A stretch of DNA of 64,000 nt from Pseudomonadota bacterium (GTDB taxonomy: Bacteria > Bdellovibrionota_F > JAHFAK01 > JBDREC01): positions 1 to 64,000 of the forward strand of contig JBDREC010000099.1 in the NCBI GenBank assembly GCA_043820105.1. The letters run 5' to 3'. Below are positions 1-64,000 of this stretch, piece after piece; position 1 is the first letter of the stretch; each line of letters starts with the position of its first letter. The translations under genes were made by a program, and so were the position numbers. Below the pieces are notes generated by a model, which did no database searches, was not told the origin of the DNA, and saw only the letters and a program-made list of their open reading frames with translations.

Positions 1-2418
1 ATTATCTTTATTAAAAAGAATGCTTGGATTTTCATGTGATAAAAGATCTGAGATGTAATCTAGTTGTGCCTCATAGTGCTTTTTAATATCATCATTCAGG
101 ATTTCATCATATTCTGTAAACAAGGCTTTGTTTTCTTCATATACTTCTTTATATCTTTTATAAGTTGCTTCTATTTCATTTAACTTTTTATAGACCTCTG
201 CTTCTTTTATTGTTTCTTTATTATTTAAAAGTAATTTGCAGGTTAAAGCAGTGTTAAGAATTGGTTTGTTTATGTCATGCATGTATTTTGATATACTCTC
301 TCTTCCCTGTTTTGAGATCGAACTGGATCTTTTTTTGAGGTAGTTTTGAATGTCTTTCAAAATCACCTGCTCAAGATCTGTTTTATTGATGTCTGGTGAA
401 AAAGAGCCTGTTGCCTTACATTTTGAAGCTTTTTCTAAAAGACTTTCTGAATCAGTATCTGAGCTAAGATATAATAAAGTTTTGTCATTTTCTTCTCTTA
501 ATAGTTTTAGTAAGTCTTCACCCAGCATGCTTTCCGTTCCCAAGTGATTGTCACTGATCACTATATCAGGCTTTTTGATTTCCAATTCACTTAAGGCTTT
601 TCCTGGAGATGTAAATATAAAAATTGAACAGGAATGGTCTATTAAGATATCTTTAAGCAAAGACTGAATATAATTTCCTGTAATGAAATTATCATCAACA
701 ATAAAAATGTTCAGTTCTTCCTTTTTTATCTTAGGTTTCTTAATATGCTGCTTGGCTTTTTCAAAATCTGCTTCATTTAAACCTTCATATATAAAGTCAA
801 TGAGCTGATCAGTTGAAAGTGGTTTGCTTGCATAAGCTTTTGCGCCAAGATCATAGGCACGCTGAATTTCTTCATCTAAATATCGGTTTGAATGAACCAA
901 GCTGCTAAGCTTTAATTTTTGTTTTGAAACTTCTTCAAGAAAATCATATCCATTTTTATCTTCATTTAAATCTATATCAACAATTGCATATTCAATATTT
1001 TCTTTTTTAACAAGCTCTATGCACTCATCGACTTTGTCAGCATCATACAGGATTATTAGTTTTGAAAGAGTTTCATCTGTCTCAATTGCATTTCTCACAA
1101 AAGCTCTGTAAAGAGTTTCATCTTCTAATAATACAACTTTAATTTTATCATGTGTTGATAAAAAATTTAACTTTTTATCAAGATATTCTTCTAAAGGTTC
1201 ATATTTAACAAAAAGGATTTCATTTGTATTCTTTGGAAGTAAGTCTTGATTGTGTTTCTCTGTTTTCTTTGAGGCAGGGATCGTGATAACAAATTCGACA
1301 CCAGTTTTGCATTCAGTATTCCGTATTTCGTATTTCGTGTTTCTTGCTTCTATCGTTCCCCCATGCAAAGTTACAATTTTATGAGCAGATGCTAAACCTA
1401 AACCAGTTCCTGACTTTTTACCTTTAGTAAAAAAAGAATCAAAAAGGTGTGCAATGTCTTCTTCTTTAAATTTAGGGCCATTATTGCCAATTGTGATTTC
1501 AACAAAATCGTTATCTTTTTTTCTAACATCTCTTGTATTAAAACAGATTGAGCTTGTAGCTTGTGGCTTGTAGCTTGTAGAGCATGTATCTTTTAATTTT
1601 TCCTGCTGATAGCTGACAGCTGATTTCTGATTGCTCTTTAACGCTTCAATCCCATTTCCAATAATATTAGCAAAAACCCTTGCTATACGTTCGTCGTCCA
1701 ATAGGGCTTGTTTCGTATTTCTTAACTGGTATTCAAAGTTAATATTTATATCCTTATATATTTGGATTGTCTGCCTGATTGAAAAATCTAAAAGACTTGC
1801 AATTGGCTCAGGTTTTGTTTCAAGTTTCATCTCTCTTGAAAAATCAAGAATATCAGAAATCATCTTTTCAACATGGATGATGGTATGATCAACAGTTGTT
1901 TTAGCTTTTTCAAGTGCCTTGGGATCTTTTTTAAGCTTGTCAATCATAGAAAGCATAGATTTCATGCTTGTAAAGGGCTTTCTAATGTCATGAGCAAGCA
2001 TCTGAGTCGTTTGGCCAATGGCAGCGAGTTTGGCATTTTCTTCTGCTTTTTTCTGAAATGATTCAACTTCTTTTATTAGGCATGAGTATTCTTCTACCAG
2101 ATAACTAAATTCGCTATATAGATTAGGAAGATCAAAAGGATTTATTTTTTTATTTGTTCTATACATTTTAATATTTTTTATAAGAACTTTTATCGGATTA
2201 ATAATATCTTGAGATATAATTGCAGCTACAACAAAGGAAAATAATATACTAACTGCAATAGCAATCATAAGTGGATTCTTATGCCCATAAATCACTTGAT
2301 TGTATTTTATGAGTTCATAAAGTGCAAAAATGGTGCATGGTCCAGCACTGCTTATAGAAACTAACAGAAATGTTCTTAGAAAAATTGAATTTTTTTCTAT
2401 TTCTTTCTTTTCGCTCAT
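1..2418 (-). CDS. Hybrid sensor histidine kinase (2 TM, HAMP-like, DHp, HATPase, two REC domains), 3' end runs off the window
   Basis: Not in the ORF track because it has no stop inside the window. Hand translation from ATG 2418, which overlaps the upstream stop as ATGA: H-box QMLAHDIRKPF, N-box VFANIIGNGIEA, G1 IGNNGP, F-box LFDSFFT, G2 GTGLGL, REC1 (VVLLEDE...AIVDIDL...SKP), REC2 (IFIVDD...PDIVISD). Frame checked at several points down to base 1. Confidence 0.9.
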   Translation of the reverse strand, partial: MSEKKEIEKNSIFLRTFLLVSISSAGPCTIFALYELIKYNQVIYGHKNPLMIAIAVSILFSFVVAAIISQDIINPIKVLIKNIKMYRTNKKINPFDLPNLYSEFSYLVEEYSCLIKEVESFQKKAEENAKLAAIGQTTQMLAHDIRKPFTSMKSMLSMIDKLKKDPKALEKAKTTVDHTIIHVEKMISDILDFSREMKLETKPEPIASLLDFSIRQTIQIYKDININFEYQLRNTKQALLDDERIARVFANIIGNGIEALKSNQKSAVSYQQEKLKDTCSTSYKPQATSSICFNTRDVRKKDNDFVEITIGNNGPKFKEEDIAHLFDSFFTKGKKSGTGLGLASAHKIVTLHGGTIEARNTKYEIRNTECKTGVEFVITIPASKKTEKHNQDLLPKNTNEILFVKYEPLEEYLDKKLNFLSTHDKIKVVLLEDETLYRAFVRNAIETDETLSKLIILYDADKVDECIELVKKENIEYAIVDIDLNEDKNGYDFLEEVSKQKLKLSSLVHSNRYLDEEIQRAYDLGAKAYASKPLSTDQLIDFIYEGLNEADFEKAKQHIKKPKIKKEELNIFIVDDNFITGNYIQSLLKDILIDHSCSIFIFTSPGKALSELEIKKPDIVISDNHLGTESMLGEDLLKLLREENDKTLLYLSSDTDSESLLEKASKCKATGSFSPDINKTDLEQVILKDIQNYLKKRSSSISKQGRESISKYMHDINKPILNTALTCKLLLNNKETIKEAEVYKKLNEIEATYKRYKEVYEENKALFTEYDEILNDDIKKHYEAQLDYISDLLSHENPSILFNKDN
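1309..1343. repeat. Heptamer tandem repeat (GTATTTC)n inside the kinase gene
   Basis: gcattca gtattcc gtatttc gtatttc gtgtttc. Confidence 0.75.
1551..1635. repeat. Two heptamer arrays, (AGCTTGT)4 and (GCTGATW)4, inside the kinase HATPase domain
   Basis: agcttgt agcttgt ggcttgt agcttgt ag (1551-1580); gctgata gctgaca gctgatt tctgatt gct (1605-1635). Confidence 0.8.
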
Positions 2419-2972
2419 GGTTGTATTTCACTTATTAAAATGTTACTATCTTTTAACACTGGAGTTAAAAACTTTATGAAAAGGATACCAAAAATAATCG
2501 AGCAAGGAATATTTCCAATCAGCCATACTTTTATATTGTTTCCATAAGCAAACATATTTGTTATTTCTCCTATAAAATATAGATATGTGCATCCCACAAC
2601 TGCTCCTATAGCATGTGGAATTATTGCACAAAAAACTGTAAACATGGCATAATCTTTTAATTTTATATTATATATTGATATTTTAAGCTTTCTTGCAAAA
2701 TAAAAGGGAAGCGCGCATTGAATGAAGTTTGCAGGAATAAAGCCACAGATATGATGAATTGAACCATCAGTTACGCCATTAGTAATACATGGGAACATAG
2801 TTCCGGCTAATATTCCAGGCCATCCAAAGAAAATCCCTGATATTGTTTGAATAACTGAAGCTGGCCAAAAGTAACTGATATTTGAATAAATAGGAAATGA
2901 AATTGTACCCATGGAACCAAGAATTGTTCCCAAAACAAAAATAGTACAAAATATAAAAAAGTTCTTTTTCAT
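2415..2972 (-). CDS. Polytopic membrane protein, MASE1/ECF S-component-like sensor
   Basis: 185 aa with about 5-6 hydrophobic helices; FWPAS...GIFFGWPG and PANFIQ segments resemble MASE1-type domains; GGGG RBS; ATGA coupling to the kinase. Confidence 0.6.
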   Translation of the reverse strand: MKKNFFIFCTIFVLGTILGSMGTISFPIYSNISYFWPASVIQTISGIFFGWPGILAGTMFPCITNGVTDGSIHHICGFIPANFIQCALPFYFARKLKISIYNIKLKDYAMFTVFCAIIPHAIGAVVGCTYLYFIGEITNMFAYGNNIKVWLIGNIPCSIIFGILFIKFLTPVLKDSNILISEIQP

Positions 2973-3006
2973 GTAACCCCCAAGTTAGAAAATCATTTTT
3001 GTAAAC

Positions 3007-5877
3007 CTATCGTCTACTTATTATTATTGCATCATTATCTAATTGTAAAACGCCATTGTCTAATCTTTCTATTATTAAACTTCTAACTTTTTCATACTCA
3101 GATTGTGAAATATCATCTATGTTTTTCTGTATCATTAATGATAATATGTTTTTTGCTGTTTCAGTCAATTGTGACTTAGAAATTGGTAGTTCAACATCTT
3201 TTAAATCTAGATGGCTTGGAATATCAACAGTTATTATTTCAAAAACTGTATTTCGTTTCATGATATTTACAATGTCCTCCCCAGTTATTGCTGGTTTTGG
3301 CACAAATAAGTCTTTAAGAATAGACATAATTGAGGTTTTGCTTCCAATAATCACAACAAAACTTCCATTTTCTGATAGAGTTTCCGCTATTTCTGGTACA
3401 AGCTCCAGATCAAGTAAGTGTAAACTGTGAGAGGCAAATAGCAAATCATATTCAGGAACTTCGCCACTAGAAAAATAGGTTTCTGCTGATTGGTTTACGA
3501 AATTGGTCCATAACTTATCACTATCCACTGTGCTAAGTTTTAGATCAGCTTTATGAATATAATCCTCAAGAGGTTCAATTATATCTAATTCGAGAGAGGC
3601 AGTCGTGTTTTGAAGGATTTGCTGGGCTAGATGAGTAGTTATTGTACCATCACCACATCCAATATCACATGCTTTTAAGGGGTTATCATCTGTGGATTGT
3701 AATCGTACTCCAGCAACACCTCCAGATGACAATTCAGAAATGAAGGCTTGAATTGTTGCATAGTCAGTACATCTAATTTTAAACTCTGCCAAACCATCGT
3801 GATACCTTGCATTCATGCTGATAGTTTGTCGAGTTTCTTCTTCATCAGATTCCAAAGAAGCTAAGGAATCTTCAGTTACATGTGTATTTTTATCATCAAT
3901 TCCATGCTGTCTATTTCTAATATTTTCATCCTTATGTGTCATATTTGTTCCTCCATTTTGATTTTCTTCTCCAGAAGCAACTATTTCTAATGGCTTAATT
4001 ACTTTTTTATTTCTTTCATCGGGATTCTCAGGCTTTGGTTCAATAAATATCGGTGTTGTTTCATTCGGATCTTGATTGGGGTCAGGTAATACAATGATTT
4101 CATGTTGTTCATCAGGATTCTGAAAAGGATAGGTGTGGTCACCGAGTTCATAATCATCTCCAAAATAAAATGGATATTCTTCTGGAAGATCAGCTGGTGT
4201 ATATAAAGGATATTCGTAAGGAACTTCTATTGGATAGTCAACTTGAAATTCTAAATCCTCATCAGGAGCTTGCTCATAAGGATTTTCATAGCCTGGAGGA
4301 TAATAGTAAGAACCATAATCCTCTTCTTCAATTTCAATATCTTCATGATCTGCATAATAAGGCAAATAAGGCATTTCAATTGGATGTTCAAACTCAACTT
4401 CTGATTCAACATCATCTTGCTGATCTTGATCGCCATCTTCTTTAGGTTCTTCAGGAGATACAATTGGCTTGCCTTCAGGAACATCACCAGGAAAAACAAT
4501 TTCTATATCTGGGTTTTCTATACTAATTAAATCTTCAGGCAAATCAGTAATTATTAGAGTTGAAATTCCAGCAGGTACAGTAAGTTTAAGTGGTGCGAAA
4601 ACTGGCTGTAAAACTGATTGAATAGCTTCATTATCAACAATTAGCATTAAATGTTCTTCTTCTAATAATGCTTCCTGCATAGACAAGGCTTTTGTATCAA
4701 CTGCTAAACTACTTCCTCTTGAAACAGTCCTTACACTTGTTCTCCCAATTCTTGATGGAGATGATGTATATCTTCCTGGAGTTGAACTTGATCTAGGTGA
4801 TGAGAAACTAGAAGGCCTTGATTTTCCTCCTTGAATTAATGTCAATTCTGGCTTCTGTGATCCTGGACTTTTGGGAGCTTTACTTTGAGGCGCTGAAGTT
4901 ATTCTTAACATTTTTAAAGCAGCTCCAAAGGCAACAAATGTTGCAGCTCCAAAGCCTGCTGAGATTAAGCTATGCATTGCCAACTCAACCCCTTTTAAAT
5001 CTTCAATTAAAATTCCATCTGTAAGTCCATAAGCTCCTCCCGTTATAGCTCCAATAAGAGCATATCTTGCGAGTAACTGAATGGTTGTTAATTCAGCTGC
5101 AGATGACAAAAACACATAACCTAAGCCAACTGCTCCCAAGAATAAAGCAGGAACAGCTACAACTGCTAAACAATCTCTTTGTGCTTGTTTATATGCTTTT
5201 TGTTCCCAATAAGTAAAAATATCTCTTCTTGCTTGTTCAAAAACAGACTTGCTCCATACATTTTTATAATCCTGCCAGGCAATTGTTGCATAAATAGAAT
5301 CATAAACAAGTTCACAAGAGCTCCAATAGTTTGGAGGACCAGATCCTTCCATCATTATAAACTTGTGAACTTCCCATTTCTTTCTTAATAAACATGCTTC
5401 ATTGAATATTTGCTTATCTGGATTTTTCTTTCTTTGAGCTTCATATTCAGAAGGGCTTGGTAAAAATGGATCAATTAATGAAAACATAAGCTGAAAATGC
5501 TTGAAGCCTAAACTGTCTTTGTCAACTTCAACATCCTGAGAACCAGTTGGTGCTTTATAATAATCAAAATCATCTATTCCTTGAACAGCCTCAACAAGCC
5601 TTAAGCTTAAAAAGGTATTAGCTCCAACTTCATTTAATAATTCAATTGGATTTCTTTCCAATCTTGGATGTGTATTATTATATTTACTAAGAATTTGATG
5701 ATTCAAGTGTGACATTACCTTTGAAAAATCATCAACTCTAATAATTGTTGTATTTGAATGATTTTCTTCTGCAGATAAAAAAACACAAATAGTTAGAAGC
5801 CATATAAAAATATGTCCGATTTTTTTAGCCACTTTTACCAACCCCCAGAAGAACCTAATCTTAGCATTAATCCTCAA
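3007..5877 (-). CDS. Large chimeric exported protein with C-terminal class I SAM methyltransferase (HNMT-like)
   Basis: N-terminal signal-like helix, Gly/Ala-rich hydrophobic helices, Ser/Arg tract, acidic Pro/Tyr linker, then motif I CDIGCGDG, IIEP and YDLLFASHSLH. Confidence 0.75.
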   Translation of the reverse strand: MRINAKIRFFWGLVKVAKKIGHIFIWLLTICVFLSAEENHSNTTIIRVDDFSKVMSHLNHQILSKYNNTHPRLERNPIELLNEVGANTFLSLRLVEAVQGIDDFDYYKAPTGSQDVEVDKDSLGFKHFQLMFSLIDPFLPSPSEYEAQRKKNPDKQIFNEACLLRKKWEVHKFIMMEGSGPPNYWSSCELVYDSIYATIAWQDYKNVWSKSVFEQARRDIFTYWEQKAYKQAQRDCLAVVAVPALFLGAVGLGYVFLSSAAELTTIQLLARYALIGAITGGAYGLTDGILIEDLKGVELAMHSLISAGFGAATFVAFGAALKMLRITSAPQSKAPKSPGSQKPELTLIQGGKSRPSSFSSPRSSSTPGRYTSSPSRIGRTSVRTVSRGSSLAVDTKALSMQEALLEEEHLMLIVDNEAIQSVLQPVFAPLKLTVPAGISTLIITDLPEDLISIENPDIEIVFPGDVPEGKPIVSPEEPKEDGDQDQQDDVESEVEFEHPIEMPYLPYYADHEDIEIEEEDYGSYYYPPGYENPYEQAPDEDLEFQVDYPIEVPYEYPLYTPADLPEEYPFYFGDDYELGDHTYPFQNPDEQHEIIVLPDPNQDPNETTPIFIEPKPENPDERNKKVIKPLEIVASGEENQNGGTNMTHKDENIRNRQHGIDDKNTHVTEDSLASLESDEEETRQTISMNARYHDGLAEFKIRCTDYATIQAFISELSSGGVAGVRLQSTDDNPLKACDIGCGDGTITTHLAQQILQNTTASLELDIIEPLEDYIHKADLKLSTVDSDKLWTNFVNQSAETYFSSGEVPEYDLLFASHSLHLLDLELVPEIAETLSENGSFVVIIGSKTSIMSILKDLFVPKPAITGEDIVNIMKRNTVFEIITVDIPSHLDLKDVELPISKSQLTETAKNILSLMIQKNIDDISQSEYEKVRSLIIERLDNGVLQLDNDAIIISRR

Positions 5878-6003
5878 TGGGACGCTATATTGCTAAACCA
5901 GATCTTCAATAATGTCAAATGTTTTATGCGGAGCGTCTTTTGCTTCTCAGCATATAAATCTCCCTGTTTATCTCTAAATATAAAAAGGGATAGAGTTGAT
6001 AGT

Positions 6004-6018
6004 GCAATCCATATGCCA
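6004..6018 (-). promoter_or_regulatory. sigma54 -24/-12 promoter for the 956-aa gene operon
   Basis: Minus strand TGGCATATGGATTGC (GG-N10-GC; consensus TGGCAC-N5-TTGC). Confidence 0.75.
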
Positions 6019-6240
6019 AAACACGGATTTAAATAATTTCAGTATGTTAAACAAATTGTCATAGTAAAATATTTCAAAAAAGTTTCGAATCCCAGAAAAT
6101 AGTCTCTTTTTTGGGAAAGGATAGTTAATGCTTTATGTACAAAAAAAATTCATTTAATATTTTTCAATTTAATATTTTTCACATGACTTTTTTCATGCCT
6201 TTAACTAATATATTTTACTTATTTAAAAACAGGAGGAATC

Positions 6241-6750
6241 ATGAAAAAATATCTAGTTATAATTATCACAGCTTTATTCGCGATCCCAATATTTGCCCAA
6301 GTTCACGATGTTCCAGCAGAGGTGATGAAGAATTATGATATTAAATATGGAATGGGCATTGGTGTTGAGTCACTTGCTACAACAGCTAATAGAATAAATA
6401 CTATTTCCTTTGTTGCAGATCTTACAGACTCTATAAAGATTGGTGGTAATTTTGGTTTTATTGATACATTTAATCAGTTATTGCTTGGACCAAAGGTAAA
6501 ATATCTGTTTTTTAAACATAAACATGTAAATGTTTTTTCTCAAGCAGGTATTTATTATAGAGAAGCTTTGGCAGCTGGCAGAGGAATATCATGTAATTTA
6601 ACCGGAGGCGTTGAATTCTTTATTCCTGAGGTTGAAGAAGTTGGAATTTCCATTGCTTATGGTTTGGTGGCGGACTTTTTTGGTCAGAACGATTTTGAGT
6701 TTATTAATTCCTATCCTTTTGGGAATTTTGCGATACACTATTATTTTTAG
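6241..6750 (+). CDS. Small outer-membrane beta-barrel protein
   Basis: Signal peptide, amphipathic beta strands, C-terminal HYYF, AGGAGG RBS. Confidence 0.7.
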   Translation: MKKYLVIIITALFAIPIFAQVHDVPAEVMKNYDIKYGMGIGVESLATTANRINTISFVADLTDSIKIGGNFGFIDTFNQLLLGPKVKYLFFKHKHVNVFSQAGIYYREALAAGRGISCNLTGGVEFFIPEVEEVGISIAYGLVADFFGQNDFEFINSYPFGNFAIHYYF

Positions 6751-6778
6751 CTTGTAGCTTGTAGCTGGTAGCTTGTAG
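6748..6778. repeat. Heptamer array (TAGCTTG)4 starting at a stop codon
   Basis: tagcttg tagcttg tagctgg tagcttg tag. Confidence 0.85.
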
Positions 6779-6794
6779 TTTTTAGAGAAGAAGT

Positions 6795-8342
6795 TCAATC
6801 TATCCGATAATGGCAACCGCAGCTTTTTTTATTTAGAGTCGCTGCTCTTAAAATTAGTAAAGCGACATATGATGCATTTCTTAGGCCGATTAGGCTGTCT
6901 GATAATTTTGTGTGATTGTAGAATCTTTCGATTTCGTCGTTTATTTCTTCAAGGAGTTTTTTTGCTCTATTTAGGTGTTTTTTGGTTCTAACAAGACCTG
7001 CGTAATTCCACATTGTCTGCTGTATTGTGAGCCAGTCTTGTTCAACCAGGGCCTGGTCAATTTCTTCTTTTTCATAAAACCATTGGTCTGCATGTGGAAA
7101 GTAATAAACGCCTGTCTTGATTTCTTTTATAATGTTTTTGGCGCAAGATTTACCCATAACAAGACACTCAAGTAGTGATGTTGAAGCAAGTCTGTTGGCT
7201 CCATGTAGACCAGTGCAAGCAACTTCTCCAACGGCTTTTAATCTCTCAACAGTTGTTGTGCCATACATATCAGTATAGACTCCACCGCAGGAATAGTGGG
7301 CTGCTGGTACAACTGGAATAGGTTCTTTTGTTATATCAATTTTAAATTTCATGCACTGTGCGTAAATAGATGGAAAACGTTTTCTTACCCAATCTGCGTC
7401 CTTAAAAGATATATCTAAAAATACATTGCTAGCTTTTGATCTTATCATTTCATTGTGAATTGCCCTGGCTACAATGTCACGTGGTGCAAGTTCAGCTAGT
7501 TCATGATATTTGTCCATGAAGCGTTTGCCCTTATGGTCAATAAGCTTGGCGCCGCTTCCTCTTAGGGCTTCAGATATTAGAAATCTTTTTGATGCTTGGT
7601 GATAAAAAGTTGTAGGATGGAATTGGATATATTCAAGATTGATAATTCTTGCTCCAGCTCTAAAGGCCATTGCAATTCCATCACCACGGGCTCCATCATT
7701 GTTTGATGTATGCTGGTAGATATGTCCAAGGCCACCTGTTGCTAGAATAACTTGCTTTGCAAAAATAGGCTTAACCTTTGATGTTTTTCTATTAAAAACA
7801 TAAGCCCCGCAACAAGTGATTGGATGATATCTGTCAATTGGATTTGTTGAGTGGTGAGATAGGGTAATTAAGTCAATTGCTGTGTGATTTGTAAGTATAT
7901 TTATTCTTTTATTATTTTTGACATGCTCAATATATTTATCAAGAATCGCCTCTCCTGTTTTATCTTTAGAGTGAATGATCCTGTTGCTTGAATGAGCACC
8001 TTCTTTAATTAAAACTAATTGATTTTTATCGTCTCTAGAAAAATTTACATTTAATTTATTTATTAGAATTTTCAGGACAGCCTTTGAGCCATGCTCAGAA
8101 AGGAACTTAACTGCTTCAGGATTAGATAAAGAAGCTCCGGCTTTTATAATATCTCTGTACAGCTTCTGTGGGGAATCCTTTTTACCCTTGTATATTATTC
8201 CACCCTGGGCAAGGTTAGAATTGCAATCATTAATAGAATTATCTCTTGTTAGTAAGGTTACATTAACTTTTTGATCTGCCAGCTCTAAAGCTGCGGTTAA
8301 ACCAGCTAAGCCAGTTCCAATTATTAAAACATCAGCTTTCAT
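6795..8342 (-). CDS. nadB: L-aspartate oxidase
   Basis: GTGLAG FAD motif, AQGGI, EGAHS, QFHPT, SEALRG, LAPRDIVARAI, PAAHYSCGG, GLHGANRLASTSLLE. Confidence 0.95.
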   Translation of the reverse strand: MKADVLIIGTGLAGLTAALELADQKVNVTLLTRDNSINDCNSNLAQGGIIYKGKKDSPQKLYRDIIKAGASLSNPEAVKFLSEHGSKAVLKILINKLNVNFSRDDKNQLVLIKEGAHSSNRIIHSKDKTGEAILDKYIEHVKNNKRINILTNHTAIDLITLSHHSTNPIDRYHPITCCGAYVFNRKTSKVKPIFAKQVILATGGLGHIYQHTSNNDGARGDGIAMAFRAGARIINLEYIQFHPTTFYHQASKRFLISEALRGSGAKLIDHKGKRFMDKYHELAELAPRDIVARAIHNEMIRSKASNVFLDISFKDADWVRKRFPSIYAQCMKFKIDITKEPIPVVPAAHYSCGGVYTDMYGTTTVERLKAVGEVACTGLHGANRLASTSLLECLVMGKSCAKNIIKEIKTGVYYFPHADQWFYEKEEIDQALVEQDWLTIQQTMWNYAGLVRTKKHLNRAKKLLEEINDEIERFYNHTKLSDSLIGLRNASYVALLILRAATLNKKSCGCHYRID

Positions 8343-8441
8343 TATAAATGCCTGCTAATTTATTATTATTTTATTAGCTTATAGGGAAAAATAAGAAAAT
8401 GTAAAGAGACTTATTGTTATGTTTTTTGATTATTATTTTTA

Positions 8442-8966
8442 TTATATTTTTGTTTTTAAAAGATAAACAAAATTAGAGGCTGTAAAAGCTCCTAAAATCC
8501 AAAGGAAGGTAAATAGATTAAGATCGATATTTTTAATTGAGTTAAAAACTATTAAGCTTGCAACAATTAAAAAGGGGATTTTATAAAATCTTATAGAGTA
8601 TAGATAGTATTTATATGTCTTGGGTAATACAAGCTCTGAAAATACAATAGTGGCTGATAAAAATAAGGATCCACATAAAAATGAACAAACATGGGGCCCA
8701 AACAGCATAAACACATTTAAAAGGCCATTGAATTTGTGATGTAGTCTAATCTCAAACTGTGGGCAAACTGCAATAATTAAGGTGCCAATGAACACATGGA
8801 TAGCAGAAACAAAAATTATTGCTTTTAACTTATCTTTGCCAGTTTCTTTGAAAATATTATCAAGAATAGAATTCTCAATGTGTTCAGGAATATTATCCGT
8901 TTTTATAGAATCAAATTCATCAAATTTTTCAATTATTTGATCACAATCGAATTTATCTGATTTCAT
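8442..8966 (-). CDS. Putative membrane anti-sigma factor with Cys/His motifs
   Basis: Overlaps the end of the ECF sigma gene; soluble N-terminus plus about 4 TM helices; CPQF and HVCSFLCG motifs. Confidence 0.6.
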   Translation of the reverse strand: MKSDKFDCDQIIEKFDEFDSIKTDNIPEHIENSILDNIFKETGKDKLKAIIFVSAIHVFIGTLIIAVCPQFEIRLHHKFNGLLNVFMLFGPHVCSFLCGSLFLSATIVFSELVLPKTYKYYLYSIRFYKIPFLIVASLIVFNSIKNIDLNLFTFLWILGAFTASNFVYLLKTKI

Positions 8967-9486
8967 TTTTTAAACCCTCTTTTATTTTTATAATAGCCCT
9001 GCTTATTATTTTTCTAATATTTTGTTCTTTTTTATTTAGCCTTGTACCTATGTCTGCAAAGCTTAAATCTTCATAATATCTTGAATTAATCGCATTTTTT
9101 TGTTCATCAGTTAAAGTCAATATCTGCTCCTCAATTTTTTCAATATCTATAACTTTATTTTCTTCGGGTGATAAAAGTCTTTCAACATTGGAGGAATGTT
9201 TTCTTAGCTTTTCCTTTCTATAATTGCTTACAAAAAGATTATGCGCAATTGTAAAAAACCAGGCTTCAACGCGATATTTAGGATTATATATTCCTCTCTT
9301 CTTATGTATGATCTGAAAAAAGTCCTGCAGCAAATCTTCAGCTGTGTTTTTATTACCAGTTTTATTTATAAAATAAGCAAAAATTTTACCCTTAAACCGC
9401 TTGTAAAGAAGTTCAAATGCCTTGTAATTGCTGCTTCTGTATAAGAGCATCAATTCCTTATTGTTTAAACTATTTAGGTTTCTCAT
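8953..9486 (-). CDS. ECF RNA polymerase sigma factor
   Basis: 177 aa; region 2 (AFELLY...AEDLLQDFF...AWFFTIAHN) and region 4 (LTDEQK...YYEDLSFADIG...IISRA). Confidence 0.9.
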   Translation of the reverse strand: MRNLNSLNNKELMLLYRSSNYKAFELLYKRFKGKIFAYFINKTGNKNTAEDLLQDFFQIIHKKRGIYNPKYRVEAWFFTIAHNLFVSNYRKEKLRKHSSNVERLLSPEENKVIDIEKIEEQILTLTDEQKNAINSRYYEDLSFADIGTRLNKKEQNIRKIISRAIIKIKEGLKNEIR

Positions 9487-9493
9487 ATATATA

Positions 9494-9520
9494 TACGTTT
9501 GATTGATAAAATTTGTGACA
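9494..9520 (-). promoter_or_regulatory. ECF-type promoter TGTCACA-N16-CGTA (autoregulatory, probably leaderless)
   Basis: TGTCACA at 9520-9514, 16-nt spacer, CGTA at 9497-9494, ATG 7 nt further on with no RBS. Confidence 0.8.
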
Positions 9521-9551
9521 TTCTAAATGTTTTATTTTTAATTTTCAATGC

Positions 9552-10106
9552 TTATATGGTGTGCTCTATCAAAATCTTTAAGCCTATTGCAATTAATATT
9601 AATCCCCCAAATGTTTCGATGATTGTTTCATTGCAGATTCGTTTTATTTGTTTTCCTAAGTTTAAGCCAGTAATAGATAGGAAAAATGTAATTAAGCCAA
9701 TCATTAGTACTGGTAAAATTATATTAATATCTAGAATTGAAAATGTTATACCTATTACAAAGGCATCTATACTTGTGGCTATTGAAAGAGCAAGTATCAT
9801 GGTATTTGAGATTAGTGGACGACATTCATTTTTGACCTTCCTTGATTGATAAATCATTTTCGCCCCAACAGCAAAAAGCAAAAAAAAGGCAATCCAATGG
9901 TCAATAGAGCTAATATAGATTTTGAAACTAATACCTAAGAGCCATCCAAGAACAGGCATAAATGCTTGGAAAAATGCAAAAGAAAAGGCGATTTTTAAAA
10001 TAGTTTTTCTATTAATTTTCGAATAATAAATTGAGCTGCAAATTGATACAGCAAAGCAATCAAGAGCTAGGGCTATCGAAATGATAATTATTGTGATGAA
10101 TTCCAT
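9552..10106 (-). CDS. mntP: Manganese efflux pump MntP family
   Basis: ALALDCFAVS, FQAFMPVLGW, IDHWIAF, ATSIDAF motifs. Confidence 0.9.
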   Translation of the reverse strand: MEFITIIIISIALALDCFAVSICSSIYYSKINRKTILKIAFSFAFFQAFMPVLGWLLGISFKIYISSIDHWIAFFLLFAVGAKMIYQSRKVKNECRPLISNTMILALSIATSIDAFVIGITFSILDINIILPVLMIGLITFFLSITGLNLGKQIKRICNETIIETFGGLILIAIGLKILIEHTI

Positions 10107-11276
10107 TTAATTAAATTGATTCTTTGTTCGTTTGCAAATTCCAACAAGCATCAGCATTACTGGAACTTCAATTAATACACCAACAACCGTAGCCAGGGCT
10201 GCTCCAGATGAAAGTCCAAAGATCATGGTTGCTGTTGCTATGGCTACTTCAAAGTGATTGCTTGCTCCAATCATTGCAGTGGGAGCTGCGTCTTCATATT
10301 TAAGTTTCGCTATTTTGGCGAACCAATAGGTTATGACAAATATAAAAATTGTCTGAATAAATAATGGAATTGCAATCCAAAGAATTGTTAGTGGCTTTGT
10401 TGTAATAACCTCACCCTTGAATGAAAAAAGTAGAATTAAGGTAAGTAATAAAGAAAAAATTGAAATTGGAGTGAGTTTATTAATGAATTTATTTAAAAAC
10501 CAAGCCTCTCCTTTTATTTTAATAATTAATTTTCTGGAAAAGTATCCAGCAAGAAGTGGGAGAGCTACATAAATGCTAATTGAAAGAAAAAGCGCTTGCC
10601 ATGGAACGGGTAATCTGCCAACCCCTAGTAAAAAGCCACCCAATGGACCATATAAAAAAAGCATTATTAAAGAATTGATCGCTACCATAACAAGAGTATG
10701 AGCATCATTTCCTTTTGCCAGGTATCCCCATACTAAGACCATGGCTGTGCAAGGGGCTATACCAAGTAATATGCATCCAGCTAAATAACTTCTCCATAAG
10801 GGGATTTGTAAAAGTTTCACACCATTTTGCATGATTACAGTACCAGCACCATGGGTGGAACCTACAATCCAGTCAGCTCCCAGGGGAAGTCTTACAAAGT
10901 CAAAAGCATCGGCTCCAATAAAGTTTTTAAAAAAGATTCCCAGGAAAATATAAGAAATTGCGTACATTGTAAAAGGCTTTATTAACCAATTTACTACAAG
11001 TGTAATTGATACTGGTTTAAAAGATTTGCCAGCTTTAATAACATTGTCAAAGTCAATTTTTACCATGATTGGATACATCATGAAAAACAAACAAATTGCT
11101 ATTGGTATTGAAATTATAGGTGTATTATTTGTTGAAATAGCTAAACCATCCAAACAATATGCAAAGTTTGGAGCTAATTTCCCAAGTAAAATTCCAAAAA
11201 AAATACAAATTATTACCCAAAGACTTAAATATTTTTCAAAAAAACCTAGCTTGCTTTTATTTAAAGATTCTGACAT
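10107..11276 (-). CDS. acr3: Arsenite efflux transporter, ACR3 family
   Basis: [53 protein letters not shown]. Confidence 0.95.
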
Positions 11277-11371
11277 TTTTTTTCCTTATATATTGGTTTT
11301 TAGAAATTACTTATTTATTAATGGTTTTATATTTTGAAAAGTTTAATTCTTCAATGGAAAAGTTTTATTAG

Positions 11372-11965
11372 TTATTCTTTTTTTGCATCATAAACCAAGG
11401 TTCCACATTTTGGCATTTTTTTAGGATAATAAGGGTTCTTAACTTCCTTGCCCTTATCTATCCATGGCATTTTCGCCATAGTACAGTAGAAACCATTAAA
11501 TTCTTTACTAACTTCATATTTCATTAGAACTTGAATAAGTTTTTGATTAGCTTTTCCAAAATGTTCTAATTTTGAGGAGTGCAGTTTGGAGTTATTTAGG
11601 GCTTTAAGATCTTTTTCAATGTTTAATAAAAGCTCAGTTAGTTTTTCATGAGACTTGTTTAATAATTTTTTAGTAGTGTTAATTTTATTTAATATAATAT
11701 TAACTTGAACAGAAAGAGGCTCTAGTTTTTCATTAAAAAGAATATCATGCAGTATCTTGTCTTCTGTTATTACTGTTTCTAGACTTTTAAGGATTGTCTC
11801 ATCAAGTTTTATTCTATCTTTATTCATTTCAGAATGGTTTTCATTAGCTTTCATGTTTGAATGATCATGCATCTTTTCTTCTGAAAAAGATGGGATTGAA
11901 AAAAGTAAAATAGAAAATATCATTAGTGTGATTCTTATAAATAGTGTATTAAATTTATTTTTCAT
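11372..11965 (-). CDS. Periplasmic DUF3347-like metal-binding protein
   Basis: Signal peptide, His/Met-rich N-terminus, C-terminal YCTMAKMPW...NPYY...MPKCG. Confidence 0.75.
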   Translation of the reverse strand: MKNKFNTLFIRITLMIFSILLFSIPSFSEEKMHDHSNMKANENHSEMNKDRIKLDETILKSLETVITEDKILHDILFNEKLEPLSVQVNIILNKINTTKKLLNKSHEKLTELLLNIEKDLKALNNSKLHSSKLEHFGKANQKLIQVLMKYEVSKEFNGFYCTMAKMPWIDKGKEVKNPYYPKKMPKCGTLVYDAKKE

Positions 11966-11993
11966 GCTAATCTCCTCTTTTTTATATTTAAAA

Positions 11994-14900
11994 TTAATTG
12001 AAATCTTTTCTATGTTTAAAATTTTTCCAGAGCAAGTATATTGCTGGAATAATTATTAGTGTTAAAATGGTTGAGGATATAAGACCTCCAACCATTGGAG
12101 CTGCGATTCTTTTCATAACCCTTGTGCCTGTTTCAGTTCCAAACATGATTGGTAAAAGTCCAATTAAAGTAGTTGCAACAGTCATTATCTTGGGTCTTAC
12201 TCTGTCAACTGCACCTTCTGTTATAATCGTTTTTAAATCGCTAAGATTTTTTAGTTTTCCTTGGCTAAGCCACCTATTATAAACTTCATCTAGATAGACA
12301 AGCATTACAACCCCTGTTTCAGCAGCTAGGCCTGCTAAGGCAATAAATCCAACAGCAACAGCTACTGATAAATTGTAATTTGAAAAATACATGAGCCATA
12401 TGCCTCCAACTAAGGCAAATGGCAAAGTTCCCATTACAATTATGCTTTCAGTAACACTTTTAAAGTGTATAAATAGTATAAGGAAAATAATTATTAATGT
12501 TAAAGGCACAATTACTTGAAGCTTTTTGTTGGCTCTTTCCATGTATTCATATTGGCCTGACCAAACAATTGAAATTCCACTTGGAACATCTATTTCAGCA
12601 GACACGATTGCTTTTGCTTTTTTAACATATCCACCGATATCTGAGGATTTTAAATCAACATATATCCAGGCAGTTTGTTTGGAATTTTCACTTTTAATAG
12701 CAGGCGGTCCTTTCACAATTTTAATATCAGCTACATTAGAAAGTGGAACAGCATGACCCATGGGAGTTTGGACAGCTAAATCTTTTAGCTTATCTATATT
12801 ATTTCGAAGTTCTCTTGGGTATCTAACATTAATTGGATACCTTTCAAGTCCTTCAATTGTATAGCTTATATTCATGCCTCCGATTGCGCTTTTAATTACA
12901 TTTTGCACATCATCAATTGTAAGACCAAACCGCGCTGCATTCTCCCTGTTTATGTCTATATCTATATAATTTCCTCCAACTACACGTTCTGAGTATACTG
13001 ATAATGTTTCAGGAAGTTTTCTAAGTGTTGCTTCAATCTTTTTACCTAATTCAGATAACTTTTCTAAATCTGCACCCAATAATTTGATTCCAACTGGTGT
13101 TTTAATACCTGTGGCAAGCATATCAATTCTTGTTTTTATTGGCATTGTCCAGGCATTCGTTAGCCCTGGGAGCTGCACCATTGAATCAAGTTCTTTAATT
13201 ATATCTTCAATAGTTTTATTTTTTGGCCATGTCTTTTGATCTGTTAAAATAATATGTGTTTCAATCATTGAAAGTGGAGCAGGGTCAGTTGCAGTTTCAG
13301 CTCGTCCTATTTTACCTAAAACATGTTTAACCTGAGGATGGGTTTTTATAATCTTATCTGTTTGCTGCAAAAGTTCTTTTGCTTTTGTTATACTGATTCC
13401 TGGAGGAGTTGTTGGCATGTAAAGAAGATCTCCCTCATTTAAAGGAGGCATAAATTCTGATCCTAGTTTATTAAATGGTAAAATTGTAATTAGTAATATT
13501 CCTAGAGCAATAAGTATTGTTGATTTTGGAAAACGTAGAACAGCAGCAATTATTGGTTTATAAATTTTTATAAATAATTTGCTAATTGGATTTTTGCTTT
13601 CTTTTAATATTTTACCTCTTACAAAATAAAACATTAAAACAGGAATTATTGTTATGGCTAAAAGTGCCGAAGATGCCATAGCGAAAGTTTTAGTAAAAGC
13701 AAGTGGTGTAAAAAGTCTACCCTCTTGTTGCTCTAAAGAAAATACTGGTAAAAAGCTTATTGTGATTATTATAAGTGAGAAAAATAGGGCCGGACCAACT
13801 TCTTTTGCTGCTTTTTTTACAACTTCTTCTTGTGATAAGCCGACATCTCGTTCTATATGCTTATGCAGATTTTCAACCATAACAACAGAAGCATCAACCA
13901 TTACTCCAATTGCAATTGCAATTCCTCCAAGAGACATAATGTTTGCATTAATTCCAAACAATCTCATTAAAATGAAACTTATTAAAACACCAACAGGAAG
14001 CGTGATAATGGCAACAAAAGCTGAGCGTAGATGGAGTAAAAATAAAATGATAATTAGTGCAACAACTATTATTTCCTCAGTTAATTTTGTTTTTAATGTG
14101 TTTATAGCATCTTTAATTAATTCAGATCTGTCATAAGATGTTTGAATTTGAACTCCATCAGGTAGGCTTTTCTTTAAATCCTCGAGTTTTTCCTTTACAC
14201 GCTCAATTACCTTAAGAGCATTTTCTCCATATCTAATTAGAACAATACCTGATACAACTTCACCTTCTCCGTCAGCTTCCATTATTCCTCGTCTAATTTC
14301 AGGACCTATTCCAATATTTGCAACTTGTTTTAACAATATTGGAACATGATTATCTTTATCCATTCCTATTGGAATATTTTCTAAGTCTTTGATGTTCGTA
14401 ATATAACCCTTTCCTCTTACCATGAACTCGGTTTCACCCATTTCAATTAGCTTTCCACCAACGTCAATATTTGATTTTTTTATAGCCATATTCACTGTTT
14501 CAAGGCTTATATTGTAAGCTCTTAATTTTTCAGGATCTACCTCAACTTGATATTGCTTTACAAATCCGCCAGCTGAGGCCACCTCTGAAACACCTTCAAG
14601 GCTCATAAGTTCATATTTCAAAAACCAATCTTGAATTGATCTAAGTTGACCTAAGTCATGCTTATCTGATTTTAAGGAATAAAGATAAACCCAACCAACT
14701 CCTGTTGCATCAGGACCAAGTTGAGGATTTACATTTTGTGGAAGTCTTCCTGAGACGAAGTTTAAATATTCTAAGACACGGGATCTTGCCCAATAAAGAT
14801 CTGTTCCATCTTCAAAAATTACATAAACCATAGAAAAACCGAAAAACGAATAGCCTCTAACGGTTTTTGCATAAGGAACTGATAACATAGCGGTTGTGAG

Positions 14901-15104
14901 GGGATATGTAACCTGATCTTCAACAACCTGAGGAGCTTGTCCAGAATATTCGGTATAAACAATGACCTGCACATCTGATAAATCAGGAATTGCGTCAATT
15001 GGAGTATTAATGACAGACCAAATTCCAATAGCTATAATGACAAAAGAAATTATTAGAATTAAAAATCTATTTTCTATACTTTTATCAATAATCCAATTTA
15101 TCAT
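11994..15104 (-). CDS. cusA: Cu/Ag RND efflux permease CusA
   Basis: DAIPDLSDVQVI, GPDATGVGW, GSEFMPPLNEGDLLYMP, APLSMIET, IDMLATG. Confidence 0.95.
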   Translation of the reverse strand: MINWIIDKSIENRFLILIISFVIIAIGIWSVINTPIDAIPDLSDVQVIVYTEYSGQAPQVVEDQVTYPLTTAMLSVPYAKTVRGYSFFGFSMVYVIFEDGTDLYWARSRVLEYLNFVSGRLPQNVNPQLGPDATGVGWVYLYSLKSDKHDLGQLRSIQDWFLKYELMSLEGVSEVASAGGFVKQYQVEVDPEKLRAYNISLETVNMAIKKSNIDVGGKLIEMGETEFMVRGKGYITNIKDLENIPIGMDKDNHVPILLKQVANIGIGPEIRRGIMEADGEGEVVSGIVLIRYGENALKVIERVKEKLEDLKKSLPDGVQIQTSYDRSELIKDAINTLKTKLTEEIIVVALIIILFLLHLRSAFVAIITLPVGVLISFILMRLFGINANIMSLGGIAIAIGVMVDASVVMVENLHKHIERDVGLSQEEVVKKAAKEVGPALFFSLIIITISFLPVFSLEQQEGRLFTPLAFTKTFAMASSALLAITIIPVLMFYFVRGKILKESKNPISKLFIKIYKPIIAAVLRFPKSTILIALGILLITILPFNKLGSEFMPPLNEGDLLYMPTTPPGISITKAKELLQQTDKIIKTHPQVKHVLGKIGRAETATDPAPLSMIETHIILTDQKTWPKNKTIEDIIKELDSMVQLPGLTNAWTMPIKTRIDMLATGIKTPVGIKLLGADLEKLSELGKKIEATLRKLPETLSVYSERVVGGNYIDIDINRENAARFGLTIDDVQNVIKSAIGGMNISYTIEGLERYPINVRYPRELRNNIDKLKDLAVQTPMGHAVPLSNVADIKIVKGPPAIKSENSKQTAWIYVDLKSSDIGGYVKKAKAIVSAEIDVPSGISIVWSGQYEYMERANKKLQVIVPLTLIIIFLILFIHFKSVTESIIVMGTLPFALVGGIWLMYFSNYNLSVAVAVGFIALAGLAAETGVVMLVYLDEVYNRWLSQGKLKNLSDLKTIITEGAVDRVRPKIMTVATTLIGLLPIMFGTETGTRVMKRIAAPMVGGLISSTILTLIIIPAIYLLWKNFKHRKDFN

Positions 15105-16483
15105 TGTTTTTTCCTTTCTGATAAAAGTTTTGAAACTGCTTCCTGCAGTTGAGATTCAGAATCAAGAAGGAACTGACCAGATGTCACAATTATATCGCCT
15201 TCATGTAGGCCTTCTAAAATTTCAGTATTATTGTTTGCTGTTAATCCTGTGATGACCTCACTATAATTAAATTTACCCTCATTTTCAGATAAAAATACAA
15301 TTTGTCTTTCTCCAGTATTTATTATTGCCTCTGTTGGAATATATAAGACATTTTCCTTGTTGATTGCTTTAATCCTGACTGTTGCAAACATACCTGGTTT
15401 AAGTGCAATTCCAGTGTTTGGAAATTCTAGTCTTACTTTTACTGTTCTTGATTTCATGTTTAGAGTTGGATAAATGTAAGAAACTTTTCCTTCCCAAAAC
15501 TTTCCTTTTTGAAACGATAGTTCCATTGTAGCATTCTGTCCTAACTCAATCCAGGGGGCATCATGTTCATAGATATGAGTGTTAACCCAGATTTTTTTAA
15601 GGTTTCCTATTTTATATAAATCAGAACCAGCTTGTACTTTTGTTCCTTGGACTATATTTTTATGAAGAACATAGCCTGAGCTTGGGGCTTTGATTGTTAC
15701 AGTTCTAAAGGTTTGTTTTTTTGTTTCAATTTTTAGTAAAAAACTATCTGGAAGTTCCCAATAACGTAATCTTTTTTTTGATGCTTTATATAGTTCACTA
15801 TCTTTACCAGCGCTTTTTAATGCTAGTAAGTATTCTTCTTGGGCAGAAACAAGCTCAGGGGAATATATTTCAAATAATTGATCACCTTTGTTTACTTTTT
15901 GACCTGTTTCTTCCACATAAAGCTTTTCTATCCAACCTGAATATCTAAGATTTACAACAGATATTTCATCTTCTGCTACTTCAACTTCACCAATTGTACG
16001 AATATTTTTAGATAGATTTCCTTTTTTTACAAGGGTAGTTCTAATTCCCATGTTTTGCACAACTCGGGGATCAATTTTAATAATATTTGTATCATTTGTC
16101 CCGGCATTATTTTCATAAACTGGAACAAGATCCATTCCCATTGGAGACTTGCCTGGATTATCAGATATATATGTAGGATCCATTGGTGCTACCCAATGTT
16201 TAATCTTTTTTTCTTTTGCTTCCTCAGCACTTTTATTATTGTTTTTCATTGGAACTAAATCCATACCGCAAATTGGGCATGTGCCAGGTTCATTTTGAAC
16301 TACCTCTGGATGCATGCCGCAAGTATAAAGGGTTTCATGGTTGTGAATACTTGTTTCTTCGGTTGAAGTTCCATGATCTCTATGGTTTACAGTAGTTGTA
16401 TTAATAAAAAATAATTTAAAAATAAGCATTCCCAAAATAATACCAAAAATTAGTATTGAAAAATATTTTAAATTTAATTTCAT
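15101..16483 (-). CDS. cusB: CusB-family membrane fusion protein with heavy-metal binding domains
   Basis: YTCGMHP...CPICGMDL, WVAPMDP...GKSPMGMDLVP, YSPELVSAQEEYL, SGQFLLDSES. Confidence 0.92.
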   Translation of the reverse strand: MKLNLKYFSILIFGIILGMLIFKLFFINTTTVNHRDHGTSTEETSIHNHETLYTCGMHPEVVQNEPGTCPICGMDLVPMKNNNKSAEEAKEKKIKHWVAPMDPTYISDNPGKSPMGMDLVPVYENNAGTNDTNIIKIDPRVVQNMGIRTTLVKKGNLSKNIRTIGEVEVAEDEISVVNLRYSGWIEKLYVEETGQKVNKGDQLFEIYSPELVSAQEEYLLALKSAGKDSELYKASKKRLRYWELPDSFLLKIETKKQTFRTVTIKAPSSGYVLHKNIVQGTKVQAGSDLYKIGNLKKIWVNTHIYEHDAPWIELGQNATMELSFQKGKFWEGKVSYIYPTLNMKSRTVKVRLEFPNTGIALKPGMFATVRIKAINKENVLYIPTEAIINTGERQIVFLSENEGKFNYSEVITGLTANNNTEILEGLHEGDIIVTSGQFLLDSESQLQEAVSKLLSERKKQ

Positions 16484-16513
16484 TTTTTCACTCCTAGATA
16501 ATTTAATTTGATC

Positions 16514-16539
16514 GTTATCCTGAACTTTTTCCAGGATCT
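16514..16539. repeat. REP-like short palindrome
   Basis: gttATCCTGaactttttcCAGGATct between cusC and cusB. Confidence 0.45.
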
Positions 16540-16541
16540 AA

Positions 16542-17798
16542 TTACAAGCTTTTACCAATTATTGTTTCCACTTTTATTTTTTCTATTTTAGTGCCTATTT
16601 TTGAAACGATTAGTGTTTTTTCAAACTCGAGCAGCTGAAGTTGTGCCTCATATAGTGACGAAAAATCTGTAATATCAGATTTATAAGCAGATAAAGTAGT
16701 TTGATAAGATGTTTCAGATAAGACAATTAGTTTAGTTTCATAATTATTTGCTTTTTTGTAAGCCCTCATCCAATTTGCCATAGAATGATCGATTTTAGAT
16801 TTGATTTCATTTAAGGTGTCATTATATCTATTTTCAAAAGACAAGGCATTTTTTAATAACTCGTTTTTTTTATTTTTAAAACTTCCTGTATAATTAACAG
16901 GAATTGGCATTGATATCCCAAATGAAAGAAAATCACGTCCATTGTCCAGACCTGCTTCTTGTCTGATGCTATATCCTCCAAAAACACTCAGATCAGGCCA
17001 TCTTTCAAAATCAATCTGCTCTGCTTTTATTTTTTCCTTTTGGATTATTTCTTTTAAATATTTTAACAGATAATTTCCTTTTTCAGCTAATTCATATAAC
17101 TTTTCATTTGTGTAATTAATTTTATCTGCCATAAAAAAAGTAGGTGTTTTGATTTCAGTATTTAATTTCCAGTCCATTAGGAAGTTAATCTTGCTTAATT
17201 GTTTAATTTTATCTTTTTTAAAATCTCCTAAATCGTCTGTTAATTTTTCTTTTAATACTTCTAAGCTCAATAAATCTTGCTGCAAGGATTTTCCTGTTTG
17301 ATATTTAGATCTGACAGATAAAATAAGCCCATCTAATAATTTGAGATGTTTTTGGTAAATAATTTCCAGCTCTCGAATTAACATAAGTTTCCAGTAATTA
17401 GAAATTATCTCATATGCTAATTTTTGCTTTTCTTCCTCTAGGTAGTGTTTAGAAGCTTTTAGCTCACTGGATAAAATTGACACTCTTTTTGGATTCTTGC
17501 CTGGAAGCGGGAAAGTTTGTTTTAACATTATTTGAAGTGCAGACATCGCTGTTTCACCCATGGCCAGGGAATTATATGGGGTGTTTAAATAATTAACAGA
17601 TAAAACAGGATCACTCCAAATACTAGAGGCTTCTTTTGCATATTCTAAAGAATCGATTTTGTTGCTTATAGATTCTATGCCTGGATTTAACTTAATCGCC
17701 ATTTTAGCTAATTTATGAGGGTCATCTAATTCATTTCCCCAAACATTACTTATAAAAACCAAAAGAATAAGTAATACTGTTGCAGCTAATTTATTCAT
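16542..17798 (-). CDS. cusC: TolC-family outer membrane efflux protein (CusC-like)
   Basis: Signal peptide, DPVL...Q.FPLPGK, PDLSVF...GISMPIP, helical coiled coils; first gene of the cusBA operon. Confidence 0.8.
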   Translation of the reverse strand: MNKLAATVLLILLVFISNVWGNELDDPHKLAKMAIKLNPGIESISNKIDSLEYAKEASSIWSDPVLSVNYLNTPYNSLAMGETAMSALQIMLKQTFPLPGKNPKRVSILSSELKASKHYLEEEKQKLAYEIISNYWKLMLIRELEIIYQKHLKLLDGLILSVRSKYQTGKSLQQDLLSLEVLKEKLTDDLGDFKKDKIKQLSKINFLMDWKLNTEIKTPTFFMADKINYTNEKLYELAEKGNYLLKYLKEIIQKEKIKAEQIDFERWPDLSVFGGYSIRQEAGLDNGRDFLSFGISMPIPVNYTGSFKNKKNELLKNALSFENRYNDTLNEIKSKIDHSMANWMRAYKKANNYETKLIVLSETSYQTTLSAYKSDITDFSSLYEAQLQLLEFEKTLIVSKIGTKIEKIKVETIIGKSL

Positions 17799-17834
17799 AT
17801 TCTATATCCTTATTTTATAATCTTTTTATGTTAA

Positions 17835-17861
17835 TACGATGCTATGAAGTTTTTTGTGACA
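17835..17861 (-). promoter_or_regulatory. ECF-type promoter TGTCACA-N16-CGTA upstream of cusC
   Basis: TGTCACA at 17861-17855, 16-nt spacer, CGTA at 17838-17835; same motif as at 9494-9520. Confidence 0.8.
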
Positions 17862-18237
17862 AATCGAGTAAATAAAATACGCTTATCTGGCAAAAAGAAT
17901 TGAAATGGCCTATTTAATTCTTGTAATTTGATAAATCATAAATATATTTGATTTAATTATTAATTAGCGGAAAATAATTTATATGTATAAAATTCTAAGT
18001 ATAATAAATCTCGTAGCTTTTTTATTTGTTATTTCAACATTTCTTATTTTAATTTTTTCAGAAAGATCAAAGAAATTTGTTGATATGGCTGGAAAAAGTG
18101 CAATTGCTTTGATTGGAATGATTATGGTTTTTAGTACTATGATTTTTTTAGCGTACAAGTAATTTTGAATTTTAAATTTTGAATTATACTATTGAATCTT
18201 AATCCTAATTTTAATCTTTACTCTTAAAAAATTGAAC

Positions 18238-20904
18238 CTAGAAGTTTAGTAAGAATCTATCAATGTCAGCTTCATAGACTGTACAAACGTTTTCTCTTGC
18301 TGGATCAAAAGCAACGGAAGCTGTTTTTGGATTTCCATTAAAATCAAGCCCTGTAACAATATCATAAGTAGCAGTGAAATAATCGTTGTTACATAAGGTG
18401 TTGTATGCTTGGGTTCCAGTTAAGACAATTCCATTCATTTTTGGGTAATAAAGTTTTGGTTTCATTGTTCTGATGAAATTTCCAAAAACAACACATTCTC
18501 TGTTGTAATGTACTTTTAAATTTTCTAAATCTCTTTCACTTAAATATCCCTGCTTAGATGTTGGCATCATGAGCACTGAAAGCATTTCAGTTAAAATTAA
18601 AGAGGAATTTACGCTATTATTAATCACAAGGTCAGCAGCTGTTGTTACTGATCTGTAAATCTCTGCTAAATTATCCCAAGTAGTATTTCCTTCTTCAAAT
18701 TCAATAACAAGATCATTCCAGTATCTGCTTATTGTTGTAAAATATGCATATTCGCCATATAAATTTATAAAAGTTTCAATCATTCCATTCATTAATGGTT
18801 TTAACATTATTCTTTGCATTGGAACCTGGATTTTAGCCAATACATCTATAATTGCTCCAGGATTTGATCTTTGAGTGTCAGCTTCATCTGCTTTTGCAAA
18901 ATCATTTTTAGAAATATAAGACAATAGTTCAGCTCTTTTGTATAAGAAAACATTGTCAACAGATTCAGTTGTATCAAATTCCCTTGTATCAAGAGCTTCA
19001 AGCAGCATTATAAAGTTGATTAAATCAATGTGTCCAGGTGAAAATGATTTTGTAAAAAACTGCAAATATTCTTTATACATATCAAGCATTTTAGCTGCAA
19101 ACATTTGTGATGCATATTTTGGATACATTATGCTTTCTTCTCTTTGAGATATAGGATCCAGGAATATTTCAGCAATTACATAACCTGGAATTTCATCTGG
19201 GAAGGTAACACCTTTTTCTTCTAAGCTTGCCAAGAACTGATCTTTGTCACTTTCCATTTTAGACATTTCATATGCAGCATCAAAGAATGCTTTTGGATCG
19301 CCACTTGCAGAAGATGAGCTTCTGCCAGAGCTTAAAAAAGGAGGAGTAGAGGATCCAGAATCAGAACTTCTTGGATAACTGGAAACTCTAAAAAGATCGG
19401 CATCGTCTCTTGATGAAATAAATGAACTGAAGTTACCAAACCTTATAGCTCTATCAACATTACCATATTCCATTTCATTTATAGAAAGAACAAATTCAGA
19501 AGCTTCAGCTGCTAAAAACATGTATGTTATTTCTAATTCATATTTTTCAAGTTCAGGATAAACCTCAACTAGTTCATAATATCTATTGAAATAGTAATCC
19601 AAAAATCCCATGGTATTTTCAAATACAATTCCATTGGCTCTAGCAATTAGACGCTTAAAATTTGCCTTATCTACACTTATTCTTTCCACACTTTTCTTTT
19701 TTGGAAGCCATGGAAAAGGAGGTTTGCTTTCTGTACCTTCTGATGTTGCTACTGCATTATTTATTAACTGAACAGAACCCATTAAATTTCTTTGGTATTC
19801 ATCAATAAATGGTTTTACTTTATCATTTTTATATATTCTTCTTAATATTTCTGGTTTCATTGAAGGATCTGCGTCCATTGCGCGTCCAGTTTTACAGTGC
19901 ATTTGCTCAAATTTCCAATATAGACATTCAAAGGCCTTTATATTTATTATTTGATCTATTTCAGAAATTGCCTTTGTTTCTATCATGTGTTGGATGCTTG
20001 TGATTAGGTTTGTGGCTGTCGCTGAAACGGCTGAAACTACTTTTGCTACTGCTCCAACTTCATTTGGAATAAATGATAGAACTTTTGCAACTTCAGTTAT
20101 TAAGCTTCCTACTATTTGAGCTGTTGAATCTTGCTTAAAACATTTTTCATCTACTGTTTCAATTTTTTTAACGGTTCCATTTACTTCATTAACCAATTGG
20201 AAAATTAGATCTGCTTTCATGTCTCTTAAGGTTCTTACTTCGTTTAAGTTTTCATATCCTTCATAAAACTTTCTAATTTCTTCCTCACTTGAACCCATAC
20301 TTTGTTTGAGCTCTAAATTCTGGGCTGCATATCTTTCCATTGACTCATTGAATACAGCTATCATTTCTTCAATTTCGGATTCTGGAGCCTGTTTTGCTTG
20401 TGCCTCTGCAATTTTTTCCAAATATTGAGCTTCAAAGGCTTCCATTTCTTTTAGTGCTTTTTTATATTTCCCTGCATCTTGCCTGTAAGTGCGTTCATAT
20501 TTTGCTTCCATTTCATCAAATTTTTCAATTTCATCTATAAGGGTAAGAGTTTTTCTATCAATTTGAGGAGATTCTTGACTTGTTGCTTCTCTTAAAGAAT
20601 CAGTACAAGCTTTTTTATCTGCTAAAAAGCTTTCTGCTGCACTTCTTAGTTCTGATAAAGCAATAACAAAATCTTTTCCAATTGAAAATGGACAGCCTTC
20701 AAGTGAAGCATAATCAAGGAATTTGCCAGGAACAGCTGGGCGATTACGGTCAGGGGATGATGTTGTTTCTCTTGATTCTCTATTTCTTTGTGCGATCATG
20801 GAAATAATATCAACTTCTGCATGAATTGAGGAAAAAATAAATAAATTACTAAGCAAGACCAGGATTAATGAAAATGTTAACTTGGTGTTTTTTAGCTCAC
20901 ACAT
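18238..20904 (-). CDS. Large secreted helical protein of unknown function (~888 aa)
   Basis: Start reassigned to ATG 20904 (GGGAGG RBS, followed by signal peptide MCELKNTKLTFSLILVLL...IHA); coiled coil and hydrophobic hairpin. Confidence 0.75.
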   Translation of the reverse strand: MCELKNTKLTFSLILVLLSNLFIFSSIHAEVDIISMIAQRNRESRETTSSPDRNRPAVPGKFLDYASLEGCPFSIGKDFVIALSELRSAAESFLADKKACTDSLREATSQESPQIDRKTLTLIDEIEKFDEMEAKYERTYRQDAGKYKKALKEMEAFEAQYLEKIAEAQAKQAPESEIEEMIAVFNESMERYAAQNLELKQSMGSSEEEIRKFYEGYENLNEVRTLRDMKADLIFQLVNEVNGTVKKIETVDEKCFKQDSTAQIVGSLITEVAKVLSFIPNEVGAVAKVVSAVSATATNLITSIQHMIETKAISEIDQIINIKAFECLYWKFEQMHCKTGRAMDADPSMKPEILRRIYKNDKVKPFIDEYQRNLMGSVQLINNAVATSEGTESKPPFPWLPKKKSVERISVDKANFKRLIARANGIVFENTMGFLDYYFNRYYELVEVYPELEKYELEITYMFLAAEASEFVLSINEMEYGNVDRAIRFGNFSSFISSRDDADLFRVSSYPRSSDSGSSTPPFLSSGRSSSSASGDPKAFFDAAYEMSKMESDKDQFLASLEEKGVTFPDEIPGYVIAEIFLDPISQREESIMYPKYASQMFAAKMLDMYKEYLQFFTKSFSPGHIDLINFIMLLEALDTREFDTTESVDNVFLYKRAELLSYISKNDFAKADEADTQRSNPGAIIDVLAKIQVPMQRIMLKPLMNGMIETFINLYGEYAYFTTISRYWNDLVIEFEEGNTTWDNLAEIYRSVTTAADLVINNSVNSSLILTEMLSVLMMPTSKQGYLSERDLENLKVHYNRECVVFGNFIRTMKPKLYYPKMNGIVLTGTQAYNTLCNNDYFTATYDIVTGLDFNGNPKTASVAFDPARENVCTVYEADIDRFLLNF

Positions 20905-20946
20905 TTTTCCTCCCAAGGGAATTATTTGAATTGTAATTTTACAATT

Positions 20947-20961
20947 GCAATTATGATGCCT
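20947..20961 (-). promoter_or_regulatory. sigma54 -24/-12 promoter
   Basis: Minus strand AGGCATCATAATTGC (GG-N10-GC), about 43 nt upstream of ATG 20904. Confidence 0.7.
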
Positions 20962-21268
20962 GACAAGGACGGCAGGATAAGTGTTTGATATGTTAGGAAA
21001 AACCATTAAAGCGCTGTCTTTTGATGGTATCATTTCAACACTTTTTTTAAAATAGGGTTAAATAAAGGTTCTTTTTGGTACTAAAATCGAATCGCAAGTT
21101 CCTCGCAAAGCCCCGTGATTTATTAGGTATAACTACTTGTATTGGGTAAAGCCCTATTATTACGTTGTGTTGCGAGGAGTGTTTTTTGTTTTATTTTAAG
21201 TCTTATTTCTTGACCCTCTCTTAAATTTAGCTTATTCTCTATTTCTTTATAAATATTAAGGTTTTAAA

Positions 21269-21487
21269 ATGATAAAATTAGTTATTATAAGTATTATTGT
21301 TTGCGCTATTTTTATTGTTTCTGGTATTTTGGTTATTAGGAGTGTTGTTCAGGCTGATACTAGAGACCTAAAATTATTTTCTAAAATAATAAAAAATATT
21401 TTTTCGTTAGATTTTATTTTTGGCGCCATTCTTGTTTTTATCGGAATAATTTTCCCTATATTTTTTATCATTAATAACCAAGATTAA
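21269..21487 (+). CDS. Small two-TM membrane protein
   Basis: 72 aa, two hydrophobic helices, AAGG RBS, fills an intergenic gap. Confidence 0.55.
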   Translation: MIKLVIISIIVCAIFIVSGILVIRSVVQADTRDLKLFSKIIKNIFSLDFIFGAILVFIGIIFPIFFIINNQD

Positions 21488-21610
21488 GATAAAATAAATA
21501 AATTGACTTTATCTTTCTTTCTGATACTTCTTTTAAGTTCTGTATTGTGTTAGATATGGATATTTTAATTTAACTAGTATGTTGTTTAATTGAAAAGAGG
21601 AGATGAGATT

Positions 21611-21856
21611 ATGCCAAGCCCAAGTCTTTCAGAATTAGTTGAAACCATTGCAAGAGCTTTAGTAGACAATCCTGAACAAGTTAGTGTTAAATCAATTGAA
21701 GGTGGTCAGACAGTCGTACTTGAACTTTATGTTGACAAAACAGACATTGGAAAAGTGATTGGAAAAGGCGGAAATACCGCAAAATCAATCAGAACAATCC
21801 TTTCTGCAAGTGCATCAAAAAACAAAAAGAATGCAGTTTTAGAAATTATTGAATAA
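21611..21856 (+). CDS. khpA: KH-domain RNA-binding protein KhpA
   Basis: LVETIARALVDNPEQV...DIGKVIGKGGNTAKSIRTIL (GxxG); ATG 21611 after GAGGAG. Confidence 0.9.
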   Translation: MPSPSLSELVETIARALVDNPEQVSVKSIEGGQTVVLELYVDKTDIGKVIGKGGNTAKSIRTILSASASKNKKNAVLEIIE

Positions 21857-21945
21857 TTTTTAAATAAGCCCTTCTTTTTAAAAATCTTTTTTTCTCTATC
21901 TCACAATAGTATTGTTTTAACTAAACTAGATGAATTTACGCACTT

Positions 21946-22189
21946 GCCTGATTTTAGAAAAGGAAATCGTATCTTCATTTCAAAAAAAGACGGCTCAAAA
22001 TTCCCTGCGGAATTTTGGCCTTGATCTCACCGCGCTATTTTCTAAGTATAAGTAAAATGAAATTAATGAATTACATTCACTTATATATAGTAATTTCATT
22101 TAACTTCTACTAGGAAAAACCGGCTAGCGCGGCTCTGATACACTTTTTTTGAAATGAAGATACGATTTCCTTTTCTAATAAAATCAGGC
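21946..22189 (-). mobile_element. ~244-bp long hairpin (REPIN/MITE-like) element, family A copy 1
   Basis: About 44-bp terminal inverted arms with a 3-nt bulge and nested inner stems; homologous in reverse complement to 52872-53108; lies between convergent genes. Confidence 0.75.
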
Positions 22190-22243
22190 CAATATTTACA
22201 TGTAAATAAGGATAAATAATAAATATGCAAATGACGTGCACTT

Positions 22244-23761
22244 TTATTCGATGAGTTCGAATTCGGCTTCTTGGACTTCTGCTTTGCTTGAGAAAAAGAC
22301 TCTGTGTGGTGGGATAACAGTGCTAGCCACGAATTCAAAATAATATTTTGGGGCATAGGCTTTTAAGGTATCTAGATCTCCGACATAGTATGGATATTCA
22401 TCTGTGTGACCGCGTTTGATTCTTTCAAGAGCTCTAAACTCATATGGCATTATTTTTTCTAAGTTGCCTGCTTGATAATTTTCAAGTATTTTCTCTGGTT
22501 CATAATATGCGTATGCCCCTTTTTTATCTGCATATGCTTGTTCAGCTGCATCAACATATTCATTAAAAAATTTAATTTCAGGGTAGTGTAGGTAAAGTAA
22601 AGAGTAGCCTGTTTTAATCATCTCTAAATTTATATCTACATTATCGGCAAATACATAGCCTAATATTCTTCCGTATCTGTCACGTGATTCTGCTATTGTG
22701 TTATATGGTAATACGATTGTTACTTCGTTAACACCATTTAGCATTGAAGCTAATAATTCAGCTCCTTTTTCCGCGATTATACCTTGACTCATTCCCCAGA
22801 ACTTTGTTTCTTGAGTGTCAGTGTTAGCAAGTCTTATGCTTTCTTTTAAACCAGGGTTGCCATGAACAACAATTTCAACTGAATCCCCATCGATAACTCT
22901 TAATAGGTCAGCAGTAAAATATCCCTCAGTACACAATCTTGGAGAAAAAGTGAATTTTGATTTTTTTATATCATCAAGACTATAAAAGAAAACTCTATAT
23001 TCTGGAGGAATTTCCTGTCTTGAATAATTAATATATTCTTCTTTTGGATATGCCATTCCTGTTCTTAAATCGCCAACAAAATAACACCAGTTTTTTTTTC
23101 CACCATATTTTGTGAATCTTCTAAATTCATAAGGATAGATTTCAAGAGGCTCAATCTCATTCCAAATTCCAAGCCCATATTCTTTTGCAATTTTAGCAGC
23201 TTCTGAAAATTCTCTTACATGACGCCATTCTTCTGGAGCTCCTGGATTTAAAACAAAAGGAGTAGCCCACCCAAGTTTAACCATTAATACATTAATATTA
23301 AGGTCTGTATCTTGTGTAATTATTCCCTGGTCTCTTAAGTTCTGTTCTTGATCTGGGTCTGCTAAATAAATATAGGCAAGAATTCTTTTATAAAAACCTC
23401 TTGAACCTTCAGGATCTTCTCCTTTTAATTCTAAGATTATATTTGTTCCAAGGGGAATAAGTTTTTTCAGTTCTTGAGTTGCTTCATATGCATATGGTTG
23501 AGGTTCAACCTCTTTTCCGTTGCCTTCTTCATCACGATTTGGAATATAGTGAAGTTCAGGAGTGTCCATTCCTACCATTCTAATATCTTCCACATATTCC
23601 TTGCCTTCAAAATCAAATCGTACAGTGATAGTATCACCATCATCAATGTTGATTACTTTTGCCTCAATATATGCCTGGGAAAATAAATTAGAAATGCTGA
23701 CTAATACAAAGAGGCTAACTAAAATTATGGATCTAACTTGCTTAAAATAGTTCATATCCAC
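22244..23761 (-). CDS. Secreted nuclease with two tandem thermonuclease (SNase) domains
   Basis: Signal peptide; domain 1 IDDGDT...IRMVGMDTPE...RILAYIY...INVLMVKLGWA; domain 2 VIDGDS...IRLANTDTQE...DRYGRILGYV...INLEMIKTG. Confidence 0.88.
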   Translation of the reverse strand: MDMNYFKQVRSIILVSLFVLVSISNLFSQAYIEAKVINIDDGDTITVRFDFEGKEYVEDIRMVGMDTPELHYIPNRDEEGNGKEVEPQPYAYEATQELKKLIPLGTNIILELKGEDPEGSRGFYKRILAYIYLADPDQEQNLRDQGIITQDTDLNINVLMVKLGWATPFVLNPGAPEEWRHVREFSEAAKIAKEYGLGIWNEIEPLEIYPYEFRRFTKYGGKKNWCYFVGDLRTGMAYPKEEYINYSRQEIPPEYRVFFYSLDDIKKSKFTFSPRLCTEGYFTADLLRVIDGDSVEIVVHGNPGLKESIRLANTDTQETKFWGMSQGIIAEKGAELLASMLNGVNEVTIVLPYNTIAESRDRYGRILGYVFADNVDINLEMIKTGYSLLYLHYPEIKFFNEYVDAAEQAYADKKGAYAYYEPEKILENYQAGNLEKIMPYEFRALERIKRGHTDEYPYYVGDLDTLKAYAPKYYFEFVASTVIPPHRVFFSSKAEVQEAEFELIE

Positions 23762-23800
23762 CCCAGTAACGCTAATTGTTTAATTGTAATAGATCAAAAT

Positions 23801-23815
23801 GCAAAAAAGAGGCCA
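23801..23815 (-). promoter_or_regulatory. sigma54 -24/-12 promoter of the nuclease gene
   Basis: Minus strand TGGCCTCTTTTTTGC (GG-N10-GC). Confidence 0.6.
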
Positions 23816-23978
23816 TAGTAAATTTGAAAAGCTGATTTTTTGATATGTGTCGTTATTTTAGTAGCTTACACCATTGTTTTAGCAATGCAGATTCTAAATT
23901 TAATCAAAATATCAGTGGCAAAAAGGTACTGCTTAAAAATCATGACACTAGGTTTTGCCATTATTTGAATTTTCCTCC

Positions 23979-24020
23979 TACTGAATACCAAATACTAAAT
24001 ACTAAATACTAAATACCCAA
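23979..24020. repeat. Heptamer array (TACTAAA)n
   Basis: tactgaa taccaaa tactaaa tactaaa tactaaa tacccaa. Confidence 0.8.
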
Positions 24021-24097
24021 AACCCCACCTTTATCTTGACTTAATTAGGAAAATAAAAATATTATGTATTATTCTATCAACCTTTGGATTTATTCTT

Positions 24098-24694
24098 ATG
24101 ATTGCATATCTCAGAGGGTCTATTTTAGAAAAAAAAGAAAATTCTATTATTCTTGATGTTGGAGGCGTAGGTTATGAGGTTTTTGTGCCTAGGCTTAGCA
24201 TGTTTAATTTGCCTAATATTGGTGAAGAGGTTTGTTTAAGGATTTATACTGTTGTCAGAGAAGATGCCTTATTATTGTATGGTTTTTTAAGCAATACTGA
24301 AAAAGATGCTTTTATCATGCTTTTAAAAGTTTCAAAAATTGGTCCAAAGGTTGCGTTATCAATTTTATCAAATATTTCTAGCCAAGATTTAGTAAATGCG
24401 CTAATTTCAGAAGATGTAACGAGGCTTTCAATGGTTCAGGGAGTTGGTAAAAAAACTGCTGAAAGAATAATTGTCGAATTAAAAGGAAAAATATCCACTT
24501 ATTTAGAACAAATGCCTCATCAAATCAGCAAAGAAAAAGAAGCAAATTCTCATTTAAATGATGCTATTGCTGCATTAACAACCCTTGGATATAGACGTTC
24601 AGAAGTTGATAAAATTTTAAGTGAAATTGATATAAGTATGGCCACAACCACAGAAGATATTATTAAAAGCGCACTAAGAAAGACTGCAAAATGA
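24098..24694 (+). CDS. ruvA: Holliday junction branch migration protein RuvA
   Basis: [54 protein letters not shown]. Confidence 0.97.
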
Positions 24695-25728
24695 CGGAAT
24701 TTTTAAATAAAAGTAATAATTCTAAGGATGAAGAATGTTATTTTACAAATCTTAGACCTGAATCTTTAGATGATTATATTGGTCAGGAAAAAGTAAAAAA
24801 GAATCTTGAAGTTTTTATTGAAGCTGCAAAACAAAGAGGAGAGGTTCTTGATCATGTTTTATTTTATGGCCCACCAGGACTTGGTAAAACTTCTTTATCC
24901 TATATTATTGCAAAAGAATTAAATGTAAATATTAAGACAACTTCAGGGCCTGTTATTGAAAGGCAAGGAGATCTGGCGGCTATTTTAACAAATTTATCAG
25001 ACAAGGATATTTTGTTTATTGATGAAATTCATAGACTCAGCAATGTAGTGGAAGAGATTTTATATCCAGCAATGGAGGATTTTAAACTAGATATTATTAT
25101 TGGTCAGGGACCGAGCGCCAGAAGTGTTAAGATTGACCTGCCTAATTTTACTTTAGTTGGTGCAACCACAAGGGCTGGTCTTTTAACCTCTCCCTTAAGA
25201 GATAGGTTTGGAATGATTTTTCATCTTGATTTATATAAGCAAGAAGAGCTAGCTTTAATTGTTAAAAGATCTTCAAAGATACTGAAAATAGATATTACAG
25301 AAGACGGTGCATTAGAGCTTGCAAAAAGAAGTAGGGGGACTCCAAGGATTGTAAACAGGCTCTTAAAAAGAGTTAGAGATTTTGCTCAAGTTAAGGGAGA
25401 TGGTTTGGTAACAAAGGAAATTGCTGATCAATCTTTGACCTTAATGGAAATTGATAACTATGGCCTTGATAAGATGGACAGAAAAATACTATCAAATATC
25501 ATTGAAAAATTTTCAGGTGGTCCAGTTGGAATTGAAACCATTTCAGCCAGTATTAATGAGGACAGAGGTACTATTGAAGATGTTTATGAGCCTTTTTTAA
25601 TTCAAGAGGGTTTTTTAGATAAAACAATGCGTGGTAGGATTGTAACTGAGAAATCATATCGGCATTTTGGTTTTTCAAAGGAAAAACTAGCAGAAAATAA
25701 ACAACTTCAGAGCACCTTATTTGATTAA
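24691..25728 (+). CDS. ruvB: Holliday junction DNA helicase RuvB
   Basis: [46 protein letters not shown]. Confidence 0.98.
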
Positions 25729-25743
25729 GCAATTTTAAAGTGA

Positions 25744-25824
25744 TTATAGCAAGATTGGTAATGCAAAAATAATAATGAATGAAATTGCCGCCACAAAGGC
25801 TAAAAATAATTGTTTAGGCATCAT
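25744..25824 (-). CDS. Unannotated small single-TM peptide MMPKQLFLAFVAAISFIIIFALPILL
   Basis: 26-codon ORF preceded by GGGGGG and by a TTGCAT-17-TACAAT promoter. Confidence 0.5.
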   Translation of the reverse strand: MMPKQLFLAFVAAISFIIIFALPILL

Positions 25825-25887
25825 CCCCCCGGTTTATAAATTAGATAATTTTTTGATGAAGCTTCGTAGGTGAGTAGCACTTTGTTT

Positions 25888-25916
25888 ATTGTACTACACT
25901 TTTTGAGAGAATGCAA
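25888..25916 (-). promoter_or_regulatory. sigma70-type promoter TTGCAT-N17-TACAAT
   Basis: -35 at 25916-25911, -10 at 25893-25888; points at the 26-codon ORF. Confidence 0.55.
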
Positions 25917-25929
25917 ATTTTTTTAGTTG

Positions 25930-27951
25930 CTAGCTGCTAGTGGGTGTGAATAGGTTTTCAAGTAGATCATCATCAGCGATGCTGGGAATTGTTATTTTAA
26001 GGTTCTTGTTTTCTTGCATTGCTCGCTTAGCTGCAAAAATTGCACCTTTATTTCTTGCCCAGCTTCTTCTTGAGATTCCGTTGTTTACGTCCCAGAATAG
26101 CATTGATTCTAGCCTTCTTTGTGCATCATCTGAGCCGTCAAGGACCATTCCAAAGCCACCATTGATAACTTCACCCCAACCAACTCCACCTCCATTGTGA
26201 ATGGAAACCCAGGTTGCTCCTCTAAAGGAATCGCCAATTACATTCTGTATGGCCATATCAGCTGTGAAAGAAGAGCCATCATAAATGTTTGATGTTTCAC
26301 GGAACGGGGAATCTGTACCAGAGACATCGTGATGATCTCTTCCGAGGACGATCGGTTCTGAAATCTTTCCTTCTTTTAGCGCTTTATTAAACGCCGAAGC
26401 AATTTTGATCCTTCCATTGCTATCTGCATATAAGATTCTTGCCTGGCTTCCAACAACCAGATTGTTTTCTTTTGCTTCTTTAATCCATTTCAGGTTATCA
26501 AGGATCTGTTGCTTGGTTTCATTTGGTGCTTGGACTGCAAGTTCCTGCATCACCTCAATTGCAATTTTATCTGTTTTATCAAGATCTTGCGGGTCGTTTG
26601 AGGTGCATACCCATCTGAATGGTCCAAAGCCAAAGTCAAAACACATTGGACCCATGATATCCTGAACATATGATGGATATTTAAAGGATCCAACATTATT
26701 TAGGATATCAGCTCCTGCTCTACTTGCTTCAAGTAAAAAGGCGTTTCCGTAATCAAAAAAATACATACCTTTTTTAGCAAGATTATTAATAGCATTCACA
26801 TGTCGCCTTAGACTTTCGTATACCCTTTCTTTAAATAAAATCGGCTCCTTAGCCATCATTATTTTTGATTCTTCAAAACTTAAAGAAGCAGGATAATAGC
26901 CTCCTGCAAATGGGTTGTGAAGTGATGTTTGATCTGATCCCATGTCCACATTAATATTTTCTTGGTCTAATTTTTCCCACAAATCAACAATATTGCCTTG
27001 ATATGCCAAGGATACGGCTTCCTTTTGAGCTTGAGCTTTTTGGATTCTTTCAACTAATTTATCTAGGTTTGAATATACTTCATCAACCCATCCCTGCGAA
27101 TGTCTTTTTTCAACAACTAAGGGATTTATTTCAGCGATAACTCCAATTGTTCCAGAAATAACAGCAGCCTTTGCTTGTGCTCCAGACATGCCGCCAAGTC
27201 CAGAGGACACAAAAAGTTTGCCAGCTATACCTTCATTTTCTTTTTGAATTAATCTTCCTGCATTTAGAATTGTAATTGTTGTTCCATGGACAATTCCCTG
27301 GGGACCGATATACATAAAGGACCCAGCTGTCATTTGGCCATATTGAGAAACTCCTAAAGCGTTAAATTTTTCATAGTGGTCTTGTGAAGAATAATTTGGG
27401 ATTACCATTCCATTGGTGACCACAACTCTTGGGGCATCTTTATGAGATGGGTATAAACCCATCGGGTGACCAGAGTATAAAACTAAAGTTTGTTCATCTG
27501 TCATTTCTGCTAAATATTTCATGGTTAATAAATATTGAGCCCAGTTTTGAAAAACGGCTCCATTTCCGCCATAGGTAATTAGTTCATAGGGGTGCTGGGC
27601 AACGGTTTCATCTAGATTATTTGAAAGCATGAGCATAATAGCTGCTGCTTGCTTTGAATTTGCTGGGAAAGCATTAATTGAGCGAGCTGTTATTTTATAC
27701 TCGGGCCTGAATCTATACATATAAATTATGCCATAATTTTCTAGTTCTTCTTTGAATTCTTGAGCTAGTTCTGCGTGGTGCTTTTTATCAAAATATCTAA
27801 GGGCATTTTTTATAGCTAATTTTTTTTCATTTGTTGAAAGAAGGTCTTTTCTCTTGGGCGCGTGGTTTATTTTTTCATTCCATTTTTTTTGAGCAGGTAA
27901 GTTTTCAGGAATGCCTTGGAGTATTTGTTTTTGGAAGTCGTTAATAGTCAT
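25930..27951 (-). CDS. hutU: Urocanate hydratase, long form
   Basis: AQHPYELITYGGNG, QYGQMTAGS, GPQGIVHGT, GLGGMSGAQ, SDQTSLHN, GRDHHDVSG, HNGGGVGWG. Confidence 0.97.
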   Translation of the reverse strand: MTINDFQKQILQGIPENLPAQKKWNEKINHAPKRKDLLSTNEKKLAIKNALRYFDKKHHAELAQEFKEELENYGIIYMYRFRPEYKITARSINAFPANSKQAAAIMLMLSNNLDETVAQHPYELITYGGNGAVFQNWAQYLLTMKYLAEMTDEQTLVLYSGHPMGLYPSHKDAPRVVVTNGMVIPNYSSQDHYEKFNALGVSQYGQMTAGSFMYIGPQGIVHGTTITILNAGRLIQKENEGIAGKLFVSSGLGGMSGAQAKAAVISGTIGVIAEINPLVVEKRHSQGWVDEVYSNLDKLVERIQKAQAQKEAVSLAYQGNIVDLWEKLDQENINVDMGSDQTSLHNPFAGGYYPASLSFEESKIMMAKEPILFKERVYESLRRHVNAINNLAKKGMYFFDYGNAFLLEASRAGADILNNVGSFKYPSYVQDIMGPMCFDFGFGPFRWVCTSNDPQDLDKTDKIAIEVMQELAVQAPNETKQQILDNLKWIKEAKENNLVVGSQARILYADSNGRIKIASAFNKALKEGKISEPIVLGRDHHDVSGTDSPFRETSNIYDGSSFTADMAIQNVIGDSFRGATWVSIHNGGGVGWGEVINGGFGMVLDGSDDAQRRLESMLFWDVNNGISRRSWARNKGAIFAAKRAMQENKNLKITIPSIADDDLLENLFTPTSS

Positions 27952-27969
27952 ATTAAACCTCAGCTATCT

Positions 27970-28007
27970 TAAAGATTATGATTAAGATTCGGATTATGAT
28001 TAAGATT
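27970..28007. repeat. Hexamer array (TTAAGA/TTATGA)n
   Basis: taaaga ttatga ttaaga ttcgga ttatga ttaaga tt. Confidence 0.6.
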
Positions 28008-28059
28008 TATAGAAATGGATGTAAAGAAATTTATATATATTAAAATTAAAAAATTCTAT

Positions 28060-29898
28060 TTAGGGCGTTGTAAATATTGAGCTGAATTCTGTAGGGAGAT
28101 AATTTCCATCTAAATCAGCAACATCAGTAGTAACTGTTATTATATAGCTTGCCCTTGCATCTAAGGACGTTGATGGAAGAAAAGAAAAAGTTTTTCCATT
28201 AATTTGAGTAAGCTCTACATCAACGGGAATTTGAGAGCCCCTTTTTCTAAGAATGAAACTGGAATCGATATTTCCAGATTCATAGAAAAAACTATCAGCA
28301 TCAATTGGGATATTAAACTGTATTACAATTTTACTTTCAAGAGAATCTATGGGATCACCATGAATTGGGTTTGTCATAGCAATAGATAGAGCATCATCGA
28401 CTTCTTCTTCTGGTTCTGTTACTCTTTCTGCTCGTTCCTCCCTAGGCGGAAGATCTTCTTCTGCGTCATCAATTTCTGTCTCTTCCTCCACTTCTTCCTC
28501 ATCATCTATTGCCATATCATCTCTTGCATCCTCAACTTCTATGGTTGTTGAAAATCTTATGATTTCAGCAGTATCCATTGGGTTTCCGGCTGTATCTCTT
28601 ACCATTCTAAGGACAAGGATTTGATAAGAGGCATCTGATTCTAGTTCATTAATAGGGCTTATTGTTAGTGAATTTTCAGATTCAGAATAGCTAAGCTCTA
28701 TTTCAATTGATTCAACCTCAGCTCCTTCAATTTCAGGTGTTTTATTTAACAGGATTGTAGTAGTATCAATTGTATCAGCTTGCATTGCTTCAGAAAAATA
28801 AAGAACTGGTCTGATATTAATTGATACACTTTCGGCCCCGTCTTCAATACTGGAAGATTCAATATAAGGCGCTGTAACATCTCTTGCTTCTCTATATTGA
28901 CTTGCAACTCTAATAACTGCTGGTGTGGTTGCTTCACCGACTGCTGCTTCCATGCTTATAATAACGTTTCTATATGATAGAGGAATTTCATATTGGACAT
29001 TACAGCAGGACAAACCAGAACCGCAAGTTTCAGCTTCTTCAAATGAATCACCATCATAGTATCTTTTTATTATTTCTTCGGAGCTTGTTAGATCTTGTCT
29101 ATCTGCTACAATATTTACTGATAAGGCTTCTGTGTCATAGCAGAGAGTATAGATATCTTCTAGGCAGGTTCCGGCCGCTGTACATTCTTCCAAGAGCTCA
29201 GCAAAGACAAAATTGATTGCATTATTTAGAGTAATTATCCATTTGCTATTTTCCGTATCATAGGAAATGTCTATTTCTTCATCATCACTAATAACAGCTG
29301 GCGCTTGTTCAATTGAAACACTTGCTTCTATCTCTGCTGTAGCTCCTGAAAACTCCAGGGTAGCTCCAACTTTATTGTCTATTGATATTGTGATAGAAAG
29401 ACTAAATGGGTTTTCTAATATTTGAACGTATTCGCTTGCTTCTGTGATTAGCTCTTGTCCCCCTGTTCCGGTATTATATGCAAATAACTGTGCTGTAAAA
29501 GTATAATTTCCATATGCAAGTTCACTATCAAATTCAACACTTACTTGTGAAGAGGAATCTGACCCTGTAAATTCTTCACTTTCACCAGAGGTACTTTCTC
29601 CTGTGTCAGAAAGTGCCTCCATTATTAATTGATATGAGGTTTCTTGGTCCAGTGTATAAGAAACAAGGACAGTTGCTTTTGCGTAGTTTCCAGCTGTAAT
29701 GCTGACATTATTTAGACCATCAGTTGATTCAAGGCCTGGCTCGTCTTCTCCCCAGCCATCACCCCCTTTATTGAAAGTGTTTCCACAACTTCTACCACCA
29801 ACAACACCAAATGAAAAAAGTAAAACTGTCATTATAGCGATAATTCCTAGATAGGCTTTGAAATGTTTTTTGATTAGTTGTAATTTAGACTCACTCAC
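28060..29898 (-). CDS. Acidic surface protein with two Ig-like (Big_5/SbsA-type) domains
   Basis: N-terminal TM/lipoprotein-like anchor; DVTAPYIESS..DGA..V.IN....YFSEAM...VRDTAGNPM and a second similar C-terminal domain (VADLDGNYL...F.T). Confidence 0.7.
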   Translation of the reverse strand: MSESKLQLIKKHFKAYLGIIAIMTVLLFSFGVVGGRSCGNTFNKGGDGWGEDEPGLESTDGLNNVSITAGNYAKATVLVSYTLDQETSYQLIMEALSDTGESTSGESEEFTGSDSSSQVSVEFDSELAYGNYTFTAQLFAYNTGTGGQELITEASEYVQILENPFSLSITISIDNKVGATLEFSGATAEIEASVSIEQAPAVISDDEEIDISYDTENSKWIITLNNAINFVFAELLEECTAAGTCLEDIYTLCYDTEALSVNIVADRQDLTSSEEIIKRYYDGDSFEEAETCGSGLSCCNVQYEIPLSYRNVIISMEAAVGEATTPAVIRVASQYREARDVTAPYIESSSIEDGAESVSINIRPVLYFSEAMQADTIDTTTILLNKTPEIEGAEVESIEIELSYSESENSLTISPINELESDASYQILVLRMVRDTAGNPMDTAEIIRFSTTIEVEDARDDMAIDDEEEVEEETEIDDAEEDLPPREERAERVTEPEEEVDDALSIAMTNPIHGDPIDSLESKIVIQFNIPIDADSFFYESGNIDSSFILRKRGSQIPVDVELTQINGKTFSFLPSTSLDARASYIITVTTDVADLDGNYLPTEFSSIFTTP

Positions 29899-30074
29899 TG
29901 TGGCACCCCCTCGCTCAAAATTAATAACCCTTTAAGATCAATGGGAAAATTAACCCATGATTTTTTCAACAAGAGTAAGCTGTTGAAATTATTATTGTTT
30001 TGATGTTATTATATTATAGCACATATTGATCAAAAGTTGAACCACTTTTTTGTAGTTTTTTTTAAATGTTGGAA

Positions 30075-31463
30075 TTATTTCTTTTTTTCCCAGCGTATAC
30101 CTTGAGGGGTGTCTTTTAAAATGATTCCCATATCATTTAATTTATCCCGAATTTGATCAGCCAAAGCAAAATCTTTATTAATTCTTGCATCTTGTCTTTG
30201 CTTGATAAGTTTTTCAACTTCTTCATCTAAAGAAGCTTCTTTGGGAAAGGTTATGACATCAAGAACTTGGTTTATTTTTTCTAACAGGGCGATAATTTTT
30301 TGAGCATCATTTTCTGAGGTTTTTCCAGCTATTACATCAGGATTTATTTCTTTTATAAATGTAAAAAGGCTTCCTAGGGCTCCCGAGATATTAAGGTCAT
30401 CATCTAAGAATTCTTCATATTTTTTAAGGCAGGTTTCAATTTTTATATCAAGAGTTTCTAAGCCATCACCTTTTGAGTTTTTTACATTTTCAATAAACTC
30501 ATTAATTCTAGCACATGATTTTGACGCGGCTTCTAGCTCTTCTATTCCATAGTTTAGTGGAGCCCTGTAATGAGCTGAAAGCAAGAAATATCTAATGGCA
30601 ATTGGGTCAATTCCTTTATCCATTAGATCTCTTAAATTTAAAAAATTTCCCTCTGATTTGGACATTTTTTCTTTTTTCATTGTTAGATGAGCGCTGTGCA
30701 GCCAGTAATTAACAAATTTTTTGTCATTAGCAGCTTCTGATTGAGCGATTTCATTTTCATGATGAGGAAAGATATTGTCAACTCCACCAGTATGAATATC
30801 AAAGCTTTCACCAAGATATTTTTGGCTCATGGCTGAGCATTCAATATGCCAACCTGGTCTTCCTTCTCCAAAGGGAGATTTCCAAAAAGGTTCGGCTTCT
30901 TTTTTCTTTTTCCATAAAACAAAGTCTCTTGCATCATCTTTTTCATATTCATCAGCATCATATCTGGAGCCTGTTTTAGTTTTTTCAATATCAATGTGAG
31001 AAAGCTTGCCATATTCTTTAAACTTTGAAATTGTGAAATAAACTGAGCCATCTGACTCATAGGTAAAACCTTTTTCTTTTAGTTTTAAAATGATATTAAT
31101 CATTTCTTGAATATGATCTGTTGCCAGAGGGTAATGCTCAGCCCTTTCAATTTTTAAAGTATCAAGATCTTCAAAAAAAGCTTTGGTGTATTTTTTGGTA
31201 AATTCTTTTAAAGAAACACCTTCTTTTTTTGATTCTCTAATTGTTTTATCTTCAACATCAGTAATGTTCATTACTTGAATTACTTTATATCCTTTATATT
31301 TTAAGTATCTTCTTAAAATATCTTCAAACATAAAGGTTCTTAAATTACCAATATGTGCAAAATTGTAAACAGTGGGACCGCAGGTGTACATTTTAACAAT
31401 TCCAGGTTCAATTTCTTTAAATTCATCAAGTTTTAATGTGAGTGTATTATAAAACTTTAGCAT
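30075..31463 (-). CDS. cysS: Cysteine-tRNA ligase
   Basis: [48 protein letters not shown]. Confidence 0.98.
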
Positions 31464-31478
31464 TTTTGTTCTCCATTT

Positions 31479-31507
31479 TTGACTAATTTCATCTATGATG
31501 GTATAAT
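31479..31507 (+). promoter_or_regulatory. sigma70 promoter TTGACT-N17-TATAAT with extended -10
   Basis: Near-consensus promoter upstream of the 31537 gene, divergent from cysS. Confidence 0.7.
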
Positions 31508-31536
31508 TATTAAATAAAAAGAATCAAGGGATATTT

Positions 31537-32133
31537 ATGTCTGATAATAGCAAAATAATAAAGACTGATTTAATGGACTTTTTTAAAGAAGAGCTAGAAA
31601 AGGAGCTCGAAAAACAGAAGCTGGTAGTAATGGAGAATACTATCTTCTACGTAATGAATGTTTTGTATGAATTTTTTAAAACAGAAAAGCTATTAAACGA
31701 AAAGGGGCTTGGAATTTCTGAAAAACCATTGGTTTTCTTAATGGCAGAAGCAATGAAGGCTGCTTTAACAAAAAGAATAGAGATTTTAAAAAGCATTGGA
31801 GATAATACTTTGTATATTACAGGTTTTTTCCCTGAAAGTATTGATAGTTCTTTGAATGATAAAAAGTATTTTATTGAAATGGGTGAAGCTGCTTATGGAA
31901 GTTTGGCAAGTATTATGGATAGCTACCACAATGATTCAGAGATGGAAAAAGTTTTTAATGAATTATCTTCAAAGTTTTCTAAGTTGGTCGATGTTATTAC
32001 GGGTATAAGTGATAAGACAAAGTTAAAAAATGATAAAGGTATTATCGAAATTTATTCAAAATGGTTAAAAACAGGCAATCAGCGAGCCAAAATTTTATTA
32101 AAGAAAAAAGGAATTAACTTACAAGAAGAATAA
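31537..32133 (+). CDS. Conserved hypothetical all-alpha protein
   Basis: 198 aa; GDNTLYITGFF...YFIEMGEAAY pattern that I recall from conserved proteobacterial hypotheticals. Confidence 0.6.
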   Translation: MSDNSKIIKTDLMDFFKEELEKELEKQKLVVMENTIFYVMNVLYEFFKTEKLLNEKGLGISEKPLVFLMAEAMKAALTKRIEILKSIGDNTLYITGFFPESIDSSLNDKKYFIEMGEAAYGSLASIMDSYHNDSEMEKVFNELSSKFSKLVDVITGISDKTKLKNDKGIIEIYSKWLKTGNQRAKILLKKKGINLQEE

Positions 32134-32134
32134 A

Positions 32135-32971
32135 TCAGACGACCTTAGCTTTAGTTTTTATATCAAAGATATTTTTTTTTATATCCAACATTTCTTTTAT
32201 CCAAATTGATAGACCTGAGTTTAAAGATGGAATCCAGAAATCAGAGTTTATTATCATAAAAATGTCTAATAAGCAATTGAGAGTTTGTTGTTTTTTTGAA
32301 CTAGAGTTGTAGTGAATATTTTTTTTATTGAAATTACCTGGCTTTGTATATTGTATCAAATTAATATTTTGTAATCTTGATTGAATTTGATCAAAGGCAA
32401 AGCAGTCATCACTGGCTAAATACACATTAAAGATTTTATGAGTTTTGGTATTTATTTTTATTTTTTCAATAAAGGTGCTTATATCATTTTGAATGTCAGT
32501 ATTTCTAAAATGAAGTGATAAGTATTTTTCTTTAATTTTTTTAGGCTCAAAGGACTTTTTAATTGAATCAAGGACTTTTATATTGGGATTAATATAGTAT
32601 TTTTGCCACAAAAAAATATGGCCTCCAAAAACAGAGATGGGATCTTTTTTATTTATGTTTTTACTTACTTTAATATTGTTTAGAAAATAATTTCTATCTG
32701 AGTATTTTAAGCTTAGATCTTTTAGCTCATTGATGGTAATCTTACTAAAAACTAATTCGCTTGGTATTAAATCATAATTGCAACTATAAGATAATCTTTT
32801 ATCGTTTATAAAAAAATAATTATTAAAGAGATCTGCAAAGGCTTTATTGCATTTTGAATCAATTATTAAATGCAGGTTGTTTTTTTTTGCAAGGTATAAG
32901 GCCTGTGATAAGGATCTACACATGTGGGTTAGTCCACCAGAACCTTTAAATACTAGAAAATTTTTATTCAT
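32135..32971 (-). CDS. NodZ/GT23-like fucosyltransferase-fold glycosyltransferase
   Basis: N-terminal KGSGGL, LSLHFRNTD (HxRxxD), VYLASD, LLDIF...SGLS; ATG at 32971 just after the GH57 stop. Confidence 0.65.
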   Translation of the reverse strand: MNKNFLVFKGSGGLTHMCRSLSQALYLAKKNNLHLIIDSKCNKAFADLFNNYFFINDKRLSYSCNYDLIPSELVFSKITINELKDLSLKYSDRNYFLNNIKVSKNINKKDPISVFGGHIFLWQKYYINPNIKVLDSIKKSFEPKKIKEKYLSLHFRNTDIQNDISTFIEKIKINTKTHKIFNVYLASDDCFAFDQIQSRLQNINLIQYTKPGNFNKKNIHYNSSSKKQQTLNCLLDIFMIINSDFWIPSLNSGLSIWIKEMLDIKKNIFDIKTKAKVV

Positions 32972-32976
32972 TTTTG

Positions 32977-34581
32977 TTAGCTGCAATAAGATCTGAAATT
33001 TATTTCAGGAAAAATATTATCTTTATATTCAATATCACTAAGCCATTGTTCATTTAAACTTCCATATTTTAAATCTTCATATATTTGATTAAATCTAAGA
33101 ATATGGTCCTTGGTTCTTTTAACAGCGTATTCAACCATTGATCCTGTTTTCATAATAAAAGCCCAATCACTCGATTGAGCAAGCAAAACTTCACGGGCTG
33201 CTTGATTGAGGCTCCTTGTTACTAAGGGATCATTTGTTTCTTTATATTGGTTAGCAATTTCAACCATTCGCTTTGAAATTTTGTGCAAGTGCCTGTAAAC
33301 CCAGTCATTGCTGCCATTTAGCCAGTATTCATTATAACCCTTATATCCCCAGCTTGATGCATTTGGTTTAACAAGCTGGTTTATTTCATATTCCTGTAGA
33401 TAATCAATAGGTGAAATTAATTTTATTGTATTTTGGTCAAAGGCAATTTTTCTTATTAAGTAATTTAAGAATGAAGGCCCTTCATACCACCAGTGACCAA
33501 ATAATTCTGCATCATAAGGAGAAATAATGATAGGCTTTCTGTCCATCAATGAACATAGGCTTTCAATTTGTTTTTCTCTGTTAAACATGAAATTGCCAGC
33601 ATGACTTGCTGTCATTTCGTGTGCTATATCTGGATTGTATGGAAGTTTGTTATCTGTTTTGCCTGTTATTTTGTAGTATTTAAAGCCTGTATGAACCCTT
33701 ACACCATCACCGTTTATATAGGGTTTAATATAATCATATTCTAAATCAAAACCAATATCTCTATAAAAATCTCGATAATTTATATCACCAGGATAACCTT
33801 CATTAGCGCTCCATACTTGCTTTGAGGATTCGGTATCTCTTCCAAAGGCTGCTACGCCATTTGAAGTATAGACTGGAGCGAAGACTCCATATTTAGGCCT
33901 AGGATTTGCATATTGCACACCATGGGTATCCATGATGAAAAATTTTATTCCAGCGTCTTTTAGATATTTATCAACCAAAGGAGTATAACCACATTCAGCC
34001 AACCAAATACCGTTTGGTCTTTTGCCAAAAATTCTTTCATAGCTATTTGCTGCAACATCAATTTGTGCTTTTATTGCATCTTTGTTTTCTATCATTAAGG
34101 GCAAGAAACCATGAGTCGCGCAGCAAGTTATTATTTCTAAAACTCCTAAGTCTTGAAATTTTTTAAAAGCAAAGGTTAAATTGTTAAAATATTTTTTTTC
34201 AAAGACTTCTTTGCAGTTTTGTAATTTGTTAAAGTACATTTGGGCAAGACGGAAAAAATCATCTAAGCCCTTGGTTCTTTTTAGCTCTTTATCAGCAAGC
34301 TCAAGCATTAGGTTTAAGTGTTTTAAATACTTGCTCTGTAAAAGTTCATCATTAAGCATTGAAGCAAGAGGCGGTGTAACTGACATTGTTAATCTAAAGG
34401 GCACATTATCTTTAACAAGCCCATCCATCATATTTAAAAGAGGGATGTAGGTTTCAGTAATAGCTTCAAATAGCCACCCTTCTTCTAGAAATGTTTCATA
34501 TTCCGGGTGTCTTACAAATGGCAGGTGAGCGTGTAGTATAAGTGATAAAAAACCTTTTTCATTCATTTTGATTTTCTCCAA
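32977..34581 (-). CDS. GH57 1,4-alpha-glucan branching enzyme (DUF1957)
   Basis: LHAHLPFV, EAITETYIPL, ATHGFLP, GIWLAECGY, PYDAELFGHWWYEG, AQSSDWAF. Confidence 0.93.
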   Translation of the reverse strand: MEKIKMNEKGFLSLILHAHLPFVRHPEYETFLEEGWLFEAITETYIPLLNMMDGLVKDNVPFRLTMSVTPPLASMLNDELLQSKYLKHLNLMLELADKELKRTKGLDDFFRLAQMYFNKLQNCKEVFEKKYFNNLTFAFKKFQDLGVLEIITCCATHGFLPLMIENKDAIKAQIDVAANSYERIFGKRPNGIWLAECGYTPLVDKYLKDAGIKFFIMDTHGVQYANPRPKYGVFAPVYTSNGVAAFGRDTESSKQVWSANEGYPGDINYRDFYRDIGFDLEYDYIKPYINGDGVRVHTGFKYYKITGKTDNKLPYNPDIAHEMTASHAGNFMFNREKQIESLCSLMDRKPIIISPYDAELFGHWWYEGPSFLNYLIRKIAFDQNTIKLISPIDYLQEYEINQLVKPNASSWGYKGYNEYWLNGSNDWVYRHLHKISKRMVEIANQYKETNDPLVTRSLNQAAREVLLAQSSDWAFIMKTGSMVEYAVKRTKDHILRFNQIYEDLKYGSLNEQWLSDIEYKDNIFPEINFRSYCS

Positions 34582-34583
34582 TA

Positions 34584-35561
34584 TTATCTTTGCAGGGAAT
34601 TTGATGATAGTTGACTAGATGAAATATTTCTTCTTACACTTTGTTTAAGAATTTCAGAAAGCTTTTCAAGTGATTCTGGATTACCATTAAAATTAGGATC
34701 CTTTGAAATTTCTTCCCACTTATCATCAAGTTCTTTTGGTGAAACCCAAATCTGCTTTATGTTGTTTGATACATCTTCAGCTGGTGAGAAAATAGTGTTT
34801 GATACTATTATTGGGTAAAAAGTAGAAGAGGTTTTAATACCAATTTCTGCCCTATATGAAGTTTGAGTTTTTTCAATATTAGCATACCAGCTTGAAAGAT
34901 GGTTGTTAATTTCAATATCTCTAACTAAACTAAGGACATCTGAGCCTGAATTGTTTTTATTAACTTCATAAAGTCTTAGTAATAGTTTATGCTTTGAATC
35001 TTTCGCTTGTTTTTTAACACAGTCAAATGATTTTTTAGTTAGCTCCCAGTAGGCAAAAATCCATTTTGGATCAACTGGTAATATTGCCAATGAATCTTCT
35101 AAATAAGTTTTTGGGACATCTGTTGGAAGCTTTTTTTCGGCTTCACATACAATTTTTGTTTTAGTGAATTTTGATTGCTCAACTTCTTTTTTTGAGCTTT
35201 CATGATCTGTCTCTTTTTTTATATTTGTGTTTCCTAAAACAGTCTCTAAAATTCCAGTACCTGCTATAATGTCTTGTTTATCTCTTTTAAAAGAAGCTTT
35301 CCTTTTCTTTTTCAAAGAAATATTTTTGTTTTTTTCTTTTATTAAAACCATTTTTTGAGCTACTTTTTTTGCCTTAACTAATTCTTTATCTTTTAATAAT
35401 GCAGTTAAAGTAGTTGTTTTTTTAGTTTGTTTTTTGCTTTCTTTTACTATGAAGCTAATCATATCTTCTTTTTTCATTCTCATTGTTAATGGGACGTCTA
35501 ACTTTCTGCCCATATCTAATAGTTCTAGTTTTTTGTATTTTACTAAATCACTTTTCTTCAT
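34584..35561 (-). CDS. DUF4912 protein with Rho-N-like N-terminus
   Basis: LPVDPKWIFAYWE...LLLRLY...SWY...YRAEIG...SN; usual partner of GH57 branching enzymes. Confidence 0.8.
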   Translation of the reverse strand: MKKSDLVKYKKLELLDMGRKLDVPLTMRMKKEDMISFIVKESKKQTKKTTTLTALLKDKELVKAKKVAQKMVLIKEKNKNISLKKKRKASFKRDKQDIIAGTGILETVLGNTNIKKETDHESSKKEVEQSKFTKTKIVCEAEKKLPTDVPKTYLEDSLAILPVDPKWIFAYWELTKKSFDCVKKQAKDSKHKLLLRLYEVNKNNSGSDVLSLVRDIEINNHLSSWYANIEKTQTSYRAEIGIKTSSTFYPIIVSNTIFSPAEDVSNNIKQIWVSPKELDDKWEEISKDPNFNGNPESLEKLSEILKQSVRRNISSSQLSSNSLQR

Positions 35562-35731
35562 ATTTTACTCCAAATTCTATGCATAAAATAAAAATGCAAA
35601 TATCATATCTAATCTTTGGGCCTTTTATATTATGGCTTTGTGTTTGTCAAACCCTACTTTTATTTTATATAAAATTGACATTCTTCCTTAATTGGTTTGT
35701 AAAATAAAAAAAACAAGCATAGAATTGATTT

Positions 35732-37282
35732 ATGAATATAAAAAAAACAAGAAGCATTGAGAAAAAGGTTTATAATAACAACTCCTTAACGATTGCTGAA
35801 CATCTGGCTTTTATGTCTGCAGAAGAGTCTGTGTACCAGGAAGACTATGAAAAATCACTAAAAAAAACATATAATTGTCTTGATTTAAAGGCATTTAAAA
35901 ATGAGCTTAAAAAAGCAGATGTTGTATTAATTGGAGATTATCGACCATTTATAGACTCTAAAAACTTTTTTATGGATCTTGCTTTAGATTTAAATAAAAA
36001 AGATAAAAGAAAAACTTTTGCAGCCTTAGATTGGTATGCAAGTTCTAAGCAAGCTATAATGGATGAATTCTTAAGTTCAAAAAAAGAAAACGAAGATTTA
36101 ATTAATAAGTTGTACAACGACAGAAAATGGAATCTTAAATTTAAAGATTTTTACGTGCCTGTTCTAAGTAGTTTTAAAAAGGCAAAAATACCTATTTTTT
36201 GTATCGATAAAACCTCCTATTGCAAACCAGAAACAAGGGACGAGTTTTCTGCTGCAAAACTTGTTAATATTATTAAAGCAAATCCAAAATCCAGAGCAAT
36301 TGTTTCTTTGGGGGACAATCGTTTATCAGCCAAACATTTTCCACAGAGTCTTAAAAGCTTAATACCAGAATTGAATATTATGCTTGTACATTTAAATATA
36401 GGCGCTATTTATTTTAAGGAAATTAATAATGGACAAATTTCAAAATTACCTGCTTTTTACCAACTAAATAAGAATGAATACTGTGCGTTAACTTCTTCCC
36501 CCGTCTATTTACAACAGTCATTTTTAAATACTTTTAATGAGGACTATGATTTTTCAGTTTGTGAATCTGTTAAAGTAACTGCATTTACGAATATTGATTT
36601 TATATGCAAATTTTTGGGGCTTTCTAGTGAAAAATATAAAAAGCTAAAGGTTGCTTCTTGGGATAATATTCATCTTGATAAAAAGCTTTATAACAAAGAA
36701 TTTAAAAGCAATGAAGAAAAAGCTATTTTTGAACATGCTCAGCATAGTGAAAGTTTTTGTTTGCCCCAACAAAACTTCATTTTTATTGCTAATAGATTTA
36801 AAAGTCATATAGCTGAAGAAGTATGTCATTACATAAAAAATGATTTAGATGGAGCCAATTTAATTAAAAATGAAATGGAATATTTTTATTATATGACCAT
36901 GCATGAAGCTCTTGGCTTTTTGGGATCAAAATTGATTTATCCAAAAAGAAAAATCCAATCTTTAAAGGTATTGAAAGAAGAGGCTCAATATGATGAGATC
37001 TATTGTAAAATTTATACAAATATAATGCTTCATAAGCGCCTTGAAAAAAGTGAAGATTTTGAGAAATATAGTTCAATTTATTTTTCTGATCCAATAGCTT
37101 TTTCTGGCACTGTTCATTATCTTGGATATCTACTTGGTCAAGCATTGTTTGAGATGTATGAGCAAAAGAAAATTAATAAAGGGTTTATTAAAAAATTATT
37201 TTTCAGTGATTTCGCCTTATCTGATGAAGCTAGAAATATTTATTTTGATTTAGTAGAAATAATAAGACAAGCAAAGGGTTAG
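35732..37282 (+). CDS. ChaN/EreA-like fold protein
   Basis: ADVVLIGDY...ALDW...RDEFSA...SLGDNRL..KH; C-terminal EEVCH...HEALGFLGSKLI. Confidence 0.55.
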   Translation: MNIKKTRSIEKKVYNNNSLTIAEHLAFMSAEESVYQEDYEKSLKKTYNCLDLKAFKNELKKADVVLIGDYRPFIDSKNFFMDLALDLNKKDKRKTFAALDWYASSKQAIMDEFLSSKKENEDLINKLYNDRKWNLKFKDFYVPVLSSFKKAKIPIFCIDKTSYCKPETRDEFSAAKLVNIIKANPKSRAIVSLGDNRLSAKHFPQSLKSLIPELNIMLVHLNIGAIYFKEINNGQISKLPAFYQLNKNEYCALTSSPVYLQQSFLNTFNEDYDFSVCESVKVTAFTNIDFICKFLGLSSEKYKKLKVASWDNIHLDKKLYNKEFKSNEEKAIFEHAQHSESFCLPQQNFIFIANRFKSHIAEEVCHYIKNDLDGANLIKNEMEYFYYMTMHEALGFLGSKLIYPKRKIQSLKVLKEEAQYDEIYCKIYTNIMLHKRLEKSEDFEKYSSIYFSDPIAFSGTVHYLGYLLGQALFEMYEQKKINKGFIKKLFFSDFALSDEARNIYFDLVEIIRQAKG

Positions 37283-37285
37283 TTT

Positions 37286-37825
37286 ATGAAGATAAAAATT
37301 ATTTACATAATTTTAATTTCAATTTTAATCTTATTTACTGCAAATATATCTTACGCTCAATTTTCATTAGGTCTTGAGACTGGAGCGAATATGCCCATTG
37401 AGAAAGATGATAGTACAACTTCTGCAAAAAGATATGATTGGTCTTATTACCTTAGCCCTGTAATCGAAATTCCAATTTTTTCTTTTGCCTATACAGTTAG
37501 CCTGTTTCCAATATATCCCACAATAGATGTGCATACTTTTGATTTTGCTGTTAGACAGGAGTTTGGCAATCATGGTTTGCGTCCATATTTTAAGGGTGGC
37601 GCGGGCTATGCCTTGTTTAACACAGAAAACAAGTATCTTTCAGGAGGACACTTGTTTGGTTATTTTGGAATAAATTATGTAATAGAAAAATATAAGTTAG
37701 CGATTGGACCTGCTGTTAAATATAATCTGATAATGTACAATGCTGATGAAACATTTCAAACAGGTGAAAGCTTTGCCATGTATCAATACATTAGTTTTCT
37801 TGTTTTTTTTGCTTATGTGTTTTGA
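37286..37825 (+). CDS. Outer-membrane beta-barrel protein
   Basis: Signal peptide, LRPYFKGGAGYA, C-terminal YVF. Confidence 0.7.
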   Translation: MKIKIIYIILISILILFTANISYAQFSLGLETGANMPIEKDDSTTSAKRYDWSYYLSPVIEIPIFSFAYTVSLFPIYPTIDVHTFDFAVRQEFGNHGLRPYFKGGAGYALFNTENKYLSGGHLFGYFGINYVIEKYKLAIGPAVKYNLIMYNADETFQTGESFAMYQYISFLVFFAYVF

Positions 37826-37826
37826 A

Positions 37827-37859
37827 TAAGTGGTAAGTGGTAAGCAGTAAGTGGTAAGT
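37827..37859. repeat. Heptamer array (TAAGTGG)n
   Basis: taagtgg taagtgg taagcag taagtgg taagt. Confidence 0.85.
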
Positions 37860-37873
37860 ATTAAGAGGTAAAA

Positions 37874-39205
37874 ATGAATTCTCATACTCAGTCTGATTTA
37901 TTTGATTCGAATCATGCTGGAATTCCATTTGCAGAGCGTGTGCGCCCTAAGAAAATTGAGGAGTTTATTGGACAGGATAAGATTCTTGGAGATGGAAAGC
38001 CTCTGAAGCAGTTAATTTTAGAAGATAAAATATCATCTCTTATTTTTTGGGGACCTCCTGGTTGCGGAAAAACCACTCTTGCAAGGATCATTGCAAACCT
38101 TACAAGAAGTAATTTTATAAGCATCAGTGCAATATTGACAGGTATTAAAGAAGCTAAATTGATAATGGATGAAGCCCGTCGAAATCGTCAAGAGTTTTCC
38201 CAAAAAACAATTCTATTTATAGACGAAATTCATAGATTTAATAAAGCGCAGCAAGATGCTTTTTTGCCACATGTGGAAAAGGGCAATATTATTTTGATTG
38301 GCGCTACTACTGAAAACCCGTCTTTTGAGGTGATCTCACCACTTTTATCTAGATCTCGAGTTATAGTTTTTGAAAAGCTTCAAAATGAAAATATAATTAC
38401 AATATTAAAAAACGCCATTAGTCGTGATTTCAATTTAAAGACATTTGAACAAAAGATTAATGATTCTGCCTTTACGTTTATTGCGAATTATTGTAATGGC
38501 GATGCAAGAGTTGCTCTTAATATTTTGGAGCAAGCAATATCGCTTTGCAAAGATGGAGAAACTCCTAGCTCTGGGCTTATCAAAGATATGCTATCTCGTT
38601 CAAATTTGTATTATGATAAAAATGGTGAAGAACATTATAATATTATTTCAGCTCTTCACAAAAGCATGAGAAATAGTGATATTAATGCAGCTATTTATTG
38701 GCTAACCAGAATGCTTGAATCTGGTGAAGATCCCCTTTATACAGCCAGGAGAATGATTCGGTTTGCTGTTGAAGATGTTGGCCTTGCTGATCCTAATGCT
38801 CTTAAACTAGCTGTTGCTGCAAAAGACGCCTATCATTTCTTAGGTTCCCCAGAGGGAGAGCTTGCACTTGTGGAGCTCGCTATTTATTTAGCTGCAGCAC
38901 CTAAAAGTAATTCAGCCTATGTTGCCTATAAACAAGTGAAAAAAGATATAAAAAATGGGCATATTTATGATGTTCCATTGCATTTACGAAATGCACCAAC
39001 AGAACTTATGAAAGAAGTTGGCTATGGCAAAGGTTATAGATATTATCATGATGATAAAAACGCCATCCATGAAATGGATTGTTTGCCAGAAGAATTGATT
39101 GGAAGAAAGTATTACAAGCCTAGCGATGCAGGTGTAGAAGCTAGGTTGAAAGTCAGAGAACAAGAACTCAATGGAAGAACAGGGGAACAAGAGAAGAAGG
39201 AGTAA
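37874..39205 (+). CDS. rarA: Replication-associated recombination protein A (RarA/MgsA)
   Basis: PFAERVRP, WGPPGCGKTT, FIDEIHRFNKAQQD, GATTENPSF, ISALHKSMR, EDVGLADP, HLRNAPT. Confidence 0.96.
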   Translation: MNSHTQSDLFDSNHAGIPFAERVRPKKIEEFIGQDKILGDGKPLKQLILEDKISSLIFWGPPGCGKTTLARIIANLTRSNFISISAILTGIKEAKLIMDEARRNRQEFSQKTILFIDEIHRFNKAQQDAFLPHVEKGNIILIGATTENPSFEVISPLLSRSRVIVFEKLQNENIITILKNAISRDFNLKTFEQKINDSAFTFIANYCNGDARVALNILEQAISLCKDGETPSSGLIKDMLSRSNLYYDKNGEEHYNIISALHKSMRNSDINAAIYWLTRMLESGEDPLYTARRMIRFAVEDVGLADPNALKLAVAAKDAYHFLGSPEGELALVELAIYLAAAPKSNSAYVAYKQVKKDIKNGHIYDVPLHLRNAPTELMKEVGYGKGYRYYHDDKNAIHEMDCLPEELIGRKYYKPSDAGVEARLKVREQELNGRTGEQEKKE

Positions 39206-39208
39206 GGT

Positions 39209-39919
39209 ATGATTGAGAAGAAAGATAGGTCGATAATTTTAGCTTGTGATTTTGATTTGGACAGAATTGATGAAATTATTCCGAGGATATCACAATATGG
39301 CATTGTTGGTGGATTTAAAGTAGGGTTTTATTTGGGGTTAAAATACGGGCTTCCAGAGGTTGTTCGTAGAATTAGAAAATATTCTAATAAACCTATTATT
39401 TATGATCATCAGAAGGCTTGTACTGATATTCCTGATACAGGAAAATTATTTGTTGATGCATGTGATTCATCAGGGATAGATTCTATTATATATTTTCCAT
39501 TAACAGGACCTGTAACACAAGAGGCGTGGATAAAAGCTAGCATTGATAAGCAAATGGATCTTATTGTTGGAGCTTGGCTTACACACCAGGGCTTTGCAAA
39601 ATCTGAAAAAGGTGTTTTTGATGAAGAATCTATTTTGAGTGTTTTTAAATTGGCAGCAGAAATGGGAGTTAAAAGTTATGTTGTTCCAGGCACAAAACCA
39701 CATGCTATCGAAAAGATAAAAAATACAATTCAGGATGTTCTCGGTGATCTTTCAGATGTTCATTTTTATGTGCCTGGTTTAATAAGGCAAGGAGGCGATA
39801 TCTCTGAAGTATCAAAAATACTTCCTCAAAATTTCCATGCAATTATTGGGCGCGGTCTTTATGAATCTGAAAACCTGGAAGACAGTATGCTTGAATTTGA
39901 AAAATTAATGCTTATATAA
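39209..39919 (+). CDS. pyrF: Orotidine-5'-phosphate decarboxylase, atypical motif
   Basis: IILACD, FKVG, IIYDHQKACTDIPDT, VPG.K, PGL..QGG, IIGR. Confidence 0.75.
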   Translation: MIEKKDRSIILACDFDLDRIDEIIPRISQYGIVGGFKVGFYLGLKYGLPEVVRRIRKYSNKPIIYDHQKACTDIPDTGKLFVDACDSSGIDSIIYFPLTGPVTQEAWIKASIDKQMDLIVGAWLTHQGFAKSEKGVFDEESILSVFKLAAEMGVKSYVVPGTKPHAIEKIKNTIQDVLGDLSDVHFYVPGLIRQGGDISEVSKILPQNFHAIIGRGLYESENLEDSMLEFEKLMLI

Positions 39920-39949
39920 GTGTTAAGTGGTAGGTGGTAAGTGGTAAGT
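39917..39949. repeat. Heptamer array (TAAGTGG)n from the pyrF stop into the next gene
   Basis: taagtgt taagtgg taggtgg taagtgg taagt. Confidence 0.85.
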
Positions 39950-40600
39950 AAAGAATATGTGAAATTTGATAAAATAATTTTTGATTGGGATGGCACTCTT
40001 TCTCTTTGTGAGGGTATGGATGTTCTTGCTAAAATTTGTGGGGCTGATGAAAAGTATATTGCCTCTATAACAGAAGACGGTATGAATGGCAAAATTGATT
40101 TTCGAAAATCATTTGAGTTGAGGATTGAGCATCTTAAGCCCAATTTGCTTGATTTAGAAAAACTTTCCAATGTTTACTTTGACAAGCTTTTGAAAAATTT
40201 AAAAGAATTTATATTAGAGGTAACAGCTGCTAGGGTTTACATCATTAGTTGCGGAATAAGACAATCAATTCTGTCAGTTACTAGAAAGCTTGGACTCAAG
40301 GATGGTCATGTTTATGCTATAGATTTGCAATTTGATGAAAATGGCAATTATGAATTATATGACCAAGGGGCTGAGCTTTTGTTGGAAAATGGAAAAGCTG
40401 AGCTAATAAAAAAAATTAATATCGAAAAGAAAGGCAAATCTATTTTTTTTGGTGATGGTGCTAATGACTTGTCTGCTTTGTGTGTGGTTGATAAATTTAT
40501 AGGATTTGGTGGGTATGCACAACGGCAGATAGTAAAAGAAAGAGCGCATGAATTTATTGTTACACCAGATGCTATGGATTTTATTTCTTGTTTGAAATGA
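39941..40600 (+). CDS. HAD-IB phosphatase, phosphoserine phosphatase-like
   Basis: FDWDGTL, EGMD.LA, IT...MNG.IDF..S...R, GKA, GDGANDL; start may be GTG 39959. Confidence 0.8.
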   Translation: MVSKEYVKFDKIIFDWDGTLSLCEGMDVLAKICGADEKYIASITEDGMNGKIDFRKSFELRIEHLKPNLLDLEKLSNVYFDKLLKNLKEFILEVTAARVYIISCGIRQSILSVTRKLGLKDGHVYAIDLQFDENGNYELYDQGAELLLENGKAELIKKINIEKKGKSIFFGDGANDLSALCVVDKFIGFGGYAQRQIVKERAHEFIVTPDAMDFISCLK

Positions 40601-40626
40601 GTTAATATTGAGATTGGGATTATGAT

Positions 40627-41718
40627 ATGATTGAAAATATTTTTATACATATAAAAGGTGTTTTGTTAGCTACCTTTGTGGTGTTTGCTGAATCGGCTCC
40701 TTACTTGCTTTTGGGGTTTTTCTTGGCTGGTTTTATATACGTTTATTTAAAGCCTGAGATGATTGCCAGCTTTTTGGGAAAGGGGCGAATCAGTTCAGTT
40801 ATTAATGCTGCTATACTTGGTATTCCGCTTCCCCTTTGTTCTTGTGGAGTTTTACCAGCTGCTATTTCTTTAAAAAAGCAAGGTGCAAATAATGGTGCAG
40901 TTTCTGCATTTTTGATTTCAACCCCTCAATCAGGAGTTGATTCTATTGCTTTAACATGGGGGATAATGGATCCAATTTTTGCCCTGTTTAGACCAATTGC
41001 TGGTTTTATTATTTCATTTGTTGCTGGTTCACTGGAGAATCTTTTAAATAAGGATTTTGGAAAGGCTGCCAGTTGTGGGAAAGCAGAAAATAATGATTGT
41101 TCAGCAAGCGACTGTTGTTCATCTTCAAAAAAAGAAGAAGCGTTTATAAAACAAACTTTTATTGAAAAAGTAAAAATAGGGCTTAATTATGCCTTTATTG
41201 ATTTATTAAAAGATATTGCAAAATGGTTTATTATAGGATTGTTTCTTGCTGGCTTAATTTCATACCTGGTTCCACCTGAAATAATTTCTAAATATTTAGG
41301 TGGAAACTTAGAATCAATGCTTATTATGCTCATTGTTGGTATACCTTTATATATTTGTGCCTCTGCTTCCACACCAATTGCTGCTGCTCTAATTTTGAGT
41401 GGAGCCAGTCCAGGAGCAGCTTTGGTATTTCTAATTGCAGGTCCTGCTACAAACATTGCTTCAGTCGCAGTAATTTCAAAATTTATTGGAATGAGGGCAA
41501 CTATACTATATTTATCATCAATTGCAGTTTTATCAATTGTTCTAGGTTATATACTCAATTTTCTATATAGTTTTTTTGGAATACACCTCGATTTTAATAT
41601 ATCACTTGCAAGCAATGCACATCTTCACCTGGGATTTATCAAAATTATTTCATCTATTATTCTGCTAGTTTTATTTATTAATGTTCTTCGGTTGAAAATA
41701 AAAAATAAAGTGCGATAG
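40627..41718 (+). CDS. DUF318/SO_0444-family permease (putative metal transporter)
   Basis: ESAPYLLLG, PLPLCSCGVLP, FLISTP, PLYICASASTP, GPATN; Cys-rich central loop. Confidence 0.85.
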   Translation: MIENIFIHIKGVLLATFVVFAESAPYLLLGFFLAGFIYVYLKPEMIASFLGKGRISSVINAAILGIPLPLCSCGVLPAAISLKKQGANNGAVSAFLISTPQSGVDSIALTWGIMDPIFALFRPIAGFIISFVAGSLENLLNKDFGKAASCGKAENNDCSASDCCSSSKKEEAFIKQTFIEKVKIGLNYAFIDLLKDIAKWFIIGLFLAGLISYLVPPEIISKYLGGNLESMLIMLIVGIPLYICASASTPIAAALILSGASPGAALVFLIAGPATNIASVAVISKFIGMRATILYLSSIAVLSIVLGYILNFLYSFFGIHLDFNISLASNAHLHLGFIKIISSIILLVLFINVLRLKIKNKVR

Positions 41719-41730
41719 GTTTGAGAGATG

Positions 41731-43647
41731 TTAGTCTTTCATGTATTTTGATACATTGTATTTTTTGATTTTACTGACAAGTGTTCTTCTTGGGACATTG
41801 AGGATATCTGCTGCTTTTGTTTGATTCCAGTTGCATTTTCTAAGAGCATTTAGAATTAGTTTTTTCTCGTATTTTGAAACAATTTCTTTCATATCTCCCA
41901 TTGCTGTTTCTTTATCGATGTCATCATAATATTCTTTTTCTACCTCTTCTTCTAAAGGTCTTTTGGGCTGAGGAGCTTTAAAGATCTTGGCTGAAAAATG
42001 CTCTTTGAAAATTGTATCAGAATCTGCTACAACTACTGCTCTTTCAATAGAATTTTTTAATTCTCTAATGTTTCCTGGCCAATCATATTTGCAGAGTAGT
42101 TCCATTGCATCAGGAGAAATATTTTCAATAGTTTTATTATTTTCAGTATTAAATAATTTGGTAAAACTCTGAATGAGTGGTGGAATTTCTTCTTTTCTTT
42201 CTCTTAGAGGAGGAACTGTAATTGTAATTGCATTTAATCTATAAAAAAGATCTTCACGGAATAAGCCTTTGTCAATGTGTTCTTCCAGGTTTTTGTTTGA
42301 AGCAGCGATAATTCTGACATCTACTGCTATTTCCTGGCTTGAACCAACTCGCATAATTTTTTTATTTTGCAGTACTCTTAGAAGTTTTGCTTGAGTTTTC
42401 ATTGGCATTTCACCAATTTCATCTAAAAAGATTGTCCCACCTTTTGCTGATTCAAATAGACCTATTTTTAGTTTATCAGCTCCTGTAAATGATCCCTTTT
42501 CGTGCCCAAATAATTCGCTTTCCAAAATAGTTTCAGTTAGGGCTGCACAGTTTACGCTTATTAAAGGTTTATTTTTTCTAGCTGATTTTTGATGAACAGC
42601 TTCAGCTACTACTTCTTTTCCAACACCTGTTTCACCCAAGATTAAAACGTTAATGTTTGATAACGCAACTCTAGAAATCATATCAAAAATTTCTTTTACC
42701 TTGTCTGATTGTATTACAACCTCTCTATCAAAAACATTTATCCTTTTAACATTTTCTTTTGTAACATCAGCAATTGAATCTGTTCTTTTTGCACGAGATA
42801 ATTTTAAAGCCTGCCTTGATTTATCAATTAATAGTTCTTTTGAAAGTGAATCATCAGGATAGTTTGCTATGCCAATATTTACTGGAATTCCAATTGATTT
42901 TACTGCATCAGATGTGATTCTTCTGGCAAGTTTATATGCTTCATCTTTGCTTGTTTCTGGAAGCATAAGTTCTAGTTCTTCTGAACTATAAGCGGAAATA
43001 ATATCCATTGCTCTAATCATGCCTTTTATCATTAGAACAAGTTCAGCAATAATCATTTCTTTCTTTTCATCCAGGGTTTCTTTTGTCTCTGTTTTTTGAA
43101 GAGCTTTAAAATTAATGCCAATCATCATAAGTGATAAGGGTCTTTCATATCTGTTTGCTCGGTCTAGCTCTTCATCTAGTCTTGATTCAAAATAATTATG
43201 TGTTCTTATGGTAATTCCAAGAGATTTGTCACCCATTGATGTGGGTACAAAAAATTCCATGACAGTTGAGCCAATAATAATTTCATCACCATCTTCTAGG
43301 ATTTTTTTAGTAATAGCAGTACCATTGACTATTGTTCCATTTGTACTGTCTTGATCTTCTAAGACTATATGAGAGTCTTTAAAAAAGATTCTTGCATGAG
43401 ATCTTGAGACCTGTTCATCATCGAGCGGAATATCAGCATCTTCCTGGCGACCAATAATAACATCACTTTGATTTCCAAAATTAAAGATCTTGTCTTTTGC
43501 ATCGTCTCTTATAATAAGGAAGGGAGTTCCTTCTTTGAATTTTTTGTCTTTTTTTGATTCTTTTTTAAAGGATACTTTGGTAACAAAGTTTTCAGAATGA
43601 TTATCCACTTTTTCTAAACCTCCATAAATAGGAAAAAATTTGCTCAA
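41731..43647 (-). CDS. sigma54 enhancer-binding protein with FHA and degenerate GGDEF domains
   Basis: FHA (IGR, VSRSHA, STNGT), GGDEF-like (RYERPLS...AYSSEEL...GIANYP), AAA+ ([47 protein letters not shown]), Fis HTH. Confidence 0.93.
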
Positions 43648-43726
43648 TGGAAATTTACTCTTTATGTGGTTGTTTTGTCAATAAAAAAGGAAATGTAATG
43701 AATGAATCTTATTGAAAAATTAGATT

Positions 43727-44434
43727 TTACCAATAGCCTTGATAAGGATCATCGTATCCGTAGGGATCATAAGAATAACAATCATAACAATCATCGTAAT
43801 AATATGATAAGTAATCCCAGAAATCATATAACTGACCAAGTAAGAAGTCTACACCCTGTATGTCCCATGTGCAGCTATATCCGCTTACAAATACTGTATC
43901 GTTGCCATATTCTTCATAATCGTTTAAGAATATATATGGTCCTGCATAATCGTCATTTGCTTCTTCCATCATTGTTGCTCTTGATTTATCAGATGATACT
44001 CCAAGCATCTTAGCTAGCATATCAGGTCCTGTGTAATATTTGTCATCTGCCATTACAAAAGGAATCTCATAAGCTGAGCATGCTAAGAATTCTCTATCAT
44101 TATAATAATCATTAAAACAATGATCATTATTGAAATCAGGGATTAAGCTGTAGTATCTTGATGTAATTGAAGACCCTTGAATATTTCCACTAGAGCATGT
44201 TGCTGTTACTGTTTCATCTTCTGCAGTACCATTATCATCGCCATCATCATCACCGCCACAATTGCCGTCTTCATCACAAACAGCACCATCTGTACAGTCT
44301 TCATCACCTTCTGCACATGTTGATGCGTTTGCATCTGAGTCATCACCTGTATCTACATCATCAGCGCATGAAAACAATGTAATGCTAAGTCCAATTATCA
44401 GCAATATTAACAAAATTTTTATTAAAGCTTTCAA
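43727..44434 (-). CDS. Acidic Cys-rich lipoprotein, one copy of a novel repeat domain
   Basis: Lipobox LFSC; GGAGG RBS; RYYSLIPDFNNDHCF domain shared with the neighbouring gene. Confidence 0.75.
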   Translation of the reverse strand: MKALIKILLILLIIGLSITLFSCADDVDTGDDSDANASTCAEGDEDCTDGAVCDEDGNCGGDDDGDDNGTAEDETVTATCSSGNIQGSSITSRYYSLIPDFNNDHCFNDYYNDREFLACSAYEIPFVMADDKYYTGPDMLAKMLGVSSDKSRATMMEEANDDYAGPYIFLNDYEEYGNDTVFVSGYSCTWDIQGVDFLLGQLYDFWDYLSYYYDDCYDCYSYDPYGYDDPYQGYW

Positions 44435-44481
44435 TTTTTACCTCCGAATTGGTCAAATTTAATTTTCATTATACTATTAAT

Positions 44482-44496
44482 GCACAAAGTGTGCCT
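44482..44496 (-). promoter_or_regulatory. sigma54 -24/-12 promoter
   Basis: Minus strand AGGCACACTTTGTGC (GG-N10-GC); perfect palindrome GGCGAAATTTCGCC at 44606-44619 is a candidate upstream activator site. Confidence 0.6.
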
Positions 44497-44625
44497 AGTT
44501 TGGATATGGCATATAAGTGTATAAAATTAAATGATAAAGGGCCATTGTTGTTTTGTTTGCCAATACTCTGTTGCGAATATTATGTCTCAATATAAGGTGG
44601 ATTGCGGCGAAATTTCGCCAAATGT

Positions 44626-45552
44626 TTATTCGTTATCCAGGTAATCGTTAAATTCTAGAACTTGAGCTTCAAAAAACTCATAACTTGTATATTTAGAGCC
44701 ATCATAGATAACAATGTCATAATCATTGACATCTGCAAGAAAATCATCTGTGCTTTCATAGTCTTGTAAAACTTGGTCATAAAGACCATGATCACTTAAG
44801 CCTGTTGTGTTTATGTGTAGCAGATCAGCTAATAGCTCCCTTCCACTTAAATAATCACCATTATTATAGAAAGTCCCACAAGATAAAACTGAGCAGGCTG
44901 CAAACTCAAGCTCATTTGTAAGGTCTTTAAAGCAATCATCATTGTCATAATTTGGAATTAAGCTGTAATATCTGCAAAGATCACTGTAGGTTGTTGGTCC
45001 ATCGCCCTGATTATATGAGCAAAACTCTTCTAGCTGATTTTCAAGGTAAGTTTTTAAAAAGTCTCTTGAACCATCACCCATTAATACATACCTATAATCA
45101 AAACTTTTGGTGTGCAATTCATCAAAAAAGTCAGCTTCATTTTTAAACTTTGTGTAAGTTAAATCATAAAGCCCTGCATCGGTATAGTTTTCTTGGTTGC
45201 AGCCTGTTATTTGACCAATAGTTTCTCTGCCGGAATAATAATCATTGTCTACTTCAACTGTGCGAAGTGCAATTAATGAACAGGTTAGAAAAGTAACTTC
45301 ATCAGTAGCGGCTTTAAAGCAATAGTCATTATTGTAATTTGGAGCAAGAGTGTGTTCTCGTCCGCTTGGATATTCATAGGAAGTGCAGCAAAAATAGTCA
45401 TTATCAAGAGAACAGTTGTCACTGTCACAAGTTCCATCAACTGTTGATGGGTTTGCGGTGCTTCCCGAGGTATCATAATCATCAGCACAAGATAAAAACA
45501 GGAAAAATACTGGGATCAGTAAAATAATTAAAATAGGATAAAATTTTTGCAT
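44626..45552 (-). CDS. Acidic Cys-rich lipoprotein, two copies of the same domain
   Basis: Lipobox FLSC; GGAG RBS; internal duplication with a period of about 129 aa. Confidence 0.75.
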   Translation of the reverse strand: MQKFYPILIILLIPVFFLFLSCADDYDTSGSTANPSTVDGTCDSDNCSLDNDYFCCTSYEYPSGREHTLAPNYNNDYCFKAATDEVTFLTCSLIALRTVEVDNDYYSGRETIGQITGCNQENYTDAGLYDLTYTKFKNEADFFDELHTKSFDYRYVLMGDGSRDFLKTYLENQLEEFCSYNQGDGPTTYSDLCRYYSLIPNYDNDDCFKDLTNELEFAACSVLSCGTFYNNGDYLSGRELLADLLHINTTGLSDHGLYDQVLQDYESTDDFLADVNDYDIVIYDGSKYTSYEFFEAQVLEFNDYLDNE

Positions 45553-45664
45553 AAATTCTCCAATATAAAATTGCGCAATTGCTAAGTAAATTCAGTGCAT
45601 TAGCACAAAGCATCAAAGATAACATGTTTATATAACAGATAAAAATAGCAATTGCAAGAAAAAA

Positions 45665-46693
45665 CTAAGCCATTTGTTTTCCCGCCAGTTGGCCACATGC
45701 AGCTTTTATATCCTCTCCCCTTTTCTTTCTGATAATTGTGTTAATATTTTTATTTATTAGAATTTGATGGAATTGATTAATTCTATCTGTGCCTGGAGAA
45801 GAAAATTCTATGTTTTCTGAATCATTTAAGGGTATTAGGTTTAGTTTGTATTTAAGACCACTTAGTATTTTTGCAAGCATTTGAGCATCTTTATCTGAAT
45901 CATTAATATCTTTTAATAATATATATTCAAAAGTAATTCTTTTCCTGTTTTTTAGAGGGTAGTCTTTTAATGTCTCGAGTAAGGTTTTGAGGTTGTATTT
46001 TTTATTTATAGGCATGATATTTGATCTGATTTCGTCATTTGGAGCATTTAATGAGACAGCTAAGTTTACATCTGTTTTATTACCAAATTCTATTATTTTA
46101 TCAGTTATACCAGCCGTTGAAACTGTAATTTTTCTATGTGAAAATGAAAGTCCAAAATCAGAAGTTAGTATTTCTATGGCTTTAATGACATTTTCTAAAT
46201 TTAACAGGGGCTCTCCCATGCCCATGAAAACAATATTTGATACAGGGTTGATTGATTCCTTTTTGCATTGCTTGACTTGATCCACAATTTCCCAGGTTTC
46301 AAGGTTCCTTATAAATCCAAGCTTTGCTGTCATGCAAAATTTACAATTTAGGGCGCACCCTACTTGAGTTGAGATGCAGATTGTGCAGCGCTTTGCTTCA
46401 GGAATTATAACAGATTCAATAAAGTGATTATCATCTAATTTAAATGAAAGTTTTTGAGTTTTATCTTTTGAAATTTGCTTTTGATCTTTTTTCAATTGCC
46501 TTATTTCAGAAATTTCAAAAAGCTTTAATCTTAACTGTTTTGAAAGATCCGTCATTTCTTCAAAATTATTAACAAGTTTATTGTTTATCCATTGGAATAG
46601 TTGCCTGCCAGTAAAAGGCTTGTAGCCAAGCTTGGCCACAAAGTCTTCCATTTTCTTTAATGTAAGATTTGCTAAGTTAAATTTATCTTTCAT
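45665..46693 (-). CDS. rlmN: Dual-specificity RNA methyltransferase RlmN
   Basis: CISTQVGCALNCKFC, VFMGMGEPL, LAVSLNAP, EYILL..IND, DIKAACGQL. Confidence 0.97.
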   Translation of the reverse strand: MKDKFNLANLTLKKMEDFVAKLGYKPFTGRQLFQWINNKLVNNFEEMTDLSKQLRLKLFEISEIRQLKKDQKQISKDKTQKLSFKLDDNHFIESVIIPEAKRCTICISTQVGCALNCKFCMTAKLGFIRNLETWEIVDQVKQCKKESINPVSNIVFMGMGEPLLNLENVIKAIEILTSDFGLSFSHRKITVSTAGITDKIIEFGNKTDVNLAVSLNAPNDEIRSNIMPINKKYNLKTLLETLKDYPLKNRKRITFEYILLKDINDSDKDAQMLAKILSGLKYKLNLIPLNDSENIEFSSPGTDRINQFHQILINKNINTIIRKKRGEDIKAACGQLAGKQMA

Positions 46694-46775
46694 GATTATG
46701 TTTCTATAGTCTTTGATTAATCTACTTGCAAGTAGTTTTTCTTGGGAAATGTATGAATTTATTTTCTTCTTCTTA

Positions 46776-46872
46776 AATTAATTATTAATTATTGATTATT
46801 GATTATTGATTATTGGTTATTTTTACGATTGTAGGAGAATAATTAATAATCAATAATTAATAATTAACAATT
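46776..46872. repeat. Two inverted heptamer arrays, (TTATTRA)n and (TYAATAA)n
   Basis: attattaatt attgattatt gattattgat tattgg ... aataattaataatcaataattaataattaacaatt. Confidence 0.7.
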
Positions 46873-47647
46873 AACGGAGAAGACCCAAACTCCACACTGT
46901 CCCGGCTGCATCCATTTTTAAATCTCTATAAGCTTCTTCACAAATAACATCATCATCATATTTTATTTCACCAAATCCGCCGCGTTCCCATGTTTCATCA
47001 CCATTTTCATTTATTTTTCTATTAAACATTGTTGTTGAAATTATTTCATAGCTTAGACCTGTTGAAACTGAAGCCCAGAAAGCAAGGGTCTTGGGAAGTG
47101 GAAAACCTAAGGATTTATTCTGCTGTATTTCAAAAGCTAAAAATGCATGCATGTAAAAATGATTCCAGTCTGAGCCTAAGTAGTGTGGAATGCATTCTGG
47201 AAATAGGGCACTTATTTTTTCCAAATCATTATCACTTTGCATTGGTAGGACATTGTAAAAAACTTGATAAAGCAATGATCTAAAAGTTTTTAGATTGCCA
47301 ACAGGTTTTTCAAGTCTAAGTTCTTCTAAGACCTTTTCACAATCAGCAAATACGCCAAGGATTAAAATTCTATCTTCTGTTTTTTGAAAATAATTTTTTG
47401 ATAATTCATAAAGTGAAACAAAAATTTCATTTTCTTGTAATTTTAATATGAAGTTAAAATAGTTATTTGACCTTACTTGGAAATCTTCGTTTTGTACAAT
47501 TTTTTCAAAAATATAACCCGCCACAGAGGATTTTAATTCGCTTCTTTTATCTTCCTGGGCTGATAAATTGGTTGAGAAAAAAATGGGGAATTGAATAAAG
47601 GCAAGAGTAATTACCAAGATGATTTTTTTCAAAAATTTTGTTTTCAT
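46871..47647 (-). CDS. Secreted hypothetical protein
   Basis: Signal peptide; C-terminal DWNHF...YE...DLKMDAAG reminiscent of H-E-D (VanZ/YfiM-like) motifs. Confidence 0.6.
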   Translation of the reverse strand: MKTKFLKKIILVITLAFIQFPIFFSTNLSAQEDKRSELKSSVAGYIFEKIVQNEDFQVRSNNYFNFILKLQENEIFVSLYELSKNYFQKTEDRILILGVFADCEKVLEELRLEKPVGNLKTFRSLLYQVFYNVLPMQSDNDLEKISALFPECIPHYLGSDWNHFYMHAFLAFEIQQNKSLGFPLPKTLAFWASVSTGLSYEIISTTMFNRKINENGDETWERGGFGEIKYDDDVICEEAYRDLKMDAAGTVWSLGLLR

Positions 47648-47720
47648 TATCTTGCCTTTCCCAATTCCCCAAAAACGAGGTGTAAATATAAATTATAAAT
47701 GTATAGAATGTGCTAATTTT

Positions 47721-48851
47721 TTATTCTATTTCAATGGTATCTGCTGAGACTACATTTTCTTTGCAGATTCTGTAAAGGTCCATGGCTCTTACAGCTAGTA
47801 CCATTCCTGGGTAAAATTCTGATCTTCCTCTTGCTTTGTCATTAACAAGTTCAAAAGTATAGTCTCCTTTGACTTGTTTTTCAGTAATAACTCTTTCGCC
47901 ATTAGTGACATCCAGGAGTTGCACTGTAATTTTTTCTGTGGTGTCGTCTTTATCATAGGCATTGATTTGGATGCTAACGGTTTCAACGGTTCTAGGTTGA
48001 GTTTTTTCAATCCAATTTGGCCAGCCTTTTCCTTTTGTTTCAACATACGGTGCTACTTTTGAGCCTGTTATAACAGTAAGTGTAGGTGGTTCAAAGCATG
48101 TTGGTAGTTTTTTGCTTTCTACGATTACTGTTTTTGGTGCAACTTCTTGGCCATAAACATTTACTTCAAAGCTTGTTGTTTTAAAGGAATATGTTTCATC
48201 AAGATAACATGGTTCAAAGTTACCATCTCTTGCAATGTTTTCATCACATAAAACTTCACGACCATGTCTTTCCTTAACTGTATATCTTAATCCATAACCG
48301 CTTGTTTCAGTTCCACCTATAATAACAGTATTTCGACCATCTTCTGTTAGAGAATGTTTTGACCACACTTCAACGCGTAACTCTTTTACTGGCTCAGGTT
48401 CAGGAGCTGGAGTTACAGGTTCATCTTGAGCTTTTGGTGCATTTGTGACAATTACCATGATAACAGGATCATTCCAAACAACACTTATGACGTCTTGTGA
48501 AAATTCTTTTCTATATCTATCAATTTCCCAGCCTGTATATGGATCCATAATAACCAGATCAATTGCTCTTGCATCTTTAACTACTTCCTTTTGTATTTGA
48601 AAGGAACCTATTTTTCCATCTGCTGTAGCATCCCACTGGGTTCTTCCTTTTCTTGATTGATATATATAGGAGCCACCTGATTTGGAATAAACCTCAAAAC
48701 TGTATAGAGCATTTGATTCAAGTCCAGAGGCTTTAAATATAAAAAAACCCTGGCTATTGGTTTCTACAGTTACACTCGCTGCATAAACTAAGCTTGATAA
48801 AATAAGAATTAAAAAGGTTGTAATAGCAATTATTAATTTAGATCTTGGCAT
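47721..48851 (-). CDS. Secreted beta-rich hypothetical protein
   Basis: Signal peptide (LVYA), GGGAG RBS, Pro-rich linker between beta-rich modules. Confidence 0.7.
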   Translation of the reverse strand: MPRSKLIIAITTFLILILSSLVYAASVTVETNSQGFFIFKASGLESNALYSFEVYSKSGGSYIYQSRKGRTQWDATADGKIGSFQIQKEVVKDARAIDLVIMDPYTGWEIDRYRKEFSQDVISVVWNDPVIMVIVTNAPKAQDEPVTPAPEPEPVKELRVEVWSKHSLTEDGRNTVIIGGTETSGYGLRYTVKERHGREVLCDENIARDGNFEPCYLDETYSFKTTSFEVNVYGQEVAPKTVIVESKKLPTCFEPPTLTVITGSKVAPYVETKGKGWPNWIEKTQPRTVETVSIQINAYDKDDTTEKITVQLLDVTNGERVITEKQVKGDYTFELVNDKARGRSEFYPGMVLAVRAMDLYRICKENVVSADTIEIE

Positions 48852-48895
48852 TTTAATCTCCCAAAGGTTTTGTTAATCTTGAATGTATGTATTTC

Positions 48896-48910
48896 GCAAC
48901 AAGTGTGCCA
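48896..48910 (-). promoter_or_regulatory. sigma54 -24/-12 promoter, perfect consensus
   Basis: Minus strand TGGCACACTTGTTGC. Confidence 0.85.
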
Positions 48911-49117
48911 AGAGTCTTTGGATTGATTGATTTAATAATATCACTAATGTTATCAATAGCATAAGCCTATAATAAGGGCATAAATTTTATGGATTAGTAT
49001 TCATAAACAGTGCTTTTTTGTCACCCTTTGGACATTTTGCATCTTGAGACTTAACTTGAATTTTTTTTTATTTATTTTTATATTGATCTTGATATAAAAG
49101 TTATTGAAAGAATTTCA

Positions 49118-50581
49118 ATGGATGCAAAAAGAAAAAGATTGTATTTGATCGGTGGAGGCTTGCTTCTATTGATTGTCATAGCTAATAATTCTTCAAAGGA
49201 AGATAAAGCATCAGATGAAGTTTCCAATATTCCCAAAGAAGAAACTTATGAATTAAATTTAAAAATTCCAGAAGCTGTAGATCAAGGGTATGATGATGAA
49301 TATTATGAAGATGAAAACACAGATAAAGATACAATAGTATCTCCAAGGTTACAAAAATGTAATGACTTATGGTCATATGCCTGTAATATTGAAGATGAAG
49401 ATCTCCTTGATGATCATTCTGGATTTTACAATTCAAAAACTGGCTTTTCAAATGTTGGTATTGTTAAGAAACAAACCATGGCAGTTTCAAAATTTATAGA
49501 TAATTTTTGGAATTTGTATTCTGAATTTCAAGTTGAAGGGAAGGAATGTAAGACTTTAGTTGATAAATTTAAAGCACGATTTGAGGAGATGGATGTAGAT
49601 AATTGTAAAACTGACAAAAAAAAGTGTATGGGTGATAAAAATTGTGAGCTAAGTGTTCACTATTATTGTTATTATCTGGCTGAAAGGGCTTATATTAGAG
49701 GTTTTGATAAAGTTCCTGATTGGGAAGTTTATGAATACAATGCTCTAAAGGCTTGTCGTAAACAAGTTTACCTCTCCATTTATGATAAATATTATAGATA
49801 TAAAGAAAATGAAGTTTCAAGACTTTATAAAAAAGCTATGCGATACGCAATAACTGTTATTGAGAGGGAATTGCCAGGAAGCAGTGCAGATTTCAGGTCT
49901 TTAATTCTTAGCACTGATTTATTATTAGGAGATATTTTAGATCATCCGGATTTTTATGGAGCAAATGAAGGTCTTATGTTTGATCGGATTATTTTCAGAA
50001 TGGATAACGCTTATTTTGCTGAATCGCACAGATATAATTATGTTTCTATAGGCCTATCTGTCATTAATCGATTTTGGAGCAAAATGGCTATTCTATATAT
50101 TTTAGGACATGAGATGGGGCATAATTTTGATCCAATGGTTCATGCAATTGATTTATGCGGTTTTGGAAATAAGAGTAAAAAACAAGCAGATGATAATAAA
50201 AGAATGGAAGGAAAGTATTATCCAAATCCCATAACCTGTGCCTCTGTACCTTCTGAACTTAAAGCTAAATCTAAAGAACTCATTAAGGTTATTGATCTAG
50301 CTTCTTACGCTAAGGTGAAAAAAGGGGAAACACACAATTATTCTTATCTTGGCGAGCTATTTGCTGACTGGTTTGGAATTATGATTTTGAATGAGTATTT
50401 CAAAGATAATTCTGTTTCTCTTGAAGATAGAAGAAGAGCTATGTTGAATATTTCACGTCTTATATGTGATAATGATGCTAAAAAAGAGGGTGATGTTCAC
50501 CCAAAATGGCAAGATCGAGTCAATAAGCTGATGAGAAAGTATCTTGAAAGACCTGATGAGCTTTATATGTGCATTAAATAG
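49118..50581 (+). CDS. Membrane-anchored HExxH zinc metalloprotease-like protein
   Basis: N-terminal TM, Cys-rich region, NAY, ILGHEMGHNFD, GELFADWFG, HP...R. Confidence 0.7.
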   Translation: MDAKRKRLYLIGGGLLLLIVIANNSSKEDKASDEVSNIPKEETYELNLKIPEAVDQGYDDEYYEDENTDKDTIVSPRLQKCNDLWSYACNIEDEDLLDDHSGFYNSKTGFSNVGIVKKQTMAVSKFIDNFWNLYSEFQVEGKECKTLVDKFKARFEEMDVDNCKTDKKKCMGDKNCELSVHYYCYYLAERAYIRGFDKVPDWEVYEYNALKACRKQVYLSIYDKYYRYKENEVSRLYKKAMRYAITVIERELPGSSADFRSLILSTDLLLGDILDHPDFYGANEGLMFDRIIFRMDNAYFAESHRYNYVSIGLSVINRFWSKMAILYILGHEMGHNFDPMVHAIDLCGFGNKSKKQADDNKRMEGKYYPNPITCASVPSELKAKSKELIKVIDLASYAKVKKGETHNYSYLGELFADWFGIMILNEYFKDNSVSLEDRRRAMLNISRLICDNDAKKEGDVHPKWQDRVNKLMRKYLERPDELYMCIK

Positions 50582-50719
50582 TTGCTGGTTGCAGCTTGTT
50601 AGTTGCTTAGTAAGTTGGTTTTTTTCCATTTGCGATCAAGTGTATATGCATGTTTTAACCTTGCATCTTAAAAATATTTACTTTATATGATTTCCTGGTT
50701 TACTAACTAATGGTGGCTT

Positions 50720-51400
50720 ATGAAGGGCAAAATATTAATCATTGAAGATGATAAAGACCTTAACAATCTATTGCAATATAATCTTAAAAGAGAAGGATTT
50801 GAAGTAGATTCGTTTTATTCTGGTAAGGGAGCAATTGAAAGAGTGCATGAATTTAATCCTGATTTAATTGTTCTTGATATTATGCTTCCAAAAACTTCAG
50901 GCTTTAAAATTTGTAAGCAGCTTCGTGAAAAGCCTGATACTGAGAACATACCTGTTATTATGCTTACTGCAAAGTCCGAAGAAGATGATCGGGTTAAGGG
51001 TTTTGAGCTAGGTGCTGATGATTATGTTACAAAGCCTTTTAGTCCCATTGAACTTATGCTGAGAATTAAAGCTGTTTTAAAAAGAACGTCATCATATAAA
51101 GAAGAAAAAACAAAGTTTAGGATTGGTAAATTAGTTGTTGATGAAGAAAGAACAGAAGTGAAAGTTGGTGCTGAGGTTATTCAGTTAACTTTAACAGAAT
51201 TTAAGCTTTTATTATTTTTAATCAAAAACAAGGAAAAAGTTTTTTCAAGAGAAGATCTTTTAACTTCTGTTTGGGGTTATTCTGACATTACAGAAACAAG
51301 AACAGTTGACACTCATATTAAAAGACTGAGGCAGAAGCTCTTTGATTCTGGAGATTATATTAAAACTATGCATGGTCTGGGGTATAAGTTTAGTGTTTAA
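50720..51400 (+). CDS. phoB: OmpR/PhoB-family response regulator
   Basis: ILIIEDD, PDLIVLDIMLP, MLTAKSEE.DRV.G, GADDYVTKPFS, TRTVDTHIKRLR. Confidence 0.8.
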   Translation: MKGKILIIEDDKDLNNLLQYNLKREGFEVDSFYSGKGAIERVHEFNPDLIVLDIMLPKTSGFKICKQLREKPDTENIPVIMLTAKSEEDDRVKGFELGADDYVTKPFSPIELMLRIKAVLKRTSSYKEEKTKFRIGKLVVDEERTEVKVGAEVIQLTLTEFKLLLFLIKNKEKVFSREDLLTSVWGYSDITETRTVDTHIKRLRQKLFDSGDYIKTMHGLGYKFSV

Positions 51401-52523
51401 CTCCATTCTCTTGACCCTTGTTTCTCTTCTTTTAATTTCAACAAGTATATTTGTCTATTTTCATCTTCAAAATAAAAGAAAAATGTCTCGTTATAGGCGA
51501 GAACGAAATCTCTTAAATGCCATTTTAAAAGGTATGTACGAAGGTGTTATTGTTATTAATTCTGAAGGACATGTTGTTTTAGCAAATGATTCTATGAAAA
51601 AGATTTTTCCAATTCCTTTGGAATATAAAAACAAACATTTGCTTGAAGTTATTAACAATTCTCAAATATACCAGTTGTTTGATGAAATAAGGGATGGTGC
51701 TGAATTTGTTTCAAAAGAAGTCAAGGTTAATGAGGAAGAGGATTTTTCCTTATATGCAAATCTATCAGCAATTTCTCAAGATAAAAAAATTGATGCAGTC
51801 GTTGGTGTTTTTCATAATATCAGCAAAATTCGAAAATTAGAGAAAATGAGAAGATATCTAATTGCAAACTTGAGTCATGAGTTCAAAACACCCCTTGCTT
51901 CTATAAAGGGATACTCTGAGACTTTATTAAGTGGTGCTTTAGATGATAAAGAAACAGCAAGGCAATTTATTAAAATAATAGAAAAAAACTGTAATTTTCT
52001 AATTAAACTAATTGAAGAGATGCTACAACTATCAAAGCTAGATACAGGCCAATATAAAGTCGAATATAGTGACATAGTGTTTCCATCTTTTGTACATGAG
52101 GTTATAGAAGGTATTGAACAAACAAATTTTAAAAATGTTACAGTAATTAATGAAATTGAAAATGTAGCAGTTCCAGGTGATGTGCAGGGAATGAAACAAG
52201 TTTTTTCAAATTTAATAACAAATGCCTACAAATATAATAAGCAAGATGGTGCCTTGCGTATCTATTCTGAAAAGGAAACTACTGCCGAAGGTCGCTATAT
52301 TACATTTATCTTTGAAGACACAGGACTTGGAATACCAGCAGAAGATGTGAATCGTGTTTTTGAACGCTTCTATCGCGTTGAAAAAGCAAGATCACGCGAT
52401 ATGGGCGGAACAGGATTAGGCCTATCCATTGTCAAAAACATTGTCAAAGCCCACAAAGGAAAAGTCTGGGTCGAAAGCATCGAAGGCCAAGGCTCAAAAT
52501 TTTTCCTAAGATTGCCGCTTTAA
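51393..52523 (+). CDS. phoR: PhoR-like sensor kinase (TM, PAS, HisKA, HATPase)
   Basis: ANLSHEFKTPLASIKGYSETL, NAYKY, EDTGLGIP, RVFERFYRV.K.RSR..GGTGLGLSIVK; likely GTG start overlapping phoB. Confidence 0.82.
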   Translation: MFNSILLTLVSLLLISTSIFVYFHLQNKRKMSRYRRERNLLNAILKGMYEGVIVINSEGHVVLANDSMKKIFPIPLEYKNKHLLEVINNSQIYQLFDEIRDGAEFVSKEVKVNEEEDFSLYANLSAISQDKKIDAVVGVFHNISKIRKLEKMRRYLIANLSHEFKTPLASIKGYSETLLSGALDDKETARQFIKIIEKNCNFLIKLIEEMLQLSKLDTGQYKVEYSDIVFPSFVHEVIEGIEQTNFKNVTVINEIENVAVPGDVQGMKQVFSNLITNAYKYNKQDGALRIYSEKETTAEGRYITFIFEDTGLGIPAEDVNRVFERFYRVEKARSRDMGGTGLGLSIVKNIVKAHKGKVWVESIEGQGSKFFLRLPL

Positions 52524-52540
52524 TCAGCACTTCTCACATT

Positions 52541-52762
52541 TATTTTTTATGAAAATCTTAGGGAAGTTATTTTAAAAAGGGCATGCGCCCCAGTCGGCCC
52601 ACTCAGTCGGAAAAAGCTATTATTTTCTAATTTATAAAAGCTTCATTCTTACGCTTTTAAAAATAAGAAAATAATAACTTTTTCCTCCTTCGTTGGGCCT
52701 CCTTCCTGGCTTTTAATGCCCTTTTTAAAATAACTTCCCTAAGATTTTCTATATAAAAAATA
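52541..52762. mobile_element. ~220-bp long hairpin (REPIN-like) element, family B
   Basis: 34-bp perfect inverted arms (GAAAATCTTAGGGAAGTTATTTTAAAAAGGGCAT) plus a 10-bp outer stem beyond a 3-nt bulge; nested inner stems. Confidence 0.75.
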
Positions 52763-52871
52763 CTCATTTGGACATATCTTACAACATGACAGTGTTGAAA
52801 ATCATTAATGTGATGAAACCTTATCGGTTATCGGTTTGGGTTACGATCCCCGCCTTCAATTCCGCACATTC

Positions 52872-53108
52872 CCTGATTTTATTAGAAAAGCAAGAAGAGT
52901 TTAACTCAAAAAAAGTGTATCGGAGCCAGACCAGCATGGTTTTTCCTGGCAGAAGTTAAATGAACCTAGTTTATATAATTGAGTGTAATTATTTAATTTC
53001 ATTTTACTTATGCTTGGAAAATGGGCTGGCGAGATCAAGGGCAAAATCTCGCAGGGATTTTGACTCGTCTTTTTTTGAGTTAAACTCTTCTTGCTTTTCA
53101 AAATCAGG
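52872..53108 (+). mobile_element. ~237-bp long hairpin element, family A copy 2
   Basis: Aligns end to end with the reverse complement of 21946-22189; its own arms are perfectly complementary. Confidence 0.75.
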
Positions 53109-53116
53109 CAATTAGT

Positions 53117-53602
53117 TCACTTAGGAAACTTTTCTCCGAGTTTTTGAGCTACAAATTTGGGGACGTAATATTGTACATTTCCCCAATTTCGTGCAATATC
53201 TTTCACCATGCTAGATGAAACAAAAATATTTTTGGGGTGTGTTAGTAAGAAAATGGATTCAACGTCTGGGTTTATGTTTTGATTTGCCATTCCTAGTTGT
53301 AGTTCAAATTCGAAATCTGTTGCAAGACGTAAACCTCTAATTATTGCTTTACAGTTGTGTGATTCTGCAAACTCAATTAAAAGTCCATCAACGGAATCAA
53401 CTGTAATGTTTGAGAATTCCTTTATTGATTGGGTACACATTTCTATTCTATCTTCTACAGAAAAAAGATAGCTTTTAGCTTGATTATTTCCAACACCTAT
53501 AATTATTTCATCAAAAAGCTTTAAGCCTCTTCTGATAATATCTATATGTCCATAGGTAATTGGATCAAAGCTTCCCGCATATACTGCTTTTGAAGGACTC
53601 AT
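53117..53602 (-). CDS. coaD: Phosphopantetheine adenylyltransferase
   Basis: AVYAGSFDPITYGHIDII, IIRGLR..TDFEFE, VSSSMVK. Confidence 0.97.
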   Translation of the reverse strand: MSPSKAVYAGSFDPITYGHIDIIRRGLKLFDEIIIGVGNNQAKSYLFSVEDRIEMCTQSIKEFSNITVDSVDGLLIEFAESHNCKAIIRGLRLATDFEFELQLGMANQNINPDVESIFLLTHPKNIFVSSSMVKDIARNWGNVQYYVPKFVAQKLGEKFPK

Positions 53603-53613
53603 GATAATCTCAC

Positions 53614-54342
53614 TTATTTCAAAAAGTGTCTTTTAATGATATTTAAAAAGTCATTTGCAAAATTATCCATTTCACTTGAAATGACTTTAATTTTATTGAT
53701 GAAGTAATTATAAAAAATAACGGCTGGAATTGCTGCAAATAAGCCAACAGCTGTTGCTATTAAAGCTTCAGAAATGCCTGGTGCAACTACAGCTAAGGAA
53801 GTGTCATGCGTTTGCCCAATATTGATAAATGAATTCATAATACCCCAGACCGTTCCAAACAAACCAATAAAAGGAGCAGAAGAGCCTGTTGTGGCTAAAA
53901 ATGAAATCATTTTTTCCATTGCTGTGATTTCTTGTGTAGTTGCTGATCTCAATGCTCTTTGAATATTATCAATTCCACCAAGTTTTACTCTTAAAGTGCC
54001 TTCCTCTCCATGTGGCAGATGGCTTCTTGTTGATGCATTTTTAATATTTATAAGTTCAATGTAACCAGCTTTAAATACTTCTCCAACTGGGCAGTTTTTA
54101 AATCTTTTGGCTGCATCATAAATTGTATCGAGTTTCTTGCTTTCCCAAAAAATATTCATGAATCTATTGGATTCGCGTTTTGCTTTTTTTAATAGTCTAT
54201 ATTTTGTGAGTATTATTGCCCAAGATAAAGTTGAAAAAATAATAAGCAATAAAAGAACCAGTTTTACAACCAATCCAGATTCCATTACAAGTTTGAAAAT
54301 ATCAGAACCTGAAGCAGCTGTTTGTAAAGCACTTATATCCAT
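53614..54342 (-). CDS. tolQ: TolQ/MotA/ExbB proton channel protein
   Basis: SWAII..K, F...FW, LATTGSSAPFIGLFGTVWGIM, VAPGISEALIATA.GL.AAIPAV; start reassigned to ATG 54342 (AGGTG RBS). Confidence 0.9.
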   Translation of the reverse strand: MDISALQTAASGSDIFKLVMESGLVVKLVLLLLIIFSTLSWAIILTKYRLLKKAKRESNRFMNIFWESKKLDTIYDAAKRFKNCPVGEVFKAGYIELINIKNASTRSHLPHGEEGTLRVKLGGIDNIQRALRSATTQEITAMEKMISFLATTGSSAPFIGLFGTVWGIMNSFINIGQTHDTSLAVVAPGISEALIATAVGLFAAIPAVIFYNYFINKIKVISSEMDNFANDFLNIIKRHFLK

Positions 54343-54489
54343 TGGCACCTTTTTATTAAAAATTAAAATAAATTTAGAATAGTTATGTATTACAATGATA
54401 AAAATATGCAAGGTTAAAATATAAAAAATCTTGACTTTCAGAAGAGTAAAAAATTTACTTACGACTTACGACTTATTATAGGAGCTCTT

Positions 54490-55242
54490 ATGTATCCAGT
54501 TATTTTCCAGTGGGGAAAGATTACAATTGCTAGCTATGGAACCATGCTTGTGTGTGCTTTTCTGACTTGTTATTTTTTAACTAAATATGAGTTTAAAAGA
54601 CTAAATTTACCGGAAAAATTGGTTGAAGATCTTATTTTCTTTGCCATGATTGGTGGAATTGTTGGTTCAAAAATATATTTTTTATTTGAGAATTTTAAGG
54701 CTTTTTTAGATAATCCAATAAAAATGGCTTTTTCAACTTCAGGTTTTACGGCCTATGGTGGTTTTTTCCTTGCTGTAATGCTTTGTATTTATGCAATTAA
54801 AAAGGCAAAGGTTAAAATAATAACAGTCACTGATGCCGTTGCCCCAATGCTTGCTATTGGATATGGAATAGGGCGCATAGGCTGCCAATTAGCAGGCGAT
54901 GGCTGTTATGGCATTCCATCAAGTTTACCTTGGGCTATGGCATATCCAAATGGTGTTATTCCTACTTTACAGGCTGTTCATCCAACACCTGTTTATGAAA
55001 CTATTTATGGAATAACTCTATTTGCAGTTCTTTGGTTACTGAGAAAAAAAGATTTTAAACCTGGAAGACTTATCTCAATTTACTTGATTTTTACAGGCCT
55101 TGGAAGATTGCTAGTAGAATTTATTAGATTAAATGAAAAGGTGTTATTTGGTTTAACCGGAGCCCAGGTAATTGGCATTGTAGCCATTGTTTTTGGGATT
55201 TGGGGTGTATACAAGACACGAAAACAAAAAGTAAAAGCTTGA
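54490..55242 (+). CDS. lgt: Prolipoprotein diacylglyceryl transferase
   Basis: MYP..F, YGG, GRIGCQLAGDGCYG, LPWA, HPTPVYE, R..VEFIR. Confidence 0.93.
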   Translation: MYPVIFQWGKITIASYGTMLVCAFLTCYFLTKYEFKRLNLPEKLVEDLIFFAMIGGIVGSKIYFLFENFKAFLDNPIKMAFSTSGFTAYGGFFLAVMLCIYAIKKAKVKIITVTDAVAPMLAIGYGIGRIGCQLAGDGCYGIPSSLPWAMAYPNGVIPTLQAVHPTPVYETIYGITLFAVLWLLRKKDFKPGRLISIYLIFTGLGRLLVEFIRLNEKVLFGLTGAQVIGIVAIVFGIWGVYKTRKQKVKA

Positions 55243-55248
55243 AAGGTT

Positions 55249-56463
55249 TTATAACAGGTTTTTTAACGATGATTTTGCTTCATCAATTACTAGTTGAAGT
55301 TTTTCCGGGCAATTTTCAATAACTTCCATGTTTTTAGAGCAAATTGCCTTGCCAATATAGGATTCCATATCTAATAAATTGCAGATTCCTTCTTCCAGAT
55401 TGTTAATTTTATTTTTATTAATAGCACATTTTTCATTAAGGGCTACAAAGAGTTCCTTCCAGGTTGATATCATATTAAAATTTCCATTATTATCAAATTG
55501 ACAGTTTGTTTTTAAGAAACCCAATAATTCAGGATTGTTGCAAATATTATAAACAGAGTTATCAATAAAGTAAGAAATGATATTATAATCATACCAGAGA
55601 TTTTCTGGATTTATTGAGTTAAAATATTTGTTTTCAACTATGGCTTCCATATAAGCTATTTGGTCTTCCTCAAAATCAAGAGCTATTACCTTAAGGTTTG
55701 AGAAATCTTTAAATCCAGTAAAAGGATCTTCATTATCCAGGTTATTTTTTAGAATTAAGGAACCCTGGAGTAATGTATCTGTATGAGATTTTAATTCTAT
55801 TGTGCTTTTATAGCCATCGCCTTCAGAGCAGGAGATTAAATATTTACTAGAATAATCTTCGGAAGAATTGAGGACAAAATCGATTTTGTCAATAAAGCTA
55901 AACTTTTCTTCAAAGAGATTATTATACAATTTCATATTAATCTTTACTGCAAGTTCTTTTGCTTCTGTATCTGAAAGTTGAATCTGGGCTATGAGCATAT
56001 TGTTTTCATTGAAGTAAGAATATGTATCTATAAATCCATCAGTATTTATTTTAATTTCGATTTTCGAATCCTCTATCTTTTGATTTTCTTCCTTGTTTAT
56101 GGAGGCAATTAGCTGTTTTTCTAATTCTTCTAAACAAGACCTTATTATAATGATTTCATTTCCAAATATATTTTTGGGATTATTGTCAGAGGTTTCAGTA
56201 TCTGAACTTTCTACTTCATTGAAATGCTTATCCCAATCAGCAAGAAATTTAGTTAAGATATTGTTTTCTATGTCCTTGCTTTTATGTATAATAAGTTCGT
56301 TTTCTGTTATTTCTTCATCTTGATGGACTTGTGCTTGTTCTTTCGAATCTTCCCTTTGATAGCTATTGTCATTATAATAGTTAGCATCATTTTCGATTGA
56401 AGAATTTATACATGAAATAAAGGAAAATATAGCGAAAACCATGATAAGCAGATATCTTTTCAT
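55249..56463 (-). CDS. Acidic lipoprotein of unknown function
   Basis: Start at MKRYLL (ATG 56463, GGGG RBS), lipobox FISC. Confidence 0.65.
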   Translation of the reverse strand: MKRYLLIMVFAIFSFISCINSSIENDANYYNDNSYQREDSKEQAQVHQDEEITENELIIHKSKDIENNILTKFLADWDKHFNEVESSDTETSDNNPKNIFGNEIIIIRSCLEELEKQLIASINKEENQKIEDSKIEIKINTDGFIDTYSYFNENNMLIAQIQLSDTEAKELAVKINMKLYNNLFEEKFSFIDKIDFVLNSSEDYSSKYLISCSEGDGYKSTIELKSHTDTLLQGSLILKNNLDNEDPFTGFKDFSNLKVIALDFEEDQIAYMEAIVENKYFNSINPENLWYDYNIISYFIDNSVYNICNNPELLGFLKTNCQFDNNGNFNMISTWKELFVALNEKCAINKNKINNLEEGICNLLDMESYIGKAICSKNMEVIENCPEKLQLVIDEAKSSLKNLL

Positions 56464-56593
56464 TTTTACCCCAAACTTTAGAACTGAAAAACAGTTTAAA
56501 ATCAAACCATTATTACTAGTTGAAAAGTTTTTTGTGATTTATCTTCTATTTATGATTCTATCAAAGATTAGTTAAAATAGCAAATTGAAGCGT

Positions 56594-57988
56594 TTATTGT
56601 TTAAAGCTAGCTTCTTTTTTGAAAAGCGTTTGATCTTTTGCATAAACTAATGCTGTTTTTCTTGTGATTAGACCTTTTTTAATGAGATTTATTAAGGAAT
56701 GATCAAGTGTATGCATTCTATGTTTGCCACCTGTAATCATAGAATTACGAATTTGATCATAACTTTTTTGTCTTATTTGATGAGCAATTGCAGGTGTAAC
56801 AACTAAAACTTCTGTTGCTGCTATTCTTGATGTACCCTCTTTTGTGGGAAGCAATACCTGAGAAACGATTCCCCTTAAGACATCAGAGAGTTGAATTGAA
56901 ACCTGTGCTTGATGGTCACTTGGAAATATATCAATAATTCTGTTAATACTTGATACTGCATCAGTTGTATGCAAAGAGGTTAAGACAAGATGGCCTGTCT
57001 CAGCTGCTGTTAATGCAATAGCCATAGATTCAAGGTCTCTGATTTCACCTATTAAAATTACATCAACGTCCTGTCTTAGGGTGTGTTTTAATGCATTTTG
57101 GAAATTGTGAGAATCCAGTCCAATTTCTCTTTGCTTGATGATACTTTTATTTGAAGAATGTAAATATTCAATTGGATCTTCCAGGCTTGTAATAAGGCAT
57201 TTTCTTTCTTTGTTAATGAGGTCAATCATTGCTGCCAGGGTTGTACTTTTTCCGCTTCCTGTTGGTCCGGTAACAAGCACAATTCCATTTGGTTTTAAGG
57301 CCAGCTCTTCGAGTACAAGAGGAAGGCCAAGTTCTTTTATTGTTTTTACTTTTGATGTTATAAATCTGAATGCTGCACCCAGGCTTCCTTTTTCTTTATG
57401 CACATTAACTCTGAAGCGGCCAGTGTCATTAGAGTAAGAAATATCAAGTTCAAGGTCTTTTTCAAACTTTGCTCTTTGGTCTTTTGTGAGAAAACCAGTA
57501 ATTATTTCTTCAATTTCAGTTGCTTCAAATTTTTTTGTTTGAATAGGGACTAGTTCACCAAATACTCTCATATATGGATATTGTCCTGAAATAAGGTGAA
57601 CATCTGATGCATTTTTGCTAATAGCAGTTTGTAAGATTTTATCTAAATCTACAGTTTGTACATATTTCTTTATGAAATCTACATCTTCTTCTGAGATTTC
57701 AGTGAAATTAATTCCAAGGCCATATAATTTATTTTCTTTTATTTCCTCAATCCATACTATTTTACCTTTTGCTTCAAGGAATTCCTTGTGCCAAGGAATT
57801 TTAATTGTCATTTTTAGAACAGTAGATAATGGAATCGGCTTTGAAACATATAGAAAAATTCCACCTTCACTTAAGTTTTTTAATAAAGTTTCAGACTTTT
57901 GCTTGGATTGATTTTCTTCTGAACAGTATACAACTCTGAGTTTAGCTGGCACACGAGTATATTTTCTTCTATCAAGATAATTATCCAT
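56594..57988 (-). CDS. pilT: PilZ-PilT fusion (type IV pilus retraction ATPase with N-terminal PilZ domain)
   Basis: PilZ RRKYTR and NLSEGG; PilT ASDVHL, RFRVN, GPTGSGKSTT, EDPIEY, DVILIGEIRD, AAETGHLV..SLHT. Confidence 0.88.
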   Translation of the reverse strand: MDNYLDRRKYTRVPAKLRVVYCSEENQSKQKSETLLKNLSEGGIFLYVSKPIPLSTVLKMTIKIPWHKEFLEAKGKIVWIEEIKENKLYGLGINFTEISEEDVDFIKKYVQTVDLDKILQTAISKNASDVHLISGQYPYMRVFGELVPIQTKKFEATEIEEIITGFLTKDQRAKFEKDLELDISYSNDTGRFRVNVHKEKGSLGAAFRFITSKVKTIKELGLPLVLEELALKPNGIVLVTGPTGSGKSTTLAAMIDLINKERKCLITSLEDPIEYLHSSNKSIIKQREIGLDSHNFQNALKHTLRQDVDVILIGEIRDLESMAIALTAAETGHLVLTSLHTTDAVSSINRIIDIFPSDHQAQVSIQLSDVLRGIVSQVLLPTKEGTSRIAATEVLVVTPAIAHQIRQKSYDQIRNSMITGGKHRMHTLDHSLINLIKKGLITRKTALVYAKDQTLFKKEASFKQ

Positions 57989-57994
57989 GTACTA

Positions 57995-58023
57995 ATTATC
58001 TAAATAAAATATAGAGTTGTCAA
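57995..58023 (-). promoter_or_regulatory. sigma70 promoter TTGACA-N17-GATAAT, likely leaderless start of pilZ-pilT
   Basis: -10 ends 6 nt before ATG 57988; no RBS. Confidence 0.55.
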
Positions 58024-58120
58024 CATTTGATATTTTTAATCAAAATAAATTGCTATTGATATTTATAAATTTATGACATAAATTTTAATAAACTATGTAA
58101 TAAAGGTAAAAGATATTAAT

Positions 58121-59449
58121 TTGCGGCATATAATTATCATTTCTTTGCTATTTTTAATTTACTCAAGTTTTGCTCTATCTAAGCAACATACTATAGATGC
58201 TTTTATTTATACCACTACTTCTTATTACGATAATTATGATTTTTCATCAGTTGCTAGAACCAATGAATTTGTTCAATCTTTAGCTTTGAATTTTAAGAGC
58301 GATTTTTCCTTTAAAAAAAGGCATGTTTCTTTTTTGCTTACACCTACCTACAATTATTATTTTAAGGACAATTCTTATGATCCATCTTTAGGAGATACAA
58401 GTAGCCTTAATGGTTGGAAAAGACTTGGAAATATGGGAATAAATGGTTCTTTTCTTTACGATGAAAGTTTTTTTAAAAAAAGAATGATTTTTAATCTAAC
58501 AAACCGAGTTTCTTATGTGCCAAAGACAAAATATTTATCAAGTGAGGCACCTGGTGTTTTGCAAAATGAATTAGAAAATGAACCATTGGACCTTTTGTCC
58601 TTTAATGTCTCCCCCCAAATTGATTATTTAGTTAATAAGAAGCAAACAATTAAAGCTAATTGTAGTTATGCATACTCTCGGACATTGTTTATGAATTGGA
58701 GGAATTCTTTAATATCTTCCATTCCATCTCCTGATATTCATAACGCAAACGTTGGGCTAAATTTTACATTTTTTAATGAAAAATTTAGTATTGGACCAAA
58801 AGCATTCTTATCTTATTCAATAAATAATTATTATGAAGATGAACACTTAGAAAGCGATGTAAAGGGTACAAGAGCTTATAGTATAGCACTAAATTCATCC
58901 TATTTGTTTGGACAAAGTACAACTTTGAGTATGGCTCTAGGTACTGGCTTTGGGAATTCATATTTTTTTATTGATTCTGGTGAATGGAATAATTTTATTT
59001 CGTCCTCAGCTTCAATTAATTCCATGTTTTATAAAAAGGTCTTTAATTATAATGTAGGATATTCAAGAAATAGTTCCCAAATTTTAGGATTAGATGGTTT
59101 ATATCTTACGCAAGGAATTAGTGGAACCTTGAGACTAAACCAGGAAAGACTGCCTTTTATTGCTAAATATTTTTTTATGATACCAAAACTTTTTGCTTCT
59201 TACCAATTATCATCAGCTGGAGATGACAATGAGATTAAAGCTGCAACTTTTACAACTTCTAATGCAATTCCAATATTTGGGACTTTAGGTTTGATGCTTA
59301 ATTACTCATATTTAAGGCAATTCGCATCAACGGTTTCAGATGTTTTGCTGGATCCTGTTGACTCTCATACAGTTTATGTTGGATTATTTTATTTTTTTAA
59401 TATATACGGTGGAAAAAAAGCTACTGGATTATCGAGGTTACCATTTTAG
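58121..59449 (+). CDS. Putative outer-membrane beta-barrel protein
   Basis: Signal peptide, alternating aromatic beta strands, terminal Phe. Confidence 0.6.
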   Translation: MRHIIIISLLFLIYSSFALSKQHTIDAFIYTTTSYYDNYDFSSVARTNEFVQSLALNFKSDFSFKKRHVSFLLTPTYNYYFKDNSYDPSLGDTSSLNGWKRLGNMGINGSFLYDESFFKKRMIFNLTNRVSYVPKTKYLSSEAPGVLQNELENEPLDLLSFNVSPQIDYLVNKKQTIKANCSYAYSRTLFMNWRNSLISSIPSPDIHNANVGLNFTFFNEKFSIGPKAFLSYSINNYYEDEHLESDVKGTRAYSIALNSSYLFGQSTTLSMALGTGFGNSYFFIDSGEWNNFISSSASINSMFYKKVFNYNVGYSRNSSQILGLDGLYLTQGISGTLRLNQERLPFIAKYFFMIPKLFASYQLSSAGDDNEIKAATFTTSNAIPIFGTLGLMLNYSYLRQFASTVSDVLLDPVDSHTVYVGLFYFFNIYGGKKATGLSRLPF

Positions 59450-59452
59450 TTT

Positions 59453-60073
59453 ATGATGAAAAAAGTATTAATAATATTTGTTATTTTTGTTTTTAATCTT
59501 TTTGGAAAAATAGAAAACAAGGGTTTATTGAAGATTAATGATAAAATTATAACTACTTATGATTTGAACATAAGTTATGTTCTTGATAAAATGTCTAAGG
59601 GAAATATACCTGCTTTATCTGAGCTAGATAAAGTAGATATGTTTAAGCAGCTTAAGCTTAATTTGGATTATTATTTGGTTTTTGAAGAATTAGAAAAACT
59701 TAAAATTACACAACCTGAGATAGCAGAAGAATGTACTCAAGCCTGGAATAAACTTGTTTTAGCTTTTGATTCAATTGAAAAACTTAGGTTCGGTTTGCTT
59801 AATTTGAACATAGATACTGTTGATCTTAAAAAAGCTTTTTTTAATACTGCTGCTGTTAATAGGTATCTTGAAAAAAGAATTCAAAGCCATGTTTCAGTTT
59901 CTGATGATGAAATTTTGTATTTCATTGAAAAAAGTAAAATTAAAGCTAAAGATATAACAAATGATGATAGAAAAAAAATAATCAAAGAGATAAAAAAACA
60001 AAAGAGTATGCAAAGATATAAGGAATATATTTCTTATTTAAATCGAAAAGCAAAGATAACTATTCTAAGATAA
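59453..60073 (+). CDS. SurA N-terminal-like periplasmic chaperone
   Basis: INDKIIT.YDL, VSVSDDEI..F, C-terminal L.RKAKI.I. Confidence 0.6.
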   Translation: MMKKVLIIFVIFVFNLFGKIENKGLLKINDKIITTYDLNISYVLDKMSKGNIPALSELDKVDMFKQLKLNLDYYLVFEELEKLKITQPEIAEECTQAWNKLVLAFDSIEKLRFGLLNLNIDTVDLKKAFFNTAAVNRYLEKRIQSHVSVSDDEILYFIEKSKIKAKDITNDDRKKIIKEIKKQKSMQRYKEYISYLNRKAKITILR

Positions 60074-60525
60074 TGTTAAAATCAAAACTAAATAAAAAAA
60101 TAAGGCTCGCGAATATTAAATTTCTTGAAAAGATATATGAAATAGAAAAACTTTCTTTTTCTGATCCTTGGTTTTTAAATATTTTTAAGGCTATTTTCCA
60201 AAGCGAAAAAGAAATTGTTTATATTTTAGAAATAGCTGGTGAAGTAGCTGGTTTTATTGTTCTTTCATTTATACTAGATGAAGCTGAAATATATAATGTC
60301 GCGGTTCACCCGAGTTTTAGAAAAAGAGGATTAGGTCAAGCCCTCGTGGAGCATGCAATTTATCTGGCCAAAAAAAAATCATGCAAAGTTTGTTTTTTAG
60401 AAGTTCGAAAATCAAATAAGGCGGCACTAGATCTTTATATAAAACAAGGATTTAAGCTAGATACTTGTCGCAAAGCATATTATCCTGATGGAGAGGATGC
60501 TTTGCTAATGTCTAGGGTTTTATGA
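60073..60525 (+). CDS. rimI: Ribosomal protein S18 alanine N-acetyltransferase
   Basis: IE..SF.DPW, EAEIYNVAVHP..R..GLG, FLEVRKSN..A..LY...GF....R..YY...EDALLM. Confidence 0.93.
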   Translation: MLKSKLNKKIRLANIKFLEKIYEIEKLSFSDPWFLNIFKAIFQSEKEIVYILEIAGEVAGFIVLSFILDEAEIYNVAVHPSFRKRGLGQALVEHAIYLAKKKSCKVCFLEVRKSNKAALDLYIKQGFKLDTCRKAYYPDGEDALLMSRVL

Positions 60526-60577
60526 TAGTTGGTAAGTTCATGTCAGTAATAAATATGTTAAAAATATTCTCCCCTTC

Positions 60578-60618
60578 ATTGAAAATTGAAAATTGATTGT
60601 TGATTATTGATTATTATT
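60578..60618. repeat. Heptamer array (ATTGAWW)n
   Basis: attgaaa attgaaa attgatt gttgatt attgatt att. Confidence 0.7.
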
Positions 60619-60633
60619 TACCCACAAAATCAC

Positions 60634-61740
60634 CTAATTATCAATATTCACTAAGTTATATTTCATAGACCCAAGTCCAATTTTTTCAGCGTATTCCAAT
60701 TGTTTTATCCAATTTGAATAAGGATAGATAGCTGAAATTTTATCTTCATTTTCATTGAAAGCTGATCTGAGTCTACTTGATTCCAGACCTTTTTGGGCAT
60801 TTACTAAATTACAACTTGCCATATCAATTGCAACAGGGTCATTAGACGCTAGGATTCCGATGTTTGAAACTATTGGGTTATCTGACCAATGCATGCAATC
60901 ACAGTCAGGTGTAATATCAATGAGAAAATTATAAAAAACCTTTTTATTTTTTTTCTTATTTAAAACAGCATAAGCTGTTTCAGCTATTTTTTCACCAACA
61001 ACTTCAGGGTTTTCGTTCCATTGTATTTCAAGAGCGTGTTCAGGGCAGTGTGCAATACACTCCGCGCAACCAACACATTTAGTAAAATCAAACTCTGGCA
61101 ACTTGTTTTTCAATTTTACTGCGTTTTCAGGACAAGAATTTGTGCAAATGCCACAAGCTATACAAGCATCTTCATTAAAAAGTTTAGGTTGAACACTTGC
61201 ATGCATCCTTTGTTTGCTTGCTCTTGATCCAAGACCCATGCCGACATTTTTAATTGCTCCTCCAAAGCCTGTTACCATGTGTAGTTTAAAATGAGATATT
61301 ACTGCCAGGCTTGAAGAATGTTGAACAGCGCTTGCTACATTAATTTCTTTAAAATGATTAAGATTAATTTCTTCTTTTACAATATCTTTTGATTCTATGC
61401 CATCTGCAATTATAATCGGTGCATTTACTGTGCTAAAAGAAAATCCATTCCTGATCGCGGATTCGATAAAATCAATTGGGTTGTCTCTTTGCCCTGTATA
61501 TAGTGTAGATGTGTCAGTTAGATATGGTTTTGAATTTTTGCTTTTTATTTTATCAACCAAAGTTCGGGCAAACATAGGCCTTATAAAAGATGTTCCACCT
61601 GGATGACCCATATGTAACTTGATTGCTACAATATCTCCAGGCTTGTAATCAATACTACACTTATCTATTAATGAGGCAAATTTTCTTAATAAACTTTTGT
61701 TTCCATGGCTTCTAGAGCTCGTAAAGTAAACATCTGACAT
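60634..61740 (-). CDS. DUF362 protein with 2x[4Fe-4S] ferredoxin domain
   Basis: VAIKLHMG, SHFKLH, GGAIKNVGMG, CIACGICTNSCP, CVGCAECIAHCP, PDCDC, DPVAID. Confidence 0.9.
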   Translation of the reverse strand: MSDVYFTSSRSHGNKSLLRKFASLIDKCSIDYKPGDIVAIKLHMGHPGGTSFIRPMFARTLVDKIKSKNSKPYLTDTSTLYTGQRDNPIDFIESAIRNGFSFSTVNAPIIIADGIESKDIVKEEINLNHFKEINVASAVQHSSSLAVISHFKLHMVTGFGGAIKNVGMGLGSRASKQRMHASVQPKLFNEDACIACGICTNSCPENAVKLKNKLPEFDFTKCVGCAECIAHCPEHALEIQWNENPEVVGEKIAETAYAVLNKKKNKKVFYNFLIDITPDCDCMHWSDNPIVSNIGILASNDPVAIDMASCNLVNAQKGLESSRLRSAFNENEDKISAIYPYSNWIKQLEYAEKIGLGSMKYNLVNIDN

Positions 61741-61861
61741 TATGGTCTCCTTATTGTTGAAACTAATATTTCAAAAAAACAATATTATTACAATAAAAAA
61801 TTAGCTTTCAATTATTTTTATTTATTTGTAATATATTTCGAATGTAAGGAGGTTTTAAATT

Positions 61862-63160
61862 GTGAAAAAACTTATTGTTTTTTTATTTGTTTTAGTCTGT
61901 TCAATTGTCAGTGCAGATGATTATAATTTTACTAATACTCTCATTGGAGAAAGAGCTTTTGGCTTAGCTGGAGCTTTTACAGCTTTAAGTGATGATTCCT
62001 CTGGGTGCTATTATAATCCAGCTGGAATTGCTTTTGTTGATAGATCGTCGCTCTCTTTATCATCTACTGTTTATTCTTTTCAAACACTAAGGACAGAGAA
62101 TGCCTTTCAACATTTAGAAGCTGGTGTTATTGATGCTGAAAGTTCAGTTATGACTCCTATTCCTTCAACTGTAGCTACTGTAAAGAAAATATATGACTTT
62201 TTAACTGTTGGTATTTGTGCCATTGTTCCTGATTATACTCATATTACAATCGAAACAATGATTACAGTTAATAATGCTTTATATTCTTTAAGAAGGAACC
62301 TAACTGATCAAACACTTTTTGTTGGTCCCACAGCTGCTTATAAGATTTTGGATAACCTATCAGTTGGAATGTCTGTTTTCTATGCAACAAGAACTTATTC
62401 TCTTAGCAATACCCTTACTAATACAGAAGATATTACAGTTACTTCTCCCTTAATAACAATTTCTACCTCTGATACTTATATTGATCATTCTGCCTTTTTA
62501 CTTCTATTTGGCGTTAAATATGATCCAACTCCAGATGTTCACCTGGGACTTTCTATACGAACTCCCTCAATTAAAAAGTCCGGCAAGGGTTCTGTTTTTC
62601 TGACTATTGTTGATGAAAATTCTAATTTTACAGCTGGTACAAATCTTTTATTTCCTGCTAATAATTTAGGTGCTGAAACAAAATATCCCATGAAGATGGC
62701 TGCCGGAGTTGCATATGGAAGAAAAAAAGAATTTATGGTTTCGTTTGATTCAACTCTTTTTGTTGGAAGTAACTATAATTTAACTGAAATAGGATCAGGA
62801 GGGTCAGCGGTTGTTATTGGAGCTGTTGAACAAAAAAATATTGTTAACTTCGCCTTAGGAGGCGAATATTATTTTAAAGAAGAGTTTCCTGTTAGATTAG
62901 GAGCCTACACAAATTTAAGCGCTAATTCCGTTGAACGGGTTGAAGAAGATCTTAATTATGATAAAATAGATTATTTCGGAGGCACACTTGGAGTTGGATA
63001 TGAATCCAAAAATTCATCTCTTAATCTGGGCCTTAGCTACGCACTTGGTAGTGGAAAATCATCAAGAAGCTTTGGAGAGACCGTTGATAATATGACAGTA
63101 AAAGATTTTTCAGGCAGTCAATTAGGGATATTAATTGGTGGTTCTTATTATTTTGATTAG
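61862..63160 (+). CDS. FadL/TodX-family outer membrane transporter
   Basis: GERAFGLAGAFTALSDD...YYNPAG hatch motif; C-terminal YYF. Confidence 0.8.
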   Translation: MKKLIVFLFVLVCSIVSADDYNFTNTLIGERAFGLAGAFTALSDDSSGCYYNPAGIAFVDRSSLSLSSTVYSFQTLRTENAFQHLEAGVIDAESSVMTPIPSTVATVKKIYDFLTVGICAIVPDYTHITIETMITVNNALYSLRRNLTDQTLFVGPTAAYKILDNLSVGMSVFYATRTYSLSNTLTNTEDITVTSPLITISTSDTYIDHSAFLLLFGVKYDPTPDVHLGLSIRTPSIKKSGKGSVFLTIVDENSNFTAGTNLLFPANNLGAETKYPMKMAAGVAYGRKKEFMVSFDSTLFVGSNYNLTEIGSGGSAVVIGAVEQKNIVNFALGGEYYFKEEFPVRLGAYTNLSANSVERVEEDLNYDKIDYFGGTLGVGYESKNSSLNLGLSYALGSGKSSRSFGETVDNMTVKDFSGSQLGILIGGSYYFD

Positions 63161-63177
63161 TTTTAATTTGGCTTTTC

Positions 63178-64000
63178 TTAATTTTTAGTTCGAATCTTTA
63201 TCTTTGCAACAGGTTTATTATCTTTTCTATCTATAATATATTTTTCTGAAACATTTGCCAAAGATGAAGTTAAAAACTCCATGTAGATGTTTTCTTTGCC
63301 AATTCTTTTGCTTTTTTTGTATTCCTCAAGTTGGCTTAAGAATCTTTGGCTTTGGCCTTGGGATTGATTCACTTTTTCGTTTTTATAGGCCATGGCTTCT
63401 TGTATGTCTTTATTTGCTCTACCTTTAGCGCTTGGAATTTCTTCGTTTCTATAAGATTCTGCCTGACTAATTCTTTTGTTTTTATCAATTTTTGAATTTA
63501 TTACATCGTCAAAATATCTTTGCACAACATTTGGTGGTCGTACATTTTTTAATTCAACCAAAGAAATAGATAAGCCTGAGTTAAGATTACTTAACTTGTT
63601 TTGAGCATGCATTTTTATTTGAGTTTCTATTGTGGCTTTGCCAAAAGTTAAAATTTCTTCTACAGATGTTTTTGCCAAGGATTGAATAATTACGTTTTTA
63701 ACTGTTTCATAAAGTACAGGTTCATTGTCTTTTATGTTAAATAAATATTTAGCAGGATCTAATATTTTATATTGAATCACACAATTTAATTCTACAATAT
63801 TATTATCACCTGTGAGAGCATATTGTTTTAATGATGGTTCTGAGGTAGAAAAATTGTCAGTGCTTTGGGATTCGGAATTGTCATAGAAATCCTGAATTAA
63901 GATTCTTCTAACTGCTTTAACCGGAACCTTGGTAATTTCATCAATTGGCCAGGGGAGCTTGTAGTGTATGCCAGGAGATACATTTGAATCTATGATTTTT
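63178..64000 (-). CDS. hflK: FtsH modulator HflK (SPFH family), 5' end outside the window
   Basis: Frame extends beyond the track ORF: SPGIHYKLPWPID...LTGDNNIVEL..VIQYKI.DP..YLF...PP..V...F.DV...A..Y.N..IP.A.G.A. Confidence 0.88.
   Translation of the reverse strand, partial: KIIDSNVSPGIHYKLPWPIDEITKVPVKAVRRILIQDFYDNSESQSTDNFSTSEPSLKQYALTGDNNIVELNCVIQYKILDPAKYLFNIKDNEPVLYETVKNVIIQSLAKTSVEEILTFGKATIETQIKMHAQNKLSNLNSGLSISLVELKNVRPPNVVQRYFDDVINSKIDKNKRISQAESYRNEEIPSAKGRANKDIQEAMAYKNEKVNQSQGQSQRFLSQLEEYKKSKRIGKENIYMEFLTSSLANVSEKYIIDRKDNKPVAKIKIRTKN

Follow-up and report, generated by a model that had tools for sequence, protein, structure and literature searches.

A dispersed family of intergenic hairpin repeats with covarying stems in a Bdellovibrionota_F genome

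We analysed a stretch of 64,000 nucleotides (the window) and found two copies of one ~240-nt element, E1, which is probably a module of a lineage-specific, non-coding palindromic intergenic repeat family of the REP/REPIN/MITE kind. This is a new repeat family of an already familiar kind, so that the novelty lies at the level of the family and no new principle is involved. Copy A (21946-22189, minus strand) and copy B (52872-53108, plus strand) can be aligned over their whole length, and the columns of the alignment, 10-15 nt of flank included, average 86% identity. Each folds as one long hairpin (-113.9 and -98.5 kcal/mol, z-scores -16.4 and -10.4 for A and B, respectively), and none of 200 shuffles folded as well. 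Three parts make up the fold: P1, the closing stem (41-47 bp); P2, a long arm; and P3, a side hairpin. P1 includes a variable segment X, which is paired with an exact reverse complement, X', in both copies (Table 1). Copy A is located between convergent ORFs encoding a KhpA-like protein (21590-21856, plus strand) and an SNase-domain protein (22244-23761, minus strand). Copy B is likewise located between convergent ORFs, which encode a histidine kinase (51342-52523, plus strand) and a cytidylyltransferase-like protein (53117-53602, minus strand).

An earlier note on this DNA had described the end-to-end alignment, the perfect complement X', covarying inner stems, a retained terminal bulge and side hairpin, and the non-coding position of both copies between convergent genes. 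All of these observations were confirmed here and below. The note had also placed the two ~240-nt copies correctly, but the element proved longer at both ends, with a conserved leader upstream and a conserved AAGTG(C/T)G tail downstream. Moreover, a second hairpin element, E2, lies upstream of copy B, starting 13 nt beyond the histidine-kinase stop codon, and the genome holds about 21 E1 loci.

Table 1. Positions of E1, E2 and their parts in the window
Feature	Position	Strand	Remark
Copy A of E1 with leader remnant (22190-22223) and AAGTGCG tail (21939-21945)	21939..22223	-	leader and tail common to copies on other contigs
Copy A, P1 5' arm, 47 nt, ATT bulge	22143..22189	-	0 mismatches against 3' arm
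Copy A, variable segment X (GGAAATCGTATCTTCATTTC)	22151..22170	-	
Copy A, long arm P2: basal helix, conserved RGA/GA internal loop, covarying helix, variable apex	22022..22142	-	
Copy A, side hairpin P3, then GTC and T7	21992..22020	-	helix 7: 3/12 pairs changed on both sides
Copy A, P1 3' arm, X' at 21962-21981	21946..21989	-	
Element E2, second ~230-bp hairpin, upstream of copy B	52537..52766	+	-100.4 kcal/mol; arms homologous to E1 arms
E2-E1 spacer, leader type L2 (CTTCAATTCCGCACATTCC)	52767..52870	+	L2 also at C8
Copy B of E1	52872..53108	+	
Copy B, P1 5' arm, X (GCAAGAAGAGTTTAACTC) at 52890-52907	52872..52915	+	
Copy B, arm P2	52916..53037	+	
Copy B, side hairpin P3, then GTC and T7	53039..53066	+	inner part terminator-like in scan
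Copy B, P1 3' arm, X' at 53077-53094	53069..53108	+	neighbouring ORF's stop codon 8 nt further on

The genome-wide collection of copies that the note had proposed, carried out with nhmmer and a covariance model, yielded 10 sense copies of full length, spread over 9 contigs, and about 11 that are incomplete (assembly of 3.8 Mb, 93% complete, 113 contigs). All 21 loci examined are intergenic, and none overlaps an ORF of at least 90 aa by more than 40 nt. No reading frame is common to the 10 copies; their longest open stretches measure 34-68 aa and differ in strand and frame. Rfam gave no match in the whole window at gathering thresholds; at permissive thresholds we obtained only sub-threshold long-hairpin models, such as plant microRNA hairpins (49 bits against a 211-bit threshold).

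The fold is conserved among the copies. In a structure-fitted alignment of the 10 copies, 96.7% of 867 cells were paired and 23 of 88 pairs were changed on both sides. None of 500 shuffles reached this result, and slid alignments gave 38-55% paired cells with 2-5 double-changed pairs. A plain MAFFT alignment showed both-side changes at 21 of 90 pairs. Covariation was found in P1, P2 and P3, even for copies 95% alike; an inner stem reads GCCGCGCTA/TAGCGCGGT in one copy and GCCAGACCA/TGGGCTGGC in the other, and P3 behaves likewise. The three-way junction is tight, with 0, 1 and 2 linker nucleotides, and the RGA/GA internal loop is invariant (10/10 copies). The P1 arms are identical in 7 of the 10 copies, and 8-9 copies retain the 5'-arm bulge (3-4 nt) and the 1x1 mismatches of P2. 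Since E1 was seen in one genome only, this conservation rests on paralogues that are mutually related and recombining.

No part of E1 varies more than segment X, which has conserved blocks on either side; between copies, as many as roughly half of its positions differ, and its length varies by 2 nt. The note had treated it as a discrete swappable cassette, which did not hold up. Across the 10 copies its variants grade into one another (GTATC, GTGTC, GGGTC, ...). In copy C46 the two arms differ at two pairs, both of them G.U, and these are intermediate between C99a and C84b. Inner-X type and P2-apex type occur in all four possible combinations, which is why we attribute the mosaics to recombination between copies; P3 type and apex type are likewise combined in all four ways. 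Pairing survives this block exchange because the exchanged tracts nest round the hairpin axis. Within the closing stem no stretch changes faster than X, which is kept paired; in the preferred reading, its single-step changes are then matched on the other arm.

A double-hairpin composite of ~540-575 bp, with the order E2-spacer-E1 and E1 as its 3' module, is present at C28, C31 and in the window. E2 has copies at C81, C28 and C31, and halves of it occur in other places. E3 and E4, two further families that are built alike, likewise come as a tandem pair and were found at no fewer than 12 contig ends. The short forms of the composite are deletions between short direct repeats, inside which lie the junctions of the minis at C109, C28:25707-25838, C1 and C8. 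Many E1 copies are truncated or chimeric; in the chimeric copy C4, the body is that of E1 but the 5' arm is of the E2 type, and 12 closing-stem positions are unmatched.

The spreading unit is most likely this double hairpin as a whole, made of E2, a 60-105-nt spacer, E1 and a short tail. It would decay by three routes, namely deletion between short direct repeats adjoining the palindromes, recombination among the four homologous arms, and block exchange between copies. The fold (P1, P2, P3 and the tight junction) would be preserved through selection on a folded single strand, which may be ssDNA in mobilisation or RNA when co-transcribed with neighbouring genes. Template switching from one arm to the other during replication may contribute to this.

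That the family is or was mobile is our inference, as are the identity of the folding strand or molecule and that of the mobilising enzyme. Counting against mobility are that no movement was seen (neither an insertion polymorphism nor an empty site at the E1 ends compared), that no partner enzyme was found, and that the element is known from one genome. The leading candidate for the mobiliser, by analogy with a sister genus described below, would be a Y1/RAYT-type transposase acting in trans. The genome has 13 Y1_Tnp matches, with several Y1 genes at contig ends. The note's reading of E1 as a non-autonomous, REPIN-like mobile element stands as the best one for a dispersed, non-coding, covarying hairpin, but the link to an HUH enzyme was not found. 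In this 93% complete assembly, none of the 11 Y1 loci with aligned flanks is flanked by E1/E2 arms and no arm match lies near a Y1 gene, so that the search for a RAYT or IS200/605 enzyme between the same ends came back empty for this genome. Four of the 12 Y1 loci scanned for flanking inverted repeats have their own, unrelated to E1/E2. A sister genus, which has its own hairpin-repeat families, shows the layout for one of them: in genome G002, a 217-aa Y1 (RAYT-like) gene carries the arms of that family on both flanks. A GTAG-type repeat, separate from E1, was seen beside the Y1 gene of C19.

REPIN palindromes have a conserved tetranucleotide tag, GTAG or CGTC, at their 5' side; this tag is absent from E1, whose arms start GCCTGATTTT or CATTTATTTT. 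Unlike REPINs, E1 is far larger (240 nt, 41-47-bp arms), has an ornate three-stem interior and a modest copy number (~21 loci), and lends its arms to no aligned Y1 locus of its genome (0/11). REPIN/RAYT elements resemble E1 in being dispersed, strictly extragenic, non-coding inverted-arm hairpins in which compensatory changes are common, and in forming higher-order tandems and decayed singlets with no target duplication (PMC3116915). Further points of likeness are the several Y1/RAYT-like genes encoded in the E1 genome and the sister-genus hairpin family flanking such a gene.

The BIMEs of enterobacteria are modular mosaic repeats with interchangeable sub-blocks and composites. Modular, interchangeable sub-blocks and composite arrangements are also shared by E1 and the BOX elements of pneumococcus (PMC3049150). 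E1 and E2 differ from both BIME and BOX in being long hairpins with homologous arms, and in mosaic pieces that nest symmetrically about the hairpin axis. The CREE/NEMIS elements of Neisseria are, like E1, inverted-repeat elements between genes, but they are shorter, with defined terminal inverted repeats and a TA duplication. CREE are described as forming, when co-transcribed, hairpins bound or cleaved by RNase III, and as altering neighbour-gene expression (PMC2649163). The bcr1 repeat of the Bacillus cereus group (~155 bp) is intergenic like E1, and is described as transcribed, with a cruciform-like RNA fold preserved by compensatory changes, which is again a likeness (PMC3184786). bcr1 has 5-bp flanking direct repeats, whereas E1 shows none, and the sequences are dissimilar.

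An IS-derived MITE would share with E1 terminal inverted repeats (41-47 nt) round a short core without a common ORF. Such an element would also have a target-site duplication and a full-length IS with the same termini. We found no duplication at the ends of E1 or the composite (flanks inspected by eye, without a statistic) and no full-length IS with E1 terminal repeats, all arm or terminus matches falling in short elements. On C74 and C107, CCTGATTTTATTAGATTTG at the contig ends looked like an IS terminus; we rejected it, as it lies inside duplicated coding sequence. For an IS200/IS605-derived (PATE-like) element, a TnpA/TnpB partner and a constant short left-end target would be expected; no TnpB domain was found in the genome, and the left flanks differ among copies (ATCGG, AGTCG, TCTCA, TGACG). 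A SINE-like retroelement would come with a reverse transcriptase and with copies truncated at the 5' end only, but the genome has no RVT_1 match, and fragments truncated at the 5' end and at the 3' end are both present.

E1 could instead represent structured non-coding RNA genes or modules, in which a three-way-junction RNA has a protein-binding internal loop and a long, perfect P1 duplex that would be processed (e.g. by RNase III), either as a multi-copy RNA family or as 3'-UTR stability or termination modules. We consider this unlikely. A functional RNA could also account for so strong and junction-precise a fold and for its conserved tandem-GA internal loop; the tight junction, the invariant loop and the covariation of all three stems, found even between copies 95% alike, point the same way. 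The strand shown was more stable in folding than its complement in 10 of 10 E1 copies, and G.U pairs exceeded A.C (20 cells at 13 pairs against 6 cells at 6 pairs, a mis-registered helix left out); this strand comparison is drawn from related copies and hence is no independent test, and in the partner module E2 the opposite strand was more stable (4/4 copies). At 12 of the 21 loci, a co-oriented ORF ends close to the element, with -3 to 20 nt between its stop codon and the start of the element. Downstream of P3 come GUC and a U7 run, and in several copies a small hairpin with a T-run lies directly past the 3' end; a terminator scan gave nothing in copy A and one weak site in copy B. On the other side, a simple scan detected no promoter-like site at E1 and Rfam holds no matching family, four loci lie in divergent promoter regions, and the many truncated or chimeric copies look like decaying repeats. 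Three of the eight tandem-gene loci are antisense as well, the other five being sense, and this mixed placement at tandem genes in itself neither supports nor excludes an RNA role of E1.

The identity of the arms might also come from copying rather than selection, through template switching (quasipalindrome correction), arm-to-arm gene conversion, or arm regeneration in hairpin-based transposition. The note had proposed that one arm is copied from the other; we regard such an origin as improbable, and copying is not needed, or at least not obligatory. Identical arms in most copies despite the divergence of X, together with the scarcity of intermediates, would suit it. Template switching is documented to make imperfect inverted repeats perfect, or keep them so, in single events (PMC8794818; see also PMC7202029 and PMC5941160), and in one proposed REPIN model a 5' tail pairs with the 3' end at integration (PMC3116915). 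However, C4 retains its 12 unmatched positions, both differences in C46 are the classic stepwise intermediate, and neither the bulge nor the P2 mismatches have been erased in 8-9 of the 10 copies. P2 and P3 covary too, though they are not mutual arm copies of a simple palindrome, and template switching leaves the dispersal, the retained bulge and the internal loops unexplained.

More doubtful still is that E1-E4 make up a so far undescribed class, in a phylum that is barely sampled, of large hairpin elements with a three-way junction, which act as folded single strands. A dedicated protein would then recognise the conserved bulge and tandem-GA loop, pairing in each propagation cycle would regenerate or check the hypervariable, always self-paired X duplex, and the class would have structure-guided mobility or RNase III-type processing with no known enzyme partner. 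Finally, the note's idea of X as a variable guide or specificity segment for a nucleic-acid target is scarcely credible: its high variability between conserved blocks would fit, but X is always paired to X' within the same element, its variants are linked by mutational steps, as unrelated spacers would not be, nothing else in the 3.8-Mb assembly matched any of the 9 tested at up to 1 mismatch (scattered 2-3-mismatch matches only), and in viral contigs the 20-mer had 0 exact matches and the 18-mer 3, about chance by a rough estimate. As judged from these searches, X appears to be without detectable target information.

The preferred reading, a dispersed palindromic repeat, provides a well-resolved example from a lineage with four species genomes in the collection searched. 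The evolution of a hairpin is visible within one genome, with single-step compensated changes, G.U intermediates still present, and block exchange between copies that preserves pairing. The same genome displays the decay of hairpins by deletions between short direct repeats adjoining palindromes. It also calls for caution, as a 'cassette with perfect complement' can arise ordinarily from compensated change, block exchange and deletion. If an enzyme or RNA role were found, the three-stem architecture could reveal what is recognised in REPIN-like elements.

Outside its genome, E1 gave no match in an exact-pattern scan of genome contigs, nor did its core pattern in viral sequences; such scans demand exact matches and would miss diverged relatives. 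Another 13 loci from the metagenome pattern scan were rejected as chance matches, none of which fits the element HMM. Searches at the family, order and phylum level (1, 3 and 4 genomes) found E1 in this genome alone, the remaining matches being unrelated long hairpins. In three groundwater-metagenome DNA runs, only three short contigs (221-238 nt) matched without differences; they lie outside the elements, and E1/E2 are neither covered nor bridged. The SNase-domain protein was not found in the relatives' genomes with the query used, and the cytidylyltransferase-like gene is present in G001-G003 with different neighbours; therefore, there is no orthologous intergenic site to compare. The best matches of the cytidylyltransferase-like protein have at most 49% identity and are spread over many phyla.

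We searched the source assembly (G000; 3.8 Mb, 113 contigs, 32% G+C, 93% complete) with nhmmer and a covariance model, and found ten full-length sense copies of E1, the hairpin element of about 240 nt. One of the two copies on contig C84 is diverged. The same search found copies reduced to the 3' part on C19, C105, C30 and C108, and motif searches added fragments with one end only on C28, C109, C1, C8, C108, C104 and C39. The earlier note had described two stretches of the window and proposed a genome-wide collection of copies, and the family indeed extends beyond this pair. The two stretches align end to end as one element, as first noted.

None of the 21 loci examined overlaps an ORF of at least 90 aa by more than 40 nt. 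In 12 of them a co-oriented ORF precedes the element, which starts -3 to 20 nt from its stop codon. Judged by ORFs of at least 90 aa, 6 loci are convergent, 6 tandem-sense, 3 tandem-antisense and 4 divergent, and 2 lie at contig ends; counting the 88-aa KhpA ORF shifts copy A from tandem-sense to convergent (7 convergent, 5 tandem-sense). Both window copies fill gaps between convergent ORFs, as had been claimed, and given the mixed contexts the family as a whole follows no orientation rule. The ORFs inside the elements have no conserved frame or strand among copies and are best ignored in annotation.

Features of E1 and of related or neighbouring repeats (window positions unless a contig, C, is named)
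Feature	Location	Remarks
E1, full-length copies	2 in window; 1 each on C46, C31, C28, C5, C27, C4; 2 on C84	copy A 21946-22189 (-), copy B 52872-53108 (+)
P1, closing stem of E1		41-47 bp; contains X/X'
P2, arm of E1		long, imperfect
P3, side hairpin of E1		12-13 bp, then GUC and U7
ORFs inside E1, 51-86 aa	52901-53101 (-), 52960-53115 (+), 22096-22356 (-)	frame and strand unconserved among copies
E2 in window	52537-52766
E2-spacer-E1-AAGTG(C/T)G	C28:33779-34317; C31:23685-24224	also in window
Mini element	C28:25707-25838
ORF MEYVMRIVKC	C28:34006-34045; C28:25745-25785	in E2-E1 spacers
RAYT-like Y1 genes with own inverted repeats	C103:60994-61986 and C59:287-1279	AGGGGTCAGGCCTTGACATTCG
	C19:60557-61054	GTAG-type, TTGTAGTGGAGGGGCT
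	C20:951-1619	ATGTTAGACGTCCGACGTCTAACAT
Y1 gene with hairpin arms	G002 locus L188 (contig C12), about 820-1660
E3/E4 tandem pair	C28:44249-44738
E3/E4 at contig ends	ends of C1, C56, C57, C61, C90, C101, C103, C104, C106, C108, C109, C111	outside window
GG[A/T]TCATCTCCAATTTGAATACCTAAACAAT motif	C28:44201-44238; C81:55665-55696; C108:41449-41481	about 16 loci besides the first; C81 copy directly after an E2 copy
Inverted heptamer-like arrays	46778-46867	TTAATTATTAATTATTGATTATT; 23-bp stem, 44-nt loop

Each window copy folds into a single long structure with a tight three-way junction of P1, P2 and P3. The minimum free energy was -113.9 kcal/mol for copy A (z = -16.4) and -98.5 kcal/mol for copy B (z = -10.4), and in neither case was any of 200 shuffles as stable. 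The covariation of the stems reported earlier was confirmed in two alignments, both of paralogues with common ancestry and recombination: both sides had changed in 21 of 90 predicted pairs with MAFFT, and in 23 of 88 in the model-fitted alignment, which leans toward the structure and mis-registers the helix at columns 17-26. In the latter, 96.7% of 867 cells were paired; 0 of 500 shuffles matched these values, and sliding the partner by 1-3 columns gave 38-55% pairing and 2-5 pairs changed on both sides. The E1 fold is strongly under constraint. Furthermore, the strand as drawn was more stable than its complement in 10/10 copies, and carried 20 G.U cells in 13 pairs versus 6 A.C cells in 6 pairs; in E2, a second hairpin element, strand stability was reversed in 4/4 copies. 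This hints weakly at a strand-specific fold of E1, since the E1 copies are related to each other.

In the variable segment of P1, X' is the exact complement of X in both window copies, as the earlier note had it, and in seven of the ten copies the 5' and 3' arms are reverse complements of each other. The note had read X as a swappable cassette, with one arm perhaps copied from the other. The variants instead form a graded series (GGAAATCGTATC, GGAAATCGTGTC, GGAAATCGGGTC, GGAAGGGGTA, GGAAGCGGTA, with GCAAGAAGAG more distant), and the inner block attached to them is either TTCATTTC or TTTAACTC. A G.U pair is the textbook intermediate of stepwise pair change. At two positions of the C46 copy the 5' arm is in the G state and the 3' arm in the older state, giving two such pairs. 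The chimeric C4 copy retains 12 unmatched arm positions; mismatched arms are therefore not promptly corrected, and arm copying is at least not obligatory. All four combinations of inner-X type with apex type were seen, and likewise of P3 type with apex type, indicating that blocks were exchanged between copies. Where a conversion tract is contiguous and has the hairpin at its centre, both sides would be swapped together, so that pairing would survive the exchange. Template switching between arms, as discussed in PMC8794818, may add to the upkeep of pairing; retention of the 5'-arm bulge and of mismatches in P2 argues that it does not dominate. The apparent cassette is accounted for without a new mechanism. 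A role of X as a specificity segment found no support, as the nine variants had no match with at most one mismatch in the rest of the genome, and an exact search of viral contigs yielded no hit for the 20-mer and 3 for the 18-mer, by a rough estimate about as many as chance would give.

E2 is about 230 bp long and lies about 60-105 nt upstream of several E1 copies. The four arms (E2 5', E2 3', E1 5', E1 3') are variants of one motif of about 45 nt. The E1 loci that lack the complete order E2-spacer-E1-AAGTG(C/T)G are derivatives of this composite. The copies on C4 and C5 have an E1 body with an E2-type 5' terminus, a form that would be the expected outcome of recombination between two direct arms, and on C30 and C108 the 5' half of E2 is joined to the 3' part of E1. 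The mini elements (one on C109, one on C28) have their junctions in the short direct repeats ATGA[A/G]AAT and CC[T/C]GATTT, and the C1 junction lies within AAATC. Given the known instability of palindromes, these are probably scars of slippage across them. Two spacers share a 10-codon ORF with only two differences, both synonymous (AGA/CGA, TGT/TGC). Since it is absent from the other spacers, it is too thinly supported to be called a gene.

The earlier note had proposed a search for an enzyme gene (RAYT, IS200/605 TnpA) flanked by the same ends. We found 13 Y1_Tnp hits in G000, and no E1 or E2 arms near the Y1 genes of this 93%-complete assembly, several of which are located at ends of contigs; neither TnpB nor a reverse transcriptase was found there. 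Four Y1 loci have flanking inverted repeats of their own, including the GTAG-type at C19, unrelated to the E arms; more than one REP/RAYT-like system, each separate and several in all, thus appear to be present in the genome. No target duplication was seen at the flanks of E1 or the composite, and no constant left-flank word at the elements. The sister genus (G001, G002) has two hairpin families of its own, with sequences different from E1, at 5-10 loci per genome. One of them, a dispersed 114-nt perfect hairpin common to both genomes, flanks a 217-aa Y1 gene of G002 with its arms on both sides. This is the REPIN/RAYT layout outlined by Bertels and Rainey (PMC3116915). By analogy with the sister genus, we infer that the leading candidate mover of E1 would be a Y1 enzyme that acts in trans.

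E1 is a real feature, and the class of repeat to which it belongs is ordinary. No Rfam family matches it, and our searches found no copies beyond G000. The repeats most like it are REPINs, the bcr1 type, which is MITE-like and transcribed and has compensated stems (PMC3184786), Correia elements (PMC2649163) and mosaic BIME/BOX repeats (PMC3049150). As neither RAYT adjacency, nor target duplication, nor a partner IS was found for E1, we assign it to a new family of dispersed palindromic intergenic repeats, outside the named families.

E3 and E4 are two more families in G000 that are built in the same way, with 35-bp stems and interiors of about 135 nt. Their copies stand at at least 12 contig ends and are 93-98% identical; of the repeats, these were therefore probably active most recently, and they are probably a cause of assembly breaks. 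A motif of about 30 nt, GG[A/T]TCATCTCCAATTTGAATACCTAAACAAT, marks E3 on its left side, and does the same for another repeated sequence. About 180 nt downstream of one copy of the motif is a Y1 gene whose frame a single in-frame TAG splits into 143 aa followed by 84 aa. Inverted heptamer-like arrays such as the pair in the window are also found many times in G000.
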